In this document: one piece after another, positions 1-64,000 of the stretch
How positions within the stretch are numbered: position 1 is the first letter of the stretch
Layout of the letters: every line of letters begins with the position of its first letter
NCBI GenBank assembly: GCA_018304425.1
Contig: JAGVWE010000004.1
Coordinates: forward strand, 187,189 to 251,188
DNA: 64,000 bases
Source of the DNA: Candidatus Iainarchaeum sp.
GTDB lineage: Archaea > Iainarchaeota > Iainarchaeia > Iainarchaeales > UBA10219
Direction: 5' to 3'
Made by a program: the position numbers and the translations under genes
Notes under the pieces: generated by a model
Seen by the model: the letters and a program-made list of their open reading frames with translations, nothing else
Databases searched by the model: none
What the model was told of the DNA's origin: nothing

Positions 1-404
1 AGCCGCGCGATGACGAGCCCTGCCGCCGTGTAGTAGACGAAGTAGCCGACCACGAGGCTTGCGTAGAAGCCCGTGGGGTAAACCCTGCTCGTGTAAATGA
101 TGTAGGCTTCGGGTACCGCGGCAATGAACCACACCAGGAGGCCCAGCTTCCGGCCTTTCTCCACCCAGTTGCCTTGGAACCTCTGCCCCACCGCGTCGTA
201 GACCATGGCGGCGACCAAGCCCATGACGAAGGGATGCAGCCAGAACAGGGTCATCAAGGGGTCTTTGAGGTCGCGGATGGAGCCGAGTTCCGTCCACTTG
301 TAGGGAAACACCAGCTGGATGAGCGCTTCAAAGGCGAATGAAAGCACGAGGATGACGAGCCCGGCCGCGAGGCCCGCCAACAGGGTCCGCTTGTTCAAGC
401 ACAT
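1..404 (-). CDS. Multi-pass membrane protein, truncated by window edge
   Basis: Manual translation from ATG 404: MCLNKRTLLAGLAAGLVILVLSFAFEALIQLVFPY..., several hydrophobic segments, open to position 1. Confidence 0.75.
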   Translation of the reverse strand, partial: MCLNKRTLLAGLAAGLVILVLSFAFEALIQLVFPYKWTELGSIRDLKDPLMTLFWLHPFVMGLVAAMVYDAVGQRFQGNWVEKGRKLGLLVWFIAAVPEAYIIYTSRVYPTGFYASLVVGYFVYYTAAGLVIAR

Positions 405-450
405 GCCAAGACTAAGGAGTTAACTGCAATAAAAACGTTTCGCCGGGCGG

Positions 451-516
451 TTAGGGGGCACGTTTTTAGTCCCGTGGCCCCCAAAGAGAAAGAAAAATCC
501 CGCCTCCCGGATTTGC
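451..516. repeat. 66-bp direct repeat, copy 1 (tRNA-Tyr 3' end plus downstream hairpin), att-like
   Basis: Matches 3334-3399 with one mismatch (cccgtgg vs cctgtgg). Confidence 0.95.
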
Positions 517-556
517 TGGTTCTAGCTTACTTGGAGTATTTGTAGCAGGAAGGTCG

Positions 557-817
557 CTAATATGCCTGGTCGTGGTGCGTGTAGTCTTCGAGTACCACGG
601 CCTTCCGGCTTTCGGCGATGGTATAAGTTAAAACGAAGGAACCGTAGATATGTACACGTCGCAGGTGCTGTAACGGCGCATGCAATGGCTTGAACCGGTG
701 CGGGTCTTCAAGGATTTGCCGGATTTTCTTCTGCAGGGCCGCATACTGTATCGGATCCCTTTTCGCCATTTTCGCGATTATTTTGTCCAAGCGCTTGCTC
801 GACTCGAGGAAATACAT
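557..817 (-). CDS. RelE/ParE/YafQ-family toxin
   Basis: 86 aa basic protein, FKPL..PLQHLRRVHI.GSFVL.Y, C-terminal HHD.AY. Confidence 0.85.
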   Translation of the reverse strand: MYFLESSKRLDKIIAKMAKRDPIQYAALQKKIRQILEDPHRFKPLHAPLQHLRRVHIYGSFVLTYTIAESRKAVVLEDYTHHDQAY

Positions 818-818
818 G

Positions 819-1058
819 TCATTTCCTCATGGACGCGAACCACGCTTCGACATCTGGCACCCGGTATTTTTTCTCCTTCTGGTACCGCTTGAGCTTCTCG
901 ACGTATTCGGGCTTGAAAGGCCGCTCCAAGACCTCATACTCGTATTCTTCGACGAGCTTCTCGATGGCCTGGCTCTTGTCCCTCAAATCGTATTTGGCCT
1001 TCACTAGGTTGATGACCCGGTTGGCCCGCTTGCTGATGGAAATGATGGCCTGCACCAT
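819..1058 (-). CDS. Putative antitoxin (DUF2683-like)
   Basis: MVQAII.IS..ANRVINLVKAKYDLRDKSQAI; directly upstream of the RelE-like toxin. Confidence 0.75.
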   Translation of the reverse strand: MVQAIISISKRANRVINLVKAKYDLRDKSQAIEKLVEEYEYEVLERPFKPEYVEKLKRYQKEKKYRVPDVEAWFASMRK

Positions 1059-1068
1059 GCAAAATCAC

Positions 1069-1093
1069 CCGTATTAATATGGTGTTAATACGG
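1069..1093. promoter_or_regulatory. Inverted-repeat operator candidate of the TA operon
   Basis: CCGTATTAA-7nt-TTAATACGG immediately upstream of the antitoxin start. Confidence 0.55.
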
Positions 1094-1113
1094 TATTAAT
1101 AAGAGTTTCGGCT

Positions 1114-1587
1114 CTACAAAAGGCGCGCCAATTGGATGACGTCCACATAGCCGGTTTTTTGCTTGCAGTGCTTTCGGAGCCTTCCCTCTCGCTTGAACCC
1201 GAACTTCCGGTAGAACCAGTGGGCTTTCCGGTTGTCGGCTTCGGCCCGCAACTGTACGCGCTTGATTCCCTGTCTGCGGGCCCGCGCCAGGAAGAACCGC
1301 ATGAGCCTGCTGCCGAGGCCCTTGCGGTGGAGGCAGGGCCGCACCGCGAACGCGCTGATGTTTACCACGTGACGGCACTTTCCGACTTCGCGGAGGTAGC
1401 CGCCATAGGCCAGGACTTTGCCCGTTTCCTCGACTACCCACATTTCTTTTTCCTTCATCAGCCGCTTCCACAGCTTCTTGAAGGCCGGCAACGGCATCCA
1501 GTCGAAGTGCATGAACGGTTCGACGTCGGGATGATAGTAGATTTCGTAGACGCTGGCTGCATCCGAGGATTTGGCGCGGCGGATCAT
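1114..1587 (-). CDS. GNAT N-acetyltransferase
   Basis: V.P..HRKGLGS.L motif A; N..A..FY.KFGF..EG. Confidence 0.9.
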   Translation of the reverse strand: MIRRAKSSDAASVYEIYYHPDVEPFMHFDWMPLPAFKKLWKRLMKEKEMWVVEETGKVLAYGGYLREVGKCRHVVNISAFAVRPCLHRKGLGSRLMRFFLARARRQGIKRVQLRAEADNRKAHWFYRKFGFKREGRLRKHCKQKTGYVDVIQLARLL

Positions 1588-2324
1588 CCACGAACCCCAA
1601 CCCGTCCTTTCTCGGCCGCCGTTCCGCCCTTCCTGAATACCAGCAGGTTTTCGGCCACTTCGAGGGGAAGGGGGTCCCTAACCCCGTGTTCTTGGAGGGC
1701 GGCCTGGAAGTCTCCGGCGATGTTCTCGGTCGTGGCTTCATCCAGTTCGAACCCGTTTTCCTTGAACAGCCGAATCCATTCCGTCCCAGGTTTTTCGTTG
1801 CAGTGGTAGAAATAGCTTTTTGGGCCGCCGTAGGGGGAGCTGAAGACCACCGTGTCGGAGCTGCGGGTAACCGTTTCGAGGAGCGTTCGGGTGGCCCGGT
1901 TGGGGATGTGTTCCGCCACTTCCGAGCAAATGGCTAAATCGAATTTTTTCCCCAGTTCCAGCGGCTTCCGCAAATCGTGTTCAATCATCTTTTCCGGTGG
2001 AATCAGCGCCAGTTTGACCGCCGCCCTGCTGCCGTCCACGCCCAGGATTTCCCGGCCGCGTTCCTGGAAGCAATGCAGGTAGGTTCCGATGCCGCAGCCG
2101 ATGTCCACCACGCTGTGCGGGTCGAGGTGTTTCACGAGGACATCGGCGAATAGTTTTGGCGCCGTATGGCGGCGTTCCTCGAACCGCAGGTAAGAGGTGG
2201 AGAAGAACTTTTCGTCGTACAACGCGTCCACCTGTTCCTTGAATGGGGCGAGGAGGATGGTTTTCAGCCGCCACAACTTGTAGCGCCCCCATCCAAGGAG
2301 CGTCTCAAGGCGTTTTCCTGTCAT
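1584..2324 (-). CDS. Class I SAM-dependent methyltransferase
   Basis: VVDIGCGIG, FDLAICSEVAEHI; start placed at ATG 2324 after GGAG. Confidence 0.85.
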   Translation of the reverse strand: MTGKRLETLLGWGRYKLWRLKTILLAPFKEQVDALYDEKFFSTSYLRFEERRHTAPKLFADVLVKHLDPHSVVDIGCGIGTYLHCFQERGREILGVDGSRAAVKLALIPPEKMIEHDLRKPLELGKKFDLAICSEVAEHIPNRATRTLLETVTRSSDTVVFSSPYGGPKSYFYHCNEKPGTEWIRLFKENGFELDEATTENIAGDFQAALQEHGVRDPLPLEVAENLLVFRKGGTAAEKGRVGVRG

Positions 2325-2373
2325 TCTACTCCCAGTTGGTTGGACTTTTTCGGCATGGGCCGGTAGCGGGTGG

Positions 2374-3297
2374 TTAGTTGTTTTTGGTCTTGCGTTCACG
2401 GTTTTCGCCTTCCAACAGGAAGTCCTTGTACTGGTTTCCATACACGTTATACAGGTATTTGAGGAATGGTTTCTCCTTTTTCTTCGCGTCGACTTCCCTG
2501 AGCACCAGGTAATACAGCATTTTCTCGGCGTCGAAGATGTTCAGCAGCGGATAACCGTTTCTGAAGAGCGCGTGGTTCATCAGGAGCCTGGAGAGGCGCC
2601 CGTTGCCGTCCATGAAGGGATGGATTTTCACGAATTTCAGGTGCACGAGCCCGGCCAATTCAAACGGGTGCAGGAGGTTTTCGGCTTCCCTGAGCCAGGA
2701 GAAGAACCGCACCATTTCGCTCGGCACCTTTTCCGGGGGCGGGGGCCGGTAATTTCCGACGATGTTTTGCCCTTTCCGTATCCGGCCGGCTTCCGGATGG
2801 ACCCCCCGCATCTGGAGGGCGTGCAGTCTCAGCACGAGGTCTTGGTCGATGATTCCCTTGTAATCGAAGAGGAAGTCGATGCATTCCTTCATGTTCTTGA
2901 CTTCCTGCACGTCGCGCTTCGTGTGTTCCGCTTTGGGTTTTTTGCCTTCCAGCACGCCCTTCGTGTCCTCGTAACTCAGCGAGTTGCCTTCGATGGCGTT
3001 GGTGTTGTAGACGAAGCCGACCATGCGTTCTTTCTCGGTCTTCCACAGGCTTTTCCCGATTTTGTGTTTCGCCGCATAGGCGGCCTTGATGCGGTCGACG
3101 ATTTTCATTTGCTTGGCCGTCATCAGCCGCCGGACCGGCTGGACCAGCGAAAGTTCTTTCTCGGCCAGCGCAAGATTCGAGAGGTCAGCTCCGACGTATT
3201 TCCGGATTTTCTTCCACTTGCCCGGCGACACGCGAATATTCCGGGAGAGGTAGAAATATTCCTTGCCTCCTATCCTCTTCTTCTCGACGTAGGCCAT
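2374..3297 (-). CDS. Fic-family protein
   Basis: HPFMDGNGRLSR Fic motif; YNTNAIEGNSL. Confidence 0.92.
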   Translation of the reverse strand: MAYVEKKRIGGKEYFYLSRNIRVSPGKWKKIRKYVGADLSNLALAEKELSLVQPVRRLMTAKQMKIVDRIKAAYAAKHKIGKSLWKTEKERMVGFVYNTNAIEGNSLSYEDTKGVLEGKKPKAEHTKRDVQEVKNMKECIDFLFDYKGIIDQDLVLRLHALQMRGVHPEAGRIRKGQNIVGNYRPPPPEKVPSEMVRFFSWLREAENLLHPFELAGLVHLKFVKIHPFMDGNGRLSRLLMNHALFRNGYPLLNIFDAEKMLYYLVLREVDAKKKEKPFLKYLYNVYGNQYKDFLLEGENRERKTKNN

Positions 3298-3333
3298 ACA
3301 ACAATTAGGGAGCACAAAATTTAAAAACCTATT

Positions 3334-3399
3334 TTAGGGGGCACGTTTTTAGTCCTGTGGCCCCCAAAGAGAAAGAAAAATCCCGCCTCCCGGATTTGC
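3334..3399. repeat. 66-bp direct repeat, copy 2 (overlaps tRNA-Tyr 3' end)
   Basis: Matches 451-516. Confidence 0.95.
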
Positions 3400-3505
3400 A
3401 CCGGGGATCTTCTGGTCGCTGCCTCGTCTCCACGCGCTGGACCCGCTTTTACGCGGGTGTCCAACAGTCTACAGCCAGACGCGTTAGCTACTACGCTAAG
3501 GCGGG
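3381..3505 (-). tRNA. tRNA-Tyr(GTA) with ~52-nt intron at 37/38
   Basis: CCCGCCT/AGGCGGG acceptor stem, TCTGG-CT-GTA-G[intron]A-CCAGA anticodon arm, GGTGCAAATCC T-arm. Confidence 0.92.
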
Positions 3506-3595
3506 ATACGCCTTGGCTTGCCCTGAATGGGCTCGCCTACCCAAATAGGTTGGGCATCCTTTTTATTCTTTGCCTTTTAGGGCCTGCCCCGGGCC

Positions 3596-4345
3596 TTACA
3601 AGACCGAAATAAGCAGGTAGAACGCGCCAAAGCCCACGCACCACCAGCCGAAGTTGATGCGTTCCGCGAACTTGAGGAGCACGCCAATCGAGGCATAGCC
3701 CACCGTGAAGGAGGCGAGCACGCCGAGCCAGATGTTGGGGTCGGGGACGAAGCCCTCCGCAGCCCCGAAGAGGACTTCGGCTGCTGCCACGGTGGGGATG
3801 CTCAGCAGGAAGCTCAGGCGAAAGGCCTGCTCGGGCTTGAAGCCCTCCAACAAGAGCACGCTGGTCGTGGTGCCGCTGCGGCTGATGCCTGGCAGCACGG
3901 AAAAGCCCTGTGCCAGTCCCAGCAGGACCGCGTTTTTCTTGGTGAAGAAGCCGTGCCTTCCCAGGTGCGCGAACAATTCCAGCAACCCCGTGGCCACCAA
4001 GAAGAAGCCGATGACCGGCATGACCAGGCGGGTGTTCAACGCAAGTTTTTTCAGCAATAGGAGGCTGGGCACCGCCGTGACTCCCGTGGCCAGCAGGGTG
4101 ACGAAGAGGAACCGCGCAAGCTTGGGATCCTTCCAGGCGAGCAGTTCCCTGATTTCGTGGCGGAAGTAAACCGTGGCCGCGGCCAGCGTGCCCACGTGGA
4201 GGAACAGCGAGTGGCTGACGGATTCCTGGACGGTTAAGCCGAAGACCCGCATGGCCAGCACCATGACCTGGCCCTGGCTGCTGATGGGCAGCCACTCGGT
4301 GATGCCTTGGATGACTCCCAAGACCAGGGACTGGAACAGGTCCAT
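3596..4345 (-). CDS. uppP: Undecaprenyl-diphosphate phosphatase (BacA family)
   Basis: LGVIQGITEWLPISSQG and PGISRSGTT motifs. Confidence 0.92.
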   Translation of the reverse strand: MDLFQSLVLGVIQGITEWLPISSQGQVMVLAMRVFGLTVQESVSHSLFLHVGTLAAATVYFRHEIRELLAWKDPKLARFLFVTLLATGVTAVPSLLLLKKLALNTRLVMPVIGFFLVATGLLELFAHLGRHGFFTKKNAVLLGLAQGFSVLPGISRSGTTTSVLLLEGFKPEQAFRLSFLLSIPTVAAAEVLFGAAEGFVPDPNIWLGVLASFTVGYASIGVLLKFAERINFGWWCVGFGAFYLLISVL

Positions 4346-4425
4346 GCCATGTTAGTGTGGCCACCCCTATAAATGGCTTTTCCTCTGCCTTTAAATTCAC
4401 GTAATGCCTTAATTTAGGGGATTGC

Positions 4426-5307
4426 ATGGCTTTGACTTCGCTGGTGGCCAAGACCTTCAAGGAGGCCAAGATGGTCACGGGCCTGGCCAAGAACACCCTG
4501 GTCTTCAAGCTCAAGCGCAGGGCGCTCCGCAAGCGGTTCCGGTTCGGCAAAATCGAGACCATCGTGGTCGACATGGATGGCACGCTGTTCGAAAGCGATG
4601 CCGGCAAGGAAGCCTTGAACCTCACCTTTTCCGACCTCGTCGAAGAAGGCATTCCCAGGGGAGAACTCATCTACAACCTCATCATGCGCCGCATCTCCCA
4701 CGGCATTTACTCGATTGAGGACGCCATCATCAACGGCAACAAGCTCCTCGCCGGCAAGGGCTTCAAGCGAAGCGACTTCCGGAAGGTCTTGGAGATGTGC
4801 AAGCCCGGCCTCCGCCTGCAATTGATTCAGGCCTTGAAGGAACTCAAGAAGCGGACCAACGCGAAACTCGTCTTAGCTACGTTATCCAGCGTGGAATTCG
4901 GCCAGGACCTCAATGACTTCCTGCGCCGGAAGCATGGCTTCAAATTCGACGGCATCATCGGCTCGAGCCTGGTCTTCGACCGGCAGAACCGCATCACGGG
5001 CCTCCGCGAAATCATCGGAACCCGCAACCGCGTCATCGGCAGCATCCGCGTGCGGACCAAGCTGAAGGCCCTGCGCGACCTCTTCCGTGAGCGGGGCTGG
5101 CGGTTTGACTTGAACACCGCCTTGTTGATTACGGATGGCTACGGCGACATCGACCTGGCCAAGGACATGAAGACCGTGCTCATCAAGCCCAGGCGCATGA
5201 TGAACGTGGCCCAGAAGGTCTCGCAGAAGCTGCGGCTCGCCGACCTCATCGTAAAAGACGACTGCGGCCTGAAAGAGCGGCTCCTGGCCCTCATCGGCGG
5301 GCGATGA
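4426..5307 (+). CDS. HAD-superfamily hydrolase (SerB-like)
   Basis: VVDMDGTL motif I, TDGYGDI motif IV. Confidence 0.8.
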   Translation: MALTSLVAKTFKEAKMVTGLAKNTLVFKLKRRALRKRFRFGKIETIVVDMDGTLFESDAGKEALNLTFSDLVEEGIPRGELIYNLIMRRISHGIYSIEDAIINGNKLLAGKGFKRSDFRKVLEMCKPGLRLQLIQALKELKKRTNAKLVLATLSSVEFGQDLNDFLRRKHGFKFDGIIGSSLVFDRQNRITGLREIIGTRNRVIGSIRVRTKLKALRDLFRERGWRFDLNTALLITDGYGDIDLAKDMKTVLIKPRRMMNVAQKVSQKLRLADLIVKDDCGLKERLLALIGGR

Positions 5308-6190
5308 GCAGGCCCCGTTTCACGAACAATTCCTCGTAGCCCAGGGGCCACAACAGGGTCGTCCAGATCCCGGCCAAAAAGTAGAGGATGTAGCTCGCAT
5401 TCGGGGTCACCCACGCGAACCGGTAGACGTAGATGGGCGCGAGCAAGGCGAGCAAACCCGCGTACCCGATGGCTTCCTTCCAGTAGAGGTGCCTTCGCTT
5501 GACCACGAACTTTTCCATGCGCAGTTCCTTGGACGCGAAGAACCCCACGTAAAAGCCAAGCAACGCCGAGATGAGGGGGATGTAGTCCATGAACGCCAGG
5601 GCCAGCATGGCCAGCACGACCACGATGATCAACGCGACCTCGTCGCCCAACTGGGTGAGCCTGAAATGCTTGTGACGCCACACGTTTTCCACGTGGCGAT
5701 TGGCTTTGCCCATCAGCCAGCCCAGTGCAAGGCCCCCGATGACGTCCGTGGGATAGTGCACGCCCAGGTACACCCTTGAAACCGCTACCCCGATTACCAG
5801 CACCGCCAGCAAGGCCTTGAGCGCCGGAAAATAGGGGGCAAGGTGCGCGTACATGGCGGCGGCCAGGCTTGCATGCCCGCTTGGAAACGAGGGGGTCACA
5901 AACTTGTCGTGTTCGAGTACTTCCAGCCAGGGAAGGCTGGGCCGCGGCCGGCCCACCATGAATTTGAGGATGCCGGTTGCGACCAGCGTGAACAACACGG
6001 TGTTGACCAGGAAAAACCCCCGCGACTCCCGGCCAGACCAGTAAATGCCGGCAATGAGGAGCAGCCACACCAGGGGGTCGCCGGCCAGCGTCCAAGCCGT
6101 GAACAAGAGGTTCAGTCCCGGGGCGTGCAGGGCTTGAACGCCGTTGACAATGGCTTCATCCAGCCCCAAGACACCCAACTGCAGGCTCAT
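5291..6190 (-). CDS. PAP2-family membrane phosphatase
   Basis: K....RPRP, SFPSGHA, SRVYLGVHYPTDV. Confidence 0.92.
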   Translation of the reverse strand: MSLQLGVLGLDEAIVNGVQALHAPGLNLLFTAWTLAGDPLVWLLLIAGIYWSGRESRGFFLVNTVLFTLVATGILKFMVGRPRPSLPWLEVLEHDKFVTPSFPSGHASLAAAMYAHLAPYFPALKALLAVLVIGVAVSRVYLGVHYPTDVIGGLALGWLMGKANRHVENVWRHKHFRLTQLGDEVALIIVVVLAMLALAFMDYIPLISALLGFYVGFFASKELRMEKFVVKRRHLYWKEAIGYAGLLALLAPIYVYRFAWVTPNASYILYFLAGIWTTLLWPLGYEELFVKRGLLIARR

Positions 6191-6269
6191 GACACGCTAT
6201 TTAAGGGCAAAACCTCGATATAAACCTTTAGGCCTGGCAAAAACGTCTCATACCTCGCATGGGACAACC

Positions 6270-6719
6270 CTAGACCTTGCTCTTCATGACCCTTTTCATG
6301 CCCGGGATCTCAATCGAGGAATAGTCAATCATCAGCTTGCATTCCTTGAACGCCTTGCGCAAGGCATACACCTTGCAGAAGTCAAACAACTCGCCTCGCT
6401 CGTTCTTCTGGAGCTTGGGCAGCTCCGTAATCTCGTTGATGACCGCCGAGACCTTGCGCCCGTTGACGGCCGCGAGCACGCCGGCGAGGTCGGCCTCGGT
6501 CTTGCCCGGCTTTATCTCTTCTTTCAGCGCGGCGTCCAGCTTGTCCAAGGCCACGCACTTGCGCAGGTTCTCCTCGACCTTCTTGTCGATGCCCGTGCCC
6601 AGGCTCGCGAGGAACTCCATGACCGTGCGGGGCTCCATGCCCGGTTCGACCTTCAGCTTCTTCACCGAAACCCAGTCCTCGTAGTTCGCCACGAATTGAA
6701 TGAACTTCTCGTCCGCCAT
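6270..6719 (-). CDS. Conserved archaeal protein (DUF2666-like)
   Basis: MADEKFIQFVANYEDWVSVKKLKV..VMEFLASL; family recalled from memory, not searched. Confidence 0.6.
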   Translation of the reverse strand: MADEKFIQFVANYEDWVSVKKLKVEPGMEPRTVMEFLASLGTGIDKKVEENLRKCVALDKLDAALKEEIKPGKTEADLAGVLAAVNGRKVSAVINEITELPKLQKNERGELFDFCKVYALRKAFKECKLMIDYSSIEIPGMKRVMKSKV

Positions 6720-6830
6720 GCGTTCGCCTCCCAAAAAACGGCTCCCAATAGCTTACTTCAAGCAGGTATTTAATTGTTTGGCTACCACCAGAAGCCTTGC
6801 TTTTGCTGGTGGGAAAAAACGCCGTCGGCT

Positions 6831-7832
6831 TCACTTCACGTGCGCCTGCACCAGCTCGACGCCCGCCTCTTGGAGGATGCGTTTCGCGGTCTCCGAAACC
6901 GCGTACTCCACGTTGTACACCACTTTCGCAATGCCCGCGTTGATGGCCATCTTCGCGCACTGCAGGCAGGGGCTCATCGTAGTGTAAAGGGTGGAACCCT
7001 TCAATTCCACGCCATGGTAGGAGGCCTGCACGATGGCGTTTTCCTCGGCATGCGAGCACACGCATTCCTCGAGATTCGTTCCCGACTTGGCGAAGCTGTT
7101 GCACCGCGGGCAGCCGCCCTCGTTGCAGTTGCGCACGCCGCGCGGGGTGCCATTGTAGCCCGTGGAGATAAGCCGCTTGTCTTTCACGATGACCGCGCCT
7201 ATCTTCCGCTTCACGCAGTTGCTTCGGCTCGAGACCTCCCGCGCGATGTGGATGAAGTACTCGTCCCAGCTCGGCCGCTCGAAGTTCTGTGGTAGCCCTG
7301 CAATCGTCGCGTCGGCATTCTTGTACAAGTGTTCGAGGCTGCCGTCGTTCACGACCTCCACGTCGGCCATCCCCCGCAAAGCATCCAGTTGCTGTGCGCT
7401 CGCATCCGCATTCCGTGCCTCCCGTTCCTCGGCTTTCCTGAACTCGGCCAGCGTCTTCGAGTCCCCGGTCCGCTTGCGGTCCAGCGCGCGCTTGAACCGC
7501 ACTTCGGTCGGCGCCTCAATCCACAGCAAGTGGAAGTTGCCCGCCGCCTTCAAGGCCGAAACCTCGGCCGGGTTGCGGATGCTGTCAATCACCCAGTTCG
7601 AGTCCTTCTTGAGGCGCGGCAGGATGCGTTCCGCGAGCACGGCCGGGCCGAATTTCTCGCGCAGTTCGTTGCCCAAGCCAATCATGGCATCGCGGCTCTC
7701 CGACTGGCCGCGGGCCTTCAACTCGTCGCGGATGACGTCGGAAAGCGAGGCATAGCCGAAGCTCTTGGCCTTCAAGTGCTCGGCCACCGTGCCCTTCCCC
7801 GCGCAATTCCTGCCCGTTAAACCGATGAGCAT
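6831..7832 (-). CDS. P-loop nucleotide kinase-like domain fused to dCMP deaminase
   Basis: N-terminal GLTGRNCAGKGT; C-terminal RPSWDEYF, HAEENAI, SPCLQC. Confidence 0.9.
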   Translation of the reverse strand: MLIGLTGRNCAGKGTVAEHLKAKSFGYASLSDVIRDELKARGQSESRDAMIGLGNELREKFGPAVLAERILPRLKKDSNWVIDSIRNPAEVSALKAAGNFHLLWIEAPTEVRFKRALDRKRTGDSKTLAEFRKAEEREARNADASAQQLDALRGMADVEVVNDGSLEHLYKNADATIAGLPQNFERPSWDEYFIHIAREVSSRSNCVKRKIGAVIVKDKRLISTGYNGTPRGVRNCNEGGCPRCNSFAKSGTNLEECVCSHAEENAIVQASYHGVELKGSTLYTTMSPCLQCAKMAINAGIAKVVYNVEYAVSETAKRILQEAGVELVQAHVK

Positions 7833-7904
7833 CGTATCCACCTATTTCCGCCCCAAGCAGTTTTAAAGCCAATCCATTCCTTGCCATCAAGCCGAGGGGC
7901 AACC

Positions 7905-8077
7905 TTTAAATTCTCGTCGGTTGTAAGTTAACTGTATGCACGCGCCAAGAAGGGATTTACTTTGGCACCCGTTCCACTGATTTAACCAGCGTGCGCACTG
8001 GCAAGGCCAGTTTTTCCCCCGGCTTTTTCAAAAAGGCTGCTAACTTTAGAAGGAATCTACTTTGGCTCCGGCCTTGA
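7905..8077 (+). promoter_or_regulatory. trp promoter/leader: TATA box, leaderless uORF1 (7936-7980, MHAPRRDLLWHPFH), two CTT-TGG putative +1 shift sites, hairpin/T-tract module
   Basis: TTTAAATT at 7905-7912; AGA AGG GAT TTA CTT TGG at 7948-7965; AGA AGG AAT CTA CTT TGG at 8048-8065. Confidence 0.8.
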
Positions 8078-9119
8078 ATCGCCTTTAAAGTCAGCCCTCA
8101 GCCAAGCCATTGACGGAAAGCTCTCCCCCACCGCCCTCGGAGAAGGCCTCCGCCAAATCCTCTCCGGCCAGGCCACGGACGCGCAAACCGCTTGCCTGCT
8201 CACCTGCCTCCGCCTGCAAGGCCTCGAAGCCCCCCAGCTGGTGGCAGCGGTCTTGGCCCTCCAGGAATTCATGCACGCCATCCACCCCAACGGCGACCAG
8301 CCCCTCTTGGACATCGTGGGCACGGGCGGCGACCAAGCCGGCACCTTCAACGTCTCCACGGCCTCGATGTTCGCCGCCGCAGGCGCGGGTTGCCGGGTCG
8401 CGAAACACGGCAACCGGGGTTTCACTTCCAAGACGGGCGCAGCCGACGTCCTCGAAAAACTCGGCGTCAACATCGGGCTCTCGCCAGCCGCCAGCGCGCG
8501 GTTATTGGAAGAAACCGGAGCCTGTTTCCTGTTTGCGCCCACTTTCCACCCCGCCCTGGCTTATGTAGCAGGCGTGCGGCGGGAGCTGGGCTTCCGCACG
8601 CTCTTCAACCTCCTGGGGCCCCTTGCCAACCCAGCCAACGCTTCCACGCGGCTCGTTGGCGCCAATTCCCCGGAGAACGCGCGCGTGCTCGCGAAAGCCC
8701 TGCAACGCCTGGGCCTCGCACACTGCCTCGTCGTCCACGGCTCCCAGGGCACGGCCTCCCGCGCTCCCGGCCTCGACGAGCTCTCCACGCTCGGCAAAAA
8801 CCTCTGCATCGAAGTCAAGGGCAAGGCCTCCAAGGAATTCTTCTTGCGGCCCGCGGAGTTCGGCTTCAAGCCCGCTGCACTCGCCGACCTGCAAGTCCAC
8901 TCCGTCGACGAAAGCGCGGCCGCCGTTCTGTCCGTCCTCCGCGGCGAAGCCGGCGCCAAGCGCGACGTCGTCCTCTTCAACGCCGGCGCGGCCATCCACG
9001 TCAACGGCCTCGCGGGTTCCATCGCCGAAGGCATGGCCCTTGCCCGCGGCTCCATTGACTCCGGCCAGGCCCTCGAAAAACTCGAACAACTGAAGGTGAA
9101 ATCGAATGCACTTGCTTGA
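8061..9119 (+). CDS. trpD: Anthranilate phosphoribosyltransferase; N-terminal domain lacks a canonical start codon
   Basis: DIVGTGGD..GTFNVST, AKHGNR; the N-domain ILSGQATDAQTACLLTCLRLQG lies upstream of the first in-frame GTG (8241). Confidence 0.93.
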   Translation, partial: FGSGLESPLKSALSQAIDGKLSPTALGEGLRQILSGQATDAQTACLLTCLRLQGLEAPQLVAAVLALQEFMHAIHPNGDQPLLDIVGTGGDQAGTFNVSTASMFAAAGAGCRVAKHGNRGFTSKTGAADVLEKLGVNIGLSPAASARLLEETGACFLFAPTFHPALAYVAGVRRELGFRTLFNLLGPLANPANASTRLVGANSPENARVLAKALQRLGLAHCLVVHGSQGTASRAPGLDELSTLGKNLCIEVKGKASKEFFLRPAEFGFKPAALADLQVHSVDESAAAVLSVLRGEAGAKRDVVLFNAGAAIHVNGLAGSIAEGMALARGSIDSGQALEKLEQLKVKSNALA

Positions 9120-9891
9120 CGAAATCCTCGCCACCAAGGAACTCGAAGTCAAGGCCATGAAGAAGGCGGCCTTCCGCGAGCTCCCGCTCCCACGGGGAAC
9201 CTTCCGCTTGCAGGAAGCCCTCGCCCGCCGCGGGAGGCTGGGCCTGGTCGCGGAGTTCAAGCGTCGCAGCCCGGCCGCAGGGGGCCCGACCACCGAAGCA
9301 CCCGATTTACCGTCAGCCATGCAAGCCTATGCCCAGTGCGCGGACGCGGTTTCCGTGCTCGTCGACCAGCCGTTTTTCGGCGCGCAACCGGATGACCTCG
9401 AGCAAGCCGTGCAACGCACGCCCCTGCCCGTGCTCGCAAAAGACTTCGTCCTCGCCAAGCCCCAACTGGATGCCTTCCACTTCCGGGGAGCGAGCGCCAC
9501 CCTGCTCATCGGGAGCATCCTCGGCAAACGCCATTTACAGGGCTTATACGCCTATTCCGTGGAACTCGGCCTGGATGCCCTGGTCGAAGTCCACTCCGCC
9601 GAAGAACTCGGCGTGGCCCTGGACCTGAACGCCCAACTCATCGGCGTCAACAACCGCGACCTGCGCTCGTTCAAGGTGGACCTGGCCACCACCCGGCGCG
9701 TGCTTGACTCGGCTTCCCCCAACGACTTGCGCGGTAAAATCATCGTCTCCGAGTCCGGCTATTCCTCGCTCGATGACCTCCACCGCGCCTACGCGGACGA
9801 GCGCGTGAACGCGGTCCTGGTCGGCACCTCGCTGATGGAGAACCCCAAGCTCTGCTTTGCGTTCCGCAGGCACTTCGGAGGAAAAACATGA
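9106..9891 (+). CDS. trpC: Indole-3-glycerol phosphate synthase
   Basis: [33 protein letters not shown]. Confidence 0.95.
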
Positions 9892-11069
9892 AAGCGAAAG
9901 GATACTTCGGCGAGTTCGGCGGTTCGTTTGTCGCGGAAACCCTCCTGCAGCCCCTCAGGGAACTTGGGCAGGCCTTCGAGTCGGCAAAGCGCTCGAAGCC
10001 CTTCCAGCGCGAACTCGATTCCCTGCTCCGCGACTATGCAGGCAGACCCACCGCGTTGACCTACTGCTCAACCCTCTCGCGCCGGCTCGGCTTCAAGGTC
10101 TACCTCAAACGCGAAGACCTGCTGCACACGGGGGCACACAAGCTCAACAACGCGTTGGGCCAGGCGCTCCTCGCGCGGACCATGAAAAAAAAGCGGCTCA
10201 TCGCCGAAACCGGGGCCGGCCAACACGGAGTGGCGACGGCAGTCGCCGCCGCGCGGCTCGGCTTGAAGGCAGAGGTCTACATGGGCACGGTCGACATGGA
10301 GCGCCAAAAACCGAACGTGCAACGCATGCGCCTCTGCGGCGCGGAAGTGAGGCCCGTGCCCTCCGGCTCGAAAACCCTCAAAGACGCCATTAACGAGGCT
10401 TTACGCGATTGGTCTGCCTCGTTCGAGGACACCCATTACCTGCTTGGCTCGGTGCTGGGCCCGCACCCCTTCCCCTCGATGGTCGCACATTTCCAGTCCG
10501 TCATCGGGCGCGAAGCCCGTAGGCAATTGCTCAAAACCGAGGGCAGGCTGCCCGACCAGGTCATTGCCTGCGTGGGCGGAGGCAGCAACTCCATCGGGGT
10601 CTTCCAGGCGTTCCTCGGCGAGCCATCGGTGAAGTTGACGGGAGTGGAGGCCGGCGGCCACGGAATCCGGTCCGGCCTGCACGCGGCCCGGTTTGCGGGA
10701 ACGCCCGATGCAGGGGTTGGAGTCGTGCACGGCACGCGCACCTTCGTCTTGCAGGACGCCTTTGGCCAGATCAAGAACACGCACTCGGTTTCCGCGGGCC
10801 TCGACTACCCCGCGGTGGGGCCCATGCATGCGCGGCTCCGCGCCGATGGCCGCGTGGAATACGTCTCGGCCACGGACCCGGAAGCCCTGAAGGCGTTCAC
10901 GTTGTTGTCGGAAGCCGAGGGAATCATTCCCGCCCTTGAAAGCGCGCACGCCCTCGCCCACCTCTCCAGGCTCAAGGGCAAGCTGAAACGGGACGCGATT
11001 GTTTTGGTCAACCTCTCGGGGCGCGGCGACAAGGACCTGGACACGGCCTGCAAGGAGTTGAACCTATGA
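9888..11069 (+). CDS. trpB: Tryptophan synthase beta chain
   Basis: [40 protein letters not shown]. Confidence 0.98.
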
Positions 11070-11878
11070 CCCCGGCTTCCATCGGGCAAACCCTTGCACG
11101 CCTCCGCGCGGAAAAAAAGCGTGCCTTCCTGCCCTTCCTGGTAGCAGGGCATCCCTCGTACGAGGAGTCCATGCGGTTGGCGCTGGCGGTCGCCGACCAC
11201 GCCGATGTCCTGGAACTCGGCCTGCCCTTTTCCGACCCCATCGCGGACGGTAAAACCATCCAAAAAGCCAGTTCCCTGGCCATAAAGCGGGGGATGGACA
11301 CGGAAACCTATTTCGGTTTCGTCTCCGAATTCACCCGGAAAACCAGGGGCCAGGTTCCCGTCCTCTGCATGACCTACTACAACCTCGTCCACCGGCTCGG
11401 CGTGCACGCCTTCACCGGGCGCGCGGCGGCTTCGGGCGTGAGCGGCTTGATAGTGGTGGACCTGCCCTTGGAGGAGTCGACCGCGCTGCAACGCGCGTGC
11501 GCGTTGAACGGCCTCGACCTGGTGCTGCTGGTCTCGCCCTCGACTCCCCCCGCGCGCGCCAGGAAAATAGCGGAAGCCTCGCGGGGCTTTGTCTACCTGG
11601 TTTCCTCGGTGGGAGTCACGGGCGCCAAGAAAAAGGTTTCCAGGCAAGCCCTTCGACTCATCCGCCGCGTGAAAAAAACCTGCAAGGGAAAACCCCTGTG
11701 CGTGGGCTTCGGCGTGAGCAACGCCGGGCAAGCGGCAACGCTTGCGCGCGCTGGCGCGGACGGCGTCATCGTGGGCTCGGCCCTGATTGACAAGGTAGGG
11801 GAGAAAAACTTTTCCGCGTCGCTGGCGCGCGTGCGCGCCCTCGCCGCATCCATCTCGGGAGGCTTGAAACATGTTTGA
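11066..11878 (+). CDS. trpA: Tryptophan synthase alpha chain
   Basis: [39 protein letters not shown]. Confidence 0.97.
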
Positions 11879-13472
11879 GGATTCGCTGGCGGTCCTGCGG
11901 CAGGCCAAGCCCGGTTCCCTGGTGCCCTTCGTGCACACCGTGGACCGCGTGCTGGACGTGCCCGACTATTTTTCGAAGCTCTCCGACTTTGGGAGAAAAC
12001 CCGGCAGCGTCTTGTTCGAGTCCGCGGAAGTGGTTTCAGGGTACGGCGAGCACAGCCTCGGGTTCGCCGAGCCCATCCTCCGGGCTTCCTTCGCCGACCC
12101 CGAACTGCGGATAACCGCCTTAAGCCCCCAAGGCGAGCGGTTCCTGGCCTTCGTGGGCGAGAAACCCTTCTCGTTCGTCGAAGGACTGGAGTTCTCAGCC
12201 AAGCAAGTAAAAGGCATCATTCCCCGCAAGGCGTTCAAGGGTTCGGAGGACGAAAAGTTCGCCGAGAAAACCCCCTTGGACGCGCTCCGCGTCCTGGCCT
12301 TCACCTTCAAGCCCACACTCCAGCCCTTCAAGTGCTCGGGCGGCCTGTTCGGGCTGTTCTCCCACGACTTCATCGACCGCTTCGAGGAACTGCCGCCCCT
12401 GGCGGAAAGGCCGGAACCCGACTACGAGTTCTACTTCGCGGATTCCCTGTTCTTCGTCGAACACCAGAAGAACAAAACCCACTTCATCGCCAACGCGTTG
12501 GTTTCGGACGATGACTCCGATGAGCAGGAAGCCTATTGCCGTGCCCGCCTCGACGCCTTGCTCGACAAGTTCAGCGACGCGCGTCCCCTAACGCCGCGGT
12601 TCGCGCCCAAACAGGCAGGCCCAGGCAACGAATCCATTTCGGAGAAAAGCTTTTTCGCAGGCGTCAAGGAAATCAACGAAAACATCCTGGCCGGCAACGT
12701 CTTCCAAGCCGTCTTGAGCGCGGAAACAAGCCTCGACTTCAACGCCGTCCCCCTCGACGCCTACAAGGCGCTGCGCGCAACCAATCCCTCGCCGTACATG
12801 TTCTTTTTCGGCCTCGAGCGCGGCCAACTCCTGGCGGCCTCGCCGGAGATGGGGTACCGCGTGGACGGGAACGGCAATGGCCAGCGGTTCCTGGAAGTGC
12901 GGCCCATCGCCGGCACGCGGCCGCGCGGCCAAGACCCGGAAGAGGACGCCCGCCTCGAAGCCGAGCTCCTGACGGACTCCAAGGAACTCGCCGAGCACGC
13001 CATGCTCGTGGACCTGGCGCGCAACGACGTGGCCCGGGCTTCGGTTCCCGGCACGCGGCAGGTCTCGAAGCCGTTCACGGTCGAAAAGTACTCCCACGTC
13101 CAGCACCTCGTGTCCACCGTCCGCGGCCAGCTGCGACCGGAACTGGATGCCCTCCACTGTTACCCCGTGTGCATGAACCCGGGAACCCTGACAGGGGCCC
13201 CAAAACCAGAGGCCATGAAGCTCCTGCGCAGGCTGGAGAAAAAGGGCAGGGGCTTCTATGGGGGCCTGGCCTGTTACCTCACCCCAGCGGGCGTGCTGGA
13301 CTCGGCCATCGTCATCCGCGCCATCCGCCTCCTGGACGGCAAGGCGCGGTTGCAGGCAGGCGCCGGAATTGTTTTGGACTCGCGGCCCGGAGACGAGTTC
13401 GCGGAAGTCCAGGCAAAACTGGCGGCCTGCCGGGAAGCAGTCAAGAAATCGGGGGGCGTGCTGCTTGACTGA
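11871..13472 (+). CDS. trpE: Anthranilate synthase component I
   Basis: LFESA, NPSPYMF, PIAGTRPRG, KELAEHAMLVDLARND, GTLTGAPK. Confidence 0.96.
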   Translation: MFEDSLAVLRQAKPGSLVPFVHTVDRVLDVPDYFSKLSDFGRKPGSVLFESAEVVSGYGEHSLGFAEPILRASFADPELRITALSPQGERFLAFVGEKPFSFVEGLEFSAKQVKGIIPRKAFKGSEDEKFAEKTPLDALRVLAFTFKPTLQPFKCSGGLFGLFSHDFIDRFEELPPLAERPEPDYEFYFADSLFFVEHQKNKTHFIANALVSDDDSDEQEAYCRARLDALLDKFSDARPLTPRFAPKQAGPGNESISEKSFFAGVKEINENILAGNVFQAVLSAETSLDFNAVPLDAYKALRATNPSPYMFFFGLERGQLLAASPEMGYRVDGNGNGQRFLEVRPIAGTRPRGQDPEEDARLEAELLTDSKELAEHAMLVDLARNDVARASVPGTRQVSKPFTVEKYSHVQHLVSTVRGQLRPELDALHCYPVCMNPGTLTGAPKPEAMKLLRRLEKKGRGFYGGLACYLTPAGVLDSAIVIRAIRLLDGKARLQAGAGIVLDSRPGDEFAEVQAKLAACREAVKKSGGVLLD

Positions 13473-14085
13473 AACAGGCAAGGGCTTGAAGGCCTTGTTG
13501 ATTGACAACTTCGACTCGTTTTCCTACAACCTGGTGGACGAGTTCCGGAAGCGCGGCGTCGAGTTGGTCGTGTACCGGAACACGGTTTCCATCGCCGAAC
13601 TCCTGGAACTCGAAAAGCGGTTCCCATTCTCGCTCGTCATCCTCTCCCCTGGCCCGGCAAGTCCAAGGGAGGCCAACAACCTGATTCCCATCCTCCAGCG
13701 GTTCGCCGGCTCCAAGGTCTTGTTCGGGGTCTGCCTGGGCCACCAAGCCATTGCCGAGGCCTTTGGGGGAACGGTTTCCAGGGTCGCGCCCGTGCACGGC
13801 AAGCCCAGCCCGGTCGAGGTCAAGGCCTCCAAGCTGTTCGAGGGCCTGCCCCCGGTTTTGCGCGTGGCCCGCTACCACTCGCTGGCCGCCACCAAGCTGC
13901 CGGCCTGCCTCCACGAGACCGCGCGCACTCCGGATGGGGTCAACATGGCGTTGGAGCACGCCACGCTGCCGGTCTACGGCGTGCAGTTCCACCCGGAAAG
14001 CATTTTGACTCCGTTGGGTGGCCGCATCATCGACCGGGTCCTGGCCATCGCAGCAGAAAGGAGGGTTCTGCCTGCGCCTTTATAA
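13465..14085 (+). CDS. trpG: Anthranilate synthase component II (glutamine amidotransferase)
   Basis: IDNFDSFSYNL, LSPGP, GVCLGHQ, QFHPES; TTG start overlapping the trpE end. Confidence 0.93.
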   Translation: MTETGKGLKALLIDNFDSFSYNLVDEFRKRGVELVVYRNTVSIAELLELEKRFPFSLVILSPGPASPREANNLIPILQRFAGSKVLFGVCLGHQAIAEAFGGTVSRVAPVHGKPSPVEVKASKLFEGLPPVLRVARYHSLAATKLPACLHETARTPDGVNMALEHATLPVYGVQFHPESILTPLGGRIIDRVLAIAAERRVLPAPL

Positions 14086-14139
14086 ATCGGCAAACCAGGG
14101 GAAACGCTTAAATAGTTCCTGTACTGGAGGTGATATAGT

Positions 14140-14235
14140 ATGGAGCAATCGTTTGTCTGCCTGAACGCTGTTGCAGTTCCTTCTTTAGTCGGCAGACTGT
14201 TTGCTTCCTTGGTTGGATTCTATTATTTTTGGTAA
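14140..14235 (+). CDS. Aromatic-operon leader peptide, 31 aa, ending FYYFW
   Basis: TTAAATA box ~14108, RBS GGAGGTGA 14126-14133; MEQSFVCLNAVAVPSLVGRLFASLVGFYYFW*. Confidence 0.8.
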   Translation: MEQSFVCLNAVAVPSLVGRLFASLVGFYYFW

Positions 14236-14237
14236 CG

Positions 14238-14330
14238 GGCTCTCCCTAAGCCTCGCCTAGGCTGCTTTCTCGGAGAGCCTTTCCTCAATCCCAGCCTCGG
14301 CTACCCTCTTCTTGGAAGCGGATTTTTTTT
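14238..14330 (+). terminator. Putative attenuator: GGCTCTCC/GGAGAGCC hairpin and T8 tract before pheA
   Basis: Stem 14238-14245/14272-14279; TTTTTTTT at 14323-14330. Confidence 0.5.
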
Positions 14331-14341
14331 GGTGATAAGAC

Positions 14342-15400
14342 ATGCAATTGGAAGTTGAACGCAGGAAAATCGACGCAATCGACGAAAAAATCGCCGCGCT
14401 CGTTTCAGAGCGCCTCCAGGCAGCCAAGCGAATCGGCGTCCTCAAAGGCGGGAACGCCGTCCTCGTGCCCGGACGCGAGCACGCCATCCTGGACGCGCTT
14501 GCTTCTAGCCATCCCACCCTTCCCCGCAAGGCCTTCGAAGGCGTCTTCCACGAGCTCTTCGCCGCCTCCCGCGCCGCCCAGAAGCCCTTGCAGGTCGCGG
14601 TGCTGGGGCCGGCAACCAGTTACTCGCACCAGGCCGCGGCCAAGCGCTTCGGCTCCCTCCCGGAATTCGCGTTCCAGTCCTCGATTCCCGAGGTCTTCCT
14701 GGCCGTCGAAAAGGGCCTGGCCGACTACGGCGTTGTTCCCATCGAGAATTCCTCGGACGGCGCGGTCAACGCGACCTTCAACATGTTCCTGAAGTCCCAT
14801 GCAGGCATCGTGGCCGAGATAAACCTGGACATCGACCATTGCCTGGCCGGCAAGGTGCCGCTCTCCGCGGTCAAGAAGGTGTTCTCGCACCCCCAGGCCC
14901 TGGCCCAGTGCGCGCACTGGCTGGCCAGCCGGTTGCCGCACGCCGAACTCCTGGAAGCGGCCTCGACTTCCGATGCCGCGGAGAAGGCCCTGGTCTACCA
15001 CAGCAGCGCGGCGGTTTGCTCGGAGTTCGCGGCCCGGCACGCGGGCCTCGACGTCCTGGCTTCTTCCATCGCCGACGAAGCCCTGAACCGCACCCGGTTT
15101 TTAGTCATCGGCAATATTGAGGCCCGGCCCTTGCCCGGTGGCAGGGACAAGACCAGCCTCATCTTCAGTGTCCCGCACAAGCCCGGCGCGCTCGTCGAAG
15201 CCTTGAAGGTCTTCCAGGCGCATGGCCTCAACATCACCAAGATTTGGAGCCGGCCCACCTTGATCCAGAAGGACGCCTACGAGTTCTTCGTGGACTTCCA
15301 GGGGTTCGTCGGCGACAAAAAAGTGGAGCAGGCACTCGACGAGCTCCGCGTACCCTGTGGTTTCGTCAAGGTGCTTGGCTCGTTCCCGGAGGAGGACTGA
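14342..15400 (+). CDS. pheA: Chorismate mutase/prephenate dehydratase (P-protein)
   Basis: R..IDAIDEKI..L..ER; VPIENS..GAV, SHPQALAQC, NRTRF, ACT domain. Confidence 0.95.
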   Translation: MQLEVERRKIDAIDEKIAALVSERLQAAKRIGVLKGGNAVLVPGREHAILDALASSHPTLPRKAFEGVFHELFAASRAAQKPLQVAVLGPATSYSHQAAAKRFGSLPEFAFQSSIPEVFLAVEKGLADYGVVPIENSSDGAVNATFNMFLKSHAGIVAEINLDIDHCLAGKVPLSAVKKVFSHPQALAQCAHWLASRLPHAELLEAASTSDAAEKALVYHSSAAVCSEFAARHAGLDVLASSIADEALNRTRFLVIGNIEARPLPGGRDKTSLIFSVPHKPGALVEALKVFQAHGLNITKIWSRPTLIQKDAYEFFVDFQGFVGDKKVEQALDELRVPCGFVKVLGSFPEED

Positions 15401-15401
15401 C

Positions 15402-16415
15402 ATGATCATCAAGCTCAAGGCAAGCGCGTCCAAGGAAGCCATCCAGCAGGTCATCGACTTCGTGCGAGCCCATGGCCTCGACGTGGATGCGTCGCTTGGA
15501 AAGGAAGTGACCCTGGTGGGCGTCATCGGCGACACGCGGCAGCTCCCCAAGCAGGCCCTGGAGTTCCTGCCGGCCGTGGAAAAACTCATCCCCATCCTCA
15601 AGGACTACAAGCTGGCCTCGCGGGAATTCCACCCGGAAAACACCGTGGTCAAGGTCAACGGCCTGAAAATCGGCGGTGAACAGTTAGTTATTATGGCCGG
15701 GCCCTGCGCCATCGAAGGCGAGGAACAACTCCTGGAAGCCGCGCACGCCGTGAAAGAAGCCGGGGCCCACGTCCTGCGTGCCTCGGCCTTCAAGCCTAGG
15801 ACGTCGCCCTACGACTTCCAGGGCATGGGTGAGGAGGGCCTCAAGCTCCTGCGCAAGGCCAAGCAAGCCACCGGGCTCGTCACGGAGACCGAGGTCCTGG
15901 ACGTGCGGGATGTAGAGCTCGTGGCCAAGTACGTGGACATCCTGCGCGTGGGCGCGCGCAACATGCAGAACTTCGACTTGCTCCGGGAAGTCGGCAAAAT
16001 CGACAAGCCCGTCATCCTCAAGAACGGCATCTCCTCGACCCTCAAGGAGTTCCTGTTGGCGGCCGAGTACATCATGGCGGAAGGCAACCGGAACGTCATC
16101 CTGTGTTCGAGGGGCATCCGGACCTTTGAGACCCTGACGCGGTTCACCTTGGACGTGAACACGATTCCCCTCTTGCACAAGGAAAGCCATTTGCCGGTCA
16201 TCGTGGACCCAAGCCATGCCGCGGGCATCCGGGAACTCGTGCAGCCGATGTCCCGTGCCGCGGTCGCGGCCGGCGCGGACGGCCTGCTCGTCGAAGTGCA
16301 TAGCCACCCGGAAAAGGCGTTGTGCGATGGCAAGCAAGCCCTGCTCCCCTCCGATTTCAGGCAATTGATGTCGGACCTGCGGAAAATTGCGCCCATCGTG
16401 GGGAGAACAATGTAG
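15402..16415 (+). CDS. aroF: DAHP synthase, type I-beta with N-terminal regulatory domain
   Basis: MAGPCAIE, AFKPRTSPYDFQG, GARNMQNFDLL, VDPSH. Confidence 0.93.
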   Translation: MIIKLKASASKEAIQQVIDFVRAHGLDVDASLGKEVTLVGVIGDTRQLPKQALEFLPAVEKLIPILKDYKLASREFHPENTVVKVNGLKIGGEQLVIMAGPCAIEGEEQLLEAAHAVKEAGAHVLRASAFKPRTSPYDFQGMGEEGLKLLRKAKQATGLVTETEVLDVRDVELVAKYVDILRVGARNMQNFDLLREVGKIDKPVILKNGISSTLKEFLLAAEYIMAEGNRNVILCSRGIRTFETLTRFTLDVNTIPLLHKESHLPVIVDPSHAAGIRELVQPMSRAAVAAGADGLLVEVHSHPEKALCDGKQALLPSDFRQLMSDLRKIAPIVGRTM

Positions 16416-16424
16416 GCGGAACCC

Positions 16425-17690
16425 ATGGACCTGAAAATCAACCCCATCCAGGAAGTCAACGCCGTGCTCGAGGCGGTTCCCTCCAAGGCGGAGACTCTAC
16501 GCGCCCTTTTCTGCGCGTCCCTAGCCGACGGCGTCTCGCGCATCCAAAAGCCTTTAATCGCCGAAGACCAGTTTCTCTGCCTCAAGGCCCTGGAAGCCCT
16601 GGGCGTGCATTCCACGGTCAAGGCCTCCGCGCTGCGCGTGCAGGGCCTGGGCGGCCGCTTCCAGGTTCCCGAGGACAAGCTCTTCTTGGGCAACTCCGGT
16701 TTCGGCCTCCGCTGCCTGACCGCTCTTTCCTGCCTCGTCTCCGAGGGAAGGGTTACCCTCGACGGCTCCAAGGAAATGCGCCGCCGTCCGGTGGCCGAGT
16801 TGCTCGCGGCCTTGAACGCGCAGGGAGTAAAGGCCGCGAGCCTGAAGGCCAACGGTTGTCCACCCGTGCAGGTTGCAGCCGGCCGGCCAGCGGGTGGCAT
16901 CCTTTCCGTTGACTGCAGCCGCAGCAGCCAGTTCCTCTCCGGCCTCCTCTTGCTGGCGCCCTTCGCCGGGCAGGACACGGAACTCGTGCCTTCCGCGAAG
17001 TTCAGTTCCCGGCCCTTCGCCGACCTCACCATCGACTTCCTGCAAAAATTCGGCGTCGCCTGTACAGCCACCGGAAAAAACCTCGTGGTTCCCGCCGGCC
17101 AGCGCTTCAAGAAAACAACACTGCGCGTGGGTGGGGACTTCTCCGGCATGAGCGCGTTGCTGGCCGCGCCCATTCTCACCGGCGGAAAAATCGTCGTCAA
17201 GGGCCTGTGCAAGGATTCCCTGCAGCCTGACCGCTTTATCCTGGACGCGCTCCGCCGGATGGGGGCACAGGTGCATATGACTACAGAAAGCGTCCGCGTG
17301 GAAGCCAACGGCACCCCTCACCCCCTGGAAGCCGACTTCAACGCCTGCCCCGACCTAGTGCCAACCGTGGCCGTCCTGGCCGCCTTTGCTTCCGGTAAAA
17401 GCCGGTTGACGGGCATTGCCCACCTCCAGTTCAAGGAATCCAACCGCCTCAACGCGGTGGCCCGCGAGCTCAAGCGCATGGGCATCACGGCCCGGAAAGG
17501 CAGCGACTCGCTTGAAATCATCGGAGGCAGGCCCCGCGGCGCGACCATCCAAACCTACAACGACCACCGCATCGCCATGGCCTTCGCCCTCGCCGGCCTG
17601 AAAGCCAAGGGCATGAAAATCCTGGGCGCCCACTGCGTCGAAAAAAGCTTTCCCCGCTTCTTCGAGGAACTGGCAAGGGTGGGAAGATGA
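16425..17690 (+). CDS. aroA: EPSP synthase
   Basis: PSK...R, LGNSG, SSQFLSGLL, KESNRL, DHRIAMAF, KSFP.FF. Confidence 0.95.
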   Translation: MDLKINPIQEVNAVLEAVPSKAETLRALFCASLADGVSRIQKPLIAEDQFLCLKALEALGVHSTVKASALRVQGLGGRFQVPEDKLFLGNSGFGLRCLTALSCLVSEGRVTLDGSKEMRRRPVAELLAALNAQGVKAASLKANGCPPVQVAAGRPAGGILSVDCSRSSQFLSGLLLLAPFAGQDTELVPSAKFSSRPFADLTIDFLQKFGVACTATGKNLVVPAGQRFKKTTLRVGGDFSGMSALLAAPILTGGKIVVKGLCKDSLQPDRFILDALRRMGAQVHMTTESVRVEANGTPHPLEADFNACPDLVPTVAVLAAFASGKSRLTGIAHLQFKESNRLNAVARELKRMGITARKGSDSLEIIGGRPRGATIQTYNDHRIAMAFALAGLKAKGMKILGAHCVEKSFPRFFEELARVGR

Positions 17691-19306
17691 ACCTCGTGTT
17701 GATTGGTTTCCGGGGAACGGGCAAGACCGCCGTCGGCAGGGAAGTCGCGAAGGCGCTCGGTTTTTCCTTTGTCGACACCGACTGCTTGGTTGCGGAGCGT
17801 GCGGGCCGCCTTATCCCGGAAATCTTCGACAAGTTCGGCGAGCCGGGCTTCCGCGAACTCGAAGCCCAGGCCATCGCCTCCCTGGCGGGCGCGGACCACT
17901 CGGTCATTGCCTGTGGCGGCGGCGCGGTCCTGAACCCGGCCAATGTCGCGGCCCTCAAGCGCAACGGCCTCCTGGTGCTCTTGACCGCGGACGCCGATGA
18001 AATCAGCCACCGCATCCAGGGCAGCCAGCGGCCGCGGCTGACTTCCCTTGATGGGCTTGCGGAAGTCAAGCACCTGCTCCGCGAACGCGCGCCCCAATAC
18101 CAGCAGGCAGCCGACCACGTTCTCGACACCACCCGGCTCTCGGTGCCGGAAGCAGTCCAAGGTGTACTTGCCCTAGCCAGGGCTCCAAACCCCGGCAAAA
18201 GCCCTTCCACTGTTTCCGTGCCTGTCCTCGTCGGCACGCGGGACGCCCACGAAATCGTCATTGGCAACAGCGCCTTGGACCGGCTTTCCGCCCTCATTTC
18301 CCAAGCTCAGCCATCGGCCGTGGCCATAGTCTCCGGCACCGGCGTCCCGAAAGCCCCTGTCGCCTGCGTGAAAAAAACCCTGGAAGCCGCGGGCGTGCGC
18401 TGCGTCCTCGCTTCCTTGGATGACCGCGAGGCCAGCAAGCGCCTCTCAACCGTGGAAAAAATTTCGTCCACCCTGCTCGAGCAAGGCCTGGACCGGCACT
18501 CGCTGTTGATAGGCGTGGGCGGCGGCCTCACCTGCGACCTTGCGGGCTTCGTCGCCGCGACCTTCATGCGCGGCATCCCCCACGCCTTGATTCCCACCAC
18601 CCTGCTGGCCATGGTGGACGCGGCCATCGGGGGAAAGACGGGAGTCAACCTCTCCCAGGCCAAGAACGCAATCGGGTGCTTCAAACAGCCCCTGGCGGTT
18701 CTCATCCGGCCCGCGTTCCTGGACACGCTGCCCCCCAGGGAACTCCTCAACGGCTTCGCGGAAGCCGTCAAGCACGGCGTCATCGCCGACCCGGAACTGC
18801 TGGCCTTCATGGACCGGCACGCGGAAAAACTCCTGGCCCTGGACGAGTCTTTACTCGCGGAATTCATTGCCCGCAACGCCCGCATCAAGGCCGGCATCGT
18901 TTCCCTGGACCCCTCCGAGCAGGGCCCACGCAAGGCCCTCAACTTCGGCCACACCCTCGGCCACGCCCTGGAAGCGGAGGCCGGCTTCAAGGGCTTGAGC
19001 CACGGCGAGGCGGTTGCCATCGGGATGGTCTTCGAGGCCCGGCTCTCCCAGCGCCTGGGCGGCCTATCCGCCGTGGAAGCGGCCTCCCTGGAGCACCTGC
19101 TGGAAAAGCTCGGCCTGTCCACCCGCCTCCCGGCCTTGGACTCCGGGAAACTCCTGGCCCGCATGGCCTTCGACAAGAAGAACGAGGCAGGAACCATCCG
19201 CTTCGCGTTGCCGCAAGCCATCGGAAGGATGATGGACCCGGACGGCTCCTACTCGGTGCCCGTGCCCGTGCACGTCCTCCGCTCCCTCTTGGAGGCCCGG
19301 CCATGA
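17687..19306 (+). CDS. aroB: Shikimate kinase / 3-dehydroquinate synthase fusion (AroK-AroB)
   Basis: LIGFRGTGKT, GE..FRELE, CGGG; GGG...DLAGF, PTTLLAMVDAAIGGKTG, LNFGHTLGHA. Confidence 0.93.
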   Translation: MNLVLIGFRGTGKTAVGREVAKALGFSFVDTDCLVAERAGRLIPEIFDKFGEPGFRELEAQAIASLAGADHSVIACGGGAVLNPANVAALKRNGLLVLLTADADEISHRIQGSQRPRLTSLDGLAEVKHLLRERAPQYQQAADHVLDTTRLSVPEAVQGVLALARAPNPGKSPSTVSVPVLVGTRDAHEIVIGNSALDRLSALISQAQPSAVAIVSGTGVPKAPVACVKKTLEAAGVRCVLASLDDREASKRLSTVEKISSTLLEQGLDRHSLLIGVGGGLTCDLAGFVAATFMRGIPHALIPTTLLAMVDAAIGGKTGVNLSQAKNAIGCFKQPLAVLIRPAFLDTLPPRELLNGFAEAVKHGVIADPELLAFMDRHAEKLLALDESLLAEFIARNARIKAGIVSLDPSEQGPRKALNFGHTLGHALEAEAGFKGLSHGEAVAIGMVFEARLSQRLGGLSAVEAASLEHLLEKLGLSTRLPALDSGKLLARMAFDKKNEAGTIRFALPQAIGRMMDPDGSYSVPVPVHVLRSLLEARP

Positions 19307-20772
19307 AAGTCGTTGTCTCCATTGGTGCCCCGTCAACGCGCGCGGCCCTTCGCCTGATTTCCAGAGCCAACCGGCTCGCGGACTTGATTGAGCTTCGCCT
19401 CGACCTGCTCCCCGCGGAATCCCTCGAAGCGCTCATTCGCGCCTGCCGGAAGCCCGTGCTCGCCACGCTCCGCTCGAAGCGGGAGGGAGGGGAATTCAAT
19501 GGCCGGCCCGCCGCGGTGGAAAGGCGATTGCACCAGGCGCTAAAACGTGGAGTGGAATTCCTCGACGTGGAATTCGCGCTCCCAGCCAAGACGCGGAAGC
19601 GTCTCATGCGGGCGGCAGCCGCGAAGAAAAAAAAGGTCATCCTCTCCAGGCATTTCCCGGCTCGCACGCTTCCCTTGGCCGAACTCATGGCCTTGCTTAA
19701 GCGGATGGCGCGCGTCAAGGGAGTCGAGCACCTCAAGATAGTCACGCGCGCTGATTCCGTCGAAGACAATGGCGTCCTCCTCTCCCTTCACCTCGCCGCC
19801 CACCGGCAAGGCGTTCCCCTCATTGCCCACGCCATGGGCCCGCTGGGAAGGGTTTCCCGGCACCTCGGTCCCTTGATTGGAGCGGACCTCGCCTTCGCCC
19901 GCCTGGAAGGCCAAACGCCCGCGGCGGACGGCCAACCCACTGTAACGGAACTCCGACGGGGAAAGCGTTCCGCCGTGTGCGCCGTCGTCGGCAAACCCAT
20001 CGGGCACAGCCTCAGCCCCGCCTTGCACAACGCGGGCTTCCACGCCCTTGGCATGGACGCGGTCTTCCTCGCGCTCGAAGCAGAGTGCTTGGCGGAAGCC
20101 GTTGGCCTCGCGCGGAAAGGAAACTTCCTGGGTTTGAGCGTTACCCTGCCCTTCAAGGCGGACGCGCTCAACCTCGCCGACCAGGCCGATGCGCTTGCCG
20201 GGAAAATCGGGGCCGCGAACACGCTGGTTTCCCGCGGCGGGAAACTGGTGGCCTTCAACACGGACTGCCCGGCAGCCGTCGAAGCACTTGAAACCGTTGC
20301 ACCGGTGCGCGGCAAAAAAGCCTTGATACTCGGCGCGGGCGGCATGGCGAAAGCCACGGCCATCGGCCTGCGCGTCCACGGCTGTGAAGTCGCTCTTGCC
20401 GCACGCCACCCGGAGAAAGCGCGCAGCTTCTGCCGCGCCCACGGCCTAGCTTTGCGCTCGCTTCGCTCGCTGCACGCGCTTACCTCGCTTGACGTGGATT
20501 TCCTCGTGAACGCCACGCCCCTCGGCATGGAGGGTGCGCCTTTCCCACTGCCCATCCCGGCCCGTTTGCTCCGTGGGCAAACCGTTCTCGACTGCGTCTA
20601 CAACCCCGTGCACACGCCCCTCCTGCGCGCGGCCGAAGCCAGGGGCTGCCGGACGGTTTCCGGCCTTGAGGTTTTTGTCCGGCAAGGCGTCCGGCAATTC
20701 CAGTTATTCACCGGCCGAAAGGCGCCCGTCAAAGCCATGCGGGCCGCGGTGGTGCGGAGGCTGAGAGCATGA
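19303..20772 (+). CDS. aroE: Type I dehydroquinate dehydratase / shikimate dehydrogenase fusion (AroD-AroE)
   Basis: ELRLD, TLRS..EGG; HSLSP.LHN, SVTLPFK, GAANT, NTD, GAGG, VNATPLGM. Confidence 0.92.
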   Translation: MKVVVSIGAPSTRAALRLISRANRLADLIELRLDLLPAESLEALIRACRKPVLATLRSKREGGEFNGRPAAVERRLHQALKRGVEFLDVEFALPAKTRKRLMRAAAAKKKKVILSRHFPARTLPLAELMALLKRMARVKGVEHLKIVTRADSVEDNGVLLSLHLAAHRQGVPLIAHAMGPLGRVSRHLGPLIGADLAFARLEGQTPAADGQPTVTELRRGKRSAVCAVVGKPIGHSLSPALHNAGFHALGMDAVFLALEAECLAEAVGLARKGNFLGLSVTLPFKADALNLADQADALAGKIGAANTLVSRGGKLVAFNTDCPAAVEALETVAPVRGKKALILGAGGMAKATAIGLRVHGCEVALAARHPEKARSFCRAHGLALRSLRSLHALTSLDVDFLVNATPLGMEGAPFPLPIPARLLRGQTVLDCVYNPVHTPLLRAAEARGCRTVSGLEVFVRQGVRQFQLFTGRKAPVKAMRAAVVRRLRA

Positions 20773-21839
20773 CGGGAAACACGTTCGGCACCCTTTTCAG
20801 AGTCACCTCGTTCGGCGAGAGCCACGGCAAGGCCATTGGCTGCATCATCGACGGCTGCCCCTCCAACCTGGCCCTGTCCGAGGCCGACCTCCAAAAGGAG
20901 CTCGACCGGCGCCGGCCCGGCCAGAGCGGCGTCACTACCGCGCGCAAGGAAAGCGACCGCGTCGAAATCCTTTCAGGGGTCTTCGAAGGAAAAACCCTGG
21001 GCACGCCGATTGCTTTGCTCATCCGCAACGAGGACGCGCGCTCCAAGGACTACGACGCGCTCAAGGAAGTCTTCCGGCCAGGCCACGCGGACTACGCGTA
21101 CCTGCAGAAATTCGGTTTGGTCGACCACCGGGGAGGCGGTCGCAGTTCGGGCCGCGAAACGGCTGCCCGCGTAGCCGCAGGCGCCGTGGCCAAGAAACTC
21201 CTTGCCCTTCAGGGCATCAGGGTTATCGCTTTCACGCGTGCCGTCGCGGGCATCGAAGCCCAGGCAACCGACCTCGCGGCCATCGAGGCCAACCCCGTGC
21301 GCTGTCCCGATCCCGCAGCAGCCAAGCGAATGGAAGAAGCCATCCTTGCAGCCAAGGCAGCCGGGGACTCCCTGGGGGGAATTGTGGAAATCCAGGTGAA
21401 GGGTTGTCCTGCCGGCCTCGGCGAACCGGTCTTTGGCAAGCTCGACGCCGAACTCGCGAAGGCCCTGATGAGCCTCCCGGCCGTCAAGGGCGTTGAAGTG
21501 GGAGCCGGTTTTGCTGCCACGCGCCTCAAGGGCAGCGAGAACAACGATTCCTACACCGCCTCGGAGGACGACCAACCCGTGCCCGCCACCAACCGGGCCG
21601 GCGGCGTCCTCGGCGGCATCAGCTCGGGCGAGGAAATCATTGCACGCATAGCCGTCAAACCGCCTTCCTCGATTGCCCTTCCCCAGAAGACCGTGGACCA
21701 CGCCGGCCGCGAAACGGAGATTGCAATCCAGGGCAGGCACGACCCCTGCCTCTGTCCCCGCGTCGTTCCCGTCGCGGAAGCCATGGCCGCGTTGGTGCTC
21801 GTGGATGCCTTGATGATGCAGAAGGCGAGACAATGGTGA
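20769..21839 (+). CDS. aroC: Chorismate synthase
   Basis: FGESHG, RPGHAD, RGGGRSSGRET, GRHDPC. Confidence 0.97.
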   Translation: MTGNTFGTLFRVTSFGESHGKAIGCIIDGCPSNLALSEADLQKELDRRRPGQSGVTTARKESDRVEILSGVFEGKTLGTPIALLIRNEDARSKDYDALKEVFRPGHADYAYLQKFGLVDHRGGGRSSGRETAARVAAGAVAKKLLALQGIRVIAFTRAVAGIEAQATDLAAIEANPVRCPDPAAAKRMEEAILAAKAAGDSLGGIVEIQVKGCPAGLGEPVFGKLDAELAKALMSLPAVKGVEVGAGFAATRLKGSENNDSYTASEDDQPVPATNRAGGVLGGISSGEEIIARIAVKPPSSIALPQKTVDHAGRETEIAIQGRHDPCLCPRVVPVAEAMAALVLVDALMMQKARQW

Positions 21840-22576
21840 AGGCAAAGTCCGGACCGGTCGTCGGCATCGTGGGCGGCAAGGGGAAGATGGGCCGCCTGCT
21901 GGCCAAGCTGTTCAAGCGCAGGGGCCTCGAAGTCAGCGTGAGCGATTTGCATACCCGTCTGACAAACGCACGGCTCGTCGAGGCCTGTGACATCGTGTTC
22001 TTTTCCCTGCCCTTCAAGCAAGCCTTGCGCGTCATCCCCCGCATCGCCCCGCTCGCCAACCCCGGCGCCTTGTTGTGCGACCTCACCTCGGTGCAGGAAA
22101 AAACCGTGTCCCTGCTCGCCCGCCACGCCCCGCGCGGGGTCGGCGTTTCAGGCGTGCACCCCATGTTCGGGCCCGATGTCCCCTCCATGAAAGGCCAGCC
22201 GGTTTTCATCTGCCCCGTGCGCGCCAACCCCTGGCTGGGTTTCCTCAAACGCATCTTCAAGGGAGCCGGGCTGCGCCTGCACGTGTTCTCCCCCCGCGAA
22301 CACGACCGACTGACCGCGGTGCTGCAGGCAGGGGTTTACTTGAACGCCCTGGCTTTTGCCGGTCGGCTGGCGGACAACGGCATTTCCCTGCGACAAGCCC
22401 GCCGCCTGGCCACCCCCAATGGCCAGCAACTGCTGGACTTGATGGAGAGCGTGCTGGGCCTGGATGCCTGGCTGGTGCAAAGCATCCTCTTCGGCAACCG
22501 GTTCGTGGAAACGCCTTGGCGGTCGGAACGCGCCTTCGCCAGGGAATTCAAGCGCTTGAAGGAGGCCCTTGCATGA
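21833..22576 (+). CDS. tyrA: Prephenate/arogenate dehydrogenase
   Basis: GIVGG.GKMG, DLTSV, HPMFGP, EHD. Confidence 0.9.
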   Translation: MVKAKSGPVVGIVGGKGKMGRLLAKLFKRRGLEVSVSDLHTRLTNARLVEACDIVFFSLPFKQALRVIPRIAPLANPGALLCDLTSVQEKTVSLLARHAPRGVGVSGVHPMFGPDVPSMKGQPVFICPVRANPWLGFLKRIFKGAGLRLHVFSPREHDRLTAVLQAGVYLNALAFAGRLADNGISLRQARRLATPNGQQLLDLMESVLGLDAWLVQSILFGNRFVETPWRSERAFAREFKRLKEALA

Positions 22577-23799
22577 CCCAATCGGTCTTCCAGCGCGCCG
22601 GCAAGAAGCTCACCGTGAAAGGCACGAGCGACCGCGTCAACCGCGTCAAGATTTCCCCCATCAAGGAGATGGGTTTGCTTGCGGAAAGCATGCAGGGCGT
22701 GGTCTCGCTGGGCCAGGGAACGCCGTCCTTCCGAACCCCTGCCCACATCGGGGCCTTCGTCGCGCAGAAAATCGCGGAAGGCGCCGTCGACAAGTACATC
22801 ATGGGACCGGGTCTGCCGGACCTGCGCCACGCGATAGCGGACAAGCTCGGCCGCGTCAACCGCATCGACGCAAACCCCGACACCGAGCTCATCGTCACGG
22901 TCGGAGCCAACCAGGCCCTGTGCATGGCCATGCTGGCCCTCGTCAACGAGGGCGAGGAAGTGCTGATGACTTCCCCCAATTACTCGCCGCACCTCGAACA
23001 GGCAGGGGTTGCCGGTGGGAACGTGAAATTCGTGCCCCTGGTCGAGGAAGAGGGCTGGCGCCTGGATGTCGAGGCCTTCGCGCAAGCGATTTCCAGGCAC
23101 ACGAAGCTGGTCGTCCTCAACACGCCCCTCAACCCCACGGGCTCGGTGCTGCCGGAAAGGGACTTGCGTGCCCTCGCCGAGGTCGTCCTCCAGACAGATG
23201 CCTTCGTGCTCACCGATGAAACGTACGAGGACTTCGTCTTCGGAAAAGAAAGGCACTTCAGCCTGGCCTCCATCCCAGCGATGCGGCCCCGCACCCTCTC
23301 GGTGTTCAGCTTCTCGAAGTCCTACGCCATGACCGGCTGGCGCTGTGGTTACGTGCACGCCGAAGAGGGGCTCATCAACCAGCTCCTAAAACTGCACGAT
23401 GCCCTGTGCATCTGTGCTCCCCTCACCGCGCAATACGCCGCCCTCGCTGCCCTCACCGGGCCTCAGGACTGCGTCAGCCACTTCCGCGGCGAAATCGCCC
23501 AGCGTGCCCGTCTCGTCGAAAAACGCATGGCCGAGCTGCCACGCTTTTCCTCCCAGCCCCTGGCCGGGGCCTACTACGCGTTCCCCAGGGTCGCGGGCCT
23601 AAGGGACTCGGTGGGCTACTGTCTGGAGCTTCTCCACGGGGCCAAGGTGGTCACGGTGCCAGGCTCGGCCTTCGGGCCCACGGGAGAAGGGCACATCCGG
23701 TTGAGCTACTGCATGGAAGAAAATGTGATTGACCAAGCCTTCGACCGCATCCAGCAATTCGAGAAAAAACAGGGACACGGGCAGCCATTGCACGGCTAA
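22573..23799 (+). CDS. Class I/II PLP aminotransferase, probably aromatic
   Basis: NTPLNPTG, DETY, SFSKSYAMTGWRCG; last gene of the aromatic operon. Confidence 0.9.
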   Translation: MTQSVFQRAGKKLTVKGTSDRVNRVKISPIKEMGLLAESMQGVVSLGQGTPSFRTPAHIGAFVAQKIAEGAVDKYIMGPGLPDLRHAIADKLGRVNRIDANPDTELIVTVGANQALCMAMLALVNEGEEVLMTSPNYSPHLEQAGVAGGNVKFVPLVEEEGWRLDVEAFAQAISRHTKLVVLNTPLNPTGSVLPERDLRALAEVVLQTDAFVLTDETYEDFVFGKERHFSLASIPAMRPRTLSVFSFSKSYAMTGWRCGYVHAEEGLINQLLKLHDALCICAPLTAQYAALAALTGPQDCVSHFRGEIAQRARLVEKRMAELPRFSSQPLAGAYYAFPRVAGLRDSVGYCLELLHGAKVVTVPGSAFGPTGEGHIRLSYCMEENVIDQAFDRIQQFEKKQGHGQPLHG

Positions 23800-23805
23800 G
23801 CAGAA

Positions 23806-23931
23806 CTAGTACTTCGCGAGCTCCCGCAGCAGCGCCATGTTCTCCTGGATGACTTCGCGCGCGGCCTGCAGGACTTCCTTGCGGATTTTCTTGGTGTTCG
23901 CCTTCGAGACGTGTTTCCGGGCCATTGACAT
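23806..23931 (-). CDS. 41-aa putative antitoxin of Doc (below ORF-track cutoff)
   Basis: MSMARKHVSKANTKKIRKEVLQAAREVIQENMALLRELAKY*; TATAAATA upstream; adjacent to doc. Confidence 0.65.
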   Translation of the reverse strand: MSMARKHVSKANTKKIRKEVLQAAREVIQENMALLRELAKY

Positions 23932-23957
23932 AATCATCCCCCGCCCGCTATTTATAC

Positions 23958-24515
23958 CTATGGTTTTACGTCCACGAACCCGTGCAGCCAGTCGTAGACC
24001 TGGTCGGCGGAGAGCTTTCCCTGCGCGATGTTCAACAGCGTGTCCACGGCGTCCTTGAGCCGGTAGGCCTTCAGCCGCAGGCCGTTCAACCGAAGGAACA
24101 GCGTTGCCACGACGAAGCCCGTCCGCTTGTTCCCGTCAAGGAACGGGTGCTTGGAGATGATTTCCCCCAGCAAATACGTGGCAATGCGCAGCAACCGCTC
24201 CTGCCTGGAAACGTCCCTTTCGAGGGTTTGCTCATAGAATTCCAGGTTGCTCAGCACCATTGCCAGGAGGTTGGGCTGCACTAGGCCGAAGTTCTCGATG
24301 CCTTCCTGCATGAGGGCGAAGACCTGCGCGTCCTTGAGGCTGCTGAACACTTGCACGCCATGGTTTTCCCCGGCCGAAATGAACCCCACCAGGATGTGGA
24401 TGGCCTCGCATTCCTCCAGCTTGAGGTAAACCCTGCCGCCGCTGGTCGCCTGCCGGCGGAAGAGGCCATTGAAGGTCTGCATGTGTTTGCGGATGGTTTC
24501 CAGGTCGAAGCGCAT
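23958..24515 (-). CDS. Doc/Fic-family toxin
   Basis: HPFLDGNKRT (Doc-type lysine), FLRLNG. Confidence 0.88.
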   Translation of the reverse strand: MRFDLETIRKHMQTFNGLFRRQATSGGRVYLKLEECEAIHILVGFISAGENHGVQVFSSLKDAQVFALMQEGIENFGLVQPNLLAMVLSNLEFYEQTLERDVSRQERLLRIATYLLGEIISKHPFLDGNKRTGFVVATLFLRLNGLRLKAYRLKDAVDTLLNIAQGKLSADQVYDWLHGFVDVKP

Positions 24516-24591
24516 AAGATGCTCCAGGGAATATTTATTTGTGCCTTAACTTTAATTAAGGGGGACGGGGGAAGGTGGCTTGGCTAAGAAA

Positions 24592-25503
24592 CTATGCTTT
24601 GGGTTTCCGGAAGGAGCGAGGAACCCTTCGTGGCCGCCCATACCGATTACCATACCTTTTGAGTATTTTTAGATAGTCAGTTTTTCTTTGCCCTTCCCTT
24701 AACTCCGATTGCCACGTTCGCTTGAAAGGGAACCAGTGCTCTACCAAATAACGTGTATTTTTCCCGGTAATACCCAGGGAAGCAAGCGCTTCCCCCTGGT
24801 GGGTGGCAAGGTTTAATACATGGGTAGCCCCAAAAAAAGCTGCATCTGGTTTTTCGCGCCGGAGCCGGGTCAAAAAGCCTTTTTCCCTTAAATGCTCGTA
24901 AGAGTAGTAAAATTTTCCGCGCCACCTTTTGAGAAAGAGCCGATCTTTTGCGGGAAGTCCCGTACGCTGGCTTTCTAATAGCTTGTCTGCTTTCATCCCT
25001 GTTGGTTCTACTCTATCATTGTATCTTAGTGCAATGGCCGATTCCATTGGCACCACCTTAACTCCTCTAATTTCAGCGGCTTTAATTAGCTTTGGGAAAA
25101 GAAAAGTTTTGTAGTTTTCAACTATTTCTTCGAACATGCCGAACCTTTCCTTTAAAGAGGTTAGGCTCTTTCTTTTCATTTTGTTCATTCGAATGATCGG
25201 TTCAGCCTCGCGGGGAAACAATTCCAAGAGTCTCTCGTCGCGTTTCTCTCGTGCCACCTGAACTTCTTCGAGAAGTCTGAGTTTACTAGGCAAGTCCTGG
25301 ACCATTCTTTGAACTGGTTCAAGAGAACTTATTTCCGCAGTTTTCCGCCAGTCTTTGAGCCGTCGGGGAGTCATTTCAAGTCCAAGCACGCTCCCCGGCT
25401 GCATTCCTTCAACTATTTTCAGGGCTTGGTGCACAACCCAGTTTGGAACCGGGTTCCGTGGGTTTCCATGGTGTACGCCAACGAGAAGGGTCATTTTTTC
25501 CAC
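24592..25503 (-). CDS. Hypothetical protein, lower GC, Arg/Lys-rich C-terminus
   Basis: 303-aa ORF directly 3' of tRNA-Thr; visibly more AT-rich than flanks. Confidence 0.7.
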   Translation of the reverse strand: MEKMTLLVGVHHGNPRNPVPNWVVHQALKIVEGMQPGSVLGLEMTPRRLKDWRKTAEISSLEPVQRMVQDLPSKLRLLEEVQVAREKRDERLLELFPREAEPIIRMNKMKRKSLTSLKERFGMFEEIVENYKTFLFPKLIKAAEIRGVKVVPMESAIALRYNDRVEPTGMKADKLLESQRTGLPAKDRLFLKRWRGKFYYSYEHLREKGFLTRLRREKPDAAFFGATHVLNLATHQGEALASLGITGKNTRYLVEHWFPFKRTWQSELREGQRKTDYLKILKRYGNRYGRPRRVPRSFRKPKA

Positions 25504-25507
25504 CTAA

Positions 25508-25629
25508 AGCCTCCGGCGAGATTTGAACTCGCGACCTGCTGATGGCTTGCGCAACGCACTACCACCCCTTGCGGGGAAGTAGTTACCGCGTTACAAGTCA
25601 GCTGCTCTACCAGGCTGAGCCACGGAGGC
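25508..25629 (-). tRNA. tRNA-Thr(TGT) with ~48-nt intron at 37/38
   Basis: GCCTCCG acceptor, GCTGA-CT-TGT-A[intron]A-TCAGC, GTTCAAATC. Confidence 0.92.
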
Positions 25630-25724
25630 ATTCAAGGCCTACCAATCTATGGAGGCTAAATGGTTTATAACCGTTGATTGTCGGGTCAGAATGGTATAAA
25701 TACGGCTTAGGACATAAGCCTTTT

Positions 25725-27692
25725 ATGCCAGGGAAGCTTCCCCGCAAGTCAGGGCCTCCGCCACGCGCTGCAGATGAAGCCCGGCGCGTGCTCCTGCGTT
25801 TCGCCCCCTTGGAAGCCGAAACCCTGGACCAGCGCCTGCTCAGGCTCAGAGAATACATCGCCGCCCGCCGGCGCCTGCTGAAGCGGGTGTCCGAGAACAC
25901 GGTTTCCAAGGTCCTCCGAGCAGAACCCTCGATGGCTTTCGCCCGCCGGCTCACGCCCACCCAAGTCATCCGACAAACGTTGGTGCCGTTCGCCCCGAAA
26001 CCCGGTGAATCGGAGGCCGACCGCGCCGCCCGCGTGGCGGGCCTCGTGGAAGCCCGCAAGAAGCTGCAAACGATTTTTGGCGTCCACTACCGCCAAATAG
26101 GGGAGACCATTCGCGGCCATCCGGAACTCTCGTTCGCCCGACGGCCCCACGGCGTCTATTATGGGAAACCTCGCACGAAGCCGAGGTACAAGACCGACTT
26201 CAAGCGCAGAAGCGGAGTGGCCGACCGCGTCCACGAAATCCTGGCGCCCCTCGCGCCGCCCACGCGACCGGAATCTCCCGAGGCGCGCACCGAACGCCTC
26301 GCGCGGGTCAGGGGAGTCATCACGTTTTTGGGCCTTGAATTGGGTGAAAAAGCCGTGGCACGCGAGATAAGCCAATCACCCGCGCTGGCATTCGCCCGTC
26401 TCTACCGCTCCCAATCGGAAGAAATCCGCGACCGCCTGCTCGAGGTCGCTTTCACCAACCCGAGAAAGATTTCCAACGCCTACCGGAAGCTGGTCACGCG
26501 GTTTGGTCTCGTGAACGTCAACACGGTCTTACGCCGTTATCCGGAGACGCGGTTCGCGGCATCCAAAGTCGTCGTAACCAGTCGGACCCATGGCGTGCCA
26601 GGCGGGCAGGTTCTGTCCACCAGACGCAAGTTTGCGTTGCGCACTCCCGCCGACTGGCGCCGCGCCTACCCAGGCATGCCTTCCTTCAAGGGCGAACCCC
26701 TGCCCACCATCCTTCGCATTGGCCGCAGGCTCGCGGCCGTGCGCGACAAGGGTACTGCAGCGGTCTTGGCCCGCGTGCGCCGCCTCGAGGAAACCTATGG
26801 CGCCCAGGCCATCAGCGAAGCCCTCCACGCCTATCCTGCGCTCGAGTCCTTAACGGCGTATTCGGACCAGGCGAGCAAGCACCTTCGTCGCTTCCCCATC
26901 TACCGTCTCACCCCGAGCCAGCGCCAGGACATCGTCCGCTATTACAAGCGCTATAAAAGCGTCCCAAAGCTCGTCTCCTATTTCAAGGACATGGGTGTGA
27001 GACTGCGTGGGCACGAAGTTTCGCTGGTGCTGGAGGTTGCGGGCGTCACCCCGGTTCCACTCGCCGTGCGCCGCCACGAGAAAAAAGTGGCCAGAGAAAC
27101 CGCCAAGGCCGCCAGGACCGCGCAATCCGAGCCGAAGCAAAGGATTCGTCGCAACAATCTGCCAGAGGCCGCGTGCAGGGCACTCGTCGAGGAAAACTTG
27201 CCGAACATTCGCGGGGGCGTGGCGAACGCCTTATGGAGCCTGGTTCGAATCAGGTCGTTTGCCGAGATCCTGCCGGTCATCGTCGAGCGCGTCGTCCGCG
27301 AGCTTCCGTTCGCGCGGCTGCCGGGCGAGCCGCACTTGAGGCCCTACCTCGTGCAGATGGCGAAATTCCAGACGTTCAATCTCGCGAAGGAAGAAGGCTG
27401 GCTCCGAAGAAAAGGCGCGCGGGACGTGGCCTTCGCGCCCGGCGCCGAGGAATCCGTGCCAAGCCACGAGCTTCGGCCTGACCAACTGGTCGAAGTGCCG
27501 GAAGACCTGCGTCCGCATTTCCGCGCCCTCGCCGACAAGTCGGGGCTGGACAAACGTGAGCGCATGGCCTTCAACGCCTTGTCGGAAGGGAAAAACAGCA
27601 ATCAAATCCGCGCCTATTTGGCTTTGCATACCGGCGCGTGGACCCGCATGCGGCGCAGCATCCAGGAAAAAATCGGGCGCCAGCTCGATTAG
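25725..27692 (+). CDS. Large basic protein with C-terminal sigma70 region 2/4-like or HTH domain
   Basis: TATAAATA at 25695 then ATG 25725; LVEENLP..., PYLVQMAK; LDKRERMAF..LSEGK.S.QI...L. Confidence 0.7.
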   Translation: MPGKLPRKSGPPPRAADEARRVLLRFAPLEAETLDQRLLRLREYIAARRRLLKRVSENTVSKVLRAEPSMAFARRLTPTQVIRQTLVPFAPKPGESEADRAARVAGLVEARKKLQTIFGVHYRQIGETIRGHPELSFARRPHGVYYGKPRTKPRYKTDFKRRSGVADRVHEILAPLAPPTRPESPEARTERLARVRGVITFLGLELGEKAVAREISQSPALAFARLYRSQSEEIRDRLLEVAFTNPRKISNAYRKLVTRFGLVNVNTVLRRYPETRFAASKVVVTSRTHGVPGGQVLSTRRKFALRTPADWRRAYPGMPSFKGEPLPTILRIGRRLAAVRDKGTAAVLARVRRLEETYGAQAISEALHAYPALESLTAYSDQASKHLRRFPIYRLTPSQRQDIVRYYKRYKSVPKLVSYFKDMGVRLRGHEVSLVLEVAGVTPVPLAVRRHEKKVARETAKAARTAQSEPKQRIRRNNLPEAACRALVEENLPNIRGGVANALWSLVRIRSFAEILPVIVERVVRELPFARLPGEPHLRPYLVQMAKFQTFNLAKEEGWLRRKGARDVAFAPGAEESVPSHELRPDQLVEVPEDLRPHFRALADKSGLDKRERMAFNALSEGKNSNQIRAYLALHTGAWTRMRRSIQEKIGRQLD

Positions 27693-27724
27693 CCTTGGCG
27701 ACTCGGACACCCAGAACAAGCCTG

Positions 27725-27970
27725 CTACCCCTCAAGCAGTCTGAAGAATTCCTCGCGCGTCAGTCCGCAGTCCGTCAGGATCCCTTTCAAAGTGCCCAGC
27801 GGCAGGCCGCCGCCATGCAGGGAAACCGTGGTGTGCCGGTACTGGCCCTTATGGTTTCCGGCCAGTTGCACATGGGACCCCTTGCTATAACGCACGGGCA
27901 CTATCCCGATTTTGGCGAGCGCCTTGATCAACTTCTTGGGTTTCACGGGTGGAAGGTGGCCGTTGCTCAT
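27725..27970 (-). CDS. hicA: HicA-family toxin
   Basis: LP.VK.K.LIKAL.K.G....KGSHV, L..GTLK.IL..GL..EEF. Confidence 0.88.
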   Translation of the reverse strand: MSNGHLPPVKPKKLIKALAKIGIVPVRYSKGSHVQLAGNHKGQYRHTTVSLHGGGLPLGTLKGILTDCGLTREEFFRLLEG

Positions 27971-28021
27971 GCAATTCCCTTGTTGGGCAACAAGGTTCAG
28001 CCAACCGAATCAGTGAGCCAT

Positions 28022-28225
28022 CTACTCTTTTTGTCCCAAATGAATGGATAGTGCGTCCGACAAATTCCTGAACGCGTCCCGCATGCTTTTGCCGTAGGTG
28101 TTGATGTGGTACTTGTCGCACCGCACCAAAACGTTTTTGCCCTCTCGCCAGACCTTGACGTCAATCGTTTCCGATTCCTTCCCGTGCTTCATGGAAAGGA
28201 CGCTTGATTGGGTTGTCGTGGTCAT
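28022..28225 (-). CDS. HicB-like antitoxin
   Basis: INTYGKSM.DA..NL.DAL; adjacent to hicA. Confidence 0.7.
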   Translation of the reverse strand: MTTTTQSSVLSMKHGKESETIDVKVWREGKNVLVRCDKYHINTYGKSMRDAFRNLSDALSIHLGQKE

Positions 28226-28279
28226 GTTCTCCCGATACCATTTACCCTTGAAGGACTTAATATAGGTTTGGTTGAAAAA

Positions 28280-28352
28280 TGCCCCGGCCGGGATTTGAAC
28301 CCGGGTCTCCGCCGTGAGAGGGCGGAATCCTTGGCCTCTAGACTACCGAGGC
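28280..28352 (-). tRNA. tRNA-Glu(CTC)
   Basis: CCGCC-CT-CTC-AC-GGCGG anticodon arm, GGTTCAAATCC. Confidence 0.95.
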
Positions 28353-28519
28353 AAATGGCTTTTTGACCGACTTTATTTGGGGGGGCGCCTGCCTCTCACC
28401 CTACGCCCTGAGGCCCTACAAAAACGGTCAGGCCAATCCCTTTGGGCTTGCAAGGGTTTTAATGGGTTTCCCTGGCACCCACGCAACCCTTAAATAGGGC
28501 CTCCGAGCCAATTATATCC

Positions 28520-29260
28520 ATGACTACCGGCCTCCACCCCGCCTCTCCGAGATTTCCCCGGCTGGCAGCGGCCGCGAGGACCGCCCGCGAGGTCATGGCA
28601 AAGGGCAAGAGGAAGCGGAATGCGGCCCTACTGGGGACCGCGCTCCTCGGTGGCCTGGTGCTGAGCAAGGTGGCGGCCCGCTCCCCCGCAGAGAAGCTGC
28701 GCGCGAGGGAGATAGAGGTCGCGCAGCAAATCCTGGAGAATCCGCGCTTCCCCGTGCCGCGGAGGGTCTATCTAACCGGGGACGCCAAACTGGATTCCCC
28801 CGGCAACTGCACGGGCTGGGTGCGGAACCTCGCTTCCCGACTGTATGGGCGGAACTATGAGACCGGCAGGAACGCCTTCGTCTTCGCCGAGTGCAACAAG
28901 GTCCTCGAACGCAGGTGGGGTAAAGGGGCGAACGGACAGTATGTCAGGACGGGCTTCACGCAGGCCGAAATCGTCGACCGCATCGCGTCCGGTGTCATCA
29001 AGCCCGGCACCGCCATCGGCACCTATTATGCTGACAGCCCCCACAACCTGGAGGGGGCACCCTACTCGCATGTCGTCATGTACTTGGGCCCGCAACTCGT
29101 GATGGAACCCGTGATGGAGAACGGGAAGGGGGTCCAGCGCATGAGAGTCGTCCACTGGTTCGGCCACAACTTCGTGAAGGGGCCCGCCACGGCTCCCCTC
29201 GAGAGCTTTTTCGCTTCCGGTTCGAGGCTCCAATTCCTTGATATCCTGCGTCCGAAATGA
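28520..29260 (+). CDS. Secreted or anchored NlpC/P60-CHAP-like cysteine hydrolase
   Basis: Basic plus hydrophobic N-terminus; GNCTGWVR, IKPG, YSHVVMYLG. Confidence 0.6.
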   Translation: MTTGLHPASPRFPRLAAAARTAREVMAKGKRKRNAALLGTALLGGLVLSKVAARSPAEKLRAREIEVAQQILENPRFPVPRRVYLTGDAKLDSPGNCTGWVRNLASRLYGRNYETGRNAFVFAECNKVLERRWGKGANGQYVRTGFTQAEIVDRIASGVIKPGTAIGTYYADSPHNLEGAPYSHVVMYLGPQLVMEPVMENGKGVQRMRVVHWFGHNFVKGPATAPLESFFASGSRLQFLDILRPK

Positions 29261-29266
29261 CGGAAG

Positions 29267-29341
29267 TGCCGTGGGGCAGATTTGAACCGCCGACCCCCAG
29301 ATTATGAGTCTGGTGCTCTAACCAGGCTGAGCTACCACGGC
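29267..29341 (-). tRNA. tRNA-Met(CAT), probably elongator
   Basis: CCAGA-CT-CAT-AA-TCTGG; GCCGTGG acceptor; Ile2 not excluded. Confidence 0.9.
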
Positions 29342-29377
29342 AAAAGAAGTCGCGTAGGGATTTACCGCATAAAACAT

Positions 29378-30073
29378 TTATAAGGCTTTTTCAGGGTGGG
29401 CGAACGCCTTAAGGTGGTCGGCGCGGTCGATCAATCGGATGTGCTTGTCGTGCAAGACCAGTTTGTCGGCGTAGCCGAGGAACAACCCGGTTTCGAGGAC
29501 TCCGGCCAGGTCCTTGGCCTGGAAGTCGAGGTCCTCGTAGGAGTAGAGGTTGTCGACTTTGACGTCCACCAGGTAGTTGCCGGTCTCGGTTTTGAATGGC
29601 GTGCCGTGTTCCAATCGAAGCGAGGCCCTGCCCATGCGTTCGAGTGCGGCCAGGGTCCGCTTCCAGCCGAAGGCCGCGACCTCGAAGGGAATGCTTCCAT
29701 GCAGGCGTTCGACGAGGTGTCGTGCCTCCGCGACCACGAACAATTCGGCCGCGCTCTGGGCAATCATCTTGTCGAGGATGAGCGAGTGCGTGTCGCGTTT
29801 CACGTAGTTCAGGTCCTCGTCGACTTGCGCGGCGAACTCGATGCCTACATCCACTTCATGGTCGTTGAGGGAAACCATGGGCAGATGGCAGGCGGAGGCG
29901 AGGGCGGCCAGCCGCGCCGAGCCCGGAACGAACTTCACGTGGATGCCGCGTTGCTCGGCGGACAACGCGAGCTTTTTCACGAACCTTTCCCCGGCCTCGG
30001 AGGTGCCGATGCTCACGACGTCTCCGTCGTGCACGTACCTGGCGACGAAGTCCTCCATGGATTGCTCGTGCAT
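29378..30073 (-). CDS. rpiA: Ribose-5-phosphate isomerase A homolog with degenerate active-site motifs
   Basis: PFEV, PF.TE.GNYLVD, GVLETGLF are RpiA-like; GTGST, DGADE and KGGG motifs are altered. Confidence 0.8.
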   Translation of the reverse strand: MHEQSMEDFVARYVHDGDVVSIGTSEAGERFVKKLALSAEQRGIHVKFVPGSARLAALASACHLPMVSLNDHEVDVGIEFAAQVDEDLNYVKRDTHSLILDKMIAQSAAELFVVAEARHLVERLHGSIPFEVAAFGWKRTLAALERMGRASLRLEHGTPFKTETGNYLVDVKVDNLYSYEDLDFQAKDLAGVLETGLFLGYADKLVLHDKHIRLIDRADHLKAFAHPEKAL

Positions 30074-30158
30074 AGGACCATTAATAGGGTTTAACCGTTA
30101 TTTAAGGGTTTCTGGGGCTTTTGGCAAGGTTTTTATGTTCCCACAGCGTAGTCCTATT

Positions 30159-30923
30159 ATGGCCAAGCCCGCGCGTCCCGAAATAAAGAAGCCCAGGCAA
30201 TTCAATGCCTTTGAGCGCTTCATGCTTGGGCGGGCCGTCCGCCGCGCCTTTCCCACCCACAAGGGAAGCGAGTTGCGGAGGAAAGTCGAAGAATACCGCT
30301 CGGATTTTGAAAGCGAAATGGCGCGGGTCCGTTACGTTCCAAAAAAGCGTTTGCGGCCCATGGGTTTCGTGCAGCGGTGGAAAGCCAGGAAGCTCATCGA
30401 CCACATGGAATACCCTTTGCCGGCAGGGGCTCCCGAAGTGGAGAGGGAATTGGTTGCGCGGCGGTTAACGGCTGCCAAGACTTTCCTGCGCAGGCTGGCA
30501 GCGGATCCCCTGACGCGGCGCGCCTTGTTTGATGCATTCCATACGAGCCTCCTGAAAACGATTACCGCTGAGTTGTCAGCGCGTGATTTTCCAACAAAGA
30601 CCTTTGTTGATAGCAAGGAGAGAACCCGGCCCGGTGCCCGGCGGTTCAGGCTTTACTCGAAAGAAAAAAGCGCGGAAGCTGGTGGCAAGCAGAGCCAGCT
30701 TCACTTGTATGCCAGGCCCGTTGAAGGCGGTTACTCGGAGCTGGCCGAGCACGAGTTAACCCATTTGGCCATCTGCATGGAGGCCTTGGAGAACCCCCAC
30801 GGCTTCACCCTGTCGAAACGCCAGTATTCAGCCATCCTGGTGCGGGTGCGGCGGATTTTGGGTGAACACCCCAGCCTTTCAGCCAAAGAATTTTATTCCC
30901 ATTATGCGGAAGTCATGAGGTGA
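30159..30923 (+). CDS. Hypothetical basic protein with HExxH, paralog 1
   Basis: MAKP.., MEYPLPA, SELAEHELTH. Confidence 0.75.
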   Translation: MAKPARPEIKKPRQFNAFERFMLGRAVRRAFPTHKGSELRRKVEEYRSDFESEMARVRYVPKKRLRPMGFVQRWKARKLIDHMEYPLPAGAPEVERELVARRLTAAKTFLRRLAADPLTRRALFDAFHTSLLKTITAELSARDFPTKTFVDSKERTRPGARRFRLYSKEKSAEAGGKQSQLHLYARPVEGGYSELAEHELTHLAICMEALENPHGFTLSKRQYSAILVRVRRILGEHPSLSAKEFYSHYAEVMR

Positions 30924-30927
30924 ATGG

Positions 30928-31713
30928 ATGGCCAAACCAAGGCACCCAGAAATATTGAAGCCCAGGCCGCTCACCCGGGCCCAGAGCCGTTTTGTCAGGC
31001 GGCGGGTGCGAAAGGAGACCCCTGGCAGGACGGCGCGCAGTAGAACGAAGGCAGTCCGTGCACGGATTGAAGCAATCGAGCACGATATCGCGAGGCTGCG
31101 GTATATTCCCAAGCCGGTTCTCCTGCCCATGCATGGACTCGCCAGCGAGAAGACCCGAACCCTGATTCGGGAGATGTATTATCCCTTGCCGGCCAATGCA
31201 TCGGCTGAATGCAGGTCGCTGGTCGAGCAACGGCTGTCAGCAGCAAAGCAGTTCCTTTACAAGCAATGGAAAAACCCCTCGCTGTCGCAGGCTTTGTTCA
31301 ATTCCTATTACAGTGGTTTGCTGAAAACACTGGTCACCGAACTCTATTGGCGCAGAGACGTTCTGCAAGACGCGCAATTCACGTTCCTTGAAAGCCCGAT
31401 GATTGGTTCCCGCCGGCGGTTTCCCAGTTATGAGCCGAAGCAGAGGCAATTGGCAGCTATTCTAAAAGGTGGGACGCTGACCCCAAAGCAACACGCCTTG
31501 TATGCTTCGCCCAATGAAACCGGCAGGTCAGAGCTCAGGGAACACGAATTCATGCACTTGGCCATTGGCATGGAGATTTTCAGGCGCCCTGAAAGTTTTG
31601 ACCTCGAAAAAGCCTACAAGCGAGTGGTTGGAAAAGTGAAGCGGATTCTCCGGGAAAAACAAGTCTATTCCCCCGTGGAATTCTACGCTGAATACCAAAA
31701 AACCATGGACTGA
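30928..31713 (+). CDS. Hypothetical basic protein with HExxH, paralog 2
   Basis: MAKP.., MYYPLPA, SELREHEFMH. Confidence 0.75.
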   Translation: MAKPRHPEILKPRPLTRAQSRFVRRRVRKETPGRTARSRTKAVRARIEAIEHDIARLRYIPKPVLLPMHGLASEKTRTLIREMYYPLPANASAECRSLVEQRLSAAKQFLYKQWKNPSLSQALFNSYYSGLLKTLVTELYWRRDVLQDAQFTFLESPMIGSRRRFPSYEPKQRQLAAILKGGTLTPKQHALYASPNETGRSELREHEFMHLAIGMEIFRRPESFDLEKAYKRVVGKVKRILREKQVYSPVEFYAEYQKTMD

Positions 31714-31722
31714 CCACGTTAA

Positions 31723-31794
31723 AGCCCTCCCCGGGAATCGAACCCGGGACCTCGTCCTTACCAAGGACGTGCTCTACCACTGAGCCAGGAGGGC
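31723..31794 (-). tRNA. tRNA-Thr(GGT)
   Basis: CGTCC-TT-GGT-AA-GGACG, GGTTCGATTCC. Confidence 0.95.
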
Positions 31795-31856
31795 CAATAA
31801 TTCAAACTAATTGCCTCCGCAAAGGGTTTTAAAGCTTGGCTCGCCGCTTCCCGGCT

Positions 31857-32342
31857 TCAGCAGCCTAAGAGGTTTTTTTCGACGTAGATGTCCGTCGTGC
31901 CCCCATGGGCCTGGCTGAACACGCGTTTCACGACCTGGAAGCCTTGCGCGCGGTAGAAGGCAAGCGTTTCCGGTTCGCCGCAGAGGATGAACGCGCGGAC
32001 CTTGGCGGCGTGCCGTTGCCGGAACTCGTGCAAGGCTTTTTCCAGCAACTCGGCGCCGAAGCCCGCCCGCTTTTTTTCGGGCAAGACGAGGAACTGCTCG
32101 ATGGTGCCATGCAATGCGCCCGTCTTGCAGTAAATGAAGCCGGTTACTTTCCGGTGTTCCCTGGCCACGAAGCAAAACCGTTTCTTGCCCGCGAAGTGCT
32201 TGACGTAGTCCAGGGTGATGTGGGCAACCCTTTCCTCGAAGGCGTGCGTGGGCAGCTTGTGGTGGTAAGCCGAAATCCAGGAGACCAGGAAGGTTTCCAG
32301 CACGTCCACGGCATCGCTTTCCTCGAACCGCTTGATGAGCAT
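31857..32342 (-). CDS. GNAT N-acetyltransferase
   Basis: VLPEKKRAGFG.ELL, FY..QGF. Confidence 0.85.
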   Translation of the reverse strand: MLIKRFEESDAVDVLETFLVSWISAYHHKLPTHAFEERVAHITLDYVKHFAGKKRFCFVAREHRKVTGFIYCKTGALHGTIEQFLVLPEKKRAGFGAELLEKALHEFRQRHAAKVRAFILCGEPETLAFYRAQGFQVVKRVFSQAHGGTTDIYVEKNLLGC

Positions 32343-33595
32343 TATTTCACCAAATCGTTTACTTTATTCAAGTCGCTTACCTTTAACTTGGTTTCCTTGC
32401 CGCTCGCCAGGTCCTTCAAGGTGAGTTCGCCTGCCGCTAGGTCCTTCTCCCCGACAATCAAGACGAATGGCACGCCCAAGCGGCTCGCGTACGCCAGGTT
32501 CTTGCTGATGCCGCGCCCGCAGAGGTCCATGTCCGTGTTCACGCCCATCCCGCGCAGCCTCTGCGCGAGGTCAACGGCCGGCTTCAACGCGGTTTCCCCG
32601 ATGGGGGCCACGAACACCCGCGTCCGGTTCTGCGCCGGCAACCGGTCTTCGAGGACGTCCAGCAGCCGGTCGACGCCGAAGCTGATACCCGTGGCAGGAC
32701 TCTCTTGCCCTCCATACAGACCGACCAGCTTGTCGTACCTTCCGCCGCCGGCGATGCTCGCCACTCCCGGCACCATGACCTCGAAGACGTTGCCCGTGTA
32801 ATACTCCAGGCCCCGCGCGAGTGAAAGGTCCAACTGCACCTTGCCCTTGCAGCCCTGCGCTTCCAGCATCCCAATCAAGTCCAGCGCTTCCTTTAGGCCT
32901 TCGCTGTCCTTGCCGACCTGCTTCATCGCGCTCGCCGCGTCGTTCTGGCGCACGACTTCCAGGATGTCCGTGGGGATGCCCTTCTCTTTTAGTTCCTTCT
33001 CGACGCCCTTCCACTCGATTTTGTCGGCCTTGTCGAGGCTGCGGAAACAGTCCACGACCTGCTCGGGCTTCACCTTGCACTTCTTCGCGAGTTCCTCGAG
33101 CAGCTTCCGGTTGTTCACCTTCACCTTTGCGTCAAGGCCCAGGCGCTTCACGATTTCGAGCGCACAGGCAATCACTTCGAAGTCCGCGAGCGTGGAGTTT
33201 CCCCCCACCGTGTCCGCATCCGCCTGTGTGAACTCCCGGTAGCGGTTGGCGCCCGGCCGGTCATACCGCCACACCTGCCCGATTGCATAGCGCTTGAAGG
33301 GCTTCGACAGGTCCCGGTTGGTTGCCACTACGCGACCCATTGGCACCGTCAAGTCAAACCGCAATCCGATGTTGCGGTCGCCCTGGTCCTTGAACCAATA
33401 AATTTCCTTGGAAATCTCCTGGCCCCCCGCCCCCTTCTTGGCCAGCAACTCGAGTTCTTCGAGTGCGGGCGTCTGCAGGGGATAGAACCCGTACAACTCG
33501 AACACCTGCCGGCAGGTGTCCTCGATGAACTGCTTCTTCTTCATGCGTTCCGGGAGAAAGTCCCGCGTGCCGCGCACGTTTTGAAAGGTCGTCAT
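32342..33595 (-). CDS. hisS: Histidyl-tRNA synthetase
   Basis: RGTRDFLP, LRFDLTVP, RYREFTQ, LARGLEYYTG, GGGRYD. Confidence 0.97.
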   Translation of the reverse strand: MTTFQNVRGTRDFLPERMKKKQFIEDTCRQVFELYGFYPLQTPALEELELLAKKGAGGQEISKEIYWFKDQGDRNIGLRFDLTVPMGRVVATNRDLSKPFKRYAIGQVWRYDRPGANRYREFTQADADTVGGNSTLADFEVIACALEIVKRLGLDAKVKVNNRKLLEELAKKCKVKPEQVVDCFRSLDKADKIEWKGVEKELKEKGIPTDILEVVRQNDAASAMKQVGKDSEGLKEALDLIGMLEAQGCKGKVQLDLSLARGLEYYTGNVFEVMVPGVASIAGGGRYDKLVGLYGGQESPATGISFGVDRLLDVLEDRLPAQNRTRVFVAPIGETALKPAVDLAQRLRGMGVNTDMDLCGRGISKNLAYASRLGVPFVLIVGEKDLAAGELTLKDLASGKETKLKVSDLNKVNDLVK

Positions 33596-33635
33596 AACCC
33601 ATACCTCCTAAGTTCCTTGCAGTTTAATAGGTTTT

Positions 33636-33740
33636 GCCTTCGGGCTGTGTCCTGCGCAGCAGGACACGTTTCCCCGAAGACGCGGTCTTCGGGGCCTCGT
33701 CCCCAAGGGGACAAGGTCGCAGGCCTTTTGTCAAAAGGCC
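33636..33740. repeat. Cluster of five adjacent hairpins between hisG and hisS
   Basis: gcc/ggc, gtgtcctgc/gcaggacac, ccccgaagac/gtcttcgggg, cctcgtcccc/ggggacaagg, ggcctttt/aaaaggcc. Confidence 0.8.
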
Positions 33741-34625
33741 TCACGGCACCACCCGGTTGAACTCGAATTCCACCAAGTCCGTGGCCCCCGCCTTCTTGAT
33801 GAGCGGGATAAGGCCCGGCACCGCCTCCCGGTCCACGGCCACGTTCACGGCATAGCCTTCCTCGCCGTAGAGCTTGGCAATGGTGGGTTTTCGCAGGCAG
33901 GGCAGGATTTTCACCAGCTCATCCAGGCGTTCCGCGGACACGTTCATGACCAGCATGGACTTCTTCTTGCCCAACAGCACGCTCTGCAACAGCGTATTGA
34001 TTTCCGCGATTTTAGCGCGCTTGGCCTCGTCCGCCCAGGCTGCCTTGTTCGCGATGAGCCGCGTTGTTGACTCCATGACCGTGTCCAGGATGCAGAGGTT
34101 GTTGGCCTTCAACGAGCTCCCCGTCTCGGTCAACTCCACGATGGCGTCCACCAGCCGCGGGCACTTCGCCTCCGTGGCCCCCCACGAAAACTCGACCGCG
34201 GCGCGCACCCCATTGCGGGCCAGGTATTCCTTTGCCAGGTTCACGTACTCGGTGGCCACGCGCTTTCCCTCCACGTCCTTCACCGACTTGATGCCGGAAT
34301 CACAGGGCGCAGCCAAGACCACGCGCACCTTGCCGAACCCCTGCTTGGAGTACAGCAACTCGCTGACCTCCTCGACCCTCGCTCCGCTCTCCGCAATCCA
34401 GTCCTTGCCCGTGATGCCCGCATCCATGACCCCGTCCTCGACGAACCTGGCCATCTCCTGCGCGCGCACCATCATGACCTCGATGCCCGGGTCGCTGATG
34501 GCCGGAAAGTAGCTTCTTTCCGTGGCCTTGATGCGCAGGCCCGCCGCGTTGAACAACTCGACGGTCGCGTCCTGCAGGCTCCCCTTCGGGATGCCCAACT
34601 TCAATTTCTCCTTCGTTTCGTTCAT
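33741..34625 (-). CDS. hisG: ATP phosphoribosyltransferase, long form
   Basis: [31 protein letters not shown]-terminal regulatory domain. Confidence 0.95.
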
Positions 34626-35614
34626 TTTCTTTCCTCCACCTTGCCAAAAAAGCAACTCCGTTGATTGGTGTGACACGCGTTGCCGGTCTGCTCGACCCGA
34701 AACAACAACGCGTCCGCGTCACAGTCGAAGCGCACTTCCCGCACGCGCTGGAAGTTGCCGCTCGTCTCCCCCTTCGTCCACAGCGCCTTGCGGCTCCGGC
34801 TCCAGTAACAGGCCTTGCCCTCGCGCAGGGTCTTCTCCAGCGAAGCGCGGCTCACATAGGCCAGCATCAGGACCTCGCCGTTGCCCGCATCCTGCACCAC
34901 GGCCGGAATCAAGCCGCGGCCCTTGCCGAAGTCCAGGCGATTGAACGCCAGCGCGTCCTCAACGGAAATCCTTCCCTCGTACAACGCCATGCCCACCACC
35001 GCATCCACGCCCAGCCAGTCCAGGCGCGCCACCTCAGCCAGGGAGGACACCCCACCCGCATAGACCAGCCTGTTCCGGGTCAGCCTGGCCAGCCTTTCCA
35101 CGCGCCCGAAATCAAAGCCCGCCATCCGCCCCTCGACCTCCACAAAGGTGGCCATGAACTCCCCGCAATAGTCCTCCAACTCTGGCAGCAGTTCCTCCGG
35201 AGTCCGCGACGTCGCCTCCTTCCAGCCCTTCACGACGATGCGGCCGTCCTTCGAGTCCAGGGCCGCGACCACTTTCTCCCTTCCCACCACGCCAGCCAGC
35301 TCCGACAGGAAGCCTTTCTCGGCCTTCGACCCGACGATGACCTTCTTCGCCCCGGCCTCCACCAGCGCGACCGCTTTCTCCACCGAGTCGATGCCGCCTC
35401 CCACCCGCGCCCGCACCTTCCAGCACAACGCCTGCACGGTCTCCAGGTTAGAGCCCTCGCGCAACGCGGCATCCAAATCAATGACCTGGACTTCCCGGAA
35501 CCCCTTGAACCGCTCCGCTAAGCCATCCACGTCCGTGGACTCCCACTTCTTCTCGCGGCCGCCCACGAGCTGCACCGCCTTGCCATCCATCAAATCAATC
35601 GCCGGAATGATCAT
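34622..35614 (-). CDS. hisA: ProFAR isomerase / phosphoribosyl-AMP cyclohydrolase fusion (HisA-HisI)
   Basis: [18 protein letters not shown]; [31 protein letters not shown]...SCF. Confidence 0.93.
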
Positions 35615-36366
35615 GGTCGCACCTCAACCCTTTTTTCCTTCAAGAACGCTTTCACTTGCCCAATCGTCAACTCCCCAAAATGGAAGACGCTCGCTGCCAG
35701 CACGGCGTCCGCGCCTCCAACGGCAACCGCGTCGTAGAAGTCTTGGAGGCCGCCCGCGCCCCCCGAGGCGATGACGGGAATGCGCGCCCGCACCCCAATC
35801 GCCGCCAGCAACTCCACGTCAAACCCCTGCTTGGTGCCATCGCGGTCCATGGAGGTTACTAGCAGTTCCCCCGCGCCCAGTTCCTCGGCTTGCTTCGCCC
35901 ACTGCACCGCGTCAAGCCCGGTCGCCTGCGAGCCCGCGCGCGAATACATTTCCCACCCTGCTCCCACCCGTTTCGCGTCAATCGCCACGACCACGGCCTG
36001 GCTCCCAAACTCCCGCGCCAACTCGCCAATGAGTTCAGGCCGCTCCACCGCCGCTGAGTTGACCGTGACCCGGTCGGCCCCGGCCAAAAGCAGTTCCCTG
36101 GCCGCTTTAACCGACTTAATGCCGCCGCCCACGGTCAAGGGCACGAAGACGCGCCGGGCCGTCCGCCGAACCAATTCCACCACGGTCTTCCGTTCTTCGA
36201 CCGTGGCCCCGATATCCAGGAAAGCGATTTCGTCCGCGCCCTCCGCATAATATTTTTCCGCCAACTCCACGGGCAAGCCTGCCGGCTGAAGGCATCCGAA
36301 ACGGACTCCTTTCACGACCTTCCCGCCCTTCACGTCCAGGCAGGGGATGATTCTCTTCGCCAACAT
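35611..36366 (-). CDS. hisF: IGP synthase cyclase subunit
   Basis: [32 protein letters not shown]. Confidence 0.97.
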
Positions 36367-36370
36367 GTTC

Positions 36371-36970
36371 TCACGCTTCCACGAAATTCCTCAACACCTG
36401 CAGCCCCACGGGGCCGCTCTTCTCCGGGTGGAACTGTACGGCCCACACATTTTCGCATTCCACGGCCGAAACGAATGACTCGCCGTACTCGCTCCGCGCC
36501 GCCACGAGGTCGGGCGCGGTCCGCTTCACGGCGAACGAGTTCACGAAGTACGCGTAGGCGCCATCCTCGACGCCCTCGAAGAGCCGCGTCTTCCGCGTCA
36601 AGCGCAACCGGTTCCACCCGATTTGCGGCACCTTCCGCGCAACCGTGAACCGCTCCACCCTTCCCCCCAGCAACCCAAGGCCGCTCGCGTCCAGGCTTTC
36701 CTCGCTCCCCTCGAACAGCAATTGGAACCCCAGGCAGATGCCCAGGAAAGGCGTGCCCTCCCGCACCCGCTCCCTGAGCGCCGCCTCCAAGCCCGTGCGC
36801 CGAAGGGAGGCCAGGGCCGAGCCGAAGTTGCCCACACCGGGGAGCAGGATTTTGTCGGCCCCTGCCAGGTCTTTCGGCCCGGACGCGGTTATGTAGCTTG
36901 CACCCAGCCAGTCCAAGGCATTCCCCAGGCTGCCCAGGTTGCCCGCGCCATAGTCCACGATTCCAATCAC
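36371..36970 (-). CDS. hisH: IGP synthase glutamine amidotransferase subunit
   Basis: IVDYGAGNL.S, LPGVG, LGICLG, QFHPEKS; GTG start overlaps the hisB stop. Confidence 0.95.
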   Translation of the reverse strand: MIGIVDYGAGNLGSLGNALDWLGASYITASGPKDLAGADKILLPGVGNFGSALASLRRTGLEAALRERVREGTPFLGICLGFQLLFEGSEESLDASGLGLLGGRVERFTVARKVPQIGWNRLRLTRKTRLFEGVEDGAYAYFVNSFAVKRTAPDLVAARSEYGESFVSAVECENVWAVQFHPEKSGPVGLQVLRNFVEA

Positions 36971-37572
36971 GTTTTCACCTCCCGCAACCTTCCCTTCGTG
37001 CTCGGCACGCCCCGCATTCTCGCATCCGGCTCGACCGCCATCCGCAAAGCCTTTCCAAACGACTTGAACAGGGCTTCCGCGATGTGGTGCGAGTTCCTTC
37101 CCGCCAACAACCGCAGTTGCAGCGTGCAGCCTAGGTTGGTGGCCAGCGCTTCGAAGAAGTGCTCGACCATCTCCGCACTCAAGTCCCCGACCTTCTTCGC
37201 CGGGAACCCGGCCTCGAACGCGAGCTTTCCCCGCCCGCTCAAGTCCAGCGCGCACAAGGCCAGGCTCTCGTCCATGGGCAGGACGAAAAAGCCATAGCGG
37301 TTGATGCCATTTCGGTCGCCCAGCGCCTGACTCAAGGCCTGGCCCAAGGCGATGCCCGCGTCCTCGACCAAGTGGTGCTCGTCGAACCGGTCCACGCACT
37401 CGGCCTCCAGCTTCACGTCCACGAGGCTCTTCGCGGCCACCTGTTCCAGCATGTGGTCGAAGAAGTCAATCCCCGTTCGCACCGCGAATTTTCCGGTGCC
37501 GTCCAGGTCGACTTCCACGCGCACGCGCGTCTCCTTCGTCTTCCGCTCCACCCTTGCCTTCCTCATCTCCAT
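36967..37572 (-). CDS. hisB: Imidazoleglycerol-phosphate dehydratase
   Basis: R.TKET, FFDHML, DEHHLVED, PMDESL, NSHHIAEALFK. Confidence 0.96.
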   Translation of the reverse strand: MEMRKARVERKTKETRVRVEVDLDGTGKFAVRTGIDFFDHMLEQVAAKSLVDVKLEAECVDRFDEHHLVEDAGIALGQALSQALGDRNGINRYGFFVLPMDESLALCALDLSGRGKLAFEAGFPAKKVGDLSAEMVEHFFEALATNLGCTLQLRLLAGRNSHHIAEALFKSFGKALRMAVEPDARMRGVPSTKGRLREVKT

Positions 37573-39277
37573 CCCTCCAGCGCCTCATTCACATCCCCAA
37601 AAACCTTTCCCGCTCCGTTCTTTCGGAGCAGTTCCCTCAACTCCCTTCCCTTGTCTTGGGGCGGCAGCACCCCGACCGCGGTCAAGCCCGCCCGCCGGGC
37701 CGCCTGCTGGTCGTCTGGCGTGTCCCCGAAGTAGGCCCCAGCCGCCGCAGGACCTCCTTCAACCCCCACGGGCCTGGCTTGGCCTTTCCGGGAGGCACGT
37801 CCTCCATGCACACGACCTCCGCGAACAAGTCCCGCACCCCAAAGCGTTGCAGCGCAAACTCGGCTTCCGCTCTCGGTCTGCCCGTGAACACCGCCAGCCG
37901 ATACCTTTCAGCCAACCGCTTCAACCCTTCCTTGTCCGCCAGCAGTTTCTCGTTGGCAATCAAGCCGCCAAAGTTTTTGCCGAGGTAAAACCCCTGGAAC
38001 ACTCGCTTCACCGTCGCCAGCTCCGCTTTCTTTCCCTTCCGCTTGGCCAGCTCGCGGCTCAGCTCCCAGTCGCTGTTGTAGCCGCCCTCGTTCTTCAACG
38101 CCTGGATTTCGCCGGCGCTCGCCTTCTTCCCGGTCAACCGTTCCACTGTCAACCGGATGGCCTCGCGGTAGGATTTCCGCACGTCGACGAGCACTCCATC
38201 GATGTCGAAGACGAGCACGGGCTCGGCAAGTACGCCCTTCAGTTCGCGCACGAAGCGTTTCATCTGCTTCCGCGTGCCAATCGTCACCCGACAGCAGCCC
38301 GCCAACAACGGGTAACCGGAGCGGTCGCGCACCAGCACCCCGCGCTCGCGCAGCTTCCGCACCACGAACTTCACCTGCGACCCCAGCCGGAGGATGAAGG
38401 CGTTGGCTTTGCCGAACCGCGCTTCCACACCCAACCGTTTCAGGGCCTTCCGCAGCCAGGCCCGGCTCTTCCCCACTTCCCGGACATAGGCCCGCATGTA
38501 GGCCAGGTCCCCCAAAGCCGCCAGCCCAGCCCGCAAACCGGCTCCGCTGACCGGATACGGCCTTGCAGCGGCCGCCAGCCTTTCGATGACGGGCGCCTGT
38601 GCCAAGGCATAGCCCATGCGCAGCCCCGCCAAGCCGAAGGCCTTGGACAGCGTGCGCAGCACCAGGAGGTTGCCATATTTCCTGAGCATGGGGACCAGGG
38701 TCTCCCCGCCGAACTCGATGTAGGCCTCATCCACCAGCACCAACGCGTTCGGCGCGCGGCGCAGCAGCCGTTCAACCTGCTTGCGCGTGACCGTGGTTCC
38801 CGTCGGGTTGTTGGGCGAGCACACCACGATTGCGGCCGTCCGCGCGTTCACCGCCCCGAGCACGCGCTTGAGCGGGAAAGAAAACCCTGCGTCGTCGTCC
38901 AACAACACTTCCCGCACTTTCAATCCCGCCAGCTTCGCGTACAACTCGAACGGTGAGTACGTCGGAACCGGGAGCACGACTTCGCCGCGCGGCCTCCGGA
39001 TGGCGTCGAAAATCTTGTCGATGGCCTCGTCCGAGCCGTTGAACAGCAGGACGTTCTCCGGCCGCACCTTGCAGTAGGCCGCCACCTTCTCCGCCAGCCG
39101 CCGGCTCTCCGGATAAGCGGCCACCACTTCAGCCGTCAGGCCCCGCAACGCCTTCACCACCTTCGGGCTCGGCCCCACCGTGTTCTCACCGAAGTCCAGT
39201 CGCAGCTTGCCCAGCCTCCCGGCTATGGGCGGAACGTACTTTTCCGCTTCCATGACCTCTCCTCGCATTCCCATCAT
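37563..39277 (-). CDS. hisC: Histidinol-phosphate aminotransferase fused to a HAD phosphatase; frame break near 37738
   Basis: NGSDE, SPNNPTG, VDEAY, RTLSKAFGLAGLR; HAD motif FDIDGVLVDV; AYFGDTPDD continues in another frame to 37563. Confidence 0.88.
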
Positions 39278-40566
39278 TTCCGTTTCACCTCGAACCGTTT
39301 CTCCACCGACTTCCTGTGCGCGTCCAGCCCCTCTTCCCGGGCCAGGCACGCGACGGCCGGCCGCAAGGCCTCCAAACCCCTGCGCGACAGCCTTTCCACG
39401 TTCTGGAACCGCATGAACTCAAGCACGCTCAACCCGGACGAGAACCGGGCCGCGCGCCCGGTCGGCAAAACGTGGTTGGTGCCGCTCGCATAGTCTCCGG
39501 CCGCCTTGGGACTCCAAGGCCCCAGGAAAACCGTGCCCGCGTTGACGAGCCCATCCACAAACCGTTGGCCGAAGCCCCAGACCTCGGCGTGCTCGGCCGC
39601 GAAGTCGTTGGCGAACCGCAGGACCTGTGCCTCGTTTTTTGCGAGGACAATCAGCCCGTTTCGTTTCAGCGACTGCCGTGCAACTTGGCCGGTCGCCAGT
39701 TCCCCCAACTGCTGCTTTAACTCCTTTTCCACTTGCCGCGCCAGCTTCCGCGAAGTCGTGACCAGCACGCTGCGCGCGTTGGGCTCGTGCTCGGCGGAAG
39801 CCAAGAGGTCGGCGGCCATCCATTCCGGGTTCCCGCTTTTCGCCAGCACCAGCAGTTCGGTGGGCCCGGCCAGCAAGTCGATGCCGACCTCGCCGTAGAC
39901 GAGCCGCTTGGCCGCCGTGACATACGCGTTTCCCGGCCCGAAAACCTTGTCCACGCGTGGAATGCTTTCCGTGCCGTACGCCATCGCGGCAATGGCTTGC
40001 GCGCCCCCAACCTTGAAGATGCGGTCGGCTCCCGCCAGCAGGCAAGCAGCCACGATCAAGGGATTCGCTTTCCCGTCCTTCCGCGGCGGCGTGCACACGA
40101 TTTTCTCGCGCACGCCCGCCACCTGCGCGGGCACCAGGTTCATCAGCGCGGTCGATGGCAGCGGATATCGCCCGGCAGGGACATAGACCCCGACGCGCTC
40201 GATGGGCCGCACGGTCTGCCCCGCGTATATGCCGTTACCGAAGCCTTTTGCCCAGCTTTTAGGCAGGGCCGCCCGCTGGAAATCCGCGAGGTTCTTCGTC
40301 GCGCACTTCAACGCGCTCCGCTGTTCCTTTGTCAGGCCGCGCAGGGCCGCGCGTTTCTCGGCCGCGCCCACTTCCAGTTCGTTTGCCGATAGCGTGACCC
40401 GGTCGAACCGCCGCGTGAATTCGCGCAGGGCAGCGTCGCCGCGCCTGCGCACGGCCTCGAGTATTTCCCGTGCCGCTGGCTCCGCTGCGCGGTTCGCTTC
40501 CGCTTTCGGTTTCACCAACCGTTCATAGTCCGTTCGCGAAACCCCGGCCAACTCGACCCGGGTGAA
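39274..40566 (-). CDS. hisD: Histidinol dehydrogenase; probably initiated at ATG 40603 via a +1 shift, alternative TTG start 40551
   Basis: GVYVP.G, GGAQAIAAMAYGT, GPGN.YV, AGPTE, AEH, GDY..GTNHVLPT. Confidence 0.95.
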   Translation of the reverse strand, partial: FTRVELAGVSRTDYERLVKPKAEANRAAEPAAREILEAVRRRGDAALREFTRRFDRVTLSANELEVGAAEKRAALRGLTKEQRSALKCATKNLADFQRAALPKSWAKGFGNGIYAGQTVRPIERVGVYVPAGRYPLPSTALMNLVPAQVAGVREKIVCTPPRKDGKANPLIVAACLLAGADRIFKVGGAQAIAAMAYGTESIPRVDKVFGPGNAYVTAAKRLVYGEVGIDLLAGPTELLVLAKSGNPEWMAADLLASAEHEPNARSVLVTTSRKLARQVEKELKQQLGELATGQVARQSLKRNGLIVLAKNEAQVLRFANDFAAEHAEVWGFGQRFVDGLVNAGTVFLGPWSPKAAGDYASGTNHVLPTGRAARFSSGLSVLEFMRFQNVERLSRRGLEALRPAVACLAREEGLDAHRKSVEKRFEVKRK

Positions 40567-40978
40567 CTAAACCCCTTCTGTCAGTCTTGCGACTAGTCGT
40601 CATAACCCAACCCACCTCCAAGAGAAGTTGTTGGGCTACCCCCAATGATGGAGTAACCCGTGGTGAACTAACTCAACCCGTTCGGTTGAAGAAAAGAAAG
40701 GGCCGGTGCGGGGAATTGAACCCCGTTCAGAAGGTCCACAGCCTTCTATCCTAACCGATAGACCACACCAGCCATTACGCCTTTTTACAAAAGGTGTGCG
40801 AAAACGTCCCATGCGCGGCATGGGACTGCCCTCAGTATTGGCTTCGCTAAAAGAGGGACAAGCGCTGAGAATAGTTTCATAGCTAGCCAAGTCAAGTAGG
40901 GCGTTATCGCCGGCTATGAAGTAAATTCCTTCTCATAGGTTAATCGCTCACATATCTTCCGTCTGCGGAGTTTAAATA
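40523..40978 (-). promoter_or_regulatory. his leader: TATA box, three uORFs with His-codon putative +1 shift sites, RBS-sequestering hairpin, embedded tRNA-His
   Basis: TATTTAAA 40978-40971; uORF 40936-40904 MRRNLLHSRR; frame ending VHHGLLHHWG* at 40636; uORF 40603-40523 with AGA AGG GGT TTA GTT CAC. Confidence 0.78.
40701..40773 (-). tRNA. tRNA-His(GTG) with encoded G-1
   Basis: G-GCTGGTG...CACCGGC-C; GAAGG-CT-GTG-GA-CCTTC. Confidence 0.95.
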
Positions 40979-40980
40979 GG

Positions 40981-41496
40981 TTATGGTTTGCCTTCCGCAG
41001 CCGCTTGTTCCTGTCTTTCTTGCAGCAGCCGCTGGGCCGCCTGGATGCCGGCCATCAGTTTAACTGGTTCCCTGGCCGTCAACACGAGTTTCTTGAAGTG
41101 CCCGGACTTCTTGTGCACCAACATGGACTGCTTGTGCTGGGAAACGAAGTAAAGCGTGTCTAGGCTCATGCGGACGCCCCACCCGATGTAGAACGGGACG
41201 CGGTCCACGAGTTCCGCCGACGAAATGTCTTGCACCGGCACCCGGTACGAGTAAAACGGCAAACGGATCTCCAATGCCTGCTCGGTGGCCACGAACCGCA
41301 TCAAGTACAACCAATAAAAGGCCAGGACTACCAGGCCCAGCGCGGCCAGGCCCGGCGCCAGTGACTCGATTCCCACGGCCTGCTGGGAGAGATAGTACAA
41401 CAACGCGGCCAACGCCGCGACCAACGCCAACCAGAAGCCCTTGAACGCCCAACCCACCGGCGCCTGCTCCTCGTACAAGACCCGTTCAACGGCCAT
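40981..41496 (-). CDS. Membrane protein, two TM helices plus a possible PH-like domain
   Basis: Hydrophobic hairpin followed by YIGWGVR motif. Confidence 0.7.
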   Translation of the reverse strand: MAVERVLYEEQAPVGWAFKGFWLALVAALAALLYYLSQQAVGIESLAPGLAALGLVVLAFYWLYLMRFVATEQALEIRLPFYSYRVPVQDISSAELVDRVPFYIGWGVRMSLDTLYFVSQHKQSMLVHKKSGHFKKLVLTAREPVKLMAGIQAAQRLLQERQEQAAAEGKP

Positions 41497-41640
41497 GCCC
41501 TATTCAAGTGCGAACCCGTATTTAATGGTTTTCGCGCAGCCTTTTTGGCTTCGCCAAAAAGCCTGGGGGAAAACGCTTCCTGCCTTGCAGGAGACAGGCG
41601 AACCAGCGAAGGCACGGCAGAAGCCGGAGAAAAAGGAAAG

Positions 41641-41661
41641 TGCACGGGGCAGGATCCGAAC
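41641..41661. repeat. Duplicated 3' end of tRNA-Leu (21 bp, 1 mismatch)
   Basis: tgcacggggcaggatccgaac vs tgcacggggcaggattcgaac at 41732. Confidence 0.85.
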
Positions 41662-41731
41662 AGCCTTTTTACAAAAGGCTGGCGAAAACGTCCGAATGCA
41701 ACCCCTTCTCGCTTCGCTCGAAGGGGTGGAA

Positions 41732-41815
41732 TGCACGGGGCAGGATTCGAACCTGCGAAGGCACTAAGCCACTGGCCCCTGAAGCCAGCACGTTTGGCCG
41801 CTTCGTTACCCGTGC
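41732..41815 (-). tRNA. tRNA-Leu(CAG)
   Basis: CTGGC-TT-CAG-GG-GCCAG, long variable arm, GGTTCGAATCC. Confidence 0.95.
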
Positions 41816-42056
41816 AGCTGACGAAGCGTCAGCTGGCACCGCATACGTCGTCCCATCTCGCTGCTGCTCGATGGGACATAAATATGCCGTGCTTTGCCTG
41901 CTTCAAACCTAAGAGGCTGGGAAAGGGTTTTTATGGCTTGCCATTGAAGAAAGGCAGTGGCATACGTGGTATGCCACCTTTTCCCAGGGCTTCGTTGTCC
42001 ACTTCGTGGACGACGCCACCAAAAGCGAAGCTTTTGATGGTTGTAAAAAGCCCTAG

Positions 42057-42130
42057 CGACCCCGTTGGGATTTGAACCCAAGCCTAGAGCTCCGGAGGCT
42101 CTTATGCAATCCAGACTACACTACGGGGCC
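42057..42130 (-). tRNA. tRNA-Arg(CCG)
   Basis: AGAGC-CT-CCG-GA-GCTCT. Confidence 0.93.
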
Positions 42131-42151
42131 AACCCCTTTTGCCGGGGCAAG

Positions 42152-42225
42152 CGCACCCACAGGGATTTGAACCCTGGCCGGCAGCTCCGCAAGCTGCTAT
42201 GCTATCCTGGCTACACTATGGGTGC
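42152..42225 (-). tRNA. tRNA-Arg(GCG)
   Basis: GCAGC-TT-GCG-GA-GCTGC. Confidence 0.93.
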
Positions 42226-42335
42226 AACGATACAGATTAACGGAGGGGGCTTTTTTAAAACCACTCCTAGGCGGAATATTTATGTCCCACCACAGGTGGG
42301 ACGACATAGGGCGTCCAGCCGCCACCTTCGTCCGG

Positions 42336-43412
42336 CTAAATCCAGCCCTGGCCCCCGCCTTTCCGTTCTTCCGGGGGAGCGGGCTCTTCGTCGTAGGCCG
42401 TTACCCGGTTGCTGTTCAGCAACAACTGGGTGTACGCGAACTTGAGGGCCTTGTCCAATAAGACCGTGTAAATGATGAGCAGCGGCTTGAAAACGAATTT
42501 TGTGAGCAAGTAGAACATGCTCGTGAAGACGAAGGCCACGACGAACCAAAAGTTTTTCTCGATGACTGCGAAGAGGGGCACCCGGGCTTTCAGGGTGGCG
42601 AACGCGCTCTGTTTTTCGGCTTCGCTGGGTTCCACGGGTTTCTTGGCTTTCAGCCTTTCAACGACTTCCTGTCGGTAGGCCTTGGAGCCGAGTTCGAGTT
42701 TCTTGGCCTGCACTTTTTTGGCGAACGCCGCAACCCTCGGGTCCAGGCTTTCCCCGAGTTTCTGGTATTCCTCGGTTTCCAGGAGGCCGTCCAAGAGCAT
42801 GCGCTGGTTGATGATGACAAGGCTCGCGTTTTCTTCCACCAATGCCCGGGTGCCGGCGCCGACCAGGGAGTTGGAGACCACAGCGGACTCGAAGTCGTTC
42901 AGGTAGGTGGCGGGGTTTCCGTTCACTGCCAGGGCAATGGAGGCGAACACGCCGAAGCTGATGAGCAGCGCCACGTAGCCGTATCCCGCGGTGATGGCTT
43001 TCACCAACGCGTTCCCCTTCACCGTGGACAAATACCAGTAAACGATTTCAATGAAGAGGAAGACGCTCAAGGCGTAGAACGTCAGCGGCCAGGCGAAGTC
43101 CACGAGGTTCTTGAACAGGAAGAGGGCGGCAAACCCTCCGAGCACCAGTCCCACGGCGGAGGCCAGGTGCATGTTCTCCTTTTCCTTGACCTCCGAAAAA
43201 GAGGCCACCAGGGCCAGTGTGAGGGGAAACAATAGGAGAAACGCGTAGAAGGGGAGCGACAGCACCTTGTCGAGGTTTTCTCCCAGCTTGCCGAGCATCA
43301 CGATTTCGGAGAGCTTCACGCCGGAAGCGTTGAGGGAAAACATCCACGCGAAAACCGTCAACGCAATCAAGGCAGCCAAGACAAGGGTTTCCGCGTCCAC
43401 CTTTAATGCCAT
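42336..43412 (-). CDS. Multi-pass membrane protein
   Basis: 358 aa, about 6 TM segments around a soluble helical domain. Confidence 0.75.
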   Translation of the reverse strand: MALKVDAETLVLAALIALTVFAWMFSLNASGVKLSEIVMLGKLGENLDKVLSLPFYAFLLLFPLTLALVASFSEVKEKENMHLASAVGLVLGGFAALFLFKNLVDFAWPLTFYALSVFLFIEIVYWYLSTVKGNALVKAITAGYGYVALLISFGVFASIALAVNGNPATYLNDFESAVVSNSLVGAGTRALVEENASLVIINQRMLLDGLLETEEYQKLGESLDPRVAAFAKKVQAKKLELGSKAYRQEVVERLKAKKPVEPSEAEKQSAFATLKARVPLFAVIEKNFWFVVAFVFTSMFYLLTKFVFKPLLIIYTVLLDKALKFAYTQLLLNSNRVTAYDEEPAPPEERKGGGQGWI

Positions 43413-43416
43413 GGGC

Positions 43417-44319
43417 TTACACCAGCACTATTACGTCGTTGTCCTTTAATATCATGCAGGTTTCGGCCTGTGCCACCATGGCGCCCTTTTGCTCCAGCAA
43501 AACCGGGTAGGGCCGGATGCAGCCCTTGAGCAGGAGCTCCCGCAAGCCCATCCTCCGCTTGAAGTCCGGCAACTTCAACTCGTTGTGGGCATACCGTTCG
43601 CTCCAGGGCAGGGTCTTGTACTTGCCGGCAATGAATTCCATGATTTTCCGGGCTTCCGGGTTCCGGATGGGCCTCGGCTCCTGCAAGCCATAGATTTCGC
43701 AGGCGCTTCCCTCGTGGATGAGCCCGCGGCCATTGGTTGCAAAGGGTTCAATGGCAATCGCCATGCCTTCCACGAGTTTCCTGGACTGCTTCAAGCCCAC
43801 GTTGGGCATGCTGGGATTGGAGTGCGTGGTCCACTGCTCGAGGCCGTGCCCGCACAGGTTCTGCACGGGCTTGAAGCCATACCCCTTAATCGTGTCCTCG
43901 ATGGCTTGCCCGATTTTCCCGACCTCCGCGCCAACCCTTACCCCGGCAATGGCGTTCTCCAAGGCCCTTTCGCTGGCCTCCAAGAGCTTCCCCCATTCCC
44001 CGGAAAAGTCCAGGGAAAAAGCCGCGTCCGCGATGTAGCCCTGGACTTGCACGCCCAAGTCCACCTTGATCAAGTCCCCTTCCCCGACCACCCGTTCATC
44101 GTCCACGCAGGGACTGTAATGGGCGGCTTCATCGTTTACGGACAGGTTAGCCGGGAAGGCCGGCCCAGCTTCTTTGTCTATATCAGTGATTTCCTTCTCC
44201 AGGCATTCAGCGATATCAAGCAGTTTAGCGCCTGGCTTAACCATTTTTCTGGCCTTTTTCTGCAATTCATGCAGTATTTTGCCTGCCCTCACGTAGTTTT
44301 TCGCAATGGTTTCATCCAT
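43417..44319 (-). CDS. map: Methionine aminopeptidase type 2
   Basis: AFPANLS.N..AAHY, KVDLG, GYIADAA, NLCGH, AIEPFAT, AQAE. Confidence 0.95.
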   Translation of the reverse strand: MDETIAKNYVRAGKILHELQKKARKMVKPGAKLLDIAECLEKEITDIDKEAGPAFPANLSVNDEAAHYSPCVDDERVVGEGDLIKVDLGVQVQGYIADAAFSLDFSGEWGKLLEASERALENAIAGVRVGAEVGKIGQAIEDTIKGYGFKPVQNLCGHGLEQWTTHSNPSMPNVGLKQSRKLVEGMAIAIEPFATNGRGLIHEGSACEIYGLQEPRPIRNPEARKIMEFIAGKYKTLPWSERYAHNELKLPDFKRRMGLRELLLKGCIRPYPVLLEQKGAMVAQAETCMILKDNDVIVLV

Positions 44320-44516
44320 CCAACATCCCACCAACAAAGTTCCCCAAAAGCTTAAAACCCCATGCCTTCGCCTAATGGATGCGTTTAATCAGCCAAACGG
44401 CCGCCAACAACCCCCGGAAAGCAAGCCCGGGCACCGGCCGGCACGCTCAAAGTCGTTGGCGTTCCTTGGCCGGGGTTTCCCCCCAACCAGGTTATGTAGC
44501 GTGTTGTTTCGCCCGC

Positions 44517-46946
44517 TCACGTGAACGCCCCCAACGAGGACTGCTTGCCGCCATGCACCAAGTCCTGCTCACTGTACCCCAGTTCCCGCATGATTTTGAT
44601 GACCGCCGGCACGACCTGGTTGTTGATGTAATACTCCGCGTCATAGTCTCCTTCCCGCACGAACTCCGCGAGCTCGGCTTTCTCGGAAATGGTTTTCCCC
44701 GACTTCGTGATGATGAATTCAAGCACCGAGCCGACCCCGATGTCCTTGCCCCGCTTGATGGCCTTCTCCGCGGCCGCCACATGCGGCGCCACCTGCTCGT
44801 ACTTTCCCACCGTGCGCCGCAACATCGTGTACATGAAGAGCTCCTCCTTCGGCACCCTTCCCTGCTTCAACCGCTCGATGGTCTCACGCACGACCTTCAC
44901 GGCCTTGTCCGGCTTCCCCTCCTTCAACACGGCCTCGATGACGCGCTTCTGCGTTTCCTTCGCAATCTGCGCCCAGTCTCTCCTCACGTACTCGAAGCCC
45001 ACGATGGTCAGGTTGCCCTCGAAGTCCATCAACGCATACTTCTTCTTCGCGGCACCGCCCTCCTTCTTCGTCACGAAGATGCCGCGCCGGTAATAGCCCT
45101 CGAACTCCAACTCCATGACGCCCGGCAACGCCTCGTTCACTTTTTTTGCGAATTTCTTTACGTCGTCTTCGCTTTTTTCCCGCGGCAAAATCAAAAATGC
45201 GCTGTCCGAATCGGCATATAGCGGCGTAAAACCATCGTTTTCGGCGGCTTGCAGCACTTCGTGCACATAGTGCCGGCCCCACGCGGTAACCGCCGTAGCG
45301 CACTCCCGCGAATACCAGCGGAACCGCGCATAGCCCAGCACGCCATAAAAAGAGTTCAACAAAATCTTCAGCGCCCACTGCCTGGCATACAGCACCTTGT
45401 ACTCGGTGGTATCTTTAGCCACCGCTTTCATTTGCTTTTGGATTTCAATGCGCTTGTTCAGGATGTCCTCCAAGAGGCTCGAGAAAAAGCCCTGTCGCTT
45501 GTCGCAAAACCAGTCTCCCGTCGGCGCCTTGTGCTTGTCAAGCCCCTTGCAGCAGGCGCAGTTCAGGGTGTCAGGCGAAATGTGGTGCGAGACAATGATG
45601 CTTGGATACATGGAGCGGAAGTCCAGCACCGCGATGTTCTCGTGCAGGCCCGGCACCGGGCTCTTGACGTAGCCGCCCTCGAAGCTCTTCTCCGCCCGCG
45701 CCTCGACCTCTTCTTCCCGGGGCTTGTTGGGAATCAACAGGTTGTTCCGGTAACTCTTGTCAATCAAGAGGTACTCGACGAGGATGCCGGTGCTGCTGCG
45801 GCTCACGTCGAACGCGGTCTGCTTGGTGAGCTTCGCCATCTCCACGGTCAACGGCAGGTAATCCCGTGCAATCCTCAAAGTATACGCCGCGTCCGCCAGA
45901 TTGTAGTCCGCGACCCGCTCCAGGCCCTTGCCGGAGTCCCAGGCCTGGTTGATTTCCTCCGGCTTGACCTTCTCCTTTTCCTCGCCATACAAGGCCTTCG
46001 CCACGGCCTCCAAGTCGAACTTGACGAGGTCCAGGACGCCCAGCCGCGCCAGCAACCGCACGATTTGGAAGGCGTCGACGTGCTGCCTTCCCCGCACCTT
46101 GACGGCCTTGTCCATGCCCTTCTGCCGGACCACGGGCTCACTGCCATCCGCGTTGACGTCGAACTTCAATCCCAGCCGCTGGCACCGCTCCTTCAGGTAC
46201 GGGAAGTCAAACGAGTCCCCATTGTACGTGACCACGATGTCCGGGTCCTTTTCCTTTATCTTGTCCACTAGGGCCTGGACCATGCCGCGTTCGTCGTCGA
46301 ACACCGTGACGTAATCGCGCTTGACTTTCTTCCCGAAAGTGAACACGTGCTGCTCGTCCGCGTCCGCGTAGGAAATCATGACAATGGCATCCCGTTTGGG
46401 GTCGGAAAACCGTCCCGGTGACAGGGTTTCCAGGTCAAAGCAGCACACCCGGAGCCGTTTCACGGCCTCGTCGCGTTCCCGGTCGCAGGCCACGCGCAAC
46501 GCCCTGTTTTCGGCATCCGCTTCCACCACGGCATAGCCCATGGGCTCCAGGCCCTTGTCAATCACGTAGCGCTTGGCGAACGGGATGTCGTACTCGCGGG
46601 TTTCCTTGACGCCGGCTGCCTTCCGTATCTCGCCGCGCACGAACGTCAGGTCCGAGGTGTTCTTGAAGGAGACCTTCAACGCGTTCCCGGCATTGGCTTT
46701 CTCCACGGCCTCGGCCTTCAAGAGCCTGACTTTCCGGTTGGCGTCCTGCCACTCCATGCCCTCCAACTCTTTCTTCCGCTTGGCCGCGTCATCGCAGAGC
46801 ACGTAAAAGTAGGGCCGGAAGTCCGGGTCGGTAAAGCACTCAATGCCTTTCCCGGTGCGCAAGAAGAGGCGGATGCAGGCCAGCCCCTGCTCGTCCTGGG
46901 TGGAGTCGATGTCGAGCAACAGCCCGGAAACCTTTCTCACGGCCAT
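44517..46946 (-). CDS. polB: Family B DNA polymerase
   Basis: FDLET, TYNGDSFDFPYL, DFRSMYPS, KILLNSFYG, YADSDS, KKKYA. Confidence 0.96.
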   Translation of the reverse strand: MAVRKVSGLLLDIDSTQDEQGLACIRLFLRTGKGIECFTDPDFRPYFYVLCDDAAKRKKELEGMEWQDANRKVRLLKAEAVEKANAGNALKVSFKNTSDLTFVRGEIRKAAGVKETREYDIPFAKRYVIDKGLEPMGYAVVEADAENRALRVACDRERDEAVKRLRVCCFDLETLSPGRFSDPKRDAIVMISYADADEQHVFTFGKKVKRDYVTVFDDERGMVQALVDKIKEKDPDIVVTYNGDSFDFPYLKERCQRLGLKFDVNADGSEPVVRQKGMDKAVKVRGRQHVDAFQIVRLLARLGVLDLVKFDLEAVAKALYGEEKEKVKPEEINQAWDSGKGLERVADYNLADAAYTLRIARDYLPLTVEMAKLTKQTAFDVSRSSTGILVEYLLIDKSYRNNLLIPNKPREEEVEARAEKSFEGGYVKSPVPGLHENIAVLDFRSMYPSIIVSHHISPDTLNCACCKGLDKHKAPTGDWFCDKRQGFFSSLLEDILNKRIEIQKQMKAVAKDTTEYKVLYARQWALKILLNSFYGVLGYARFRWYSRECATAVTAWGRHYVHEVLQAAENDGFTPLYADSDSAFLILPREKSEDDVKKFAKKVNEALPGVMELEFEGYYRRGIFVTKKEGGAAKKKYALMDFEGNLTIVGFEYVRRDWAQIAKETQKRVIEAVLKEGKPDKAVKVVRETIERLKQGRVPKEELFMYTMLRRTVGKYEQVAPHVAAAEKAIKRGKDIGVGSVLEFIITKSGKTISEKAELAEFVREGDYDAEYYINNQVVPAVIKIMRELGYSEQDLVHGGKQSSLGAFT

Positions 46947-47264
46947 ACCCAGCCATGAACCCAAAAAGGCTTTTAAGATAGCTTTTTAACCGCCTAGGCA
47001 CATTCAGTCTCTTACGGGCAAGACACGCAACGAGTTTCCATTGAACGCGGTTCCACCAGGCCAGTTCTCCAAACGCCGCAAGGCCGCCTTGAATCGCGCC
47101 ATGAAAAGTGGCAATGACTCTTGGCATGGAGAGCCGCGGCGTCCTCCGGTTGACTTGCCGGTATGCTTGCAATGCGGGCTTAGCCCTTTGGGAACACCCG
47201 TCTTTTCCGCTGCCAAACCCCGCAAACCTTTTAATTAACCTCGGCCCTAATGTAACCGGTTTCC

Positions 47265-47786
47265 ATGCCCACCCGCGAGCAACGACTGGCACAACGACAA
47301 GGCCCTTCCGGCTCCGCCCCCTCGCAGGGCGTCCCCCGCGGCCTCAACCCCCCGGTCTTTGACTCCGTTTCCCGGGACATCCGCGCCCTCAACTCCAGCA
47401 TCCTCATCATCACCCAGAAAATGAAGTTCCTGGTGCGCAACGAAAAAATCCTGGGCCGCAACGTGCTCGTGCTCAACAAGAAACTCAAGTCCCTCGAAGA
47501 CCACAGCGGGGCGGGAGCCAGCGTGGGCGGCGCTTCCACCCTCGAAATGCAGGGCATGGCCGACCGGTTCTCCACCGAGCTCTCGCGCCTCAACGAACGC
47601 CTCGCCTACCTCGAAAACGAGTTGCAGCGCGTCAAGGACACCTACGCCAAACTCGAACCGGTCCAGGAAATGAAGTACGTGGTCGACAGCATCAACCCCC
47701 TCGAGTTCGTCACTTACGCGGGCCTCGACAAGATCCTCGAAGAACGCCTCAACGCGCTCAAACAAAAAGCCGAAAAAAGGGTTTGA
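47265..47786 (+). CDS. Coiled-coil hypothetical protein
   Basis: Heptad-rich 173-aa ORF with genome-typical codon use. Confidence 0.75.
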   Translation: MPTREQRLAQRQGPSGSAPSQGVPRGLNPPVFDSVSRDIRALNSSILIITQKMKFLVRNEKILGRNVLVLNKKLKSLEDHSGAGASVGGASTLEMQGMADRFSTELSRLNERLAYLENELQRVKDTYAKLEPVQEMKYVVDSINPLEFVTYAGLDKILEERLNALKQKAEKRV

Positions 47787-47787
47787 C

Positions 47788-49335
47788 TCATCGCTCGCCG
47801 CACCGGCTCAGGCCCGGCCGCAACAGCACGCGGTAATTCTTCCGGCCCCGGAGGTTCAGGCCACAATCATCGCCTGCCACGATTTCCGCTCTCGCCTCCA
47901 CGTACTGGGCATACCCGGGTTTCAAGTCCATCTCCTTGTCCGCGCTCACGGCCACCCCGACTCCGTAGTCCGGCAGCTTCAAGAGGAGCTGCGTGATTTC
48001 GCCTGCAAGCGGGTCCGCGTTGCCGCGTTCCAGGAATTCCCTGGCCTCAGGCAACGCCACCCAGGCCCGCAACCCCGCACTCTCGCCCCGTGCCCGGTAG
48101 GCTTCCATCAGGCCCTTGAGCACGTTGTGCACCACCCAGGCCCTGGCCCGGTCATCCAGGCCCTGCAAGTGGATGAGGCTGGTCCGACCAACGGCCTTCA
48201 ACCAGTTCTTCGCGATTTCCTCGAAGTCGTTGGAGCCCACGAACAAGCCCTTGTACCGCGAGTCAATCACGGCCAGCACCCGCACCGCGTGATTGATTTT
48301 GGCTTCCGACAGCTTGTCGCTTGCCGCAAACGTTTTCACGCGCAAAATAAGGTCATCCAGGTTCTTGAGCTTGGCCCCGGCCGCGGCCAGCTTGACCAGG
48401 TCCTTGACCTCCTGTTCCACGACTCCAAAGGAGTCCAGCAAGTGATTCGAGTCCAACAGGTTGAGGTCCACGAAAAGGTTTTCAAGGGGCTTGAAGTGCC
48501 GGATTGGAAAGCCCATGGGCTCGGCTTCCCCTGAATCCGTTTTTCCGGCCGAGGCCATAGCCGAGGCCCCCATGGCCCCCGCGTCCTTGGCGGGTTCCGC
48601 GAGGCCGTCAAACTCCTGGCCCTCCGCGAACACCACGGCCGGCAGGTTGGACAACAAGGCGGACTCCAACAGCAAGTGGAGCACGTGCCTCCGCTCTCCC
48701 GGCTTTCCCCCCACTACCAGGGTCCGCGCAAAGAATTCCAGGGGCTCGGTTACCGGCAACCCGTTCATGGTGCGGCCCAGCCGCGCCTCGGCCTTGCCCT
48801 GCACGGCCACGGATTCCTCGCGGCCGGGCGCGGAATTTGAGGCAAGCAAGGGCACCATGAGTGGCTGGGAGAAGAAAACCCGTTGCACGCCGGCTTCGGC
48901 CTGGTGGAGTTCCACGAGCTTCAAGTCATAGCCTTTCGCGACGTCTTTCACGGTTTGCGCGGCCGCCGCCAGCCCCTGCAGGGCCTCGTCGAGGTCGCGC
49001 ACGAACTCCTCTTCCTTCCAAGGCACGTACACCGGTTGGGAGGCCAGCAACAGGAACTTCAGGGTCTGCCCCTGGCTTCCAGCCTGTCCGCGGTCGTGGC
49101 GCGCGACCACCAGGGCTTCGAGGGGAAGCTTGTAGAGGAAGTCCTCGGTGTCTCCGTCCGCGTGGAAGGCCTGGTACAAGTCCGCGACCGCGCCCACGAC
49201 CCGCTCGCCCTGTTTTTCGTAGACCAGGACCAGCAACACGCTCTGGGGATTCGAGTAGACCTCGATTTCATGGCCTTGGAGGGAGCCGTTGAACAACCGC
49301 TCCCACGGCCCATCCCGTAACTGGAATAACTGCAT
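47788..49335 (-). CDS. Hypothetical protein with degenerate HerA/FtsK-like ATPase domain
   Basis: RTLVVGGKPGERRHVLHLLLES..SNLPAVVF; WVALPEA; YGVGV; no Walker A GK[ST]. Confidence 0.65.
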   Translation of the reverse strand: MQLFQLRDGPWERLFNGSLQGHEIEVYSNPQSVLLVLVYEKQGERVVGAVADLYQAFHADGDTEDFLYKLPLEALVVARHDRGQAGSQGQTLKFLLLASQPVYVPWKEEEFVRDLDEALQGLAAAAQTVKDVAKGYDLKLVELHQAEAGVQRVFFSQPLMVPLLASNSAPGREESVAVQGKAEARLGRTMNGLPVTEPLEFFARTLVVGGKPGERRHVLHLLLESALLSNLPAVVFAEGQEFDGLAEPAKDAGAMGASAMASAGKTDSGEAEPMGFPIRHFKPLENLFVDLNLLDSNHLLDSFGVVEQEVKDLVKLAAAGAKLKNLDDLILRVKTFAASDKLSEAKINHAVRVLAVIDSRYKGLFVGSNDFEEIAKNWLKAVGRTSLIHLQGLDDRARAWVVHNVLKGLMEAYRARGESAGLRAWVALPEAREFLERGNADPLAGEITQLLLKLPDYGVGVAVSADKEMDLKPGYAQYVEARAEIVAGDDCGLNLRGRKNYRVLLRPGLSRCGER

Positions 49336-49415
49336 TCCCGGAACCCAGCCAATATATAGGCTTTATGTATTTATATATGTTTAATCATCCTTATACTGCC
49401 ATTTTGGTGCATTCC

Positions 49416-49901
49416 ATGGTTGACGCGCAAGTCGTGCAGGAAACCGTCAAGCGCATGCTGGACTCGGGCATCGACGTTCCAACCATCCGGCAGACCCTGG
49501 CCGACATCGGCTTAAGCGAAGCCGAAATCCAGCGCGTGCTGTCCCAAGCCAATGCTCCCGCCACAGCCCAACCCCAGGCGCCAGCCGAGCCCTCTCCGGA
49601 GAGCGTGCGGGATTCCCTGCTCGACGACCGCGAAGAAGAGGAGTTGCGGGAGACGACCGCGCACGCGGCCCTCGAAGAACAGGGCCTGAAACTCGATGAC
49701 CTGCACGGCAAAGTCGATTTGTTGCACGAGAAACTGGCTTCGCCTTCCCTTTCCCAGTCCGCCTTGGAAGCGCGCCTCAACCAGTTCGAGAAAGACCTCG
49801 GAGAGTTGAAGGCAGGCAGCAGGGCCCTGCAGGACCTGCTCAAAAAAATCCTGGAAACCAACCGCGAAACCCTGGCCCGGCTCGAACAACAAAAGAAATA
49901 A
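49416..49901 (+). CDS. Coiled-coil hypothetical protein
   Basis: N-terminal MLDSGID..TI..TL.DIGLS..EI, C-terminal heptads. Confidence 0.75.
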   Translation: MVDAQVVQETVKRMLDSGIDVPTIRQTLADIGLSEAEIQRVLSQANAPATAQPQAPAEPSPESVRDSLLDDREEEELRETTAHAALEEQGLKLDDLHGKVDLLHEKLASPSLSQSALEARLNQFEKDLGELKAGSRALQDLLKKILETNRETLARLEQQKK

Positions 49902-49950
49902 GTTTTAGGGGGATGCCAGGCAACCTTCCCATGGTTGTCGCTTGAGCGCC

Positions 49951-50787
49951 TTACTTGGCTGCCCCCAATGGTTCCTCGTCCGCGGGCTGTCTTTCGGTAG
50001 GCAAACCCGTCGTCGGCCCCTGCGGGCCCACGCCGCCAGGAGAAGGTTCTTCTCCGCCTTCTGTGATAGGCCCGGTTGGCCCTGGTCCTCCCGAGCTGGG
50101 TAAGGACCCCCCTGCGCCGCCGCATTCACATTTTCCGGGGTCGTCAAACCCTGACGCTAAACTATATGCACATTGTTTTCCAGCCGTCGCACAAGTATGC
50201 GTGTTACAAATCTGCACTCCTTTGAGTGCCTTAGCCCCTGCCCCCTTTTCTGCCCCTTCATTAAGAATTTTCTGTTTGTCTGCGGGGCTGAATGCACAAC
50301 CAGCATTGGGATTGCCGGAAGTGTTTGGGCCAGTCGGTGCATTTCCGCCGGACACGGGGGCTCCACCGCCTGACGGCGTGCTTGGCCCTGTAGGGCCTTG
50401 GCTGCCGCTTGACGGCGGGGTTCCTATCGGCGTGCAAACACAGTCATACGTGCACTCGACATGCACCTGGGTGTTGTGTGGGTTGCATACTGCCATTGTA
50501 AGCTCATAATTATCTGGCTTGCAATACTCGGTTGCCGTGTCCTTGCAGTTTAACTCTGCGTTTCTCTTGCATGCGGTGGTGTCGTTTTCTTCACTTATCC
50601 TTTTCTCTTCTGCCTCGCAGGCAGCCTCCCGTTGCTCAGGCGCTGTTCCAGGCGGCACTTTTACGGGCACCTCCCCAAAAGTTGACCTGCCTGTTTCAGT
50701 TGCCTTTCCTGCGATGGGCAAATTGCAGCCCGCCAACACAATCAAGGCGCTTAAGGCAAGAAGCAAGGCAAACCGGTTGAATTTCAT
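49951..50787 (-). CDS. Cys-rich predicted lipoprotein
   Basis: LSALIVLAGC lipobox; Cys modules with G/P/T linkers. Confidence 0.8.
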   Translation of the reverse strand: MKFNRFALLLALSALIVLAGCNLPIAGKATETGRSTFGEVPVKVPPGTAPEQREAACEAEEKRISEENDTTACKRNAELNCKDTATEYCKPDNYELTMAVCNPHNTQVHVECTYDCVCTPIGTPPSSGSQGPTGPSTPSGGGAPVSGGNAPTGPNTSGNPNAGCAFSPADKQKILNEGAEKGAGAKALKGVQICNTHTCATAGKQCAYSLASGFDDPGKCECGGAGGSLPSSGGPGPTGPITEGGEEPSPGGVGPQGPTTGLPTERQPADEEPLGAAK

Positions 50788-50823
50788 TAGCGGTCCTCAT
50801 ACCCATACTGTTCGTCGAACTAT

Positions 50824-51393
50824 TTAAAGCCGTGGGTCAGTGGCTTCCGTGCCCCTCGCCATGCCCGCCGCCGTGCGCCCCATGGGCGTCCCCGTGCCCT
50901 GCTCCCCCGCCTTCGGCCGCGGCCTCGGCTGCAGTTCCCCTTCGTGGCCGTGCACGTGCCCCATGTGGAACACTCTTTCCACCAGCCACTTCATGAGCCG
51001 GGTCGAGCCCGTGATGACGCGGCTGCCTAGGTACTTGCTCGTGTTCCTGTGCGTGTCATCCGCGTAGGGTTGCGCGGGGTTCATCTCGGTCGCGCCCTGC
51101 TTGCGGTTCCACCAGTATTCCGCGGTCTTGCCGCCAACGGCCTTCACCATGTCCGGCAACAATTCCGGGTCCGGGTGACTGCCATGCGCGCCCTCGAAGG
51201 CCGCGTATTCCCGTTCCACGTCTTCGCCCAGGCCATGGGCAAGGCCGCCCGTCGTCCTTCCCACGCGGTTCAGGACCGTGCCCAGCAAGCCGAAGGCCAG
51301 GACCGCGCCCAGCAGGGCCGCGACCCACAGGAAGTCAAGGTAGGTGGCAACCACGATGGCGAAGGCAATCAAGGAGAAGTGCAGGGGTCGCAT
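50824..51393 (-). CDS. Membrane-anchored hypothetical protein
   Basis: N-terminal TM hairpin; coupled to upstream genes. Confidence 0.7.
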   Translation of the reverse strand: MRPLHFSLIAFAIVVATYLDFLWVAALLGAVLAFGLLGTVLNRVGRTTGGLAHGLGEDVEREYAAFEGAHGSHPDPELLPDMVKAVGGKTAEYWWNRKQGATEMNPAQPYADDTHRNTSKYLGSRVITGSTRLMKWLVERVFHMGHVHGHEGELQPRPRPKAGEQGTGTPMGRTAAGMARGTEATDPRL

Positions 51394-51395
51394 GG

Positions 51396-51752
51396 TTACC
51401 CGCCCAGCCCGCCGAGGCCGCCGTAGCCACCCATGCCTCCCATGCCGCCCAGCATGTCGCCGTAGCCCATGTCCGGGGGATACATTTCGGGCTGCTGTTC
51501 TTTTTCCTTCAGGCCCAGGGCCAGGGAGACCACGATGAGGCCGAAGACGATGACCGGCCAGTAGGCGTTGATGTCCGCCGTCTTGGAGACGAAGTACAGC
51601 ACGCCGGCCGAAACCAGTATCATGAGGGCCATGGTCATGCTGCGCATGCCGAGGACAACGATGGCGATGACCGCGAATATCAGCCAGTTCTCGCCGAACT
51701 GGAAGGCCAGCATCAAGAGCATGAGGGCCACGAGGAAGGTGAAAGTGTCCAT
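51396..51752 (-). CDS. Small membrane protein with Gly/Met-rich tail
   Basis: Four hydrophobic segments, tail GGMGGMGGYGGLGGLGG. Confidence 0.75.
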   Translation of the reverse strand: MDTFTFLVALMLLMLAFQFGENWLIFAVIAIVVLGMRSMTMALMILVSAGVLYFVSKTADINAYWPVIVFGLIVVSLALGLKEKEQQPEMYPPDMGYGDMLGGMGGMGGYGGLGGLGG

Positions 51753-51756
51753 GGTC

Positions 51757-52017
51757 TCAGCCCTTGAATATCTGGACTTTTTCGAACAAGTCCTTGCCGA
51801 AGGTCGTGAACAGGAACAGCAGCACCGTCAGCCACACCAGTTCGCGGTAGGAGTAAACGGTCAAATAGGTGACGAGGAACGCGAACAACACGGCGAGCTT
51901 GGCGCTGCCCAGGGTTCCCTTGGCCCAGCTCAGCAGCCAGATGAAGAAGAACAGGATTAAGGCAATCTCGAGGTTTTCAAACAACCCGCCCCAGTAACTC
52001 AACAGAAACCCGGTCAT
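51757..52017 (-). CDS. Small membrane protein
   Basis: WLLSWAKGTLGSAKLAVLFA. Confidence 0.75.
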   Translation of the reverse strand: MTGFLLSYWGGLFENLEIALILFFFIWLLSWAKGTLGSAKLAVLFAFLVTYLTVYSYRELVWLTVLLFLFTTFGKDLFEKVQIFKG

Positions 52018-52051
52018 GTCATGCCCCTGTAATTGATAGGTTTGTCGGCCT

Positions 52052-52492
52052 TTAAATTACTTTGCCTGCCGTTTTCAGGGTGGCTATTATCTCGGCCGTA
52101 TCCAGCACAACTATCTTGCTTTGTCTCTTCAGGGCTTTGTCCTGGGACCACAGGGGGCATTGCTTGGCAAGTGCCAGCGCCATGTAAGGGACATCATTCG
52201 GGTCAGGGCTTAGTTTGTGCGCCTCTTCCGCGTACTGGGCATATTCGTTTTTCGGGATTTCCACGATTTTTGCCGCTTCAAAGATGTCCTCCATCTTCTT
52301 CGCTACAGCCGCTTTTTGCGTCTTGAGCCTGGTAGCTATTTCGCCCATGTATTTACGCAACTCGATCTTGGTGAATTCCGGAGTAAGAAGTTGGATGCCG
52401 ATGGCTTTGAGCAAGGCCTTCCGGGTGCCAGAATCCGCAAGCGTTGCCGCAATAAAGACGTTTGCGTCCACGACCAGCGTTTTCGGCAACAA
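52052..52492 (-). CDS. PIN-domain (VapC-like) toxin
   Basis: LVVDANVF, DPNDVPYMALAL, LWSQDKAL. Confidence 0.88.
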   Translation of the reverse strand: MLPKTLVVDANVFIAATLADSGTRKALLKAIGIQLLTPEFTKIELRKYMGEIATRLKTQKAAVAKKMEDIFEAAKIVEIPKNEYAQYAEEAHKLSPDPNDVPYMALALAKQCPLWSQDKALKRQSKIVVLDTAEIIATLKTAGKVI

Positions 52493-52505
52493 GAGAACTC
52501 CACCC

Positions 52506-52748
52506 TCAAACCCTGATACCGTGCCTTCGAGCCACTCCAGCTTTTATTTTCCGCCCGATTTCAATGACGTCTTCCTCAGTCAGGGAACTATGCTTCGTCA
52601 ACTCATCGAGTTCCTGCAAGAGTTTCAACCGCTTTATTCGGTCTTCAAGCAGGCACCGGGTTTCCTCGCTCCAGTTCACGCCGCGGATCCCGTGCATTTC
52701 CTTTTTCAGCGACGCCGGGATGGCCAGGGTCAGCGTAGTTTTGTTCAA
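52506..52748 (-). CDS. Putative antitoxin
   Basis: TLTLAIP..LKKEM....VNWSE..R; upstream palindrome CACTA-ATTA-TAGTG near 52762. Confidence 0.75.
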   Translation of the reverse strand: MNKTTLTLAIPASLKKEMHGIRGVNWSEETRCLLEDRIKRLKLLQELDELTKHSSLTEEDVIEIGRKIKAGVARRHGIRV

Positions 52749-52802
52749 GCGAACACCTCCACACTAATTATAGTGCGTTTAGTGTATTTAAGCTTTTGGC
52801 CC

Positions 52803-53135
52803 TCATTGCCCCGTCGCGGGGTTCCGCAGCCTGGTGCCGATGCCCCAGATTACCACGGAGAACACCTGGATGCTCAGCAGCAACTGGAACATGTAGGCGG
52901 AGGCGAAGACGAAGAACCACTTGAACACCAGGAAGTAGATGAGGATGGCCGCGATGACGATGGTCAGCGGCCCGTCTCCCAGGTAGCCGCGCACCGTGGT
53001 GTAAAGCATGAAGATGCTGATGACCTGGAAGATGATCTTGGCTTCGGGGATGAGTTCCATGATTAGGGGGGGAAGGACGATGATGAGCGGCACCGCGATG
53101 GCAATGAACAGCACGATGTTTCCTTTTTCGTTCAT
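52803..53135 (-). CDS. Small membrane protein
   Basis: LYTTVRGYLGDGPLTIVIAAILIYFLVF. Confidence 0.75.
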   Translation of the reverse strand: MNEKGNIVLFIAIAVPLIIVLPPLIMELIPEAKIIFQVISIFMLYTTVRGYLGDGPLTIVIAAILIYFLVFKWFFVFASAYMFQLLLSIQVFSVVIWGIGTRLRNPATGQ

Positions 53136-53147
53136 GGTTTTCCCTCT

Positions 53148-53555
53148 TTATCCTGGCATCATGGGCGGTGGCCGCGGCCTCGCCCCCAAGCCGGGGTGCG
53201 GGTGCCTCATGCCGTGCATGCGTTCCATGACGTCTTTCCCGGAGTCCACCGGGCTTCCCTGTTCTTCCTGGCCCTGCTGGGGCATTCCCTGGCTCTGGGT
53301 GACGAAGAAGAAGTCGATGATGATGGAGGCAAAGCCCAGCATGAACAGCATGTACAGCAGGTAAACGCCGCCGAACAATGCCCACAAATCGCTGAAAAAC
53401 ACGAAGTAACAGAAGCCCGCAATCAGGATGTAGGACAGTGCGCTCTTCCCCAGGTGCATGCGCGCCCACGAGACGATGGTCAGCAGAATGAATATCTTGA
53501 GGACGAAGTTGGCGTCCGCGAACATTTCCCCCAGGAAGCCAAGGAACGTCAGCAT
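53148..53555 (-). CDS. Small membrane protein
   Basis: IVSWARMHLGKSALSYILI; Q/P/M-rich tail. Confidence 0.75.
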   Translation of the reverse strand: MLTFLGFLGEMFADANFVLKIFILLTIVSWARMHLGKSALSYILIAGFCYFVFFSDLWALFGGVYLLYMLFMLGFASIIIDFFFVTQSQGMPQQGQEEQGSPVDSGKDVMERMHGMRHPHPGLGARPRPPPMMPG

Positions 53556-53677
53556 GCTACCTACAAAGCGCGAAGAGGTTAATAGCCTTCCCCGTTGCCC
53601 AACCCACACCAACCAATTACCCATTATTTCGGCAATCGACGAATAATTATATAAGCTGGTTGCGATCCATTCCCTGC

Positions 53678-54097
53678 ATGCAGCGGGTTTACCTGGACTC
53701 GAATGTATTTATTGCCGTCATCCGCGGGGACATGGGGAAACCGTTTAGGTTGATGTATCAGTTTTCCATGGATTTTTTGGTTCATTGCCAAGGGCGTTTC
53801 GAGGTCATTCTCTCCGATGTGACGTTAAAAGAAATCCGGTGTCATGCTTACTCTTCCCCGGAGGAAGCCTTGGCTTTGTTTGCAGAACACGGCATTCGGG
53901 TGACGCTGGTTGGTCCCGATGAATCCAACAAACGCAGGGCCAAGGAAATAGAATTGCTGGGCGTTCATTATCCGGATAGCCTGCACGTCGCATTGGCTTT
54001 GAGGTGGCAAGCCTGTGCGATTGTTACCTGGAACGTCAAGGACTTCGAGCCGGTACGCCACCTGATTGACGTGCGGGAACCGGCGGGTTTTGGTTGA
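53678..54097 (+). CDS. PIN-domain (VapC-like) protein
   Basis: VYLDSNVF, DSLHVALA, IVTWNVKDF. Confidence 0.88.
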   Translation: MQRVYLDSNVFIAVIRGDMGKPFRLMYQFSMDFLVHCQGRFEVILSDVTLKEIRCHAYSSPEEALALFAEHGIRVTLVGPDESNKRRAKEIELLGVHYPDSLHVALALRWQACAIVTWNVKDFEPVRHLIDVREPAGFG

Positions 54098-54099
54098 TT

Positions 54100-54375
54100 C
54101 TATAGCAGGCCTTTTTCCCGTAAGAGTTCGTCCGCCAACTGGGCTCGTTCTTCCCGGGTTGGAAACCGCCCGGTGAAGCCCCGTGCCCTGGCTTTTTCGG
54201 CCAGCTTTTGGAAGTCCCGCCGCATCCGCTCCCGCCGAACGGCCAGGACTTTTTCCCTGACCGCGTCCCGCACGAAGTCGTTGCGCGAGCTGTGCAGGCC
54301 CTCTGATTTCACGCATGCGTCGACTTCTTTGACCAGCTTGGGCTCCAGGGTGATGCAATACTGTTTCATGGCCAT
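54100..54375 (-). CDS. Ribbon-helix-helix (CopG-like) protein, probable antitoxin
   Basis: ITLEPKLVKEVD......SSRNDFVRDAVREK. Confidence 0.82.
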   Translation of the reverse strand: MAMKQYCITLEPKLVKEVDACVKSEGLHSSRNDFVRDAVREKVLAVRRERMRRDFQKLAEKARARGFTGRFPTREERAQLADELLREKGLL

Positions 54376-54450
54376 GATATTGATTACGGTATTGGTTTAT
54401 TTAAGCGTTTTGGTTGGCTGGCCGAAAGACAGGGGTTCCGGGGAAGCCGT

Positions 54451-55878
54451 TTACCGGTAGCGGTTGGGGCCGCGTTCTTGGCTCCAGTAGTCGGGTTGTG
54501 CGTAGGCCGGGAACCCGGTGCCAGTGCCTTGGGTGCTTGTGCCCGTCGTTCCCGTGCCGGTCCATTCGTTGTCCGCGCCCGTGCCTGGCACGCTGCCGGT
54601 TGGTTGCTCGCCGCTTGGAATCGTGGTGGTTTCGGTTCCGTCGAGGGTGGGGTTATCGGTTGTCGCGGAACCCGTGCCGGTTTGGTTCACGGCCTGCACG
54701 CCGCCGGGCCCGCATCCCTCTCCCGGTTCACCTGGTTCCCAGTTCACGCAGGTGTTTCCGGGCTGCTCAGGTGAAACGGATTGGTTTTGGGCGGTGCTGC
54801 CGGGGCAGAAGCATTTTTTTTCGGAGTCCCAGTCACAGTGGTCCTTCTTGTTGGAGCAGAACTTTTCTTTGCAGACGTCTCTGGCCAGTTGGTCGAGTGT
54901 TTTGCTTGGGTTCTTGGGCACTCTCTGTGCCACTTCGCGGTCGTCATCCTCGGTCCACTTGCAACCATCCCCCGTGGTCGGCCCGCCACCCCCGCCTCCT
55001 CCTCCAGTCGTTGGCGGGCTTCCTCCGGTGCTTCCCGTGGGTTTGGGGATGCAGGCACAATAGTCTGCTGTTCCCTTGCCACACGTTCCCTTGCCGCCAT
55101 CGCACTCGCCGGCTTGGCCGCACTGCGTCCAATACAGGGCCGCATCATTTTTTCCTTGGCCGGCAGCGGCCTTCGTCGAGCAATCAACGTCTGCCTGGGT
55201 CGCCTGGTTGGCGCCACTGCCGTCGCGGGGTGCTTCGCCGGCTTGGGTTCCTTCGTCCTCGCCGCAGGGCACGCAGTTCTTGTTCAGTATTTTGCACTTG
55301 CCCTCGCCCTCGCAGGTGCCGCAGGCCGTCTCATAAGCCGCCTGCCACTCCGTTGGGTTCTTTTTCTTGCTCTGGTGGGATTGCACCAAGGCCGCATCCG
55401 CCGCTTTCTTCGCGTCCGCATTGCATTCGTTGCTTGAAGTGGTCGGGCCACCTGCAGCTCCGCCTCCTCCGGAATCGGGGCTGCCCCCGCCAACTGAGGT
55501 GGTGCCCGAATAGCACACACAGGAATAGTCATAGGTTACGACCCCATAATACTTCGAAAACCCCCTTTTCACTTCATATCCTGTTACCTTTACGGTGGCT
55601 TTCCCGGAATTGCAGGCCTCCGCCTTGCAAAAAGCCGCGCACCGCGTGTCGGCGGCGGTCTGGGCTTCGACCGCGCAACCTTTCGCGGCAGCGTCCTTTT
55701 CCTCCTGGCTTGGCGCTCCGAACATTCCAAAGGAACCGCATTCCTTCTTTACCCCATCTTCATTTTCTTTCGCACAGACCACCGATTCACCGGCAAACCC
55801 AGTCGAGGGAAGGGTGCAACCAGCCAGCACGATTAAGGCGCTAATGGCTAAAATGAGCAGTAATTGGCGTGTTTTCAT
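54451..55878 (-). CDS. Cys-rich predicted lipoprotein, paralog of 49951-50787
   Basis: ISALIVLAGC lipobox; several Cys modules with Gly/Thr linkers. Confidence 0.8.
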   Translation of the reverse strand: MKTRQLLLILAISALIVLAGCTLPSTGFAGESVVCAKENEDGVKKECGSFGMFGAPSQEEKDAAAKGCAVEAQTAADTRCAAFCKAEACNSGKATVKVTGYEVKRGFSKYYGVVTYDYSCVCYSGTTSVGGGSPDSGGGGAAGGPTTSSNECNADAKKAADAALVQSHQSKKKNPTEWQAAYETACGTCEGEGKCKILNKNCVPCGEDEGTQAGEAPRDGSGANQATQADVDCSTKAAAGQGKNDAALYWTQCGQAGECDGGKGTCGKGTADYCACIPKPTGSTGGSPPTTGGGGGGGGPTTGDGCKWTEDDDREVAQRVPKNPSKTLDQLARDVCKEKFCSNKKDHCDWDSEKKCFCPGSTAQNQSVSPEQPGNTCVNWEPGEPGEGCGPGGVQAVNQTGTGSATTDNPTLDGTETTTIPSGEQPTGSVPGTGADNEWTGTGTTGTSTQGTGTGFPAYAQPDYWSQERGPNRYR

Positions 55879-55927
55879 CGAGTCACCATCTTGGTTTTTG
55901 TCATATGATATGTCTTCATTGGCCTAT

Positions 55928-58900
55928 TTAACTGTTTCCCTGGATTGCCGTGGAACCCGTTCTTGGCGGACTGCTTGCCGAGTAGCCAATGCAGGTCTTT
56001 CCGGCTTCCAGCTTCTGCGTGAAGTCGTGGATGCTTTGCTTGGCCCCTGCTTGCTTGTAGATGCGGGTGGGGTCCCAGAAGAAGCTGACGCTGGTTCCCT
56101 CTTCCCGGGCGCAGAGCAGCTGGCGTTTAACCAGGCTAAACACGTCCTCCACCGAGTTGATGTAATCGCTGGTCGCCCTTCCCGGCCGGTTGTATTGCAT
56201 GCTGCTGATGCCCTGCAGTTTCACCACGGCACCGTACTCGTCTGCCGTGAGGAAGTTCAGGGAACCCTTGGGTTCTTCGGCCCGCAACACCGCGCTCATG
56301 TGCCTGGGCGTGTAGATAATGGTGCGCAAGTCCACTTTGCCAGCATAATCCGCCTTTGACCAGTCCACGGTGTACGCGTTCTGGAAGTTGAACAAGCGGT
56401 CTTTCTGGGTCGCAGACCTATCCGGTTTGTGGAAGAAAGCCTCGGTGACGAGTTGGCCGTCGAAGTTCAGGCAAGCCCCCGCGCCGCTCCACTCCGTCAA
56501 GCTCGTGCCCGTGTTCACCGGCAACTCCTTGTCAGACAAGAGGTAGAACGCCCCAAACGGTTCGGTGCTTATCTCCTTCTTGTTCATCTCCAGCACCACG
56601 GGCGTGGCATAACTGGGCGCCATCGTCATCTTCACGGCGCCCTCTCCCTGGGTCTCCATGCGCAACACGATGCCCTTGAATTGCGGCGACGTGTTGATGG
56701 TCTTGATGTCTTTTTCGATGGACGTGAAAATCTTGTTCATGGGGTTGGAGCCCGCATCCGGGTAGCTCGTCAAGGCCACGGCACCGTTGTCAATCCGGAC
56801 CGTTTCCGTGGGGTTGAGGTTCACGAAGGAAACCCCGTAGCCCTGCCGGTCAAACCGGTCCTTTTTGAGGCCCACGAGACCGTCAAAGGGCAGCCGGTAG
56901 AACATGGAGTTCGGCACCGGGTCGGCCACCCGGTACAGGGAAACGCTCATCTTGCCTTTGACGTTGCCTTGGTCGTCGAAGAACCGCCAGTCGTTCGTGA
57001 ACAGGGGGCCCAGTTCGACTTCGTATATGCCGGCCTGAATGGTGTTCACGTTGTTTTCGAATCGGCGGGTGAAGAACAGCTTGTTTTGCTGCAGGTAAAG
57101 CTGGTTGAACCCGTACTTCTTGTTGCCGGGCGCGGTTCCCAGGCTATGGAAAGCCGTGTCAGCGTCGGCAAAGGCCACGTTCGTGTAATACTCGCCGAAG
57201 TCCTTGATGAAGTCCTCGGAATAGCCGTCGGCCATGAGCATGGCGTTGAACTTGGTCAACTGGTTGAGGGCCTGGACATTGGGCACGCGGGCAGTCCAGT
57301 TGACGGACGAATCCGCCTTGATGAACCGGTTGATGGTGGACTCCCCATACGTTGTCTCCGTGCTCCGCGGCGTGCCGCACCCCGTTTTCTGCTCGATCTC
57401 GCTGGGCTGCGGGTTGAGGTTCACCCTGAACGCGAACGCCACCGAAGCCGAGTCAATCGAGGCAGCCGAGGACGAAGTGACTTCCGCCACCGCCGTGTAG
57501 ATGCCGTCCGCGAGGTCGGCCATGATGCACTCGCCGGTCTTCGAGTTCACGCCCGCGAGGTTGCTGATGCCCGCCAAGGCAATGGTGCAGGTTTTCAGGC
57601 CTCCCGCCGTCCCGTTCATGCGCACCGAAACGCTGGCATCCGCAGGCGCCGTGCCGTTGTTCGTGGCAGTCACCTGGACGGTCATGTCGTCGCCGTTCTG
57701 GGTGCCGATGATGCTGCTTGCGCCCACGCTTCCGGCATCCACCGTATGCAGTGCGTTGTCCGTATTGAACTGGGTGGTCACCTTGCCGGTTTCATCCGTT
57801 GAGGGGCACGTGAACTGGTAGTTGTTGGCCTTGAGGAATTCATCAAACGCCTCCAGCCTTTTGACTATGGCGATGTTCAATTGCGTGGCGTCGCAGTAGA
57901 TGCCATTGGCATTGTCCGCGTTGCAGGAGTCCGCCTGGATGGCGTCCGAGCCGTTCCAGTTCCAGTTCAGCCTGGTTTTGGGCAAGGCTCCCGGCCCGTT
58001 CACGCCCAAGGAGGTGCCTGCATTGCACGCAAACGTGTCAAAGTCGAGTCTCGGTATCTCGAGTTTCTCGGTTTGGGTGATGAAGCGCACGTGGATGGGC
58101 TCCCGGTACTCGCCGTCGCTGGCTTCCACGCAGGCGCCCTGGTTGGTTGGAGCCCCTATCCAGTAGCCCGCGAACTCCCCGTTATCGCACGTAACGGCCG
58201 CTTTTCCCGCATGCAGGGGGTCCCCGTGGTGGTGGATCTTGGTCAAAATGGTGGCAATCGCGTACGTCGGCTTTTCGTCCAAGATGCCGAGGTTCTGGAA
58301 GTTGACGCCCACGGTTTGAGTGGAATTCTTTGAACCGCAGTCCAGGCAGTCCGCAATGGCGAGGTTGAACATCCCGACCAGTTTTTCCTTGTCCAGGATG
58401 ACGCTTTGCGCGTCGGGTGGGAGATAGATGGCCGCGCCCTTCTTTCCGACCCCGTTAAGGTTGATGACGTAGTCCGGCAGGGTATGCGTGTCCGTGGTAT
58501 CATGGCAGTCCTCGTCGAAGACGCCGAATATCGCCAGGACCACGGCCACGACTACGGCAACGATGATTCCAATGAGGGGCACCGCCCCAGCAATCACGAC
58601 AAGGGCACCCACCACGACTCCCGCGGCAATGGATTTCCCAACCCCTGACTTGGAGGACTCGTCCCACGCGCACATGTCGGCTGTTACGGCTACGTCTTCC
58701 CTCAGCTTGAAGTTCTTGAGGATGGCCGAGTCGGTTTGGCCGGGCGGCGTGTAGAACGTGTACTTGTCGAAGTCCAGGTAGCCGTCGGACTCGACAATCA
58801 CCTTGTACTCTGCTATCTGCCGCCAGCCTCCGCCGGCCGGGCGCGCGTACACGGGAACACCGTAGTAGCCTGGCACGGTTTTCTTCGTCACGAGGACGTC

Positions 58901-61900
58901 ATACGTTTTATCGGGCTTGGCGTTCGAAATCTCGAAGGGCTCGAGGTTGATGCCGCCCTCGCTGGCGCCGCCGCGGCAGTCGTCGTGGTCGCAGAACTTA
59001 AAGTCGACGTCCACGTTGCCGCAGGCCTTGGTGTCCACCTGGAACTTTTCGTTGCCGTCCTCGTCTCCCCGCTTGATGCGCACCCCGTTCTGGGAGTCCG
59101 GCGTGAACTTGACGCACTGGTCGAGGTTCGTAATCAGGAGCTCGCCGTCCACCTTGCTCGTGCCCACCGACACCGGGCCGGTGTCGGACAAGACTTCCGC
59201 GTCCAGGATGACCGAGAACTTGGCGGTCTTGCCGAGCACGCTGGCGTCCGGCAGGGGCGTGAAAGTAAGGCTTCCCACGTACTCCTTGTCGGCCGGCACG
59301 GTCTCGAACAGCTTGGTCTGCCGGTTGGACTGCACCAGCATGGTGGGCGCGGCTCCCGCCGAGGTGTCGTTTAACGTGATTTCCACGTAGCCAACGATGT
59401 CTCCCTGCCACACCATCATGGCAGTCAAGTTGTTCAACCCCATGGGGGTTCCGTCTTTCGTGACGCAGTTGTTTTTGACCACGATTTCCTTGACCAGCTT
59501 GCTGGTGAAAGTCGTGTCCTTCCAGGCATTGGGCTGCACGGTCAGGCAATTGGCTATCTTCGGCTTTTCCGCCAAGCCGATGTCCACCTTCAAGGGCACC
59601 GAGTAAACGTAGGTCGCGGTGCGGCTCTCGTTGCTCAACTCGATGTAGAGGCTGCCCTCCACGCTCGTCTTTTCCTTCAACAGCTTGGCCAACGCGGAGA
59701 CCGTGGCCTTGACGTTCAGGCTCTTCGTCGTGTTTTCCTCGAGCCAGAAGGGCTGCACCGTGTACTGGTTCAGGTAGTTCTGCATCTTCTGCAGGTCGAG
59801 GAGGCCCCGGAACTTGTCTCCCTTGACCAGGAGCTTGGAGATGTAGAGTTTCTGGGGCACTTTGCTGGTAATCTTCAGCTCGGCGTCGCGCTCGTTGTTG
59901 GTCGTCAGCCCCAGGGAATAGGTGAGGGTGGCGGGCGAGAAGTCCACGGGCTTGTCGCTGATTTCCAGGGCAACCGCTTCGCCCATGAACCCGCGTTTCT
60001 CGACTTCCACCGTGAGCTTCGTGCCCGGCGGGGAAGCAGGGAAGACGAATTCAACGGTTCCCTTGGGCCCCGTGGTCTTAATCTGCACGGTTTCCGCGAG
60101 GTCGGGCGTGCGGCGCCGCAACCGCACCAGCGCACCGTCGGTGTCAAAGCCCGAGTTCTCGCCACCCGCATAGGTTATGTGGACAATGACCCGGGTCTCG
60201 ATGTAGGCCGGGATAACATCCTGGTCCAAGTCGATTTTCAGCTGCTGCTCGGAGAAAATCGTGAACGCCGTCAACCGGTTGAAGGCCTCCCTCCCGCTGG
60301 AGACCATCAGTTGCTGTACGTTGGTCTGCCCTTGCTTGCGGGCCTCGACTTCGAGCTGGGTCTTGGCGGTCTTGCTTTGCGTGAACCGCCCCAAGCCGAT
60401 GGGCGGCAACTCGAACCGTTGCCCGGTCTCGCTGAAGGGCGTGGAGTCCGCGTTGACGACCGTGTACTTGTCGATGACCAGGCGGTCATCCATTTTGAGG
60501 CCGTCCTGCGTGACCCTTATCCGGAGGTTGGCGTTGTCGTGGACGGTGGGCGAGTCATTCGTGACCGTGCTCTCGAACCGGTACTTCTGGAAGACCCGCA
60601 ACTGGAAGGGCTCCTTCAAGTACACGTCGTCAATGGGGTCGAACACTTTCTCGCTGTAGCAGAAGCCGTTGGCGCAGGACTCGGCCTGGCCGACATTAAA
60701 GGTCTTATCGTAGCTGTTGGCATACAATTCCTTCTTGTCCGCGGTTTCCTTCCTATCCCCCAACGTCGAGTCCACGGGGTCGCGGAGGAACTTGCCCTGC
60801 AATTCCTCGGCTTGGATGCGGTAACTCAAGGGGAGGGCCGCGCCTGCCTGGGCTTCCTGCCTCACCTTCAGCTCCACGTCCACGTTGTAGATGCCGGGCT
60901 GCATGCCCTTATTATCCATCCACGAGACCTCGGCCCACTTCGCGTCCCCGTTCGTCAACAGGGCCCGGTCGTTGCCGGCCGGCGGGTTCCAGGTCGTGCC
61001 CCGGATGATGCTGGTAGTCGGGATGTTCAGGTTGTTGACGAACCAGGCATCCTTTTCCACGGCGTTCTCGGAGCCCGTGCGCAGGAAAAACGTCAAGGCC
61101 TTCAACGTCGAAGCACTCGGTACCTGCACGTAGAACCGCACCTTGTACCTTTCCCCGGGCACCATGGCCTTGACCTTGGTGTTGGTCTTGTCGAACAAGC
61201 CCTCGAACACGATTTTGGGTTCCCTGCCCTCGATTTTTTCGACCAGCAGGGCGTTGAATTCGATGGTCTGGTCGGGGAACACTTGTTCCACCCTGGAAGT
61301 CCAGGAAGTCCTCCCCGTCTTCGAAACCCGGGCGTACACCGCTGTATCGGCCTTTGTCGGGTGAGTGGCAACGCCCTTGTCGTCCGCGGAAAGCGTGCCC
61401 AGTTTGGTGCCCGCGGCATTGAACACTTCCACGTCCACGAAGGGCACGCCCTGCCCGTCCGCGTCCCTGGCGTTGACTTTCAGGGTGCCGAAGCCGATTT
61501 TCATGTCAATGGTGAACTTCGTTATTTGCTTGACCAGCAGTTCCTGTTCCGGGCTCTTGCCCGTGGCGGGGAACTTCTGCGCGTACGCGAGATACTTGCC
61601 GGGCTTCAAGCCCTTGAATCGGACTAGGCCCTTGTCGTCAGTCGATGGCGCGCCACAGGCCTCGCAAATGAACTTGGTCAGCGCGTAATACATGTTGACC
61701 TTGGCGTTGACCACCGGCTGCTTTTCCTCGTCCTGCACCAGCACCTCGACCTGCCCCGAGTTCTCGGGCGTCAGCTTTTCCAGCTTTACCTCGACGTTCA
61801 AGGGCTGGGCCTTCGAGGCGTTGCTCGCGTCAACCGCCACGTCCGCCGAGGAAAGGTAGTCGTCGTGGTAGGCTTCCACGAAGTACTTGCCCTTTTCCTC

Positions 61901-63055
61901 CAAGCTGAAGGTAACCTGGCTCTTGCCTTGTTCCACGGCCTGCGAGCCAATCGCTTCCCCGGTCTCCCGCTTGAGGGTCACCTTGGCCGCCGTCACGGCG
62001 TTCCCCGAAACCTTGTCCAAGACCTTGACGTTGATGACGGCCTGGACTTCCTTGGTCAGGGTCACGTCAACGGTCTTGGTCTGGTCCGCGTAGACCACGA
62101 ACTTGTCGGACTGCGCGTTCGCATACGCCCCCGAAGTATCCGTTACCACCACGTAATAGGTGCCGGGCGTCGTCTTGAAGGCCTTCTCGCCGTAACTCGT
62201 GAAACCCTGGTCCACGGAAACCCCCACCGCGTCCCTCAACTCGACCTGGGTGCCGTCCAAAGCCGGGTTCAACCGCACCAGGATTCCTCCCTCCCGGACA
62301 ACGGCCTGCTGCAAGTGCAATACGCCCGAGCCGTCGTCGACAAACGAGTCCGAGGAAATGCCGCTGCCCTCCACGTTCACGAGCACGCTGCCACAGCCGT
62401 CCGGCGGCACATAGGACAGCGTTCCATTGGTCACCGTGTAAGTGTCCTGCAGGAAGCTCACTCCCAGGTTCGAGCAACTCAGCCGCACCGTCAAGGGCTT
62501 CAAAATCTTTTGCCCCGAGGCATCCGTGAAGGAAATGCTTTTGCCCAGCGCTTCCGGCCCCAGGCCCCCATTCCCGGTTCCCCCCGCTTTTTCGGCCAAG
62601 GCCAGCCGTTGCTCGGCCGTGTCCTTGCCGAAGACAAACGACTTCTGCACGCCTTCAAAGCCGTCCCTGGTGACTATCAAGGCCACCTGGCTGCCCTCCG
62701 GCAACTCAATGGATACCGCGCCCTGCGAGTCCGTGGTCAACGTGAACGTGTCCGCGTCCGCGGTCAAGGAAACCGAGGCATTGCCCAACGGGTTGCCGGC
62801 CGCGTCCGTGACCTGCAGGCTCAAAACGGTTTTGGGCCCCAATGGGGGCGGCGTGAGGCCCGGCTGCAACAAGAAGAACGCGCCCACCGCGCCGACAACC
62901 AGCAGCAGGACCAGCAACAGGAAGCTGGGCATGACCTGGTCGATGGGGTCCACGACCTTGTAAATCGGGATGACCTTGTTGAGGCCGTCCAGTACCTTGT
63001 AATAACCGTCTTCCAGGGAATAATAAAAGTCTTTGAGGTTCTGGCCCAAGCCCAT
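55928..63055 (-). CDS. Giant (2375 aa) membrane-anchored surface protein with repeated beta-sandwich (carboxypeptidase regulatory-like) domains
   Basis: N-terminal TM; repeated V.D..G.P...A.V.L....TD..G units. Confidence 0.85.
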   Translation of the reverse strand: MGLGQNLKDFYYSLEDGYYKVLDGLNKVIPIYKVVDPIDQVMPSFLLLVLLLVVGAVGAFFLLQPGLTPPPLGPKTVLSLQVTDAAGNPLGNASVSLTADADTFTLTTDSQGAVSIELPEGSQVALIVTRDGFEGVQKSFVFGKDTAEQRLALAEKAGGTGNGGLGPEALGKSISFTDASGQKILKPLTVRLSCSNLGVSFLQDTYTVTNGTLSYVPPDGCGSVLVNVEGSGISSDSFVDDGSGVLHLQQAVVREGGILVRLNPALDGTQVELRDAVGVSVDQGFTSYGEKAFKTTPGTYYVVVTDTSGAYANAQSDKFVVYADQTKTVDVTLTKEVQAVINVKVLDKVSGNAVTAAKVTLKRETGEAIGSQAVEQGKSQVTFSLEEKGKYFVEAYHDDYLSSADVAVDASNASKAQPLNVEVKLEKLTPENSGQVEVLVQDEEKQPVVNAKVNMYYALTKFICEACGAPSTDDKGLVRFKGLKPGKYLAYAQKFPATGKSPEQELLVKQITKFTIDMKIGFGTLKVNARDADGQGVPFVDVEVFNAAGTKLGTLSADDKGVATHPTKADTAVYARVSKTGRTSWTSRVEQVFPDQTIEFNALLVEKIEGREPKIVFEGLFDKTNTKVKAMVPGERYKVRFYVQVPSASTLKALTFFLRTGSENAVEKDAWFVNNLNIPTTSIIRGTTWNPPAGNDRALLTNGDAKWAEVSWMDNKGMQPGIYNVDVELKVRQEAQAGAALPLSYRIQAEELQGKFLRDPVDSTLGDRKETADKKELYANSYDKTFNVGQAESCANGFCYSEKVFDPIDDVYLKEPFQLRVFQKYRFESTVTNDSPTVHDNANLRIRVTQDGLKMDDRLVIDKYTVVNADSTPFSETGQRFELPPIGLGRFTQSKTAKTQLEVEARKQGQTNVQQLMVSSGREAFNRLTAFTIFSEQQLKIDLDQDVIPAYIETRVIVHITYAGGENSGFDTDGALVRLRRRTPDLAETVQIKTTGPKGTVEFVFPASPPGTKLTVEVEKRGFMGEAVALEISDKPVDFSPATLTYSLGLTTNNERDAELKITSKVPQKLYISKLLVKGDKFRGLLDLQKMQNYLNQYTVQPFWLEENTTKSLNVKATVSALAKLLKEKTSVEGSLYIELSNESRTATYVYSVPLKVDIGLAEKPKIANCLTVQPNAWKDTTFTSKLVKEIVVKNNCVTKDGTPMGLNNLTAMMVWQGDIVGYVEITLNDTSAGAAPTMLVQSNRQTKLFETVPADKEYVGSLTFTPLPDASVLGKTAKFSVILDAEVLSDTGPVSVGTSKVDGELLITNLDQCVKFTPDSQNGVRIKRGDEDGNEKFQVDTKACGNVDVDFKFCDHDDCRGGASEGGINLEPFEISNAKPDKTYDVLVTKKTVPGYYGVPVYARPAGGGWRQIAEYKVIVESDGYLDFDKYTFYTPPGQTDSAILKNFKLREDVAVTADMCAWDESSKSGVGKSIAAGVVVGALVVIAGAVPLIGIIVAVVVAVVLAIFGVFDEDCHDTTDTHTLPDYVINLNGVGKKGAAIYLPPDAQSVILDKEKLVGMFNLAIADCLDCGSKNSTQTVGVNFQNLGILDEKPTYAIATILTKIHHHGDPLHAGKAAVTCDNGEFAGYWIGAPTNQGACVEASDGEYREPIHVRFITQTEKLEIPRLDFDTFACNAGTSLGVNGPGALPKTRLNWNWNGSDAIQADSCNADNANGIYCDATQLNIAIVKRLEAFDEFLKANNYQFTCPSTDETGKVTTQFNTDNALHTVDAGSVGASSIIGTQNGDDMTVQVTATNNGTAPADASVSVRMNGTAGGLKTCTIALAGISNLAGVNSKTGECIMADLADGIYTAVAEVTSSSAASIDSASVAFAFRVNLNPQPSEIEQKTGCGTPRSTETTYGESTINRFIKADSSVNWTARVPNVQALNQLTKFNAMLMADGYSEDFIKDFGEYYTNVAFADADTAFHSLGTAPGNKKYGFNQLYLQQNKLFFTRRFENNVNTIQAGIYEVELGPLFTNDWRFFDDQGNVKGKMSVSLYRVADPVPNSMFYRLPFDGLVGLKKDRFDRQGYGVSFVNLNPTETVRIDNGAVALTSYPDAGSNPMNKIFTSIEKDIKTINTSPQFKGIVLRMETQGEGAVKMTMAPSYATPVVLEMNKKEISTEPFGAFYLLSDKELPVNTGTSLTEWSGAGACLNFDGQLVTEAFFHKPDRSATQKDRLFNFQNAYTVDWSKADYAGKVDLRTIIYTPRHMSAVLRAEEPKGSLNFLTADEYGAVVKLQGISSMQYNRPGRATSDYINSVEDVFSLVKRQLLCAREEGTSVSFFWDPTRIYKQAGAKQSIHDFTQKLEAGKTCIGYSASSPPRTGSTAIQGNS

Positions 63056-63067
63056 GTCGTTCTACTC

Positions 63068-64000
63068 CTACTTTGACTCGATGCATGCCTTTTCAGGCGT
63101 GGTGGCCGTCGTAATCGCCAATTCCTCGGCTTTCATGAAGTCCGTGTCCGAGACCTTCTTGGGGTTCCACCAGAAGTCCGCCCGGGCATCCGTGCCCGAA
63201 ATGCAGACGAACTGTTTTGCCACCAGCTTCAAGACGTCTCCAATGCTTTCCACCTGGTGCCCGTCCAGCAAGCTGCTTACCTCAGGGACACCGTAGAGGA
63301 GGGCATCGCTTCCCCCGCCTGCCTGGGCAATGAATGATGCCTTGTCGTTGCCCACGTTCAAGTGGATTTTGCTTTCCTGGTTCTGGGGCGTATAGTAAAT
63401 GGTCTTCAGGTAGACGTTGCCGTAGTCCAGGGGCTTGCAGAACTCGAAGCCATAGCTGGTCGCGGCGATTTCCCCGCCCAACAACGCGCACTTGGTTTCC
63501 AGGCCGTGCTGGTCCGGCGTCTCGTAGAACGCTTCAATCATTCTCCTATCGTCGAAGCTCGAACAACTATAGCCTATGCCGTTCCACTTCGAGGAAACCG
63601 GGCCCAGGTTGGCGGCGTTGCCCCCGATGGCGAGGCTGTAGAACGCCCAGGCCTCGTCGTTGCGGTTGGTCATCTTCAGGATGAGGGGCGTGGCCTTGCT
63701 GGGGCTGTAGGTTATCTGGTTGATGGCTCCCCGGCTCACTTCGAGGATGGTGCCCCTTCGGTCGACGTTGAGGCGCTTGAAGTCATTGGACTTGTCGAAG
63801 ACCTCGATGACTCCGTTCTGCACCGGCGTGCTGCCCGGGATTTCCACGGTGTGAACGGCTTCCTCGGCCGGGTTCGCGTTCACCTTGATGCGGTCACCCT
63901 TGTAATTGACTCCATAGCCTACCCTCCCGTTGCTGACCCCGATGGGGCCATCGAAGGGCAGGTGGTAGAAGGGGCTGTCGGGTTCGGGGCTGTCCAAGCG
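63068..64000 (-). CDS. C-terminus of a paralogous giant surface protein (truncated by window edge)
   Basis: FYHLPFDG..G..RVGYGVNY, LKTIYYTP, FWWNP match FYRLPFDG..RQGYGVSF, LRTIIYTP, FFWDP of the downstream protein. Confidence 0.85.
   Translation of the reverse strand, partial: RLDSPEPDSPFYHLPFDGPIGVSNGRVGYGVNYKGDRIKVNANPAEEAVHTVEIPGSTPVQNGVIEVFDKSNDFKRLNVDRRGTILEVSRGAINQITYSPSKATPLILKMTNRNDEAWAFYSLAIGGNAANLGPVSSKWNGIGYSCSSFDDRRMIEAFYETPDQHGLETKCALLGGEIAATSYGFEFCKPLDYGNVYLKTIYYTPQNQESKIHLNVGNDKASFIAQAGGGSDALLYGVPEVSSLLDGHQVESIGDVLKLVAKQFVCISGTDARADFWWNPKKVSDTDFMKAEELAITTATTPEKACIESK

Follow-up and report, generated by a model that had tools for sequence, protein, structure and literature searches.

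Candidate hungry-codon +1 frameshift cassettes at amino-acid and tRNA loci of Iainarchaeales

Known +1 shifts and amino-acid sensors

In the available text of PMC5009743, programmed +1 frameshifting is described for RF2, where a CUU_U shift site is combined with an SD stimulator, for Ty1, which shifts at CUU_AGG_C at a hungry codon, and for antizyme, where the shift is both sensor and effector of metabolic feedback. For E. coli pheL, that text and the available part of PMC3082878 treat frameshifting as incidental. We analyzed a 64,000-nt stretch of Candidatus Iainarchaeum sp. DNA (the window), in which short cassettes matching the pattern AGAAGGNNTYTASTT precede the trp and his operons, each ending in a codon for the amino acid that the operon makes. 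A literature search found no description of such pathway-matched cassettes.

With prfB, as presented in the available text of PMC5009743, the cassettes share a short zero-frame ORF, a P-site CUU that could slip onto UUN, a functional product in the +1 frame, a presumably slow A-site codon, whose decoding in prfB gauges how much of a translation factor is present, and an upstream purine-rich element, SD-like in prfB and possibly so here. They differ in the sensor, which in prfB is the stop codon UGA with its release factor and here a sense codon with its aminoacyl-tRNA, in the archaeal host, in their serial arrangement and in the replacement of CUU by GUU. Moreover, their proposed outputs extend to tRNA genes, synthetases, and entire biosynthetic operons, the anti-SD pairing is predicted to be weak, and the base after CUU is more relaxed. 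As in Ty1 and ABP140 (PMC5009743, available text), a P-site CUU precedes the codon of a scarce tRNA and could slip onto the overlapping +1 codon; however, Ty1 relies on a constitutively rare tRNA and yields a fixed product ratio, whereas the codon here matches the pathway, which implies feedback sensing. The proposed sensor-and-effector role resembles that of antizyme (PMC5009743, same limits), although antizyme, a eukaryotic system, uses a stop codon to respond to polyamines, and the signal proposed here, charged tRNA, would be read at a sense codon.

Like trpL, hisL, and pheL, the leaders would use translation speed at pathway-matched codons of a leader ORF to control a biosynthetic operon. 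Unlike in trpL and hisL, the zero frame contains a single sensor codon, with tandem cognate codons confined to +1 ORFs, the fold of 7936–8100 contains no terminator/antiterminator pair, and the output would need a change of frame. T-boxes likewise place synthetase and amino-acid genes under codon-specific control by tRNA charging, but they are structured, untranslated bacterial leaders that bind tRNA directly, whereas the codon here is read in frame. The T-box Rfam model matched neither the window at the gathering score nor either of its two leaders at E up to 10.

Cassettes in the source genome

The pattern AGAAGGNNTYTASTT occurs four times in the window, against 0.00 expected from 100 dinucleotide-preserving shuffles, and all four copies lie where a preliminary description of this DNA had placed them, from 7948 and 8048 on the plus strand and from 40933 and 40579 on the minus strand. 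That description had also named a genome-wide background of the motif as a possible objection; the whole source genome (1,477,149 bases, or 1.48 Mb) holds only six matches at three loci, with 0 in the reversed control. These loci are the trp operon (sensor codons TGG and TGG), the his operon (CAT and CAC), and the neighborhood of cysS (TGC and TGT). At all four window cassettes the zero frame closes within 4–13 codons, as had been stated.

At the trp locus, a TATA-like box identified by eye (CTTTAAAT, 7904–7911, plus strand) lies ~25 nt 5′ of the leader ATG, and similar TTTAAA-type boxes are found upstream of the leaders of relatives. Zero-frame leader ORF 1 (7936–7980, plus) encodes MHAPRRDLLWHPFH and stops at TGA in the context C-TGA-TTT. 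Its ATG stands four codons 5′ of cassette 1 (7948–7965, plus), AGAAGGGATTTACTT, which reads AGAAGGGAT-TTA-CTT with the sensor codon TGG; from there, 5, 37, and 6 codons precede a stop in the zero, +1, and +2 frames. The resulting +1 ORF (7964–8077, plus), encoding GTRSTDLTSVRTGKASFSPGFFKKAANFRRNLLWLRP, crosses T-runs and includes cassette 2 (8048–8065, plus), AGAAGGAATCTACTT, or AGAAGGAAT-CTA-CTT with the sensor codon TGG, which is spaced 100 nt (1 mod 3) from cassette 1 and lies in its +1 frame. Between the cassettes, a small hairpin, CUGGCAAGGCCAG, with TTTTT (8011–8015) and a second TTTTT (8024–8028) form candidate archaeal oligo-T terminators (7996–8028, plus), the two T5 runs lying 63 and 76 nt past the cassette start, beyond the zero-frame stop and within the +1 ORF. 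A scan for bacterial-type terminators found 0.

At trp cassette 2, the zero frame closes after 4 codons (TGA 8075–8077) and the +1 frame stays open over 351 codons, encoding trpD (anthranilate phosphoribosyltransferase; 8064–9119, plus; TIGR01245, 346 bits). The frames run as the preliminary description had claimed, from cassette 1 by way of +1 to cassette 2 and again by way of +1 into trpD. The first ATG, GTG, or TTG of the trpD frame is codon 60 (GTG at 8241), and the Pfam domain Glycos_trans_3N begins at residue 18, equivalent to profile position 10; the first canonical start lies 26 residues 5′ of GTGGD in the source TrpD, compared with 80–103 residues in 29/29 relatives. One in-frame GTG (~7991, by eye) is present in the +1 ORF between the cassettes, and cassette 2 could be entered from this start without the first shift. 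Overlapping or abutting ORFs for trpC, trpB, trpA, trpE, and trpG follow (9106–14085, plus).

The his locus is encoded on the minus strand, with a TATA-like box (by eye; TATTTAAA, 40971–40978) 5′ of the first leader. Leader ORF 1 (40904–40936) encodes MRRNLLHSRR in the zero frame and contains cassette 1 (40916–40933), AGAAGGAATTTACTT, or AGAAGGAAT-TTA-CTT with the sensor codon CAT, from which the zero, +1, and +2 frames extend 4, 93, and 0 codons to a stop. The 93-codon +1 ORF (40636–40917) ends in ELVHHGLLHHWG and crosses the gene for tRNA-His (GTG; 40700–40772), positioned between the two his leaders. The partial copies reported earlier at 40671–40645, TTA GTT CAC CAC and TTA CTC CAT CAT, are present in this frame within TTA GTT CAC CAC GGG TTA CTC CAT CAT (40645–40671). 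Its four His codons lie near the end of the +1 ORF, similar to the W-x-W that ends Trp +1 ORFs of relatives.

A further claim, that his cassette 1 leads through its +1 frame to his cassette 2, proved wrong: this frame stops at 40638 after tRNA-His, and cassette 2 is preceded by a separate ATG (40603), which is in the zero frame relative to cassette 1 and opens leader ORF 2 (40523–40603, minus; MTTSRKTDRRGLVHPGRVGRGFANGL). Cassette 2 (40562–40579, minus), AGAAGGGGTTTAGTT, reads AGAAGGGGT-TTA-GTT with the sensor codon CAC; its zero frame closes after 13 codons, its +1 frame is open for 429, and a +1-frame TAG stands directly 5′ of the shift site. The +1 frame encodes hisD (39274–40563, minus; Histidinol_dh, 498 bits, from residue 22), in which an in-frame TTG is present at 40551; hisD, unlike trpD, therefore has no strict need for a shift. 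It is followed by a hisC-HAD fusion, hisB, hisH, hisA, hisF-hisI, hisG, and, past a 150-nt gap, hisS (32345–39349, minus). At the third locus, cassettes at C4:57850 (CTT TGC) and C4:57878 (GTT TGT) adjoin cysS. Like hisD, a wHTH ORF has an in-frame TTG start just past its cassette.

Survey across Iainarchaeales

Absence of the motif from relatives had been raised as an objection; instead, an exact cassette copy is present in 61 of the 196 genomes of this DPANN order. All 83 exact matches were retrieved from the 196 genomes, and the 44 with an in-frame ATG at most 12 codons away were defined as leader-type. The two matches followed by TGA (L028, L079) lie within long ORFs and were discarded as chance matches. 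The leader-type sensor codons specify Trp (20), His (13), Pro (9), Cys (1), and Ile (1), counts that overstate independence, as many leaders are orthologous. A tRNA gene lies within 900 nt downstream of 28/44 copies, and the first such tRNA is cognate to the sensor codon in 27/28 cases by aragorn and in 28/28 after inspection of L062; the single ATA leader lies upstream of tRNA-Ile(TAT). These data agree with the earlier proposal that the final codon tracks the pathway. In a control scan of genome contigs, counted by hand over 80 named rows, a Trp, His, Pro, or Cys codon was found in 2/19 bacterial versus 17/17 archaeal matches with an in-frame ATG.

The three reading frames differ strongly at the leader-type copies, with a median of 5 codons to a stop in the zero frame, 60.5 in +1, and 8 in +2. 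The +1 frame extends beyond the zero frame in 44/44 and beyond +2 in 42/44, and at least 24 open codons are found in +1 for 43/44 copies compared with 6/44 for +2. All 44 have a sense codon in the A site. Several enzymes begin in the +1 frame: Pfam domains of ProB (L081, L096, L201), HisE (L026, L027), and an Asp/Glu racemase (L070, L078) occupy the +1 ORF from residue 4–12 onward, ahead of any ATG, GTG, or TTG, which first appears at codon 20–66. Together, the openness of +1 over +2 and enzyme N-termini lying in +1 without a canonical start support the frameshift interpretation put forward in the preliminary description. Where a second cassette has no ATG of its own, it is placed in the +1 frame of its predecessor in 5/5 cases (trp and cys of the source genome, L008, L001, L026). 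Overlap of a stop with the next ATG was found for the +1 frame at L007, L010, L058, and L063 (by eye also at L081 and L008), for the zero frame at 0 loci, and for +2 at 1.

In UUAGUU variants, a +1-frame UAG stands immediately 5′ of the shift site, so that the +1-frame AUU cannot serve as a start, and the closest zero-frame stop lies 2 codons past the sensor codon. Bounded by this UAG and the zero-frame stop, the predicted shift window spans at most 3 codons. The matching enzyme, tRNA, or synthetase seems reachable only by a +1 slip at the cassette. Not every output needs the shift, given the TTG starts of hisD and the wHTH ORF and the own ATG of trpB2 at L067.

The cassette opens with a purine-rich element resembling GGNGAU, followed by a spacer of 3 nt, in most cases UUA, then CUU or GUU and finally the sensor codon; the element stands exactly 3 nt 5′ of CUU/GUU in all variants. 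E. coli prfB reportedly has the same 3-nt gap between its SD-like element and CUU. Most cassettes carry CUU and 11 true cassettes GUU, followed by U (Trp, Cys), C (His, Pro), or A (Ile). A P-site GUU would re-pair poorly on UUN at the first position. A survey free of the motif and anchored on tRNA-Trp identified 12 leaders among 30 loci with the geometry of the cassette. Their spacer codons vary (UUA, UCA, CGA, UGC), arguing that spacing and nucleotides rather than peptide are conserved, and in 10/12 the +1 ORF ends in W-x-W. The source genome uses SD motifs (GGAGG 66 vs 18, GGTGA 47 vs 9). Duplexes of the element with the 16S 3′ tail GAUCACCUCCU are predicted to be weak for most variants (−3.8 to −5.9 kcal/mol, compared with −16.3 kcal/mol for a perfect SD), and random 12-mers drawn from these loci pair equally well with the tail in ~10% of cases.

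Proposed mechanism and alternatives

Judging from the cassette anatomy, the agreement of sensor codon and pathway, the frame statistics, and the absent start codons, we consider it likely that the cassettes direct programmed +1 frameshifting at hungry codons, often twice in series, gating enzymes directly and tRNA or synthetase genes by way of a long +1 ORF. From this arrangement we infer the slip, its dependence on tRNA charging, a role of the upstream element, and a link to transcription termination. The cassettes would act as sensors of charged-tRNA supply. A start 1–12 codons upstream would bring the ribosome onto the GGNGAU-like element, the spacer, CUU/GUU, and the sensor codon in the A site. 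With plentiful cognate aminoacyl-tRNA, the sensor codon would be decoded and translation would terminate a few codons on; with scarce supply, the A site would stay empty and the peptidyl-tRNA would slip from CUU/GUU onto UUN, entering the +1 frame. This frame may encode the enzyme itself (trpD here; proB, hisE, hisG, trpB, and racemase in relatives) or lead to a second cassette, demanding two serial shifts, as proposed for the trp and cys loci here. It may also end in a stop overlapping the next ATG (ATGA or TAATG), or continue as a long ORF across oligo-T tracts toward the cognate tRNA gene and synthetase, where the translating ribosome probably prevents early transcription end. For TrpD, the predicted trans-frame junction peptide is NLLGSGLESPLK. 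A search among RNA runs turned up none containing the stretch. Processing of a tRNA from within a translated +1 ORF was counted against the frameshift reading.

Classical leader-peptide attenuation, in which a pause at the zero-frame sensor codon alters RNA folding, termination at oligo-T, or exposure of the following start codon, appears unlikely. It would fit the presence, just 3′ of TATA-like boxes, of short ORFs that open with ATG and hold a pathway-matched codon, the nearby own starts of hisD, the wHTH ORF, and some trpB2 genes, and T5+ runs between the zero-frame stop and the tRNA in 22/28 tRNA-type leaders (our own count, uncontrolled for AT-richness). However, the zero-frame ORF holds one sensor codon rather than a run, the fold of 7936–8100 is no better than shuffles (z = 0.10) and shows one small hairpin plus U5 only, and an Rfam search of both leaders at E up to 10 returned neither a Trp or His leader family nor a T-box. 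Attenuation also leaves unaccounted for the open +1 frame in 43/44 copies, the ATG-less second cassettes in that frame, and TrpD, ProB, HisE, and racemase beginning there without canonical starts. A pausing stage may nevertheless coexist with the frameshift, as W-x-W or HH..HH closes +1 ORFs.

We regard as quite improbable that non-canonical initiation near the cassette, or constitutive recoding without a sensing role (for example by a quadruplet-reading tRNA), explains the data. A +1-frame ATT, ATC, or ATA lies within or just past many cassettes, L255 has a +1-frame GTG inside the cassette (by eye), and initiation at ATC, ATA, or CTG near some fused N-termini may occur at some loci. Against this, the +1 AUU of UUAGUU variants is followed by UAG with no later start before the conserved N-terminus, examples being HisE (L026/L027), racemase (L070/L078), TrpB (L073), his cassette 2, and cys cassette 2. 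A constitutive shift would have no need for an A-site codon matched to the pathway, yet 44/44 specify one of five amino acids and 28/28 tRNAs are cognate.

Even less credible is direct capture of uncharged tRNA, through a displayed codon and independent of translation, by a T-box-like or some other RNA element. As in T-box leaders, the tRNA and synthetase downstream correspond to the codon; conservation is at the nucleotide level in GC-rich and AT-rich genomes alike, and AGA and TTA are retained in the source genome, where they are rare (2.6 per 1000 each). Yet Rfam scans detected no family other than tRNA, either in the window at the gathering threshold or in the leaders at E up to 10, the trp leader fold shows no significant structure, every sensor codon shares its frame with a nearby ATG, and an untranslated element would not require three strongly differing frames. 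Assembly or sequencing indels, an objection already named in the preliminary description, or decaying pseudogenes would suit metagenome-assembled genomes and a trpD that appears frameshifted to a gene caller, but can practically be dismissed, as 7850–8450 shows 0 differences and 0 indels against contigs of 4 runs from 4 studies (3/4 possibly the source sample itself, and contigs hide rare variants) and the same cassette recurs, always with +1, across 61/196 genomes and several enzyme families.

If programmed +1 frameshifting at these cassettes holds true, it would represent a novel mechanism by which cells detect that an amino acid is in short supply.

Paired cassettes at the trp, his and cys loci

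The cassette consists of a purine-rich GGNGAU-like element followed by a 3-nt spacer, CUU or GUU, and a sensor codon. The pattern AGAAGGNNTYTASTT matched the window four times, against 0.00 matches expected from 100 shuffles, and all four cassettes claimed in a preliminary description were found (7948 and 8048, plus strand; 40933 and 40579, minus strand). The genome comprises 1,477,149 bases in 7 contigs with 58% G+C, the window being positions 187189–251188 of contig C3. Outside the window it contains just two further copies, at contig C4 positions 57850 (followed by TGC) and 57878 (followed by TGT), and the reversed control pattern had no match across the 1,477,149 bases. A looser scan of this genome (up to two mismatches, fixed 3' core) revealed no additional convincing cassette. 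The motif, with six copies at three loci, is not scattered throughout the genome; at each locus, the post-cassette codon specifies the amino acid to which the adjacent genes relate.

At the trp locus, a TATA-like box (7904–7911, plus strand) lies upstream of the leader ORF (7936–7980, plus strand), which reads MHAPRRDLLWHPFH to its stop in the zero frame, i.e. the leader frame through the sensor codon, and is followed by two T5 runs (8011 and 8024, plus strand). Frame mapping agrees with the order proposed earlier: the +1 frame of cassette 1 contains cassette 2 (8048, plus strand), whose own +1 frame encodes trpD, followed by trpC, trpB, trpA, trpE and trpG. In the trpD frame, a stop at 7983 is followed by no ATG, GTG or TTG until 8241. 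TrpD matches TIGR01245 with 346 bits, its N-terminal helical-bundle domain being aligned already from residue 18 of the +1 ORF. TrpD of relatives starts 80–103 residues ahead of the GTGGD motif in 29/29 cases and exactly 80 in 21 of them, the latter mostly as MIKEAI.. behind GGAGG or GGTGG. Here, the first canonical start is just 26 residues ahead of GTGGD, and the conserved N-terminus therefore extends to about five codons past cassette 2. A shift at cassette 2 would give the TrpD trans-frame tryptic peptide NLLGSGLESPLK, spanning the cassette, and a shift in leader 1 would yield the junction ..DLLGTR.. (..DLLHAR.. for ProB of the relative's locus L096). No cassette was found in the 1.5 kb flanks of trpD in these 29 relatives, because trpD is operon-internal there; in family f24, the same strand carries a Trp leader and tRNA-Trp ~2.5 kb ahead of trpD. 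The trp leader (window 7934–7983) also aligns with 3 differences to a 163-nt contig from a different organism in a comparable sample; upstream, this contig differs, yet includes a TATA-like box, and it is probably the Trp leader of a relative.

The his locus on the minus strand comprises a TATA-like box, leader 1 (40936–40904, MRRNLLHSRR to the stop), tRNA-His (40772–40700), leader 2 with its own ATG (40603–40523), hisD, and then hisC-HAD, hisB, hisH, hisA, hisF-hisI and hisG, with hisS after a short gap. The +1 frame of cassette 2 encodes hisD, and an in-frame TTG at 40551 means that a shift is not strictly needed there. The +1 frame of cassette 1 had been described as leading into cassette 2; instead, it forms a 93-codon ORF (40636–40917, minus strand) through tRNA-His that ends ..ELVHHGLLHHWG, with its stop at 40638, 35 nt short of the leader 2 ATG. 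Two sequences previously read as partial cassette copies do exist, but represent a group of four His codons in the last part of this +1 ORF. The hisC gene (37685–39349, minus strand) is fused with a HAD-type hydrolase domain, possibly a histidinol-phosphate phosphatase. A cluster of tRNA-Leu(CAG), tRNA-Arg(CCG) and tRNA-Arg(GCG) is positioned directly upstream of the his leader (41731–42225, minus strand), and a 122-nt Rfam tRNA (25508–25629, minus strand), missed by aragorn in default mode, presumably carries an intron.

The third pair, with Cys codons (C4:57814–58222, or 1465–1873 of the fetched locus L024), is situated between divergent cysS (Pfam tRNA-synt_1e, 427 bits) and a 108-codon ORF. 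Here MQESRNASLSFPRRDLLCLSH, ending in a stop, leads via the +1 frame to ..IRRDLVCLLD and its stop, and this again via the +1 frame to the 108-codon ORF, which begins with the shortened cassette-like string GGGAAGGCTACTTCAAG. This ORF has no Pfam match at 0.001 and none in NCBIfam; a weak MarR_2 (winged-helix) match (E = 0.0018) is under the cut-off. In relatives (L100, L173), the Cys leader precedes tRNA-Cys and cysS instead.

Sensor codons and reading frames in relatives

Exact matches were identified in 61 of 196 genomes of the order Iainarchaeales, a DPANN lineage, amounting to 83 matches, all of which were fetched for inspection; relatives thus do share the motif. Leader-type copies, defined solely by an in-frame ATG at most 12 codons upstream (n = 44), carry sensor codons for Trp (20), His (13), Pro (9), Cys (1) and Ile (1), whereas the next position in the remaining 39 matches is spread over 14 different residues or stops. 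Of the 44 leader-type copies, 28 have a tRNA no more than 900 nt downstream, and the first such tRNA is cognate in 27/28 according to aragorn; the 28th (L062) is a tRNA-Trp(CCA) whose intron was misplaced by this program. The lone ATA leader has tRNA-Ile(TAT) downstream, and the genes past the tRNAs are hisS, proS, cysS or proB. With five amino acids in 44 leaders and a cognate tRNA in 28/28, one after inspection, the codon tracks the pathway as anticipated. In relatives, introns of several tRNA-Trp and tRNA-Cys genes were also mis-assigned by aragorn.

Eight of the other 39 matches are true cassettes by context (L001, L008 twice, L015, L024, L026, L030 and L077), being second cassettes or cases where a distant ATG was picked by the script; the others appear to be fortuitous intragenic matches. 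Two TGA-ended matches (L028, L079), considered as candidates for aRF1-like autoregulation, were rejected as chance occurrences in long ORFs reading EEGIYF.

Across the phylum (215 genomes), a tighter pattern matched 49 genomes, an undercount since variant cassettes exist; the matches are concentrated in families f24 (15/23), f11 (11/38), f2 (5/9) and f21 (5/23), with 0/22 genomes of f3 matched. Among 301 sampled genomes of another DPANN phylum, 20 motif matches versus ~35 reversed-control matches (hand count) point at no enrichment. A control scan of genome contigs with ATG-N(0-6)-AGAAGGGATTTACTT returned at least 120 loci, of which 80 named ones were counted by hand. Among the matches listed with an in-frame ATG, 17/17 archaeal cases continue with a W/H/P/C codon compared with 2/19 bacterial ones, and the 19 bacterial matches display no frame pattern.

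The median distance from sensor codon to stop in the 44 leaders is 5 codons in the zero frame, 60.5 in the +1 frame and 8 in the +2 frame. The +1 frame outlasts the zero frame in 44/44 and the +2 frame in 42/44 leaders, and reaches at least 24 codons in 43/44, compared with 6/44 for +2. Second cassettes devoid of their own ATG fall into the first cassette's +1 frame in 5/5 cases (trp and cys of the genome studied here, L008, L001 and L026); where an own ATG is present, the +1 ORF of the first cassette ends on it (ATGA in L007, TAATG in L081) or 35 nt ahead of it (his locus of the window). In L007, L010 (hisS), L058 and L063, the stop of the +1 frame overlaps the start ATG of the following ORF; zero-frame stops never do so and +2 stops once. 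Behind His and Pro leaders, the +1 ORF continues uninterrupted across the tRNA gene(s) in the window (40636–40917, minus strand) and in L006, L010, L045–L047, L050, L052, L011, L012 and L021, which may in part be chance, tRNA sequences being conserved.

Several +1 ORFs encode enzymes directly after the cassette. In L081, L096 and L201 this is ProB, with AA_kinase aligned from residue 4–10 and the first ATG, GTG or TTG at codon 20–42; in L026 and L027 it is HisE, with PRA-PH from residue 9–10 and the first start at codon 34–66. An Asp/Glu racemase follows the Trp codon in L070 and L078 (domain from residue 12, first start at codon 26–34), suggesting a Trp-related role for this gene. Further +1 ORFs at the cassette encode HisG (L001), TrpB (L073), and TrpB2 and TrpE (L031, L162), with a TTG or GTG inside the ORF as a possible start. 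L030 has a +1-frame ParB/sulfiredoxin-like ORF between a Trp cassette and trpB2, and L044 a 412-codon +1 ORF behind a His cassette.

Conserved nucleotides and variant leaders

A motif-free survey was anchored on 30 tRNA-Trp genes and identified ATG-led leaders upstream of 12 via script and of four more by eye. Trp variants read AGAAGGGAT-TCA-CTT-TGG, AGAAGGGAT-CGA-CTT-TGG, AAAGGCGAT-TCA-CTT-TGG and AAAAGTGAG-TGC-CTT-TGG; the first cassettes of L001 and L026 read ..AAGTGAT-TTA-CTT-CAY, and that of L007 AGGGGGGAT-TTA-CTT-CCT. All variants share the GGNGAU-like element, CUU or GUU exactly three bases after it, and the sensor codon, whereas spacer codon and peptide vary. AGA and TTA are kept in the cassettes of the genome studied here, though each accounts for 2.6 per 1000 codons; constraint therefore acts on nucleotides. 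The GGNGAU-like element is similar to the Shine-Dalgarno (SD) complement of the 16S tail ..GGATCACCTCCT, and the genome uses SD motifs; predicted pairing of the duplex is weak, and we tentatively hypothesize that the element might act as an SD-type stimulator.

Variant leaders reach a stop after 3–8 codons in the zero frame, 30–65 in +1 and 4–9 in +2. W-x-W ends 10/12 +1 ORFs of the tRNA-Trp-anchored leaders, which would be difficult to account for without translation of the +1 frame. Directly before the stop, W-x-W is found upstream of tRNA-Trp in L234, L242, L243, L250, L254–L256 and L260; its TGG codons lie in the 5' arm of a small hairpin with the stop codon in the loop, which may mark RNA processing or serve as a further sensor of the pausing type. 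L009 harbors a duplicated 5' part of tRNA-Trp ~100 nt ahead of the real, intron-containing gene, and the +1 ORF stops inside the duplicate.

Proposed mechanism, alternatives and meaning

Judged from sequence anatomy, a hungry-codon +1 shift is the favoured interpretation. RF2 synthesis involves a shift at CUU_U with an SD stimulator, and Ty1 shifts at CUU_AGG_C, where the tRNA is scarce (PMC5009743). The proposed site would be built like those of prfB (RF2) and Ty1, with CUU, here replaceable by GUU, ahead of a codon whose tRNA runs short; the base after the shift codon is more variable than in prfB, and the upstream element is possibly SD-like. When charged tRNA is scarce, the A site would stay empty at the sensor codon, peptidyl-tRNA would re-pair with UUN, and the ribosome would continue in the +1 frame. 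For fused enzymes, the shift itself would produce the protein, and two cassettes in a row would make the response steeper. In tRNA-type leaders, T5+ runs occur past the zero-frame stop within the +1 ORF in 22/28 cases, a hand count uncontrolled for AT-richness. Transcription and translation are coupled in archaea, and a ribosome translating on past these runs would probably protect the transcript from premature termination. With moderate confidence, we propose that a +1 shift at a fixed cassette serves Iainarchaeales as a general sensor of amino acids and tRNA charging, in a regulon where one device, often two in series, would gate enzymes via obligatory trans-frame fusion, and would gate cognate tRNAs and synthetases because the shifted ribosome would trail RNA polymerase over the oligo-T terminators.

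Attenuation by pausing only, with no frameshift, accounts neither for the open +1 frame nor for the missing starts. An RNA element resembling a T-box would need no reading frame and finds no structural or Rfam support: Rfam yielded only tRNAs in the whole window at gathering threshold and nothing relevant in the trp and his leaders at E up to 10, and the trp leader RNA folds no better than shuffles. A promoter/terminator scan of bacterial type, not built for archaea, gave 0 hits. Non-canonical initiation of the +1 genes is excluded at the UUAGUU variants, in which the +1 frame reads ..AUU UAG immediately before the site. The UAG precludes initiation at that AUU, and the last two bases of GUU are where the +1 ORF first becomes open. 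As the closest zero-frame stop lies two codons past the sensor codon (L010, L031), any frame change would have to occur on GUU/CUU, the sensor codon or the codon after it. Indel errors, which the preliminary description had asked to be checked, are excluded at the contig level for window 7850–8450, where contigs of four runs from four studies display 0 differences and 0 indels; three of these runs may be the source sample. Among the RNA runs listed, none covers window 7850–8450.

A full-text literature search, judged mostly from abstracts, found no description of this system. Of hungry-codon shifting that yields starvation-specific trans-frame proteins, "no examples are known" according to a 2016 review (PMC5009743), and the account of cellular genes in a 2021 review of archaeal recoding holds one -1 case and no +1 case (PMC8211752). 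Sensor frameshifting is of a known kind, and everything past the sequence anatomy remains a proposal. If true, it would be the first natural hungry-codon frameshifting making starvation-specific products and the first +1 programmed frameshift in archaeal cellular genes, an entire regulon filling the gap noted by these reviews. It would constitute an archaeal counterpart to bacterial T-box and attenuator systems, a single 18-nt device that is re-aimed to any amino acid by a one-codon change and, as such, a compact portable sensor for synthetic biology. Genes such as trpD, proB, hisE and hisG would then be systematically annotated as truncated or broken by gene callers, which would bear on claims of missing biosynthetic pathways in DPANN archaea.

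Follow-up and report, generated by a model that had tools for sequence, protein, structure and literature searches.

How is a trpD gene translated when its reading frame offers no start codon? The question is raised by a 64,000-nucleotide stretch of DNA (the window, whose coordinates are used throughout) from Candidatus Iainarchaeum sp. (assembly GCA_018304425.1, contig JAGVWE010000004.1, positions 187,189 to 251,188). The original prediction was that ribosomes reach trpD from a leaderless upstream ORF by two tandem +1 frameshifts at CTT-TGG sites. We find that both sites belong to copies of a conserved cassette, and the sequence evidence suggests that this cassette serves as a translated sensor of tRNA charging in an entire archaeal order.

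A trpD gene without a canonical start

The trpD frame has an in-frame TAA stop at 7983-7985 and is stop-free from 7986. Searching it from that point for ATG, GTG or TTG yielded none until GTG 8241, which is TrpD residue 60 counted from 8064. In the same numbering, the N-terminal domain (PF02885) spans residues 18-69 and the catalytic domain (PF00591) residues 79-337, and the protein scores 346 bits against a TIGR01245 cut-off of 199. GTG 8241 thus lies inside the N-terminal domain, and the claim that trpD has no usable canonical start is upheld. The gene heads a block of overlapping trp genes (9106-13472 for trpC to trpE):

8064-9119, forward strand: trpD (anthranilate phosphoribosyltransferase), in the +1 frame of the second trp cassette, without a canonical start before GTG 8241
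9106-9891, forward strand: trpC, overlapping the end of the preceding gene
9888-11069, forward strand: trpB, overlapping the end of the preceding gene
11066-11878, forward strand: trpA, overlapping the end of the preceding gene
11871-13472, forward strand: trpE, overlapping the end of the preceding gene

Comparing trpD 5' regions, as had been proposed, sets this gene apart from its homologues: in all 12 relatives of the order first examined, an ATG precedes the equivalent TrpD helix by 0-8 codons, unlike here. Gene callers shorten trpD to 288 aa in this genome and to 310 aa in the relative with the 71%-identical TrpD (P0003, which is N-terminally short). The next relatives' proteins are 60% identical, and scans of genome and metagenome contigs for a closer TrpD gave best identities of at most 44%.

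The assembly of this uncultured archaeon is small and 92.6%-complete. Contigs of four runs from four studies nevertheless match the locus with no other letter and no gap; those of X1 and X3 extend across 7600-8600 (either may be the source itself), those of X6 across 7632-7992 and 7995-8473, and that of X9 across 7984-8136. Their agreement rules out an assembly error at the trp leader. None of the runs listed as containing the locus is an RNA run. As for a start at TTG 8062 combined with a -1 error, it was rejected, as the TTG belongs to the cassette and the reads carry no indel.

Two copies of a cassette in the trp leader

The region upstream of trpD is organized as follows:

7905-7910, forward strand: TATA-like box TTTAAA, starting 31 nt upstream of ATG 7936
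7936-7980, forward strand: leader ORF 1, leaderless, from ATG 7936 to TGA 7978-7980, encoding MHAPRRDLLWHPFH and a stop
7948-7962, forward strand: cassette t1, AGAAGGGATTTACTT, read as RRDLL; the slip is proposed to occur with CTT 7960-7962 in the P site
7963-7965, forward strand: sensor codon 1, TGG (Trp), directly 3' of CTT 7960-7962
7964-8077, forward strand: +1 relay ORF of 37 codons and a stop (GTRSTD...RRNLLWLRP), entered by skipping T7963
7997-8015, forward strand: hairpin ACUGGC-AAG-GCCAGU followed by a T5 run (8011-8015), 48 nt past sensor 1 and within the relay ORF, a candidate archaeal terminator
8024-8028, forward strand: second T5 run, 61 nt past sensor 1
8048-8062, forward strand: cassette t2, AGAAGGAATCTACTT, read as RRNLL, in the +1 frame of t1
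8063-8065, forward strand: sensor codon 2, TGG (Trp), after CTT 8060-8062; the unshifted frame ends at TGA 8075-8077

Skipping T8063 leads into the trpD frame (GSGLESPLKSALSQ...). That ATG 7936 would be a leaderless start agrees with the genome as a whole: in 736 upstream regions, counting each of any overlapping hexamers, starts of TATA-like hexamers peak at -31 to -28 from first ATGs (48, 76, 76 and 39 counts, vs about 3-17 elsewhere), and the ATG sits at this position. Leader ORF 1 also matches the architecture of the M(A)RRDLLW... leaders of relatives. The cassettes t1 and t2 agree at 13 of 15 bases and, by eye, at about 20 of 24 with their flanks. This likeness exceeds chance, and the cassette recurs in the genome and in relatives.

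Other cassettes in this genome

Six copies of the exact pattern are found at three loci (trp, his and cys), and all precede an in-frame cognate codon, namely TGG and TGG, CAT and CAC, and TGC and TGT, respectively. The his locus repeats the serial arrangement on the reverse strand:

40971-40976, reverse strand: TTTAAA of the his leader, at -40
40904-40936, reverse strand: his leader ORF 1, MRRNLLHSRR and a stop, with cassette h1 at 40919-40933 and sensor CAT at 40916-40918
40636-40917, reverse strand: +1 relay ORF of h1, 93 codons, running through tRNA-His
40700-40772, reverse strand: tRNA-His (GTG), cognate to the sensor codon and located between both his cassettes
40523-40603, reverse strand: his leader ORF 2, MTTSRKTDRRGLVH... 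and a stop, with GGAGGTG upstream at 40613-40619
40565-40579, reverse strand: cassette h2, in his leader ORF 2, with sensor CAC at 40562-40564
39274-40563, reverse strand: hisD (PF00815, 497 bits), in the +1 frame of h2, with an in-frame TTG at 40551

Downstream of hisD come a hisC-HAD fusion (PF00155 and HAD) and hisB (PF00475). The tRNA-His arrangement is repeated, within 400 nt, in the his leaders of nine relatives. At the cys locus, the TGC and TGT cassettes lie upstream of a small MarR-like ORF (MarR_2 match with E = 0.0017, below cut-off) that is divergent from the CysRS gene (PF01406). Neither hisD nor the MarR-like ORF needs a frameshift to be translated, since each has a canonical start in frame. 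A seventh, variant cassette with GAA as its P-site codon and ATA as its sensor stands ahead of tRNA-Ile(TAT) and IleRS, with an ATGA junction on the IleRS start. The remaining cassette-like matches in this genome were set aside as chance in-gene matches, save for an MDLLT ORF on C7.

The sensor codon matches the downstream genes across the order

The cassette pattern is present in 47 of the 196 genomes of the order, with 64 matches against 21 for a reversed control. In relatives, 42 of 58 matches lie in short ORFs, with sensors for W in 21, H in 12, P in 8 and I in 1. This set of 42 leaders was obtained after dropping 16 of the 58 rows: three second cassettes of serial pairs (L051, L052 and the second copy of L101), ten in-gene or antisense matches (L053, L056, L058, L059, L060, L066, L082, L094, L099 and L106), and three cassettes of a single genus (L087, L090 and L095) that do not fit the model, their +1 frames being open for just 3, 9 and 19 codons and no in-frame ATG being present. 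The leader peptides of the 42 leaders in relatives and of the seven cassettes here have 8-25 residues and contain one, sometimes two, cognate codons. Serial double sensors, proposed initially for trp, recur in relatives (L051, L052, L098, L100 and L101).

The identical 15-mer, AGAAGGGATTTACTT, is found in most relatives' leaders. When a degenerate pattern was defined at the peptide level, 15 of its 16 matches read exactly AGA AGG GAT (T/C)TA CTT, with a variable adjacent codon, and AGA and TTA represent only 4.3% of the Arg codons and 2.5% of the Leu codons in this 59% G+C genome. On these counts, the cassette is constrained at the nucleotide level.

The sensor codon, by contrast with the fixed 15-mer, varies with the genes that follow: TGG is linked to trp, CAY to his and HisRS, CCN to pro and ProRS, and ATA to tRNA-Ile-UAU and IleRS, and TGY is found beside CysRS. 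The next gene encodes TrpE in 11 of the 12 W leaders tested, and HisRS in nine and HisI in one of the 11 H leaders tested; in other leaders it encodes ProC (two), ProRS (one) or IleRS (one). One W leader (L103) precedes a gene resembling purine phosphoribosyltransferases. Furthermore, 21 of the 42 leaders have a cognate tRNA gene at most 400 nt downstream (for the ATA sensor it is tRNA-Ile(TAT)), and no non-cognate tRNA lies between leader and cognate tRNA gene. Since the sensor codon changes with the amino acid that the downstream genes serve, the 0 frame must be read up to that codon. On this comparative evidence, the cassette system appears to be a lineage-wide regulon and more than a trpD oddity.

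The +1 frame after the sensor is selectively open

Past the sensor, the 0 frame ends within 2-19 codons in the relatives' 42 leaders, and the median open lengths are 5.5, 60 and 8 codons in the 0, +1 and +2 frames, respectively. All 42 leaders keep the +1 frame open for 26 codons or more, against six that do so for the +2 frame, and the +1 frame is the longer of the two in 40 of 42, although these statistics overstate the effect because the kin are not independent. The stop-free frame noted after the first trp shift has its counterpart in these leaders. In relatives, an oligo-T run and the cognate tRNA gene often lie within the +1 frame; the stop of that frame overlaps the next start (as ATGA, TGATG or TAGTG) in 8 of 41 leaders, and in 2 of 41 it overlaps the point where a second cassette ORF begins.

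TrpD is one of several +1-frame fusions whose domain begins before any canonical start. In relatives, an Asp_Glu_race domain starts at residue 12 and the first start codon is at codon 34 or 26, and an AA_kinase/ProB domain starts at residue 10 with a first start at codon 20; HisG and PALP/TrpB2-like proteins are also among these start-less fusions. A survey of 24 of the first 30 loci showed that most of the relatives' main genes do possess a start of their own.

Proposed slip site and candidate terminator

Both trp slip sites, 7960-7963 and 8060-8063, read CTT-T, and a review describes the RF2 shift site as CUU_U with first-position G:U re-pairing. Of the features of a prfB-type site, the CUU_U sequence is present at both sites; the A site carries a sense codon, and duplex energies lend little support to a Shine-Dalgarno-like stimulator such as prfB has 3 nt upstream. 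The SD-like AGAAGG(GAU) pairs with the 16S tail at -4.0 to -7.1 kcal/mol, a value equalled or bettered by 15-51% of random 15-mers from this genome; one variant, AGGGGGGAT, reaches -13.1 kcal/mol. Other cassettes have CTT-C, CTT-A, GTT-N or GAA-A at the slip site, and the GUU and GAA variants are unable to re-pair at the first position. A tRNA-Leu(GAG) is encoded in this genome.

As for termination, a run of at least five T begins 36-80 nt past the sensor in 25 of the 42 leaders, always within the +1 ORF, whereas 17 have no such run in that interval. The direct fusions (L055, L061, L086 and the second cassette of L100) lack the run. In the trp leader of this genome, which has 1.45 runs of at least five T per kb per strand overall, T5 runs occur at +48 and +61. 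The 6-bp hairpin ACUGGC-AAG-GCCAGU, which is present in the MFE fold and precedes the first T5 run, is the only one there. The leader RNA from 7936 to 8110 folds no better than its shuffles (z = -0.44), and no mutually exclusive terminator and antiterminator hairpins were found in that fold. A consensus terminator scan of the trp leader gave no site, and an Rfam search of 7000-9000 returned no family (best E = 0.073, far below gathering). The z-score and the lack of terminator-like sites do not favour a structured attenuator; without fold excess or terminator sites, the case for a terminator rests on the T-runs and one small hairpin. It is probable that an oligo-T terminator at +48/+61, at a spacing that relatives conserve, is linked to the first trp sensor.

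A model for the trp leader

We propose that the trp leader consists of two modular, translated sensors of charged tRNA operating by programmed +1 frameshifting, and that the cassette defines a regulon in the order; we give this reading a probability of about 0.7. It builds on features present in the genomes, namely the cassette, its nucleotide conservation, the codon-gene match, the open +1 frame, the start-less fusions and the ATGA junctions. From these we infer that the slip occurs, that it responds to charging, which tRNA slips and that a trailing ribosome suppresses termination.

In this model, a ribosome would initiate at the leaderless AUG 7936, read AGA AGG GAU UUA CUU and, with CUU in its P site, wait for Trp-tRNA at UGG. 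If Trp-tRNA were plentiful, UGG would be decoded and translation would stop four codons further on, releasing a 14-residue peptide; RNA polymerase, with no ribosome trailing it, would terminate at the hairpin and the T5 runs 48-61 nt downstream. If Trp-tRNA were scarce, the P-site tRNA-Leu would slip from CUU to UUU and the ribosome would enter the +1 relay frame, whose translation across the T-runs would keep transcription going and reach cassette t2. A second slip at CUU-UGG would place the ribosome in the start-less trpD frame, and the overlapping trpC, trpB, trpA and trpE would be translated by coupling. The same cassette with other sensor codons would control genes linked to his, pro, ile and cys, their tRNAs and their aminoacyl-tRNA synthetases. 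It was suggested originally that sensors in series multiply the response, and they may do so; two serial low-efficiency shifts would yield very little TrpD unless each were efficient. We also think it rather probable, if less so than the model for the trp leader itself, that a whole phylum-level archaeal lineage uses a ribosome-read, T-box-like regulon. In it, the 15-nt cassette and its exchangeable sensor codon would turn a shortage of one charged tRNA into a +1 frameshift, and a ribosome that has shifted would serve as a mobile antiterminator through oligo-T terminators and tRNA genes before passing to synthetase or biosynthesis genes by ATGA coupling or direct fusion.

Alternatively, the leader peptide might stall ribosomes without any frameshift, the pause controlling termination or initiation as in trpL, hisL or erm, and TrpD would start at ATC 8055 or CTG 8037. 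This explanation accommodates the clear reading of the sensor as a codon, the fixed spacing of a T-run from it, the near-cognate codons in the trpD frame, and the fact that hisD and most of the relatives' main genes carry starts of their own. It leaves unexplained, however, why it is the +1 rather than the +2 frame that is open in 42 of 42 leaders, why +1 stops fall on the next gene's ATG and why domains begin before canonical starts in the +1 frame of the cassette. Alternative hairpins are absent (z = -0.44), and ATC 8055 lies within the cassette, abutting the purine run with no ribosome-binding-site spacing; we consider stalling unlikely. Initiation at ATT or ATC in the +1 reading of the cassette was discarded for the same lack of spacing from the purine run, and would not explain the 0-frame codon match. 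Conservation of the 15-mer at the nucleotide level would also suit an efficient recoding site that sets expression ratios at a fixed rate irrespective of amino-acid supply, and some +1 sites do have a fixed high rate, such as the 40% given for Ty1 CUU_AGG_C in a review. Such a site would not need a matching A-site codon, yet all classes show the match, even ATA paired with tRNA-Ile(TAT), which makes constitutive recoding improbable.

Direct repeats close to promoters, two of them ahead of the small, winged-helix-like MarR_2 ORF of the cys locus, could also be DNA operators or promoter elements, with coincidental frame relations. An operator for the adjoining MarR-like protein was indeed our first idea, abandoned when the sensor codons and frames came to light. 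Nothing about a DNA site calls for an in-frame ATG upstream of it, or for a cognate codon, a nearby stop in the 0 frame and an open +1 frame downstream. All cassettes lie on the coding strand, and their distance from the TATA box varies from +12 to +112 nt, so that this possibility appears even more doubtful than constitutive recoding. Least credible of all is that trpD is decaying, or interrupted by an assembly indel, and that the upstream frames are meaningless. The small, incomplete assembly of an uncultured archaeon and the gene calls cut to 288 aa might have suggested it; against it stand the gap-free agreement of four runs from four studies, the otherwise intact trpD and operon, scoring above family cut-offs, and the recurrence of the start-less fusion design for other genes in other families. 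Programmed +1 frameshifting at charged-tRNA sensors remains our preferred reading, and the comparison with relatives supports the original two-shift interpretation.

Relation to known systems

With prfB, as reviewed, the proposed system shares a short ORF in the 0 frame and a product encoded in +1 (here TrpD, ProB, racemase or HisG), CUU followed by U with first-position G:U re-pairing, a purine-rich stretch just upstream and, according to our model, a slow A-site codon that sets the shift rate. It differs in that the A-site UGA of prfB is replaced by a sense codon (TGG, CAY, CCN, ATA or TGY), that charged tRNA rather than release factor would be sensed, that the upstream stretch pairs weakly with the 16S tail, that the output would include tRNA genes and probably transcription read-through, and that the host is an archaeon. 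A P-site CUU with what would be a limiting A-site tRNA is shared with the hungry-codon shifts of Gallant and with Ty1/ABP140 CUU_AGG_C, the hungry-codon site of Ty1 according to a review. In Ty1, as described there, the tRNA is constitutively rare and the Gag-Pol ratio fixed, whereas here the hungry codon would be the input of a regulon; starvation-induced shifting in E. coli is presented in a review as an error and not as a used signal.

The bacterial transcription attenuators trpL, hisL and pheL likewise have, ahead of biosynthetic operons, a short leader ORF with codons for the regulated amino acid and a downstream terminator (a candidate one here), and the polycysteine sORF Cys attenuators of mycobacteria, as their preprint describes them, also have a leaderless leader ORF (bioRxiv 10.1101/834739). 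Unlike these leaders with their codon runs, the present ones have one sensor codon, placed directly behind a constant 15-nt cassette, no alternative hairpins and an obligatory open +1 frame, and they would also control tRNA and synthetase genes. The functional analogy with T-boxes would lie in a modular element with a swappable specifier codon, found at synthetase and biosynthesis genes and responding to tRNA charging. T-boxes are untranslated RNAs of bacteria that bind tRNA directly. Here, in contrast, the ribosome would be the reader, no Rfam family is found in 7000-9000 and the host is archaeal. Finally, fucA1 of Saccharolobus solfataricus is also a cellular archaeal gene expressed via frameshifting, with the differences that the shift is in the -1 direction at A-AAA-AAT and concerns a single gene that is not known to sense anything. 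It is the one archaeal frameshift listed in a 2021 review, which describes it as the sole report of programmed -1 frameshifting from an archaeon (PMC8211752). The literature that we searched contained no description of the cassette system, nor any record of archaeal ribosome-mediated attenuation or amino-acid-sensing recoding.

Significance

If the lineage-wide regulon proposed above is real, it would be the first case of amino-acid sensing by ribosomes in Archaea and the first in which a cellular archaeal gene is regulated by a +1 frameshift; hungry-codon frameshifting would not have been put to natural use as a signal before. Such a system would explain why some genes in these genomes are called truncated or 'start-less', as with the trpD products of 288 and 310 aa, and the 18-nt unit would offer a programmable amino-acid sensor for engineering. 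A real system of this kind would also open archaeal transcription-translation coupling and termination to direct study, and it would settle a long-standing question, namely by what means archaea that lack T-boxes and leader attenuators adjust tRNA, synthetase and biosynthesis genes to amino-acid supply.

A start-less trpD behind two cassettes

The trp genes of the window are preceded by a leader region carrying two copies of a 15-mer of the RRDLL/RRNLL type (the cassette), each directly followed by a Trp codon (the sensor).

7905: TTTAAA box, at -31 of ATG 7936
7936: ATG of the trp leader ORF, which encodes MHAPRRDLLWHPFH and then stops
7948-7962: first cassette copy, AGAAGGGATTTACTT
7986: opening of the trpD frame after TAA 7983, with no ATG, GTG or TTG before GTG 8241
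8048-8062: second cassette copy, AGAAGGAATCTACTT
8064-13472: trpD-C-B-A-E, with overlapping ends

The spacing of the copies, 100 nt, sets the second at +1 relative to the first, and trpD is at +1 relative to the second. The original prediction had described two CTT-TGG sites ahead of a trpD without a usable start; these sites are now seen to be copies of one 15-mer, each with the next frame at +1, and the missing start was borne out. If TrpD is numbered from 8064, residues 18-69 form its N-terminal helical domain, PF02885. GTG 8241, the only canonical start, is residue 60, so that initiation there would remove this domain. In the first 12 TrpD proteins of order relatives examined, ATG invariably lies 0-8 codons ahead of the equivalent first helix. 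Gene callers annotate the trpD product at 288 aa, and the sole 71%-identical protein in a large collection, called at 310 aa, is N-terminally short too.

The leaderless position proposed for ATG 7936 also holds, the TTTAAA box at -31 matching the genome-wide peak. Leaderless mRNAs dominate this genome: TATA-like hexamers pile up at -31 to -28 of first ATGs (48, 76, 76 and 39 counts in 736 upstream regions), and a smaller second class of starts has GGAGG/GGTG at -14 to -9. The DNA sequence is reliable here: contigs from four runs of four studies, two of which may be the source, agree with it without a mismatch or a gap. The genome (1.48 Mb, seven contigs, 59% G+C, 92.6% complete) has a 16S rRNA that fits the archaeal model (1327 bits) better than the bacterial one (1023 bits). 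No more than 215 species genomes make up its phylum, and a single order accounts for 196; these genomes are small throughout (0.3-1.5 Mb).

Divergent from the trp leader, a 336-aa ORF (6831-7841, minus strand) combines a kinase-like N-terminus with a dCMP/CMP-deaminase-like C-terminus; it has sub-threshold similarity to anti-phage dCTP deaminase (142 bits, cut-off 400) and to ComEB.

Other cassettes in the same genome

The genome harbours further cassettes in the his region of the window and on contigs C4 and C5.

Window, minus strand: his leader ORF 1, ATG AGA AGG AAT TTA CTT CAT, encoding MRRNLLHSRR and a stop, then tRNA-His(GTG)
Window, minus strand, after tRNA-His(GTG): his leader ORF 2, GGAGGTG-led, MTTSRKTD-RRGLV-H...; cassette AGAAGGGGTTTAGTT, then CAC
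C4: leaderless ATG with TTTTAA at -30; ORF MQESRNASLSFPRRDLLCLSH and a stop, cassette followed by TGC
C5: leaderless ORF with TTAAAA at -31; variant AGA AGG GAT CTA GAA ATA, then tRNA-Ile(TAT)

The +1 frame of the second his cassette is hisD, with hisC-HAD and hisB next. On C4, a second cassette copy with sensor TGT follows 28 nt on, again at +1 relative to the first; reading on from it at +1 gives a small MarR-like ORF, which is divergent from CysRS. On C5, the +1 frame runs for 80 codons through tRNA-Ile(TAT), and its TGA stop overlaps the ATG of IleRS (872 bits). In every copy in this genome, the sensor codon encodes the amino acid served by the adjoining genes.

Within the Ile leader ORF on C5 (at L108:480-505), ATA appears a second time, and a shortened cassette-like AGAAGGGGCCTT precedes CGG. 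On contig C7 (75680-75745, plus strand), a short ORF, ATG GAT TTA CTT ACA... (MDLLTPILLLFWGRRVGLRVS, then a stop), has a TATA-like box some 21 nt upstream and little open sequence at +1; it might be a degenerate Thr-type cassette. In the his region, a histidinol-phosphate aminotransferase is fused to a HAD hydrolase domain (37682-39349, minus strand), which is possibly the missing histidinol-phosphatase, and a tRNA cluster, Leu(CAG), Arg(CCG) and Arg(GCG), lies upstream of the his leader region (41731-42225, minus strand).

Distribution in relatives

Of the 196 genomes of the order, 47 contain the pattern AGAAGGRRTYTASTT (64 matches vs 21 with a reversed control), as do 2 of the 19 other genomes of the phylum. 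Each of the 58 matches beyond this genome was read individually; 42 were kept as leaders (short ORF, ATG no more than 12 codons upstream, 0-frame stop within 20 codons past the sensor) and 16 left out. By our tally of the genome tables, the 42 leaders span 36 genomes and 10 families; as these include kin, they are not independent of each other. Typical peptides are M(A)RRDLLW..., MRR(D/N)L(L/V)H... and M..RRDLLP..., with Trp (21), His (12), Pro (8) or Ile (1) sensors. A TATA-like hexamer is found at -34 to -26 of an in-frame ATG in 20/42 leaders and a Shine-Dalgarno motif in 5/42; by eye, several others have a TATA-like box at about -36 to -40.

The genes that follow match the sensors. TrpE comes after 11 of 12 Trp leaders tested, HisRS after 9 of 11 His leaders (HisI after one), ProC (two) or ProRS (one) after Pro leaders and IleRS after the ATA leader. 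The twelfth Trp leader, MNFRRDLLW... (L103, genome G037), is followed by a xanthine/hypoxanthine phosphoribosyltransferase-like long ORF rather than a trp gene. In 21/42 leaders, the tRNA gene cognate to the sensor is found no more than 400 nt downstream (His 9, Trp 8, Pro 3, Ile-TAT 1), and no non-cognate tRNA intervenes.

Three cassettes of one genus, from three genomes (L087, L090, L095), are among the matches left out and do not fit the frameshift model: CAT CAC follows the cassette without an in-frame ATG, there is a conserved stretch of ~40 nt (CAGAGTTGGATTAAATC...) upstream, and only 3, 9 and 19 codons are open at +1. In trp leaders of family f24 (L067, L070, L077, L080, L085 and kin), a CTAGCCATC box recurs about 25 nt past the sensor, and the +1 stop lies ~85-110 nt after it within a small hairpin (TGGCCG-TAA-GGCC or TGGCT-TTA-AGCCA), after a conserved CATGGC box and immediately before tRNA-Trp. 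The 0-frame stop of many leaders is often TGA in C-TGA-TTC/TTT (TGATTT at 7978 in the window; L068, L101, L102, L105).

A probable +1 shift at the sensor

After the sensor, the median open length in the 42 leaders is 5.5 codons in the 0 frame, 60 in the +1 frame and 8 in the +2 frame. At least 26 codons are open in the +1 frame of all 42 vs 6/42 for the +2 frame, with +1 longer than +2 in 40/42. The relatives are A+T-rich; random positions of the same loci reach 26 open codons 38% of the time. In some leaders, direct fusions, the +1 frame is itself the main gene, with a conserved domain that begins ahead of any canonical start: an Asp/Glu-racemase domain from residue 12 (first start at codon 34 in L089 and 26 in L097), an amino-acid kinase/ProB domain from residue 10 (L100, first start at codon 20), HisG (L051), a PALP/TrpB2-like protein (L055) and TrpD of the window. 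The +1 stop falls on the following start in 10/41 leaders, in addition to the IleRS case: as ATGA on the main gene (L054, L064, L078, L084, L104), TGATG (L068, L083) or TAGTG (L063), or on the ATG of a second cassette ORF (L098, L100). L051, L052 and L101 carry cassettes in series, the following one always at +1 relative to the one ahead of it. Together, frame openness, direct fusions, start overlaps and serial cassettes show, in an account drawn wholly from sequence, that reading follows the 0 frame as far as the sensor and the +1 frame beyond it. The two would be linked most simply by a slip at this codon.

The racemase-family genes of L089 and L097 are joined to Trp-sensor cassettes, which hints at a Trp-related role. 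In the his leader L061 (genome G104), the +1 frame is open for 412 codons, matches LAGLIDADG_3 (PF14528, E = 5.6e-10) and ends at tRNA-His; it looks like an in-frame homing-endonuclease-like gene.

What the 15-mer does

A degenerate search for the peptide ATG-x-R-R-[DNGS]-L-[LV]-W, whatever its codons, gave 16 matches, 15 of them with exactly AGA AGG GAT (T/C)TA CTT, while the adjoining codon varies (GCT, GCC, GCA, GTT, AAA). The cassette codons are the rarest in this G+C-rich genome (AGA, 4.3% of Arg; TTA and CTA, 2.5% and 2.3% of Leu). Besides the peptide, nucleotides or particular tRNAs are thus under constraint. Variants with an altered peptide keep the purine run (CAAAGTGAT, AGGGGGGAT), yet pairing with the 16S tail ...GGAUCACCUCCU is weak, so that the stimulator may be mRNA-rRNA pairing, E/P-site tRNA identity or the nascent peptide. 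The genome has a tRNA-Leu(GAG).

The nearest analogues of the cassette are prfB and Ty1-type hungry-codon sites, whose logic also fits a slip at the sensor. In the available text of a 2016 recoding review (PMC5009743), the RF2 site is CUU_U, where G:U re-pairing takes place and a stimulator sits 3 nt upstream, and the Ty1 hungry-codon site is CUU_AGG_C; for archaea it names only viral cases, magnesium chelatase and Sulfolobus candidates. Bacterial leader attenuators are near analogues, including, as far as the available source describes them, the leaderless Cys sORFs of mycobacteria; T-boxes are analogous by function. Full-text literature searches found no comparable system.

A possible terminator layer

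Oligo-T is the archaeal termination signal. Between 30 and 90 nt past the sensor, runs of T5 or longer are enriched (two 30-nt bins with 16 each vs ~3-4 in most other bins); the average in the window's genome is 1.45 per kb per strand. In 25/42 leaders such a run lies at +36 to +80, always within the +1 ORF. The other 17 lack it. No such run is present in any of the four direct fusions (L055, L061, L086 and the second cassette of L100). The distance from T-run to sensor is nearly fixed, and that to the tRNA ranges from 11 to about 240 nt. In the trp leader of the window, T5 runs start at +48 and +61, the first behind a small hairpin; a terminator scan of this leader found none and its RNA fold is unremarkable.

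In our model, the first sensor (7963) would gate transcription past 8011-8028 and the second (8063) translation of the start-less trpD, with the overlapping genes downstream expressed by coupling. This agrees with the two serial Trp sensors originally predicted and adds a terminator to them. According to a proposal in a structural paper (PMC11616081), the elongation complex accommodates either the termination factor FttA or a coupled ribosome, not both. Given this proposal and the oligo-T signal, we infer that a shifted ribosome trailing the polymerase through the +1 ORF would suppress termination. This is the least secure step, because of the 17 leaders without a run, the null terminator scan and the unremarkable fold. 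If true, it would explain how a translated sensor could control tRNA genes.

Follow-up and report, generated by a model that had tools for sequence, protein, structure and literature searches.

A conserved aromatic-codon leader before the aro operon of Iainarchaeales resembles a ribosome-read amino-acid sensor

Leader-peptide attenuation belongs to the textbook biology of bacteria, and in the enterobacterial attenuators, pheL-pheA and trpL as well as the multivalent thrL and ilvL, the leader carries codons for the end products of the operon. The trp operon of Methanothermobacter is said to include a two-codon Met-Trp minigene. The mechanism of leader-peptide transcription attenuation is summarised in passages of PMC4007540, in which leaderless leader peptides are also predicted for Deinococcus deserti. 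In the accessible parts of PMC6737238, control of archaeal aromatic operons is attributed to the DNA-binding proteins TrpY (Methanothermobacter) and Tar/TK0271 (Thermococcus), which act at initiation. According to excerpts of PMC8716108, binding and termination by aCPSF1 are most efficient with two U4 tracts, and the factor has been proposed to compete with the ribosome in a Rho-like manner (excerpts of PMC13681488 and PMC13675443). No published archaeal leader-peptide attenuator was found in the full-text literature, the coverage of which excluded most subscription journals. The leader described here, located at the head of an aro operon in Candidatus Iainarchaeum sp., looks from its sequence like the ribosome-read amino-acid gauge so far shown only in bacteria.

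The aro leader and its genomic setting

The leader lies within a stretch of 64,000 nucleotides that is referred to as the window. The surrounding genome comprises 1.48 Mb in 7 contigs, has an archaeal 16S tail (GGATCACCTCC) and encodes aCPSF1, which scores above the family cut-off. Upstream of the leader, trpD-C-B-A-E-G ends at 14085; the first gene 3' of the uORF is pheA (ATG at 14342), the product of which is a chorismate mutase-prephenate dehydratase (for an overview see Table 1). Contigs from runs X1 (from which this DNA may stem), X6 and X7 span the leader with zero differing letters and zero gaps.

Table 1. Positions of the leader elements and neighbouring features in the window
Feature	Position	Strand	Remark
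trp leader MHAPRRDLLWHPFH	7936-8090		
BRE-like purine stretch and TATA box	14099..14115	+	putative promoter of a leaderless transcript
Perfect SD match GGAGGTGA	14126..14133	+	inside the promoter spacer
31-codon leader ORF MEQSFVCLNAVAVPSLVGRLFASLVGFYYFW	14140..14235	+	
Putative sensing run Phe-Tyr-Tyr-Phe-Trp	14218..14235	+	abuts the stop; TTC TAT TAT TTT TGG TAA
Hairpin at the stop codon	14237..14280	+	GGGCTCTCC (14237-14245) with GGAGAGCCT (14272-14280)
Alternative, mutually exclusive predicted helix	14255..14301	+	14255-14264 with 14292-14301
U8 tract	14323..14330	+	possible archaeal termination signal here; position not conserved
pheA SD (GGTGA, 14331) and start codon	14331..14344	+	
Operon under the leader: pheA, aroF, aroA, aroK-aroB, aroD-aroE, aroC, tyrA-like, class I aminotransferase	14342..23799	+	

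A preliminary description of this DNA had reported a TATA-like box, a 31-codon uORF with the aromatic codons at its end, a hairpin downstream of it and a second TTT TTT TGG TGA, all of which were recovered. The box, TTAAATA at 14108, is located 32 nt 5' of the uORF ATG and is preceded by a purine-rich, BRE-like GGGAAAC at 14099; the hairpin, the inner stem of which is formed by AGCCT and AGGCT, reaches a z of -2.3 versus shuffles, and the repeated codons lie at 14324-14335. A second TATA-like box (TTTATAAA) is found at 14079. The TATA peak of the ATG genes of this genome (the leaderless class) is at -32 to -28, and as the box at -32 matches this peak, the uORF is probably leaderless, judging from the spacing.

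At least 5 F/Y/W within the last 8 codons occurred in only 2 of the 725 intergenic ATG-uORFs of the genome. The sole other aromatic-ended uORF, MTCFYVFWF, is located on contig C1 about 140-170 nt before 26363 with an unrelated gene downstream, and is probably a chance occurrence.

Taken as a whole, the 236 nt are not more stably folded than shuffled sequences (z -0.53); only the segment at the stop codon is. The alternative helix (rank 0.05) is predicted to form when a ribosome covers the stop; it is also seen in L108 and L113 and is not conserved across the family. A terminator scan of 14100-14342 reported nothing, and searches with the Rfam covariance models gave two chance-level hits only and no match to amino-acid operon leaders.

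Conservation across the order and sister leaders

Prephenate dehydratase (PDT) was positive in 65 of 196 genomes of the order, and loci were fetched from 60 of the 64 genomes other than that of the window. Each locus was walked to the operon head, and the leader was sought there. Aromatic-rich uORFs before aro operons of related genomes, a search for which had been proposed in the preliminary description, precede the operon head in 28 relatives and, with L161 included, in 29 of the 60 fetched loci. L161, in which the first gene of the aro operon is aspartokinase-like, surfaced in the control set and was recognised by eye. Counting the window's genome, the leader-bearing loci represent 11 families, and the leader design occurred in 0 of 98 control gaps before other genes. 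The leader was absent from 31 of the 60 PDT loci; 4 of these are cut by contig ends, and most of the others are ilvE-pheA or lone pheA loci. In addition, three aroF loci were inspected in records with the titles Nanoarchaeota or Woesearchaeota; L023 and L029, both from other DPANN groups, possess the leader, and L028 does not. The leader is found at the operon head regardless of the first gene, be it tal, pheA, aroF, archaeal aroA' or an aspartokinase-like gene. In L106, L109, L111, L113, L117, L119, L134 and L144, pheA and aroF lie inside a transaldolase-transketolase operon, and the supply of erythrose-4-phosphate would thus be governed by the aromatic leader as well.

Comparisons among leaders were based on a set of 31, consisting of those of the window's genome, the 28 relatives, L023 and L029, with L161 excluded. 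As these leaders were selected by the F/Y/W run itself and the genomes are kin, p-values from this set are overstated. The leader ORFs span 25-44 codons, with a length near 30 in most of them. Every one of the 31 runs contains F and Y, and 25 contain W; at codon positions -2 to -5, 29-30 of the 31 leaders encode aromatic residues. A TATA-like hexamer is located at -33 to -26 in 25 of the 30 homologues having upstream sequence. An SD precedes the uORF in only 1 of 31 leaders, that of the window's genome; the sequence earlier taken for the RBS of the uORF is therefore present but hardly has this role, and the TATA position at -32 fits a leaderless start. This SD probably lies upstream of the main start site and would be usable only via read-through from trpG or from the box at 14079. 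In 6 close pairs, pN/pS was 0.3-1.2 for the body and 0-0.11 for the run, and a body that drifts while the run is kept indicates that frame and run matter and the peptide does not.

Within the leaders, U-ending codons outnumber C-ending ones for Phe (TTT:TTC 74:33, versus 174:162 in the downstream genes) and Tyr (TAT:TAC 53:10, versus 96:106), the ratio for the other Y-ending codons of the leader body being 60:56. With one leader per family, the ratios are 31:10 and 23:6, respectively. At least 2 U4 tracts are present in the last 10 codons of 27 of the 31 leaders versus 15.7 expected, and, for the run at 14218-14235, the last 10 codons contain 16 U versus 10.7 expected (0/500 recodings). The run of the window's genome holds one U4 tract only.

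In 29 of the 31 leaders, the beginning of a hairpin lies no more than 3 nt to either side of the stop codon (-3 to +3), and the stop segment has a mean z of -2.07 versus shuffles, with 17 of 31 below -2. Segments at least 30 nt upstream or at least 10 nt downstream of the stop gave mean z values of -0.5 to +0.4. According to these predictions, the hairpin of the 14237-14280 type is the conserved structural element. The stem noted earlier inside the uORF (GTCTGCC at 14155, GGCAGAC at 14191) does exist in the window, but its conservation was rejected, as the upstream segments show no signal. In alignment A1, which has 10 rows, takes its structure from one of them and contains the window's row poorly aligned, 82.7% of the cells are paired, and two-sided changes are seen at 6 of the 11 pairs; RNAalifold gave zero consensus pairs in a second alignment (A3) of 12 sequences from two other families. 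For the second helix, family-wide co-evolution was not detected (cognate -7.9 versus non-cognate -8.1 kcal/mol). Neither the codon run and the A-rich stretch beyond the hairpin nor the 3' arm of the hairpin and the RNA downstream of it paired better than swapped partners, and both pairings were dismissed. The codon run paired with the hairpin 3' arm weakly better than swapped partners did (p 0.004, from kin that are not independent).

The distance between the stop and the first gene ranges from 42 to 227 nt with frames 0, 1 and 2 all in use, by which a frameshift or fusion into the first gene was rejected. In 5 homologues, visual inspection suggested a bridging ORF with a GTG start roughly 50 nt past the stop; it is missing in 4 close ones and was also discarded. 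L105, L138 and L140 have untranslated spacers of 186-227 nt 3' of the hairpin, which are strongly purine-rich, and the region 35-70 nt past the stop is 40% A across the leader set.

The design of TATA box, uORF and stop hairpin was also found with other cognate runs. At 11 of 30 leuA loci (L214, L220-L224, L227, L229, L230, L233 and L238) it ends in a Leu/Val/Ile run; leuA was not found in the window's genome. Nine leuA leaders share a sequence-conserved alternative helix (GGCTTCTG with CAGAAGTC), which is 90% paired and shows no two-sided change. Two of 30 aspartokinase loci (L263:1424-1522 and L268:1423-1521) end in a Thr/Lys/Ile/Met run, and their hairpins take in the SD of the gene. An Arg run before argG was found at 0 of 30 loci within 1.5-kb flanks. 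The Leu/Val/Ile runs have the same hairpin and are not U-enriched (4 U4 tracts versus 7.4 expected), and the Thr/Lys runs have zero U4 tracts, so that U-tract codons cannot be the general signal.

In the trp leader of the window, the +1 frame from CTT TGG comprises 38 codons to a second RRNLLW, the +1 frame of which is TrpD; TrpD has no ATG, GTG or TTG before 8241. The 28 trp leaders of the order have a mean +1 frame length of 36 codons versus 18 in shuffled sequences (0/200 shuffles), and in 4 leaders this frame is TrpE itself. At least 2 Trp codons occur near the stop of the +1 frame in 16 of the 28 (among L171-L201, L102, L119 and L144, upstream of trpE), usually 5-101 nt before a tRNA-Trp gene, and in 12 of these 16 the tRNA gene separates the Trp run from trpE. 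By their sequence, these sister trp leaders appear to combine a frameshift gate with a downstream cognate run resembling that of the aro leader. Upstream of trpE in L194, one RRDLLW is followed in tandem by another, which lies in its +1 frame, like in the window. In the trp leaders of L203 and L127, CCC TGG replaces CTT TGG, with the +1 frame open for 29 and 48 codons. Short leaderless RRD-x-x-I-L-P ORFs precede cimA-like genes in L239, L240, L242 and L243, and MTIRRDLEKLRSN precedes the aspartokinase of the window's genome (L270, contig C1); both are probable relatives of the frameshift cassette. On the minus strand of the window, at 40523-40936, a short ORF, MRRNLLHSRR, and tRNA-His lie ahead of hisD.

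Possible modes of action

Conservation, position and cognate swap argue strongly in favor of the earlier proposal that a ribosome-read leader senses Phe, Tyr and Trp together. Since the body drifts and the run is kept, the leader is most likely a leaderless ribosome-stalling sensor, and we consider it very probable that the conserved cognate codons act in this manner. In the course of events that we infer, the transcript would start at or beside the AUG at 14140, and the ribosome would translate about 26 filler codons and then the F/Y/W run. Shortage of any of the three charged tRNAs would stall the ribosome on the run, where it would cover the U-rich codons and leave the stop-adjacent hairpin intact, and RNA polymerase would continue into pheA-aro. 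When the amino acids are plentiful, the ribosome would reach the stop, melt the hairpin foot and depart, and the naked U-rich RNA would then be cut or terminated, most likely by aCPSF1/FttA. The footprint of a ribosome extends about 10 nt past the A site; thus, the hairpin foot would be covered when the ribosome is at the stop, but not when it has stalled at least 3 codons earlier.

Provided that the sensor exists, premature termination or cleavage by aCPSF1 is slightly favored as its output, and for sensor and output taken together we regard the chances as evenly balanced. The spacers of 42-227 nt in all frames, the lack of consistent SD occlusion, the presence of aCPSF1, the U4 tracts in the run and the tRNA-Trp gene between the sister Trp run and trpE all point to an output at the transcript level. 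The Leu runs, the Thr/Lys runs and the single U4 tract of this leader speak against a general role of U tracts; slower wobble reading could be another reason for the choice of U-ending codons, and the hairpin could instead be the off structure. More tentatively, the Phe/Tyr/Trp codons might serve at once as starvation sensor and as aCPSF1/FttA U-tract without a terminator hairpin, the stalled ribosome hiding the signal and the hairpin shielding the polymerase downstream, and together with the second, frameshift-gated Trp sensor this might amount to a modular toolkit.

The ribosome sensor might also be kept but act on the first gene by way of translation initiation or mRNA decay, the stalled ribosome opening a structure that hides the SD. 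Such an output would agree with the match of the leaderless design and terminal cognate run to the mycobacterial poly-Cys sORFs (parts of 10.1101/834739) and with predicted helices that reach the SD in the short-spacer leaders L102, L111 and L119 and in two aspartokinase leaders. However, predicted SD/AUG access increases by more than 0.1 upon stalling in only 7 of 31 leaders and decreases in 3 of 31, with 0.59 versus 0.55 for the window's leader, and both the spacers of up to 227 nt and the tRNA gene interposed before trpE in 12 of 16 sister leaders are difficult to reconcile with it, making this output unlikely. A classical two-hairpin attenuator, in which an antiterminator competes with an intrinsic terminator and U tract, appears quite improbable: the mutually exclusive helix and the U8 in the window's genome, and the alternative helices in L108, L113 and the 9 leuA leaders (90% paired), would suit it, but the second helix lacks family-wide co-evolution and the leuA helix two-sided change, most leaders have no U tract after the helix, and the interval from stop to gene lacks a U4 in 6 of 31. 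The T8 before the pheA RBS that the preliminary description had listed together with the hairpin, implying a terminator, is indeed present, but it lies 43 nt from the main hairpin and 21 nt from the alternative helix, and the terminator as implied was not upheld.

A +1 slip on UUU-U at a hungry codon, comparable to that of the trp cassette and leading the ribosome into the hairpin, would be expected to select for an open +1 frame. The +1-frame TAG proposed for the slip is present at 14258-14260, TTT TGG resembles the CTT TGG of the trp leader, and UUU is over-used. The +1 frame, however, extends 14.2 codons past the stop versus 14.1 in shuffled sequences, 43% of shuffles reaching this value (the trp cassette having 36 versus 18 and 0/200), the gene is in frame 0, 1 or 2 at random, and both +1 and -1 slips as a conserved output were rejected as being at chance level; we hold the slip to be highly improbable. 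Equally little speaks for a small membrane or secreted peptide with a function of its own, or a chance U-rich ORF, a small membrane peptide having been named in advance as a finding that would contradict a sensor. F/Y/W and L/V/I runs are both hydrophobic, and the 19-residue hydropathy of the window's peptide is 1.64, but only 3 of the 31 peptides reach 1.6, the body evolves nearly neutrally and 0 of 98 control gaps contain the design. In addition, the polar Thr/Lys runs in the equivalent position before aspartokinase argue against a membrane peptide.

If the leaderless sensor acts as outlined, small-genome DPANN archaea, which are often taken as host-dependent, would regulate amino-acid synthesis by demand. 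As a portable element of 200 nt with a clear prediction, the leader could be used to test a regulatory role for aCPSF1 in Methanococcus or Thermococcus.

Comparison with described systems

Like pheL and trpL, the aro leader consists of a short ORF, presumably translated, with cognate codons near its stop, RNA structure after it and biosynthetic genes downstream, and would sense more than one amino acid; it is located at the operon head, and its codons track the pathway. Unlike pheL and trpL, it has an archaeal TATA promoter, a leaderless AUG and one conserved hairpin flush with the stop. The GC hairpin with a U tract immediately behind it that marks classical attenuators is missing as a conserved element, and there is no Rfam match. 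The leader therefore falls outside the classical terminator-type class, although it would work like a member of it.

With aCPSF1/FttA termination, as treated in parts of PMC8716108, PMC13675443 and PMC13681488, the proposed mechanism shares U4 tracts as the signal, a factor encoded in the genome and a proposed Rho-like competition with the ribosome; those parts describe termination at gene ends and do not describe a regulated use within leaders. TrpY and Tar act on the same pathway, in which any one of three amino acids would likewise have to be sensed, a requirement that is left open in the accessible text of PMC6737238. Unlike the aro leader, they are DNA-binding proteins, and the words 'attenuation' and 'leader' are absent from that text. 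The prfB-like +1 trp cassette of the same genome is likewise a leaderless uORF in which a cognate codon would be sensed, often with a Trp run at the end of the +1 frame, whereas the aro leader has neither the cassette nor a selected +1 frame.

The leaders predicted for Deinococcus deserti in passages of PMC4007540 are similar in being leaderless short ORFs at the 5' end of the transcript with a cognate run. The mycobacterial poly-Cys sORFs, as described in parts of 10.1101/834739, share the leaderless 5'-end short ORF, the cognate run and the occurrence at several operons, each with its own sensor. They differ in that SD release was tested there, whereas SD occlusion is not conserved among the aro leaders, which are archaeal and carry an aromatic run. 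Thus, the aro leader is closest in logic to pheL, trpL and thrL, and closest in layout to the mycobacterial leaderless poly-Cys sORFs.
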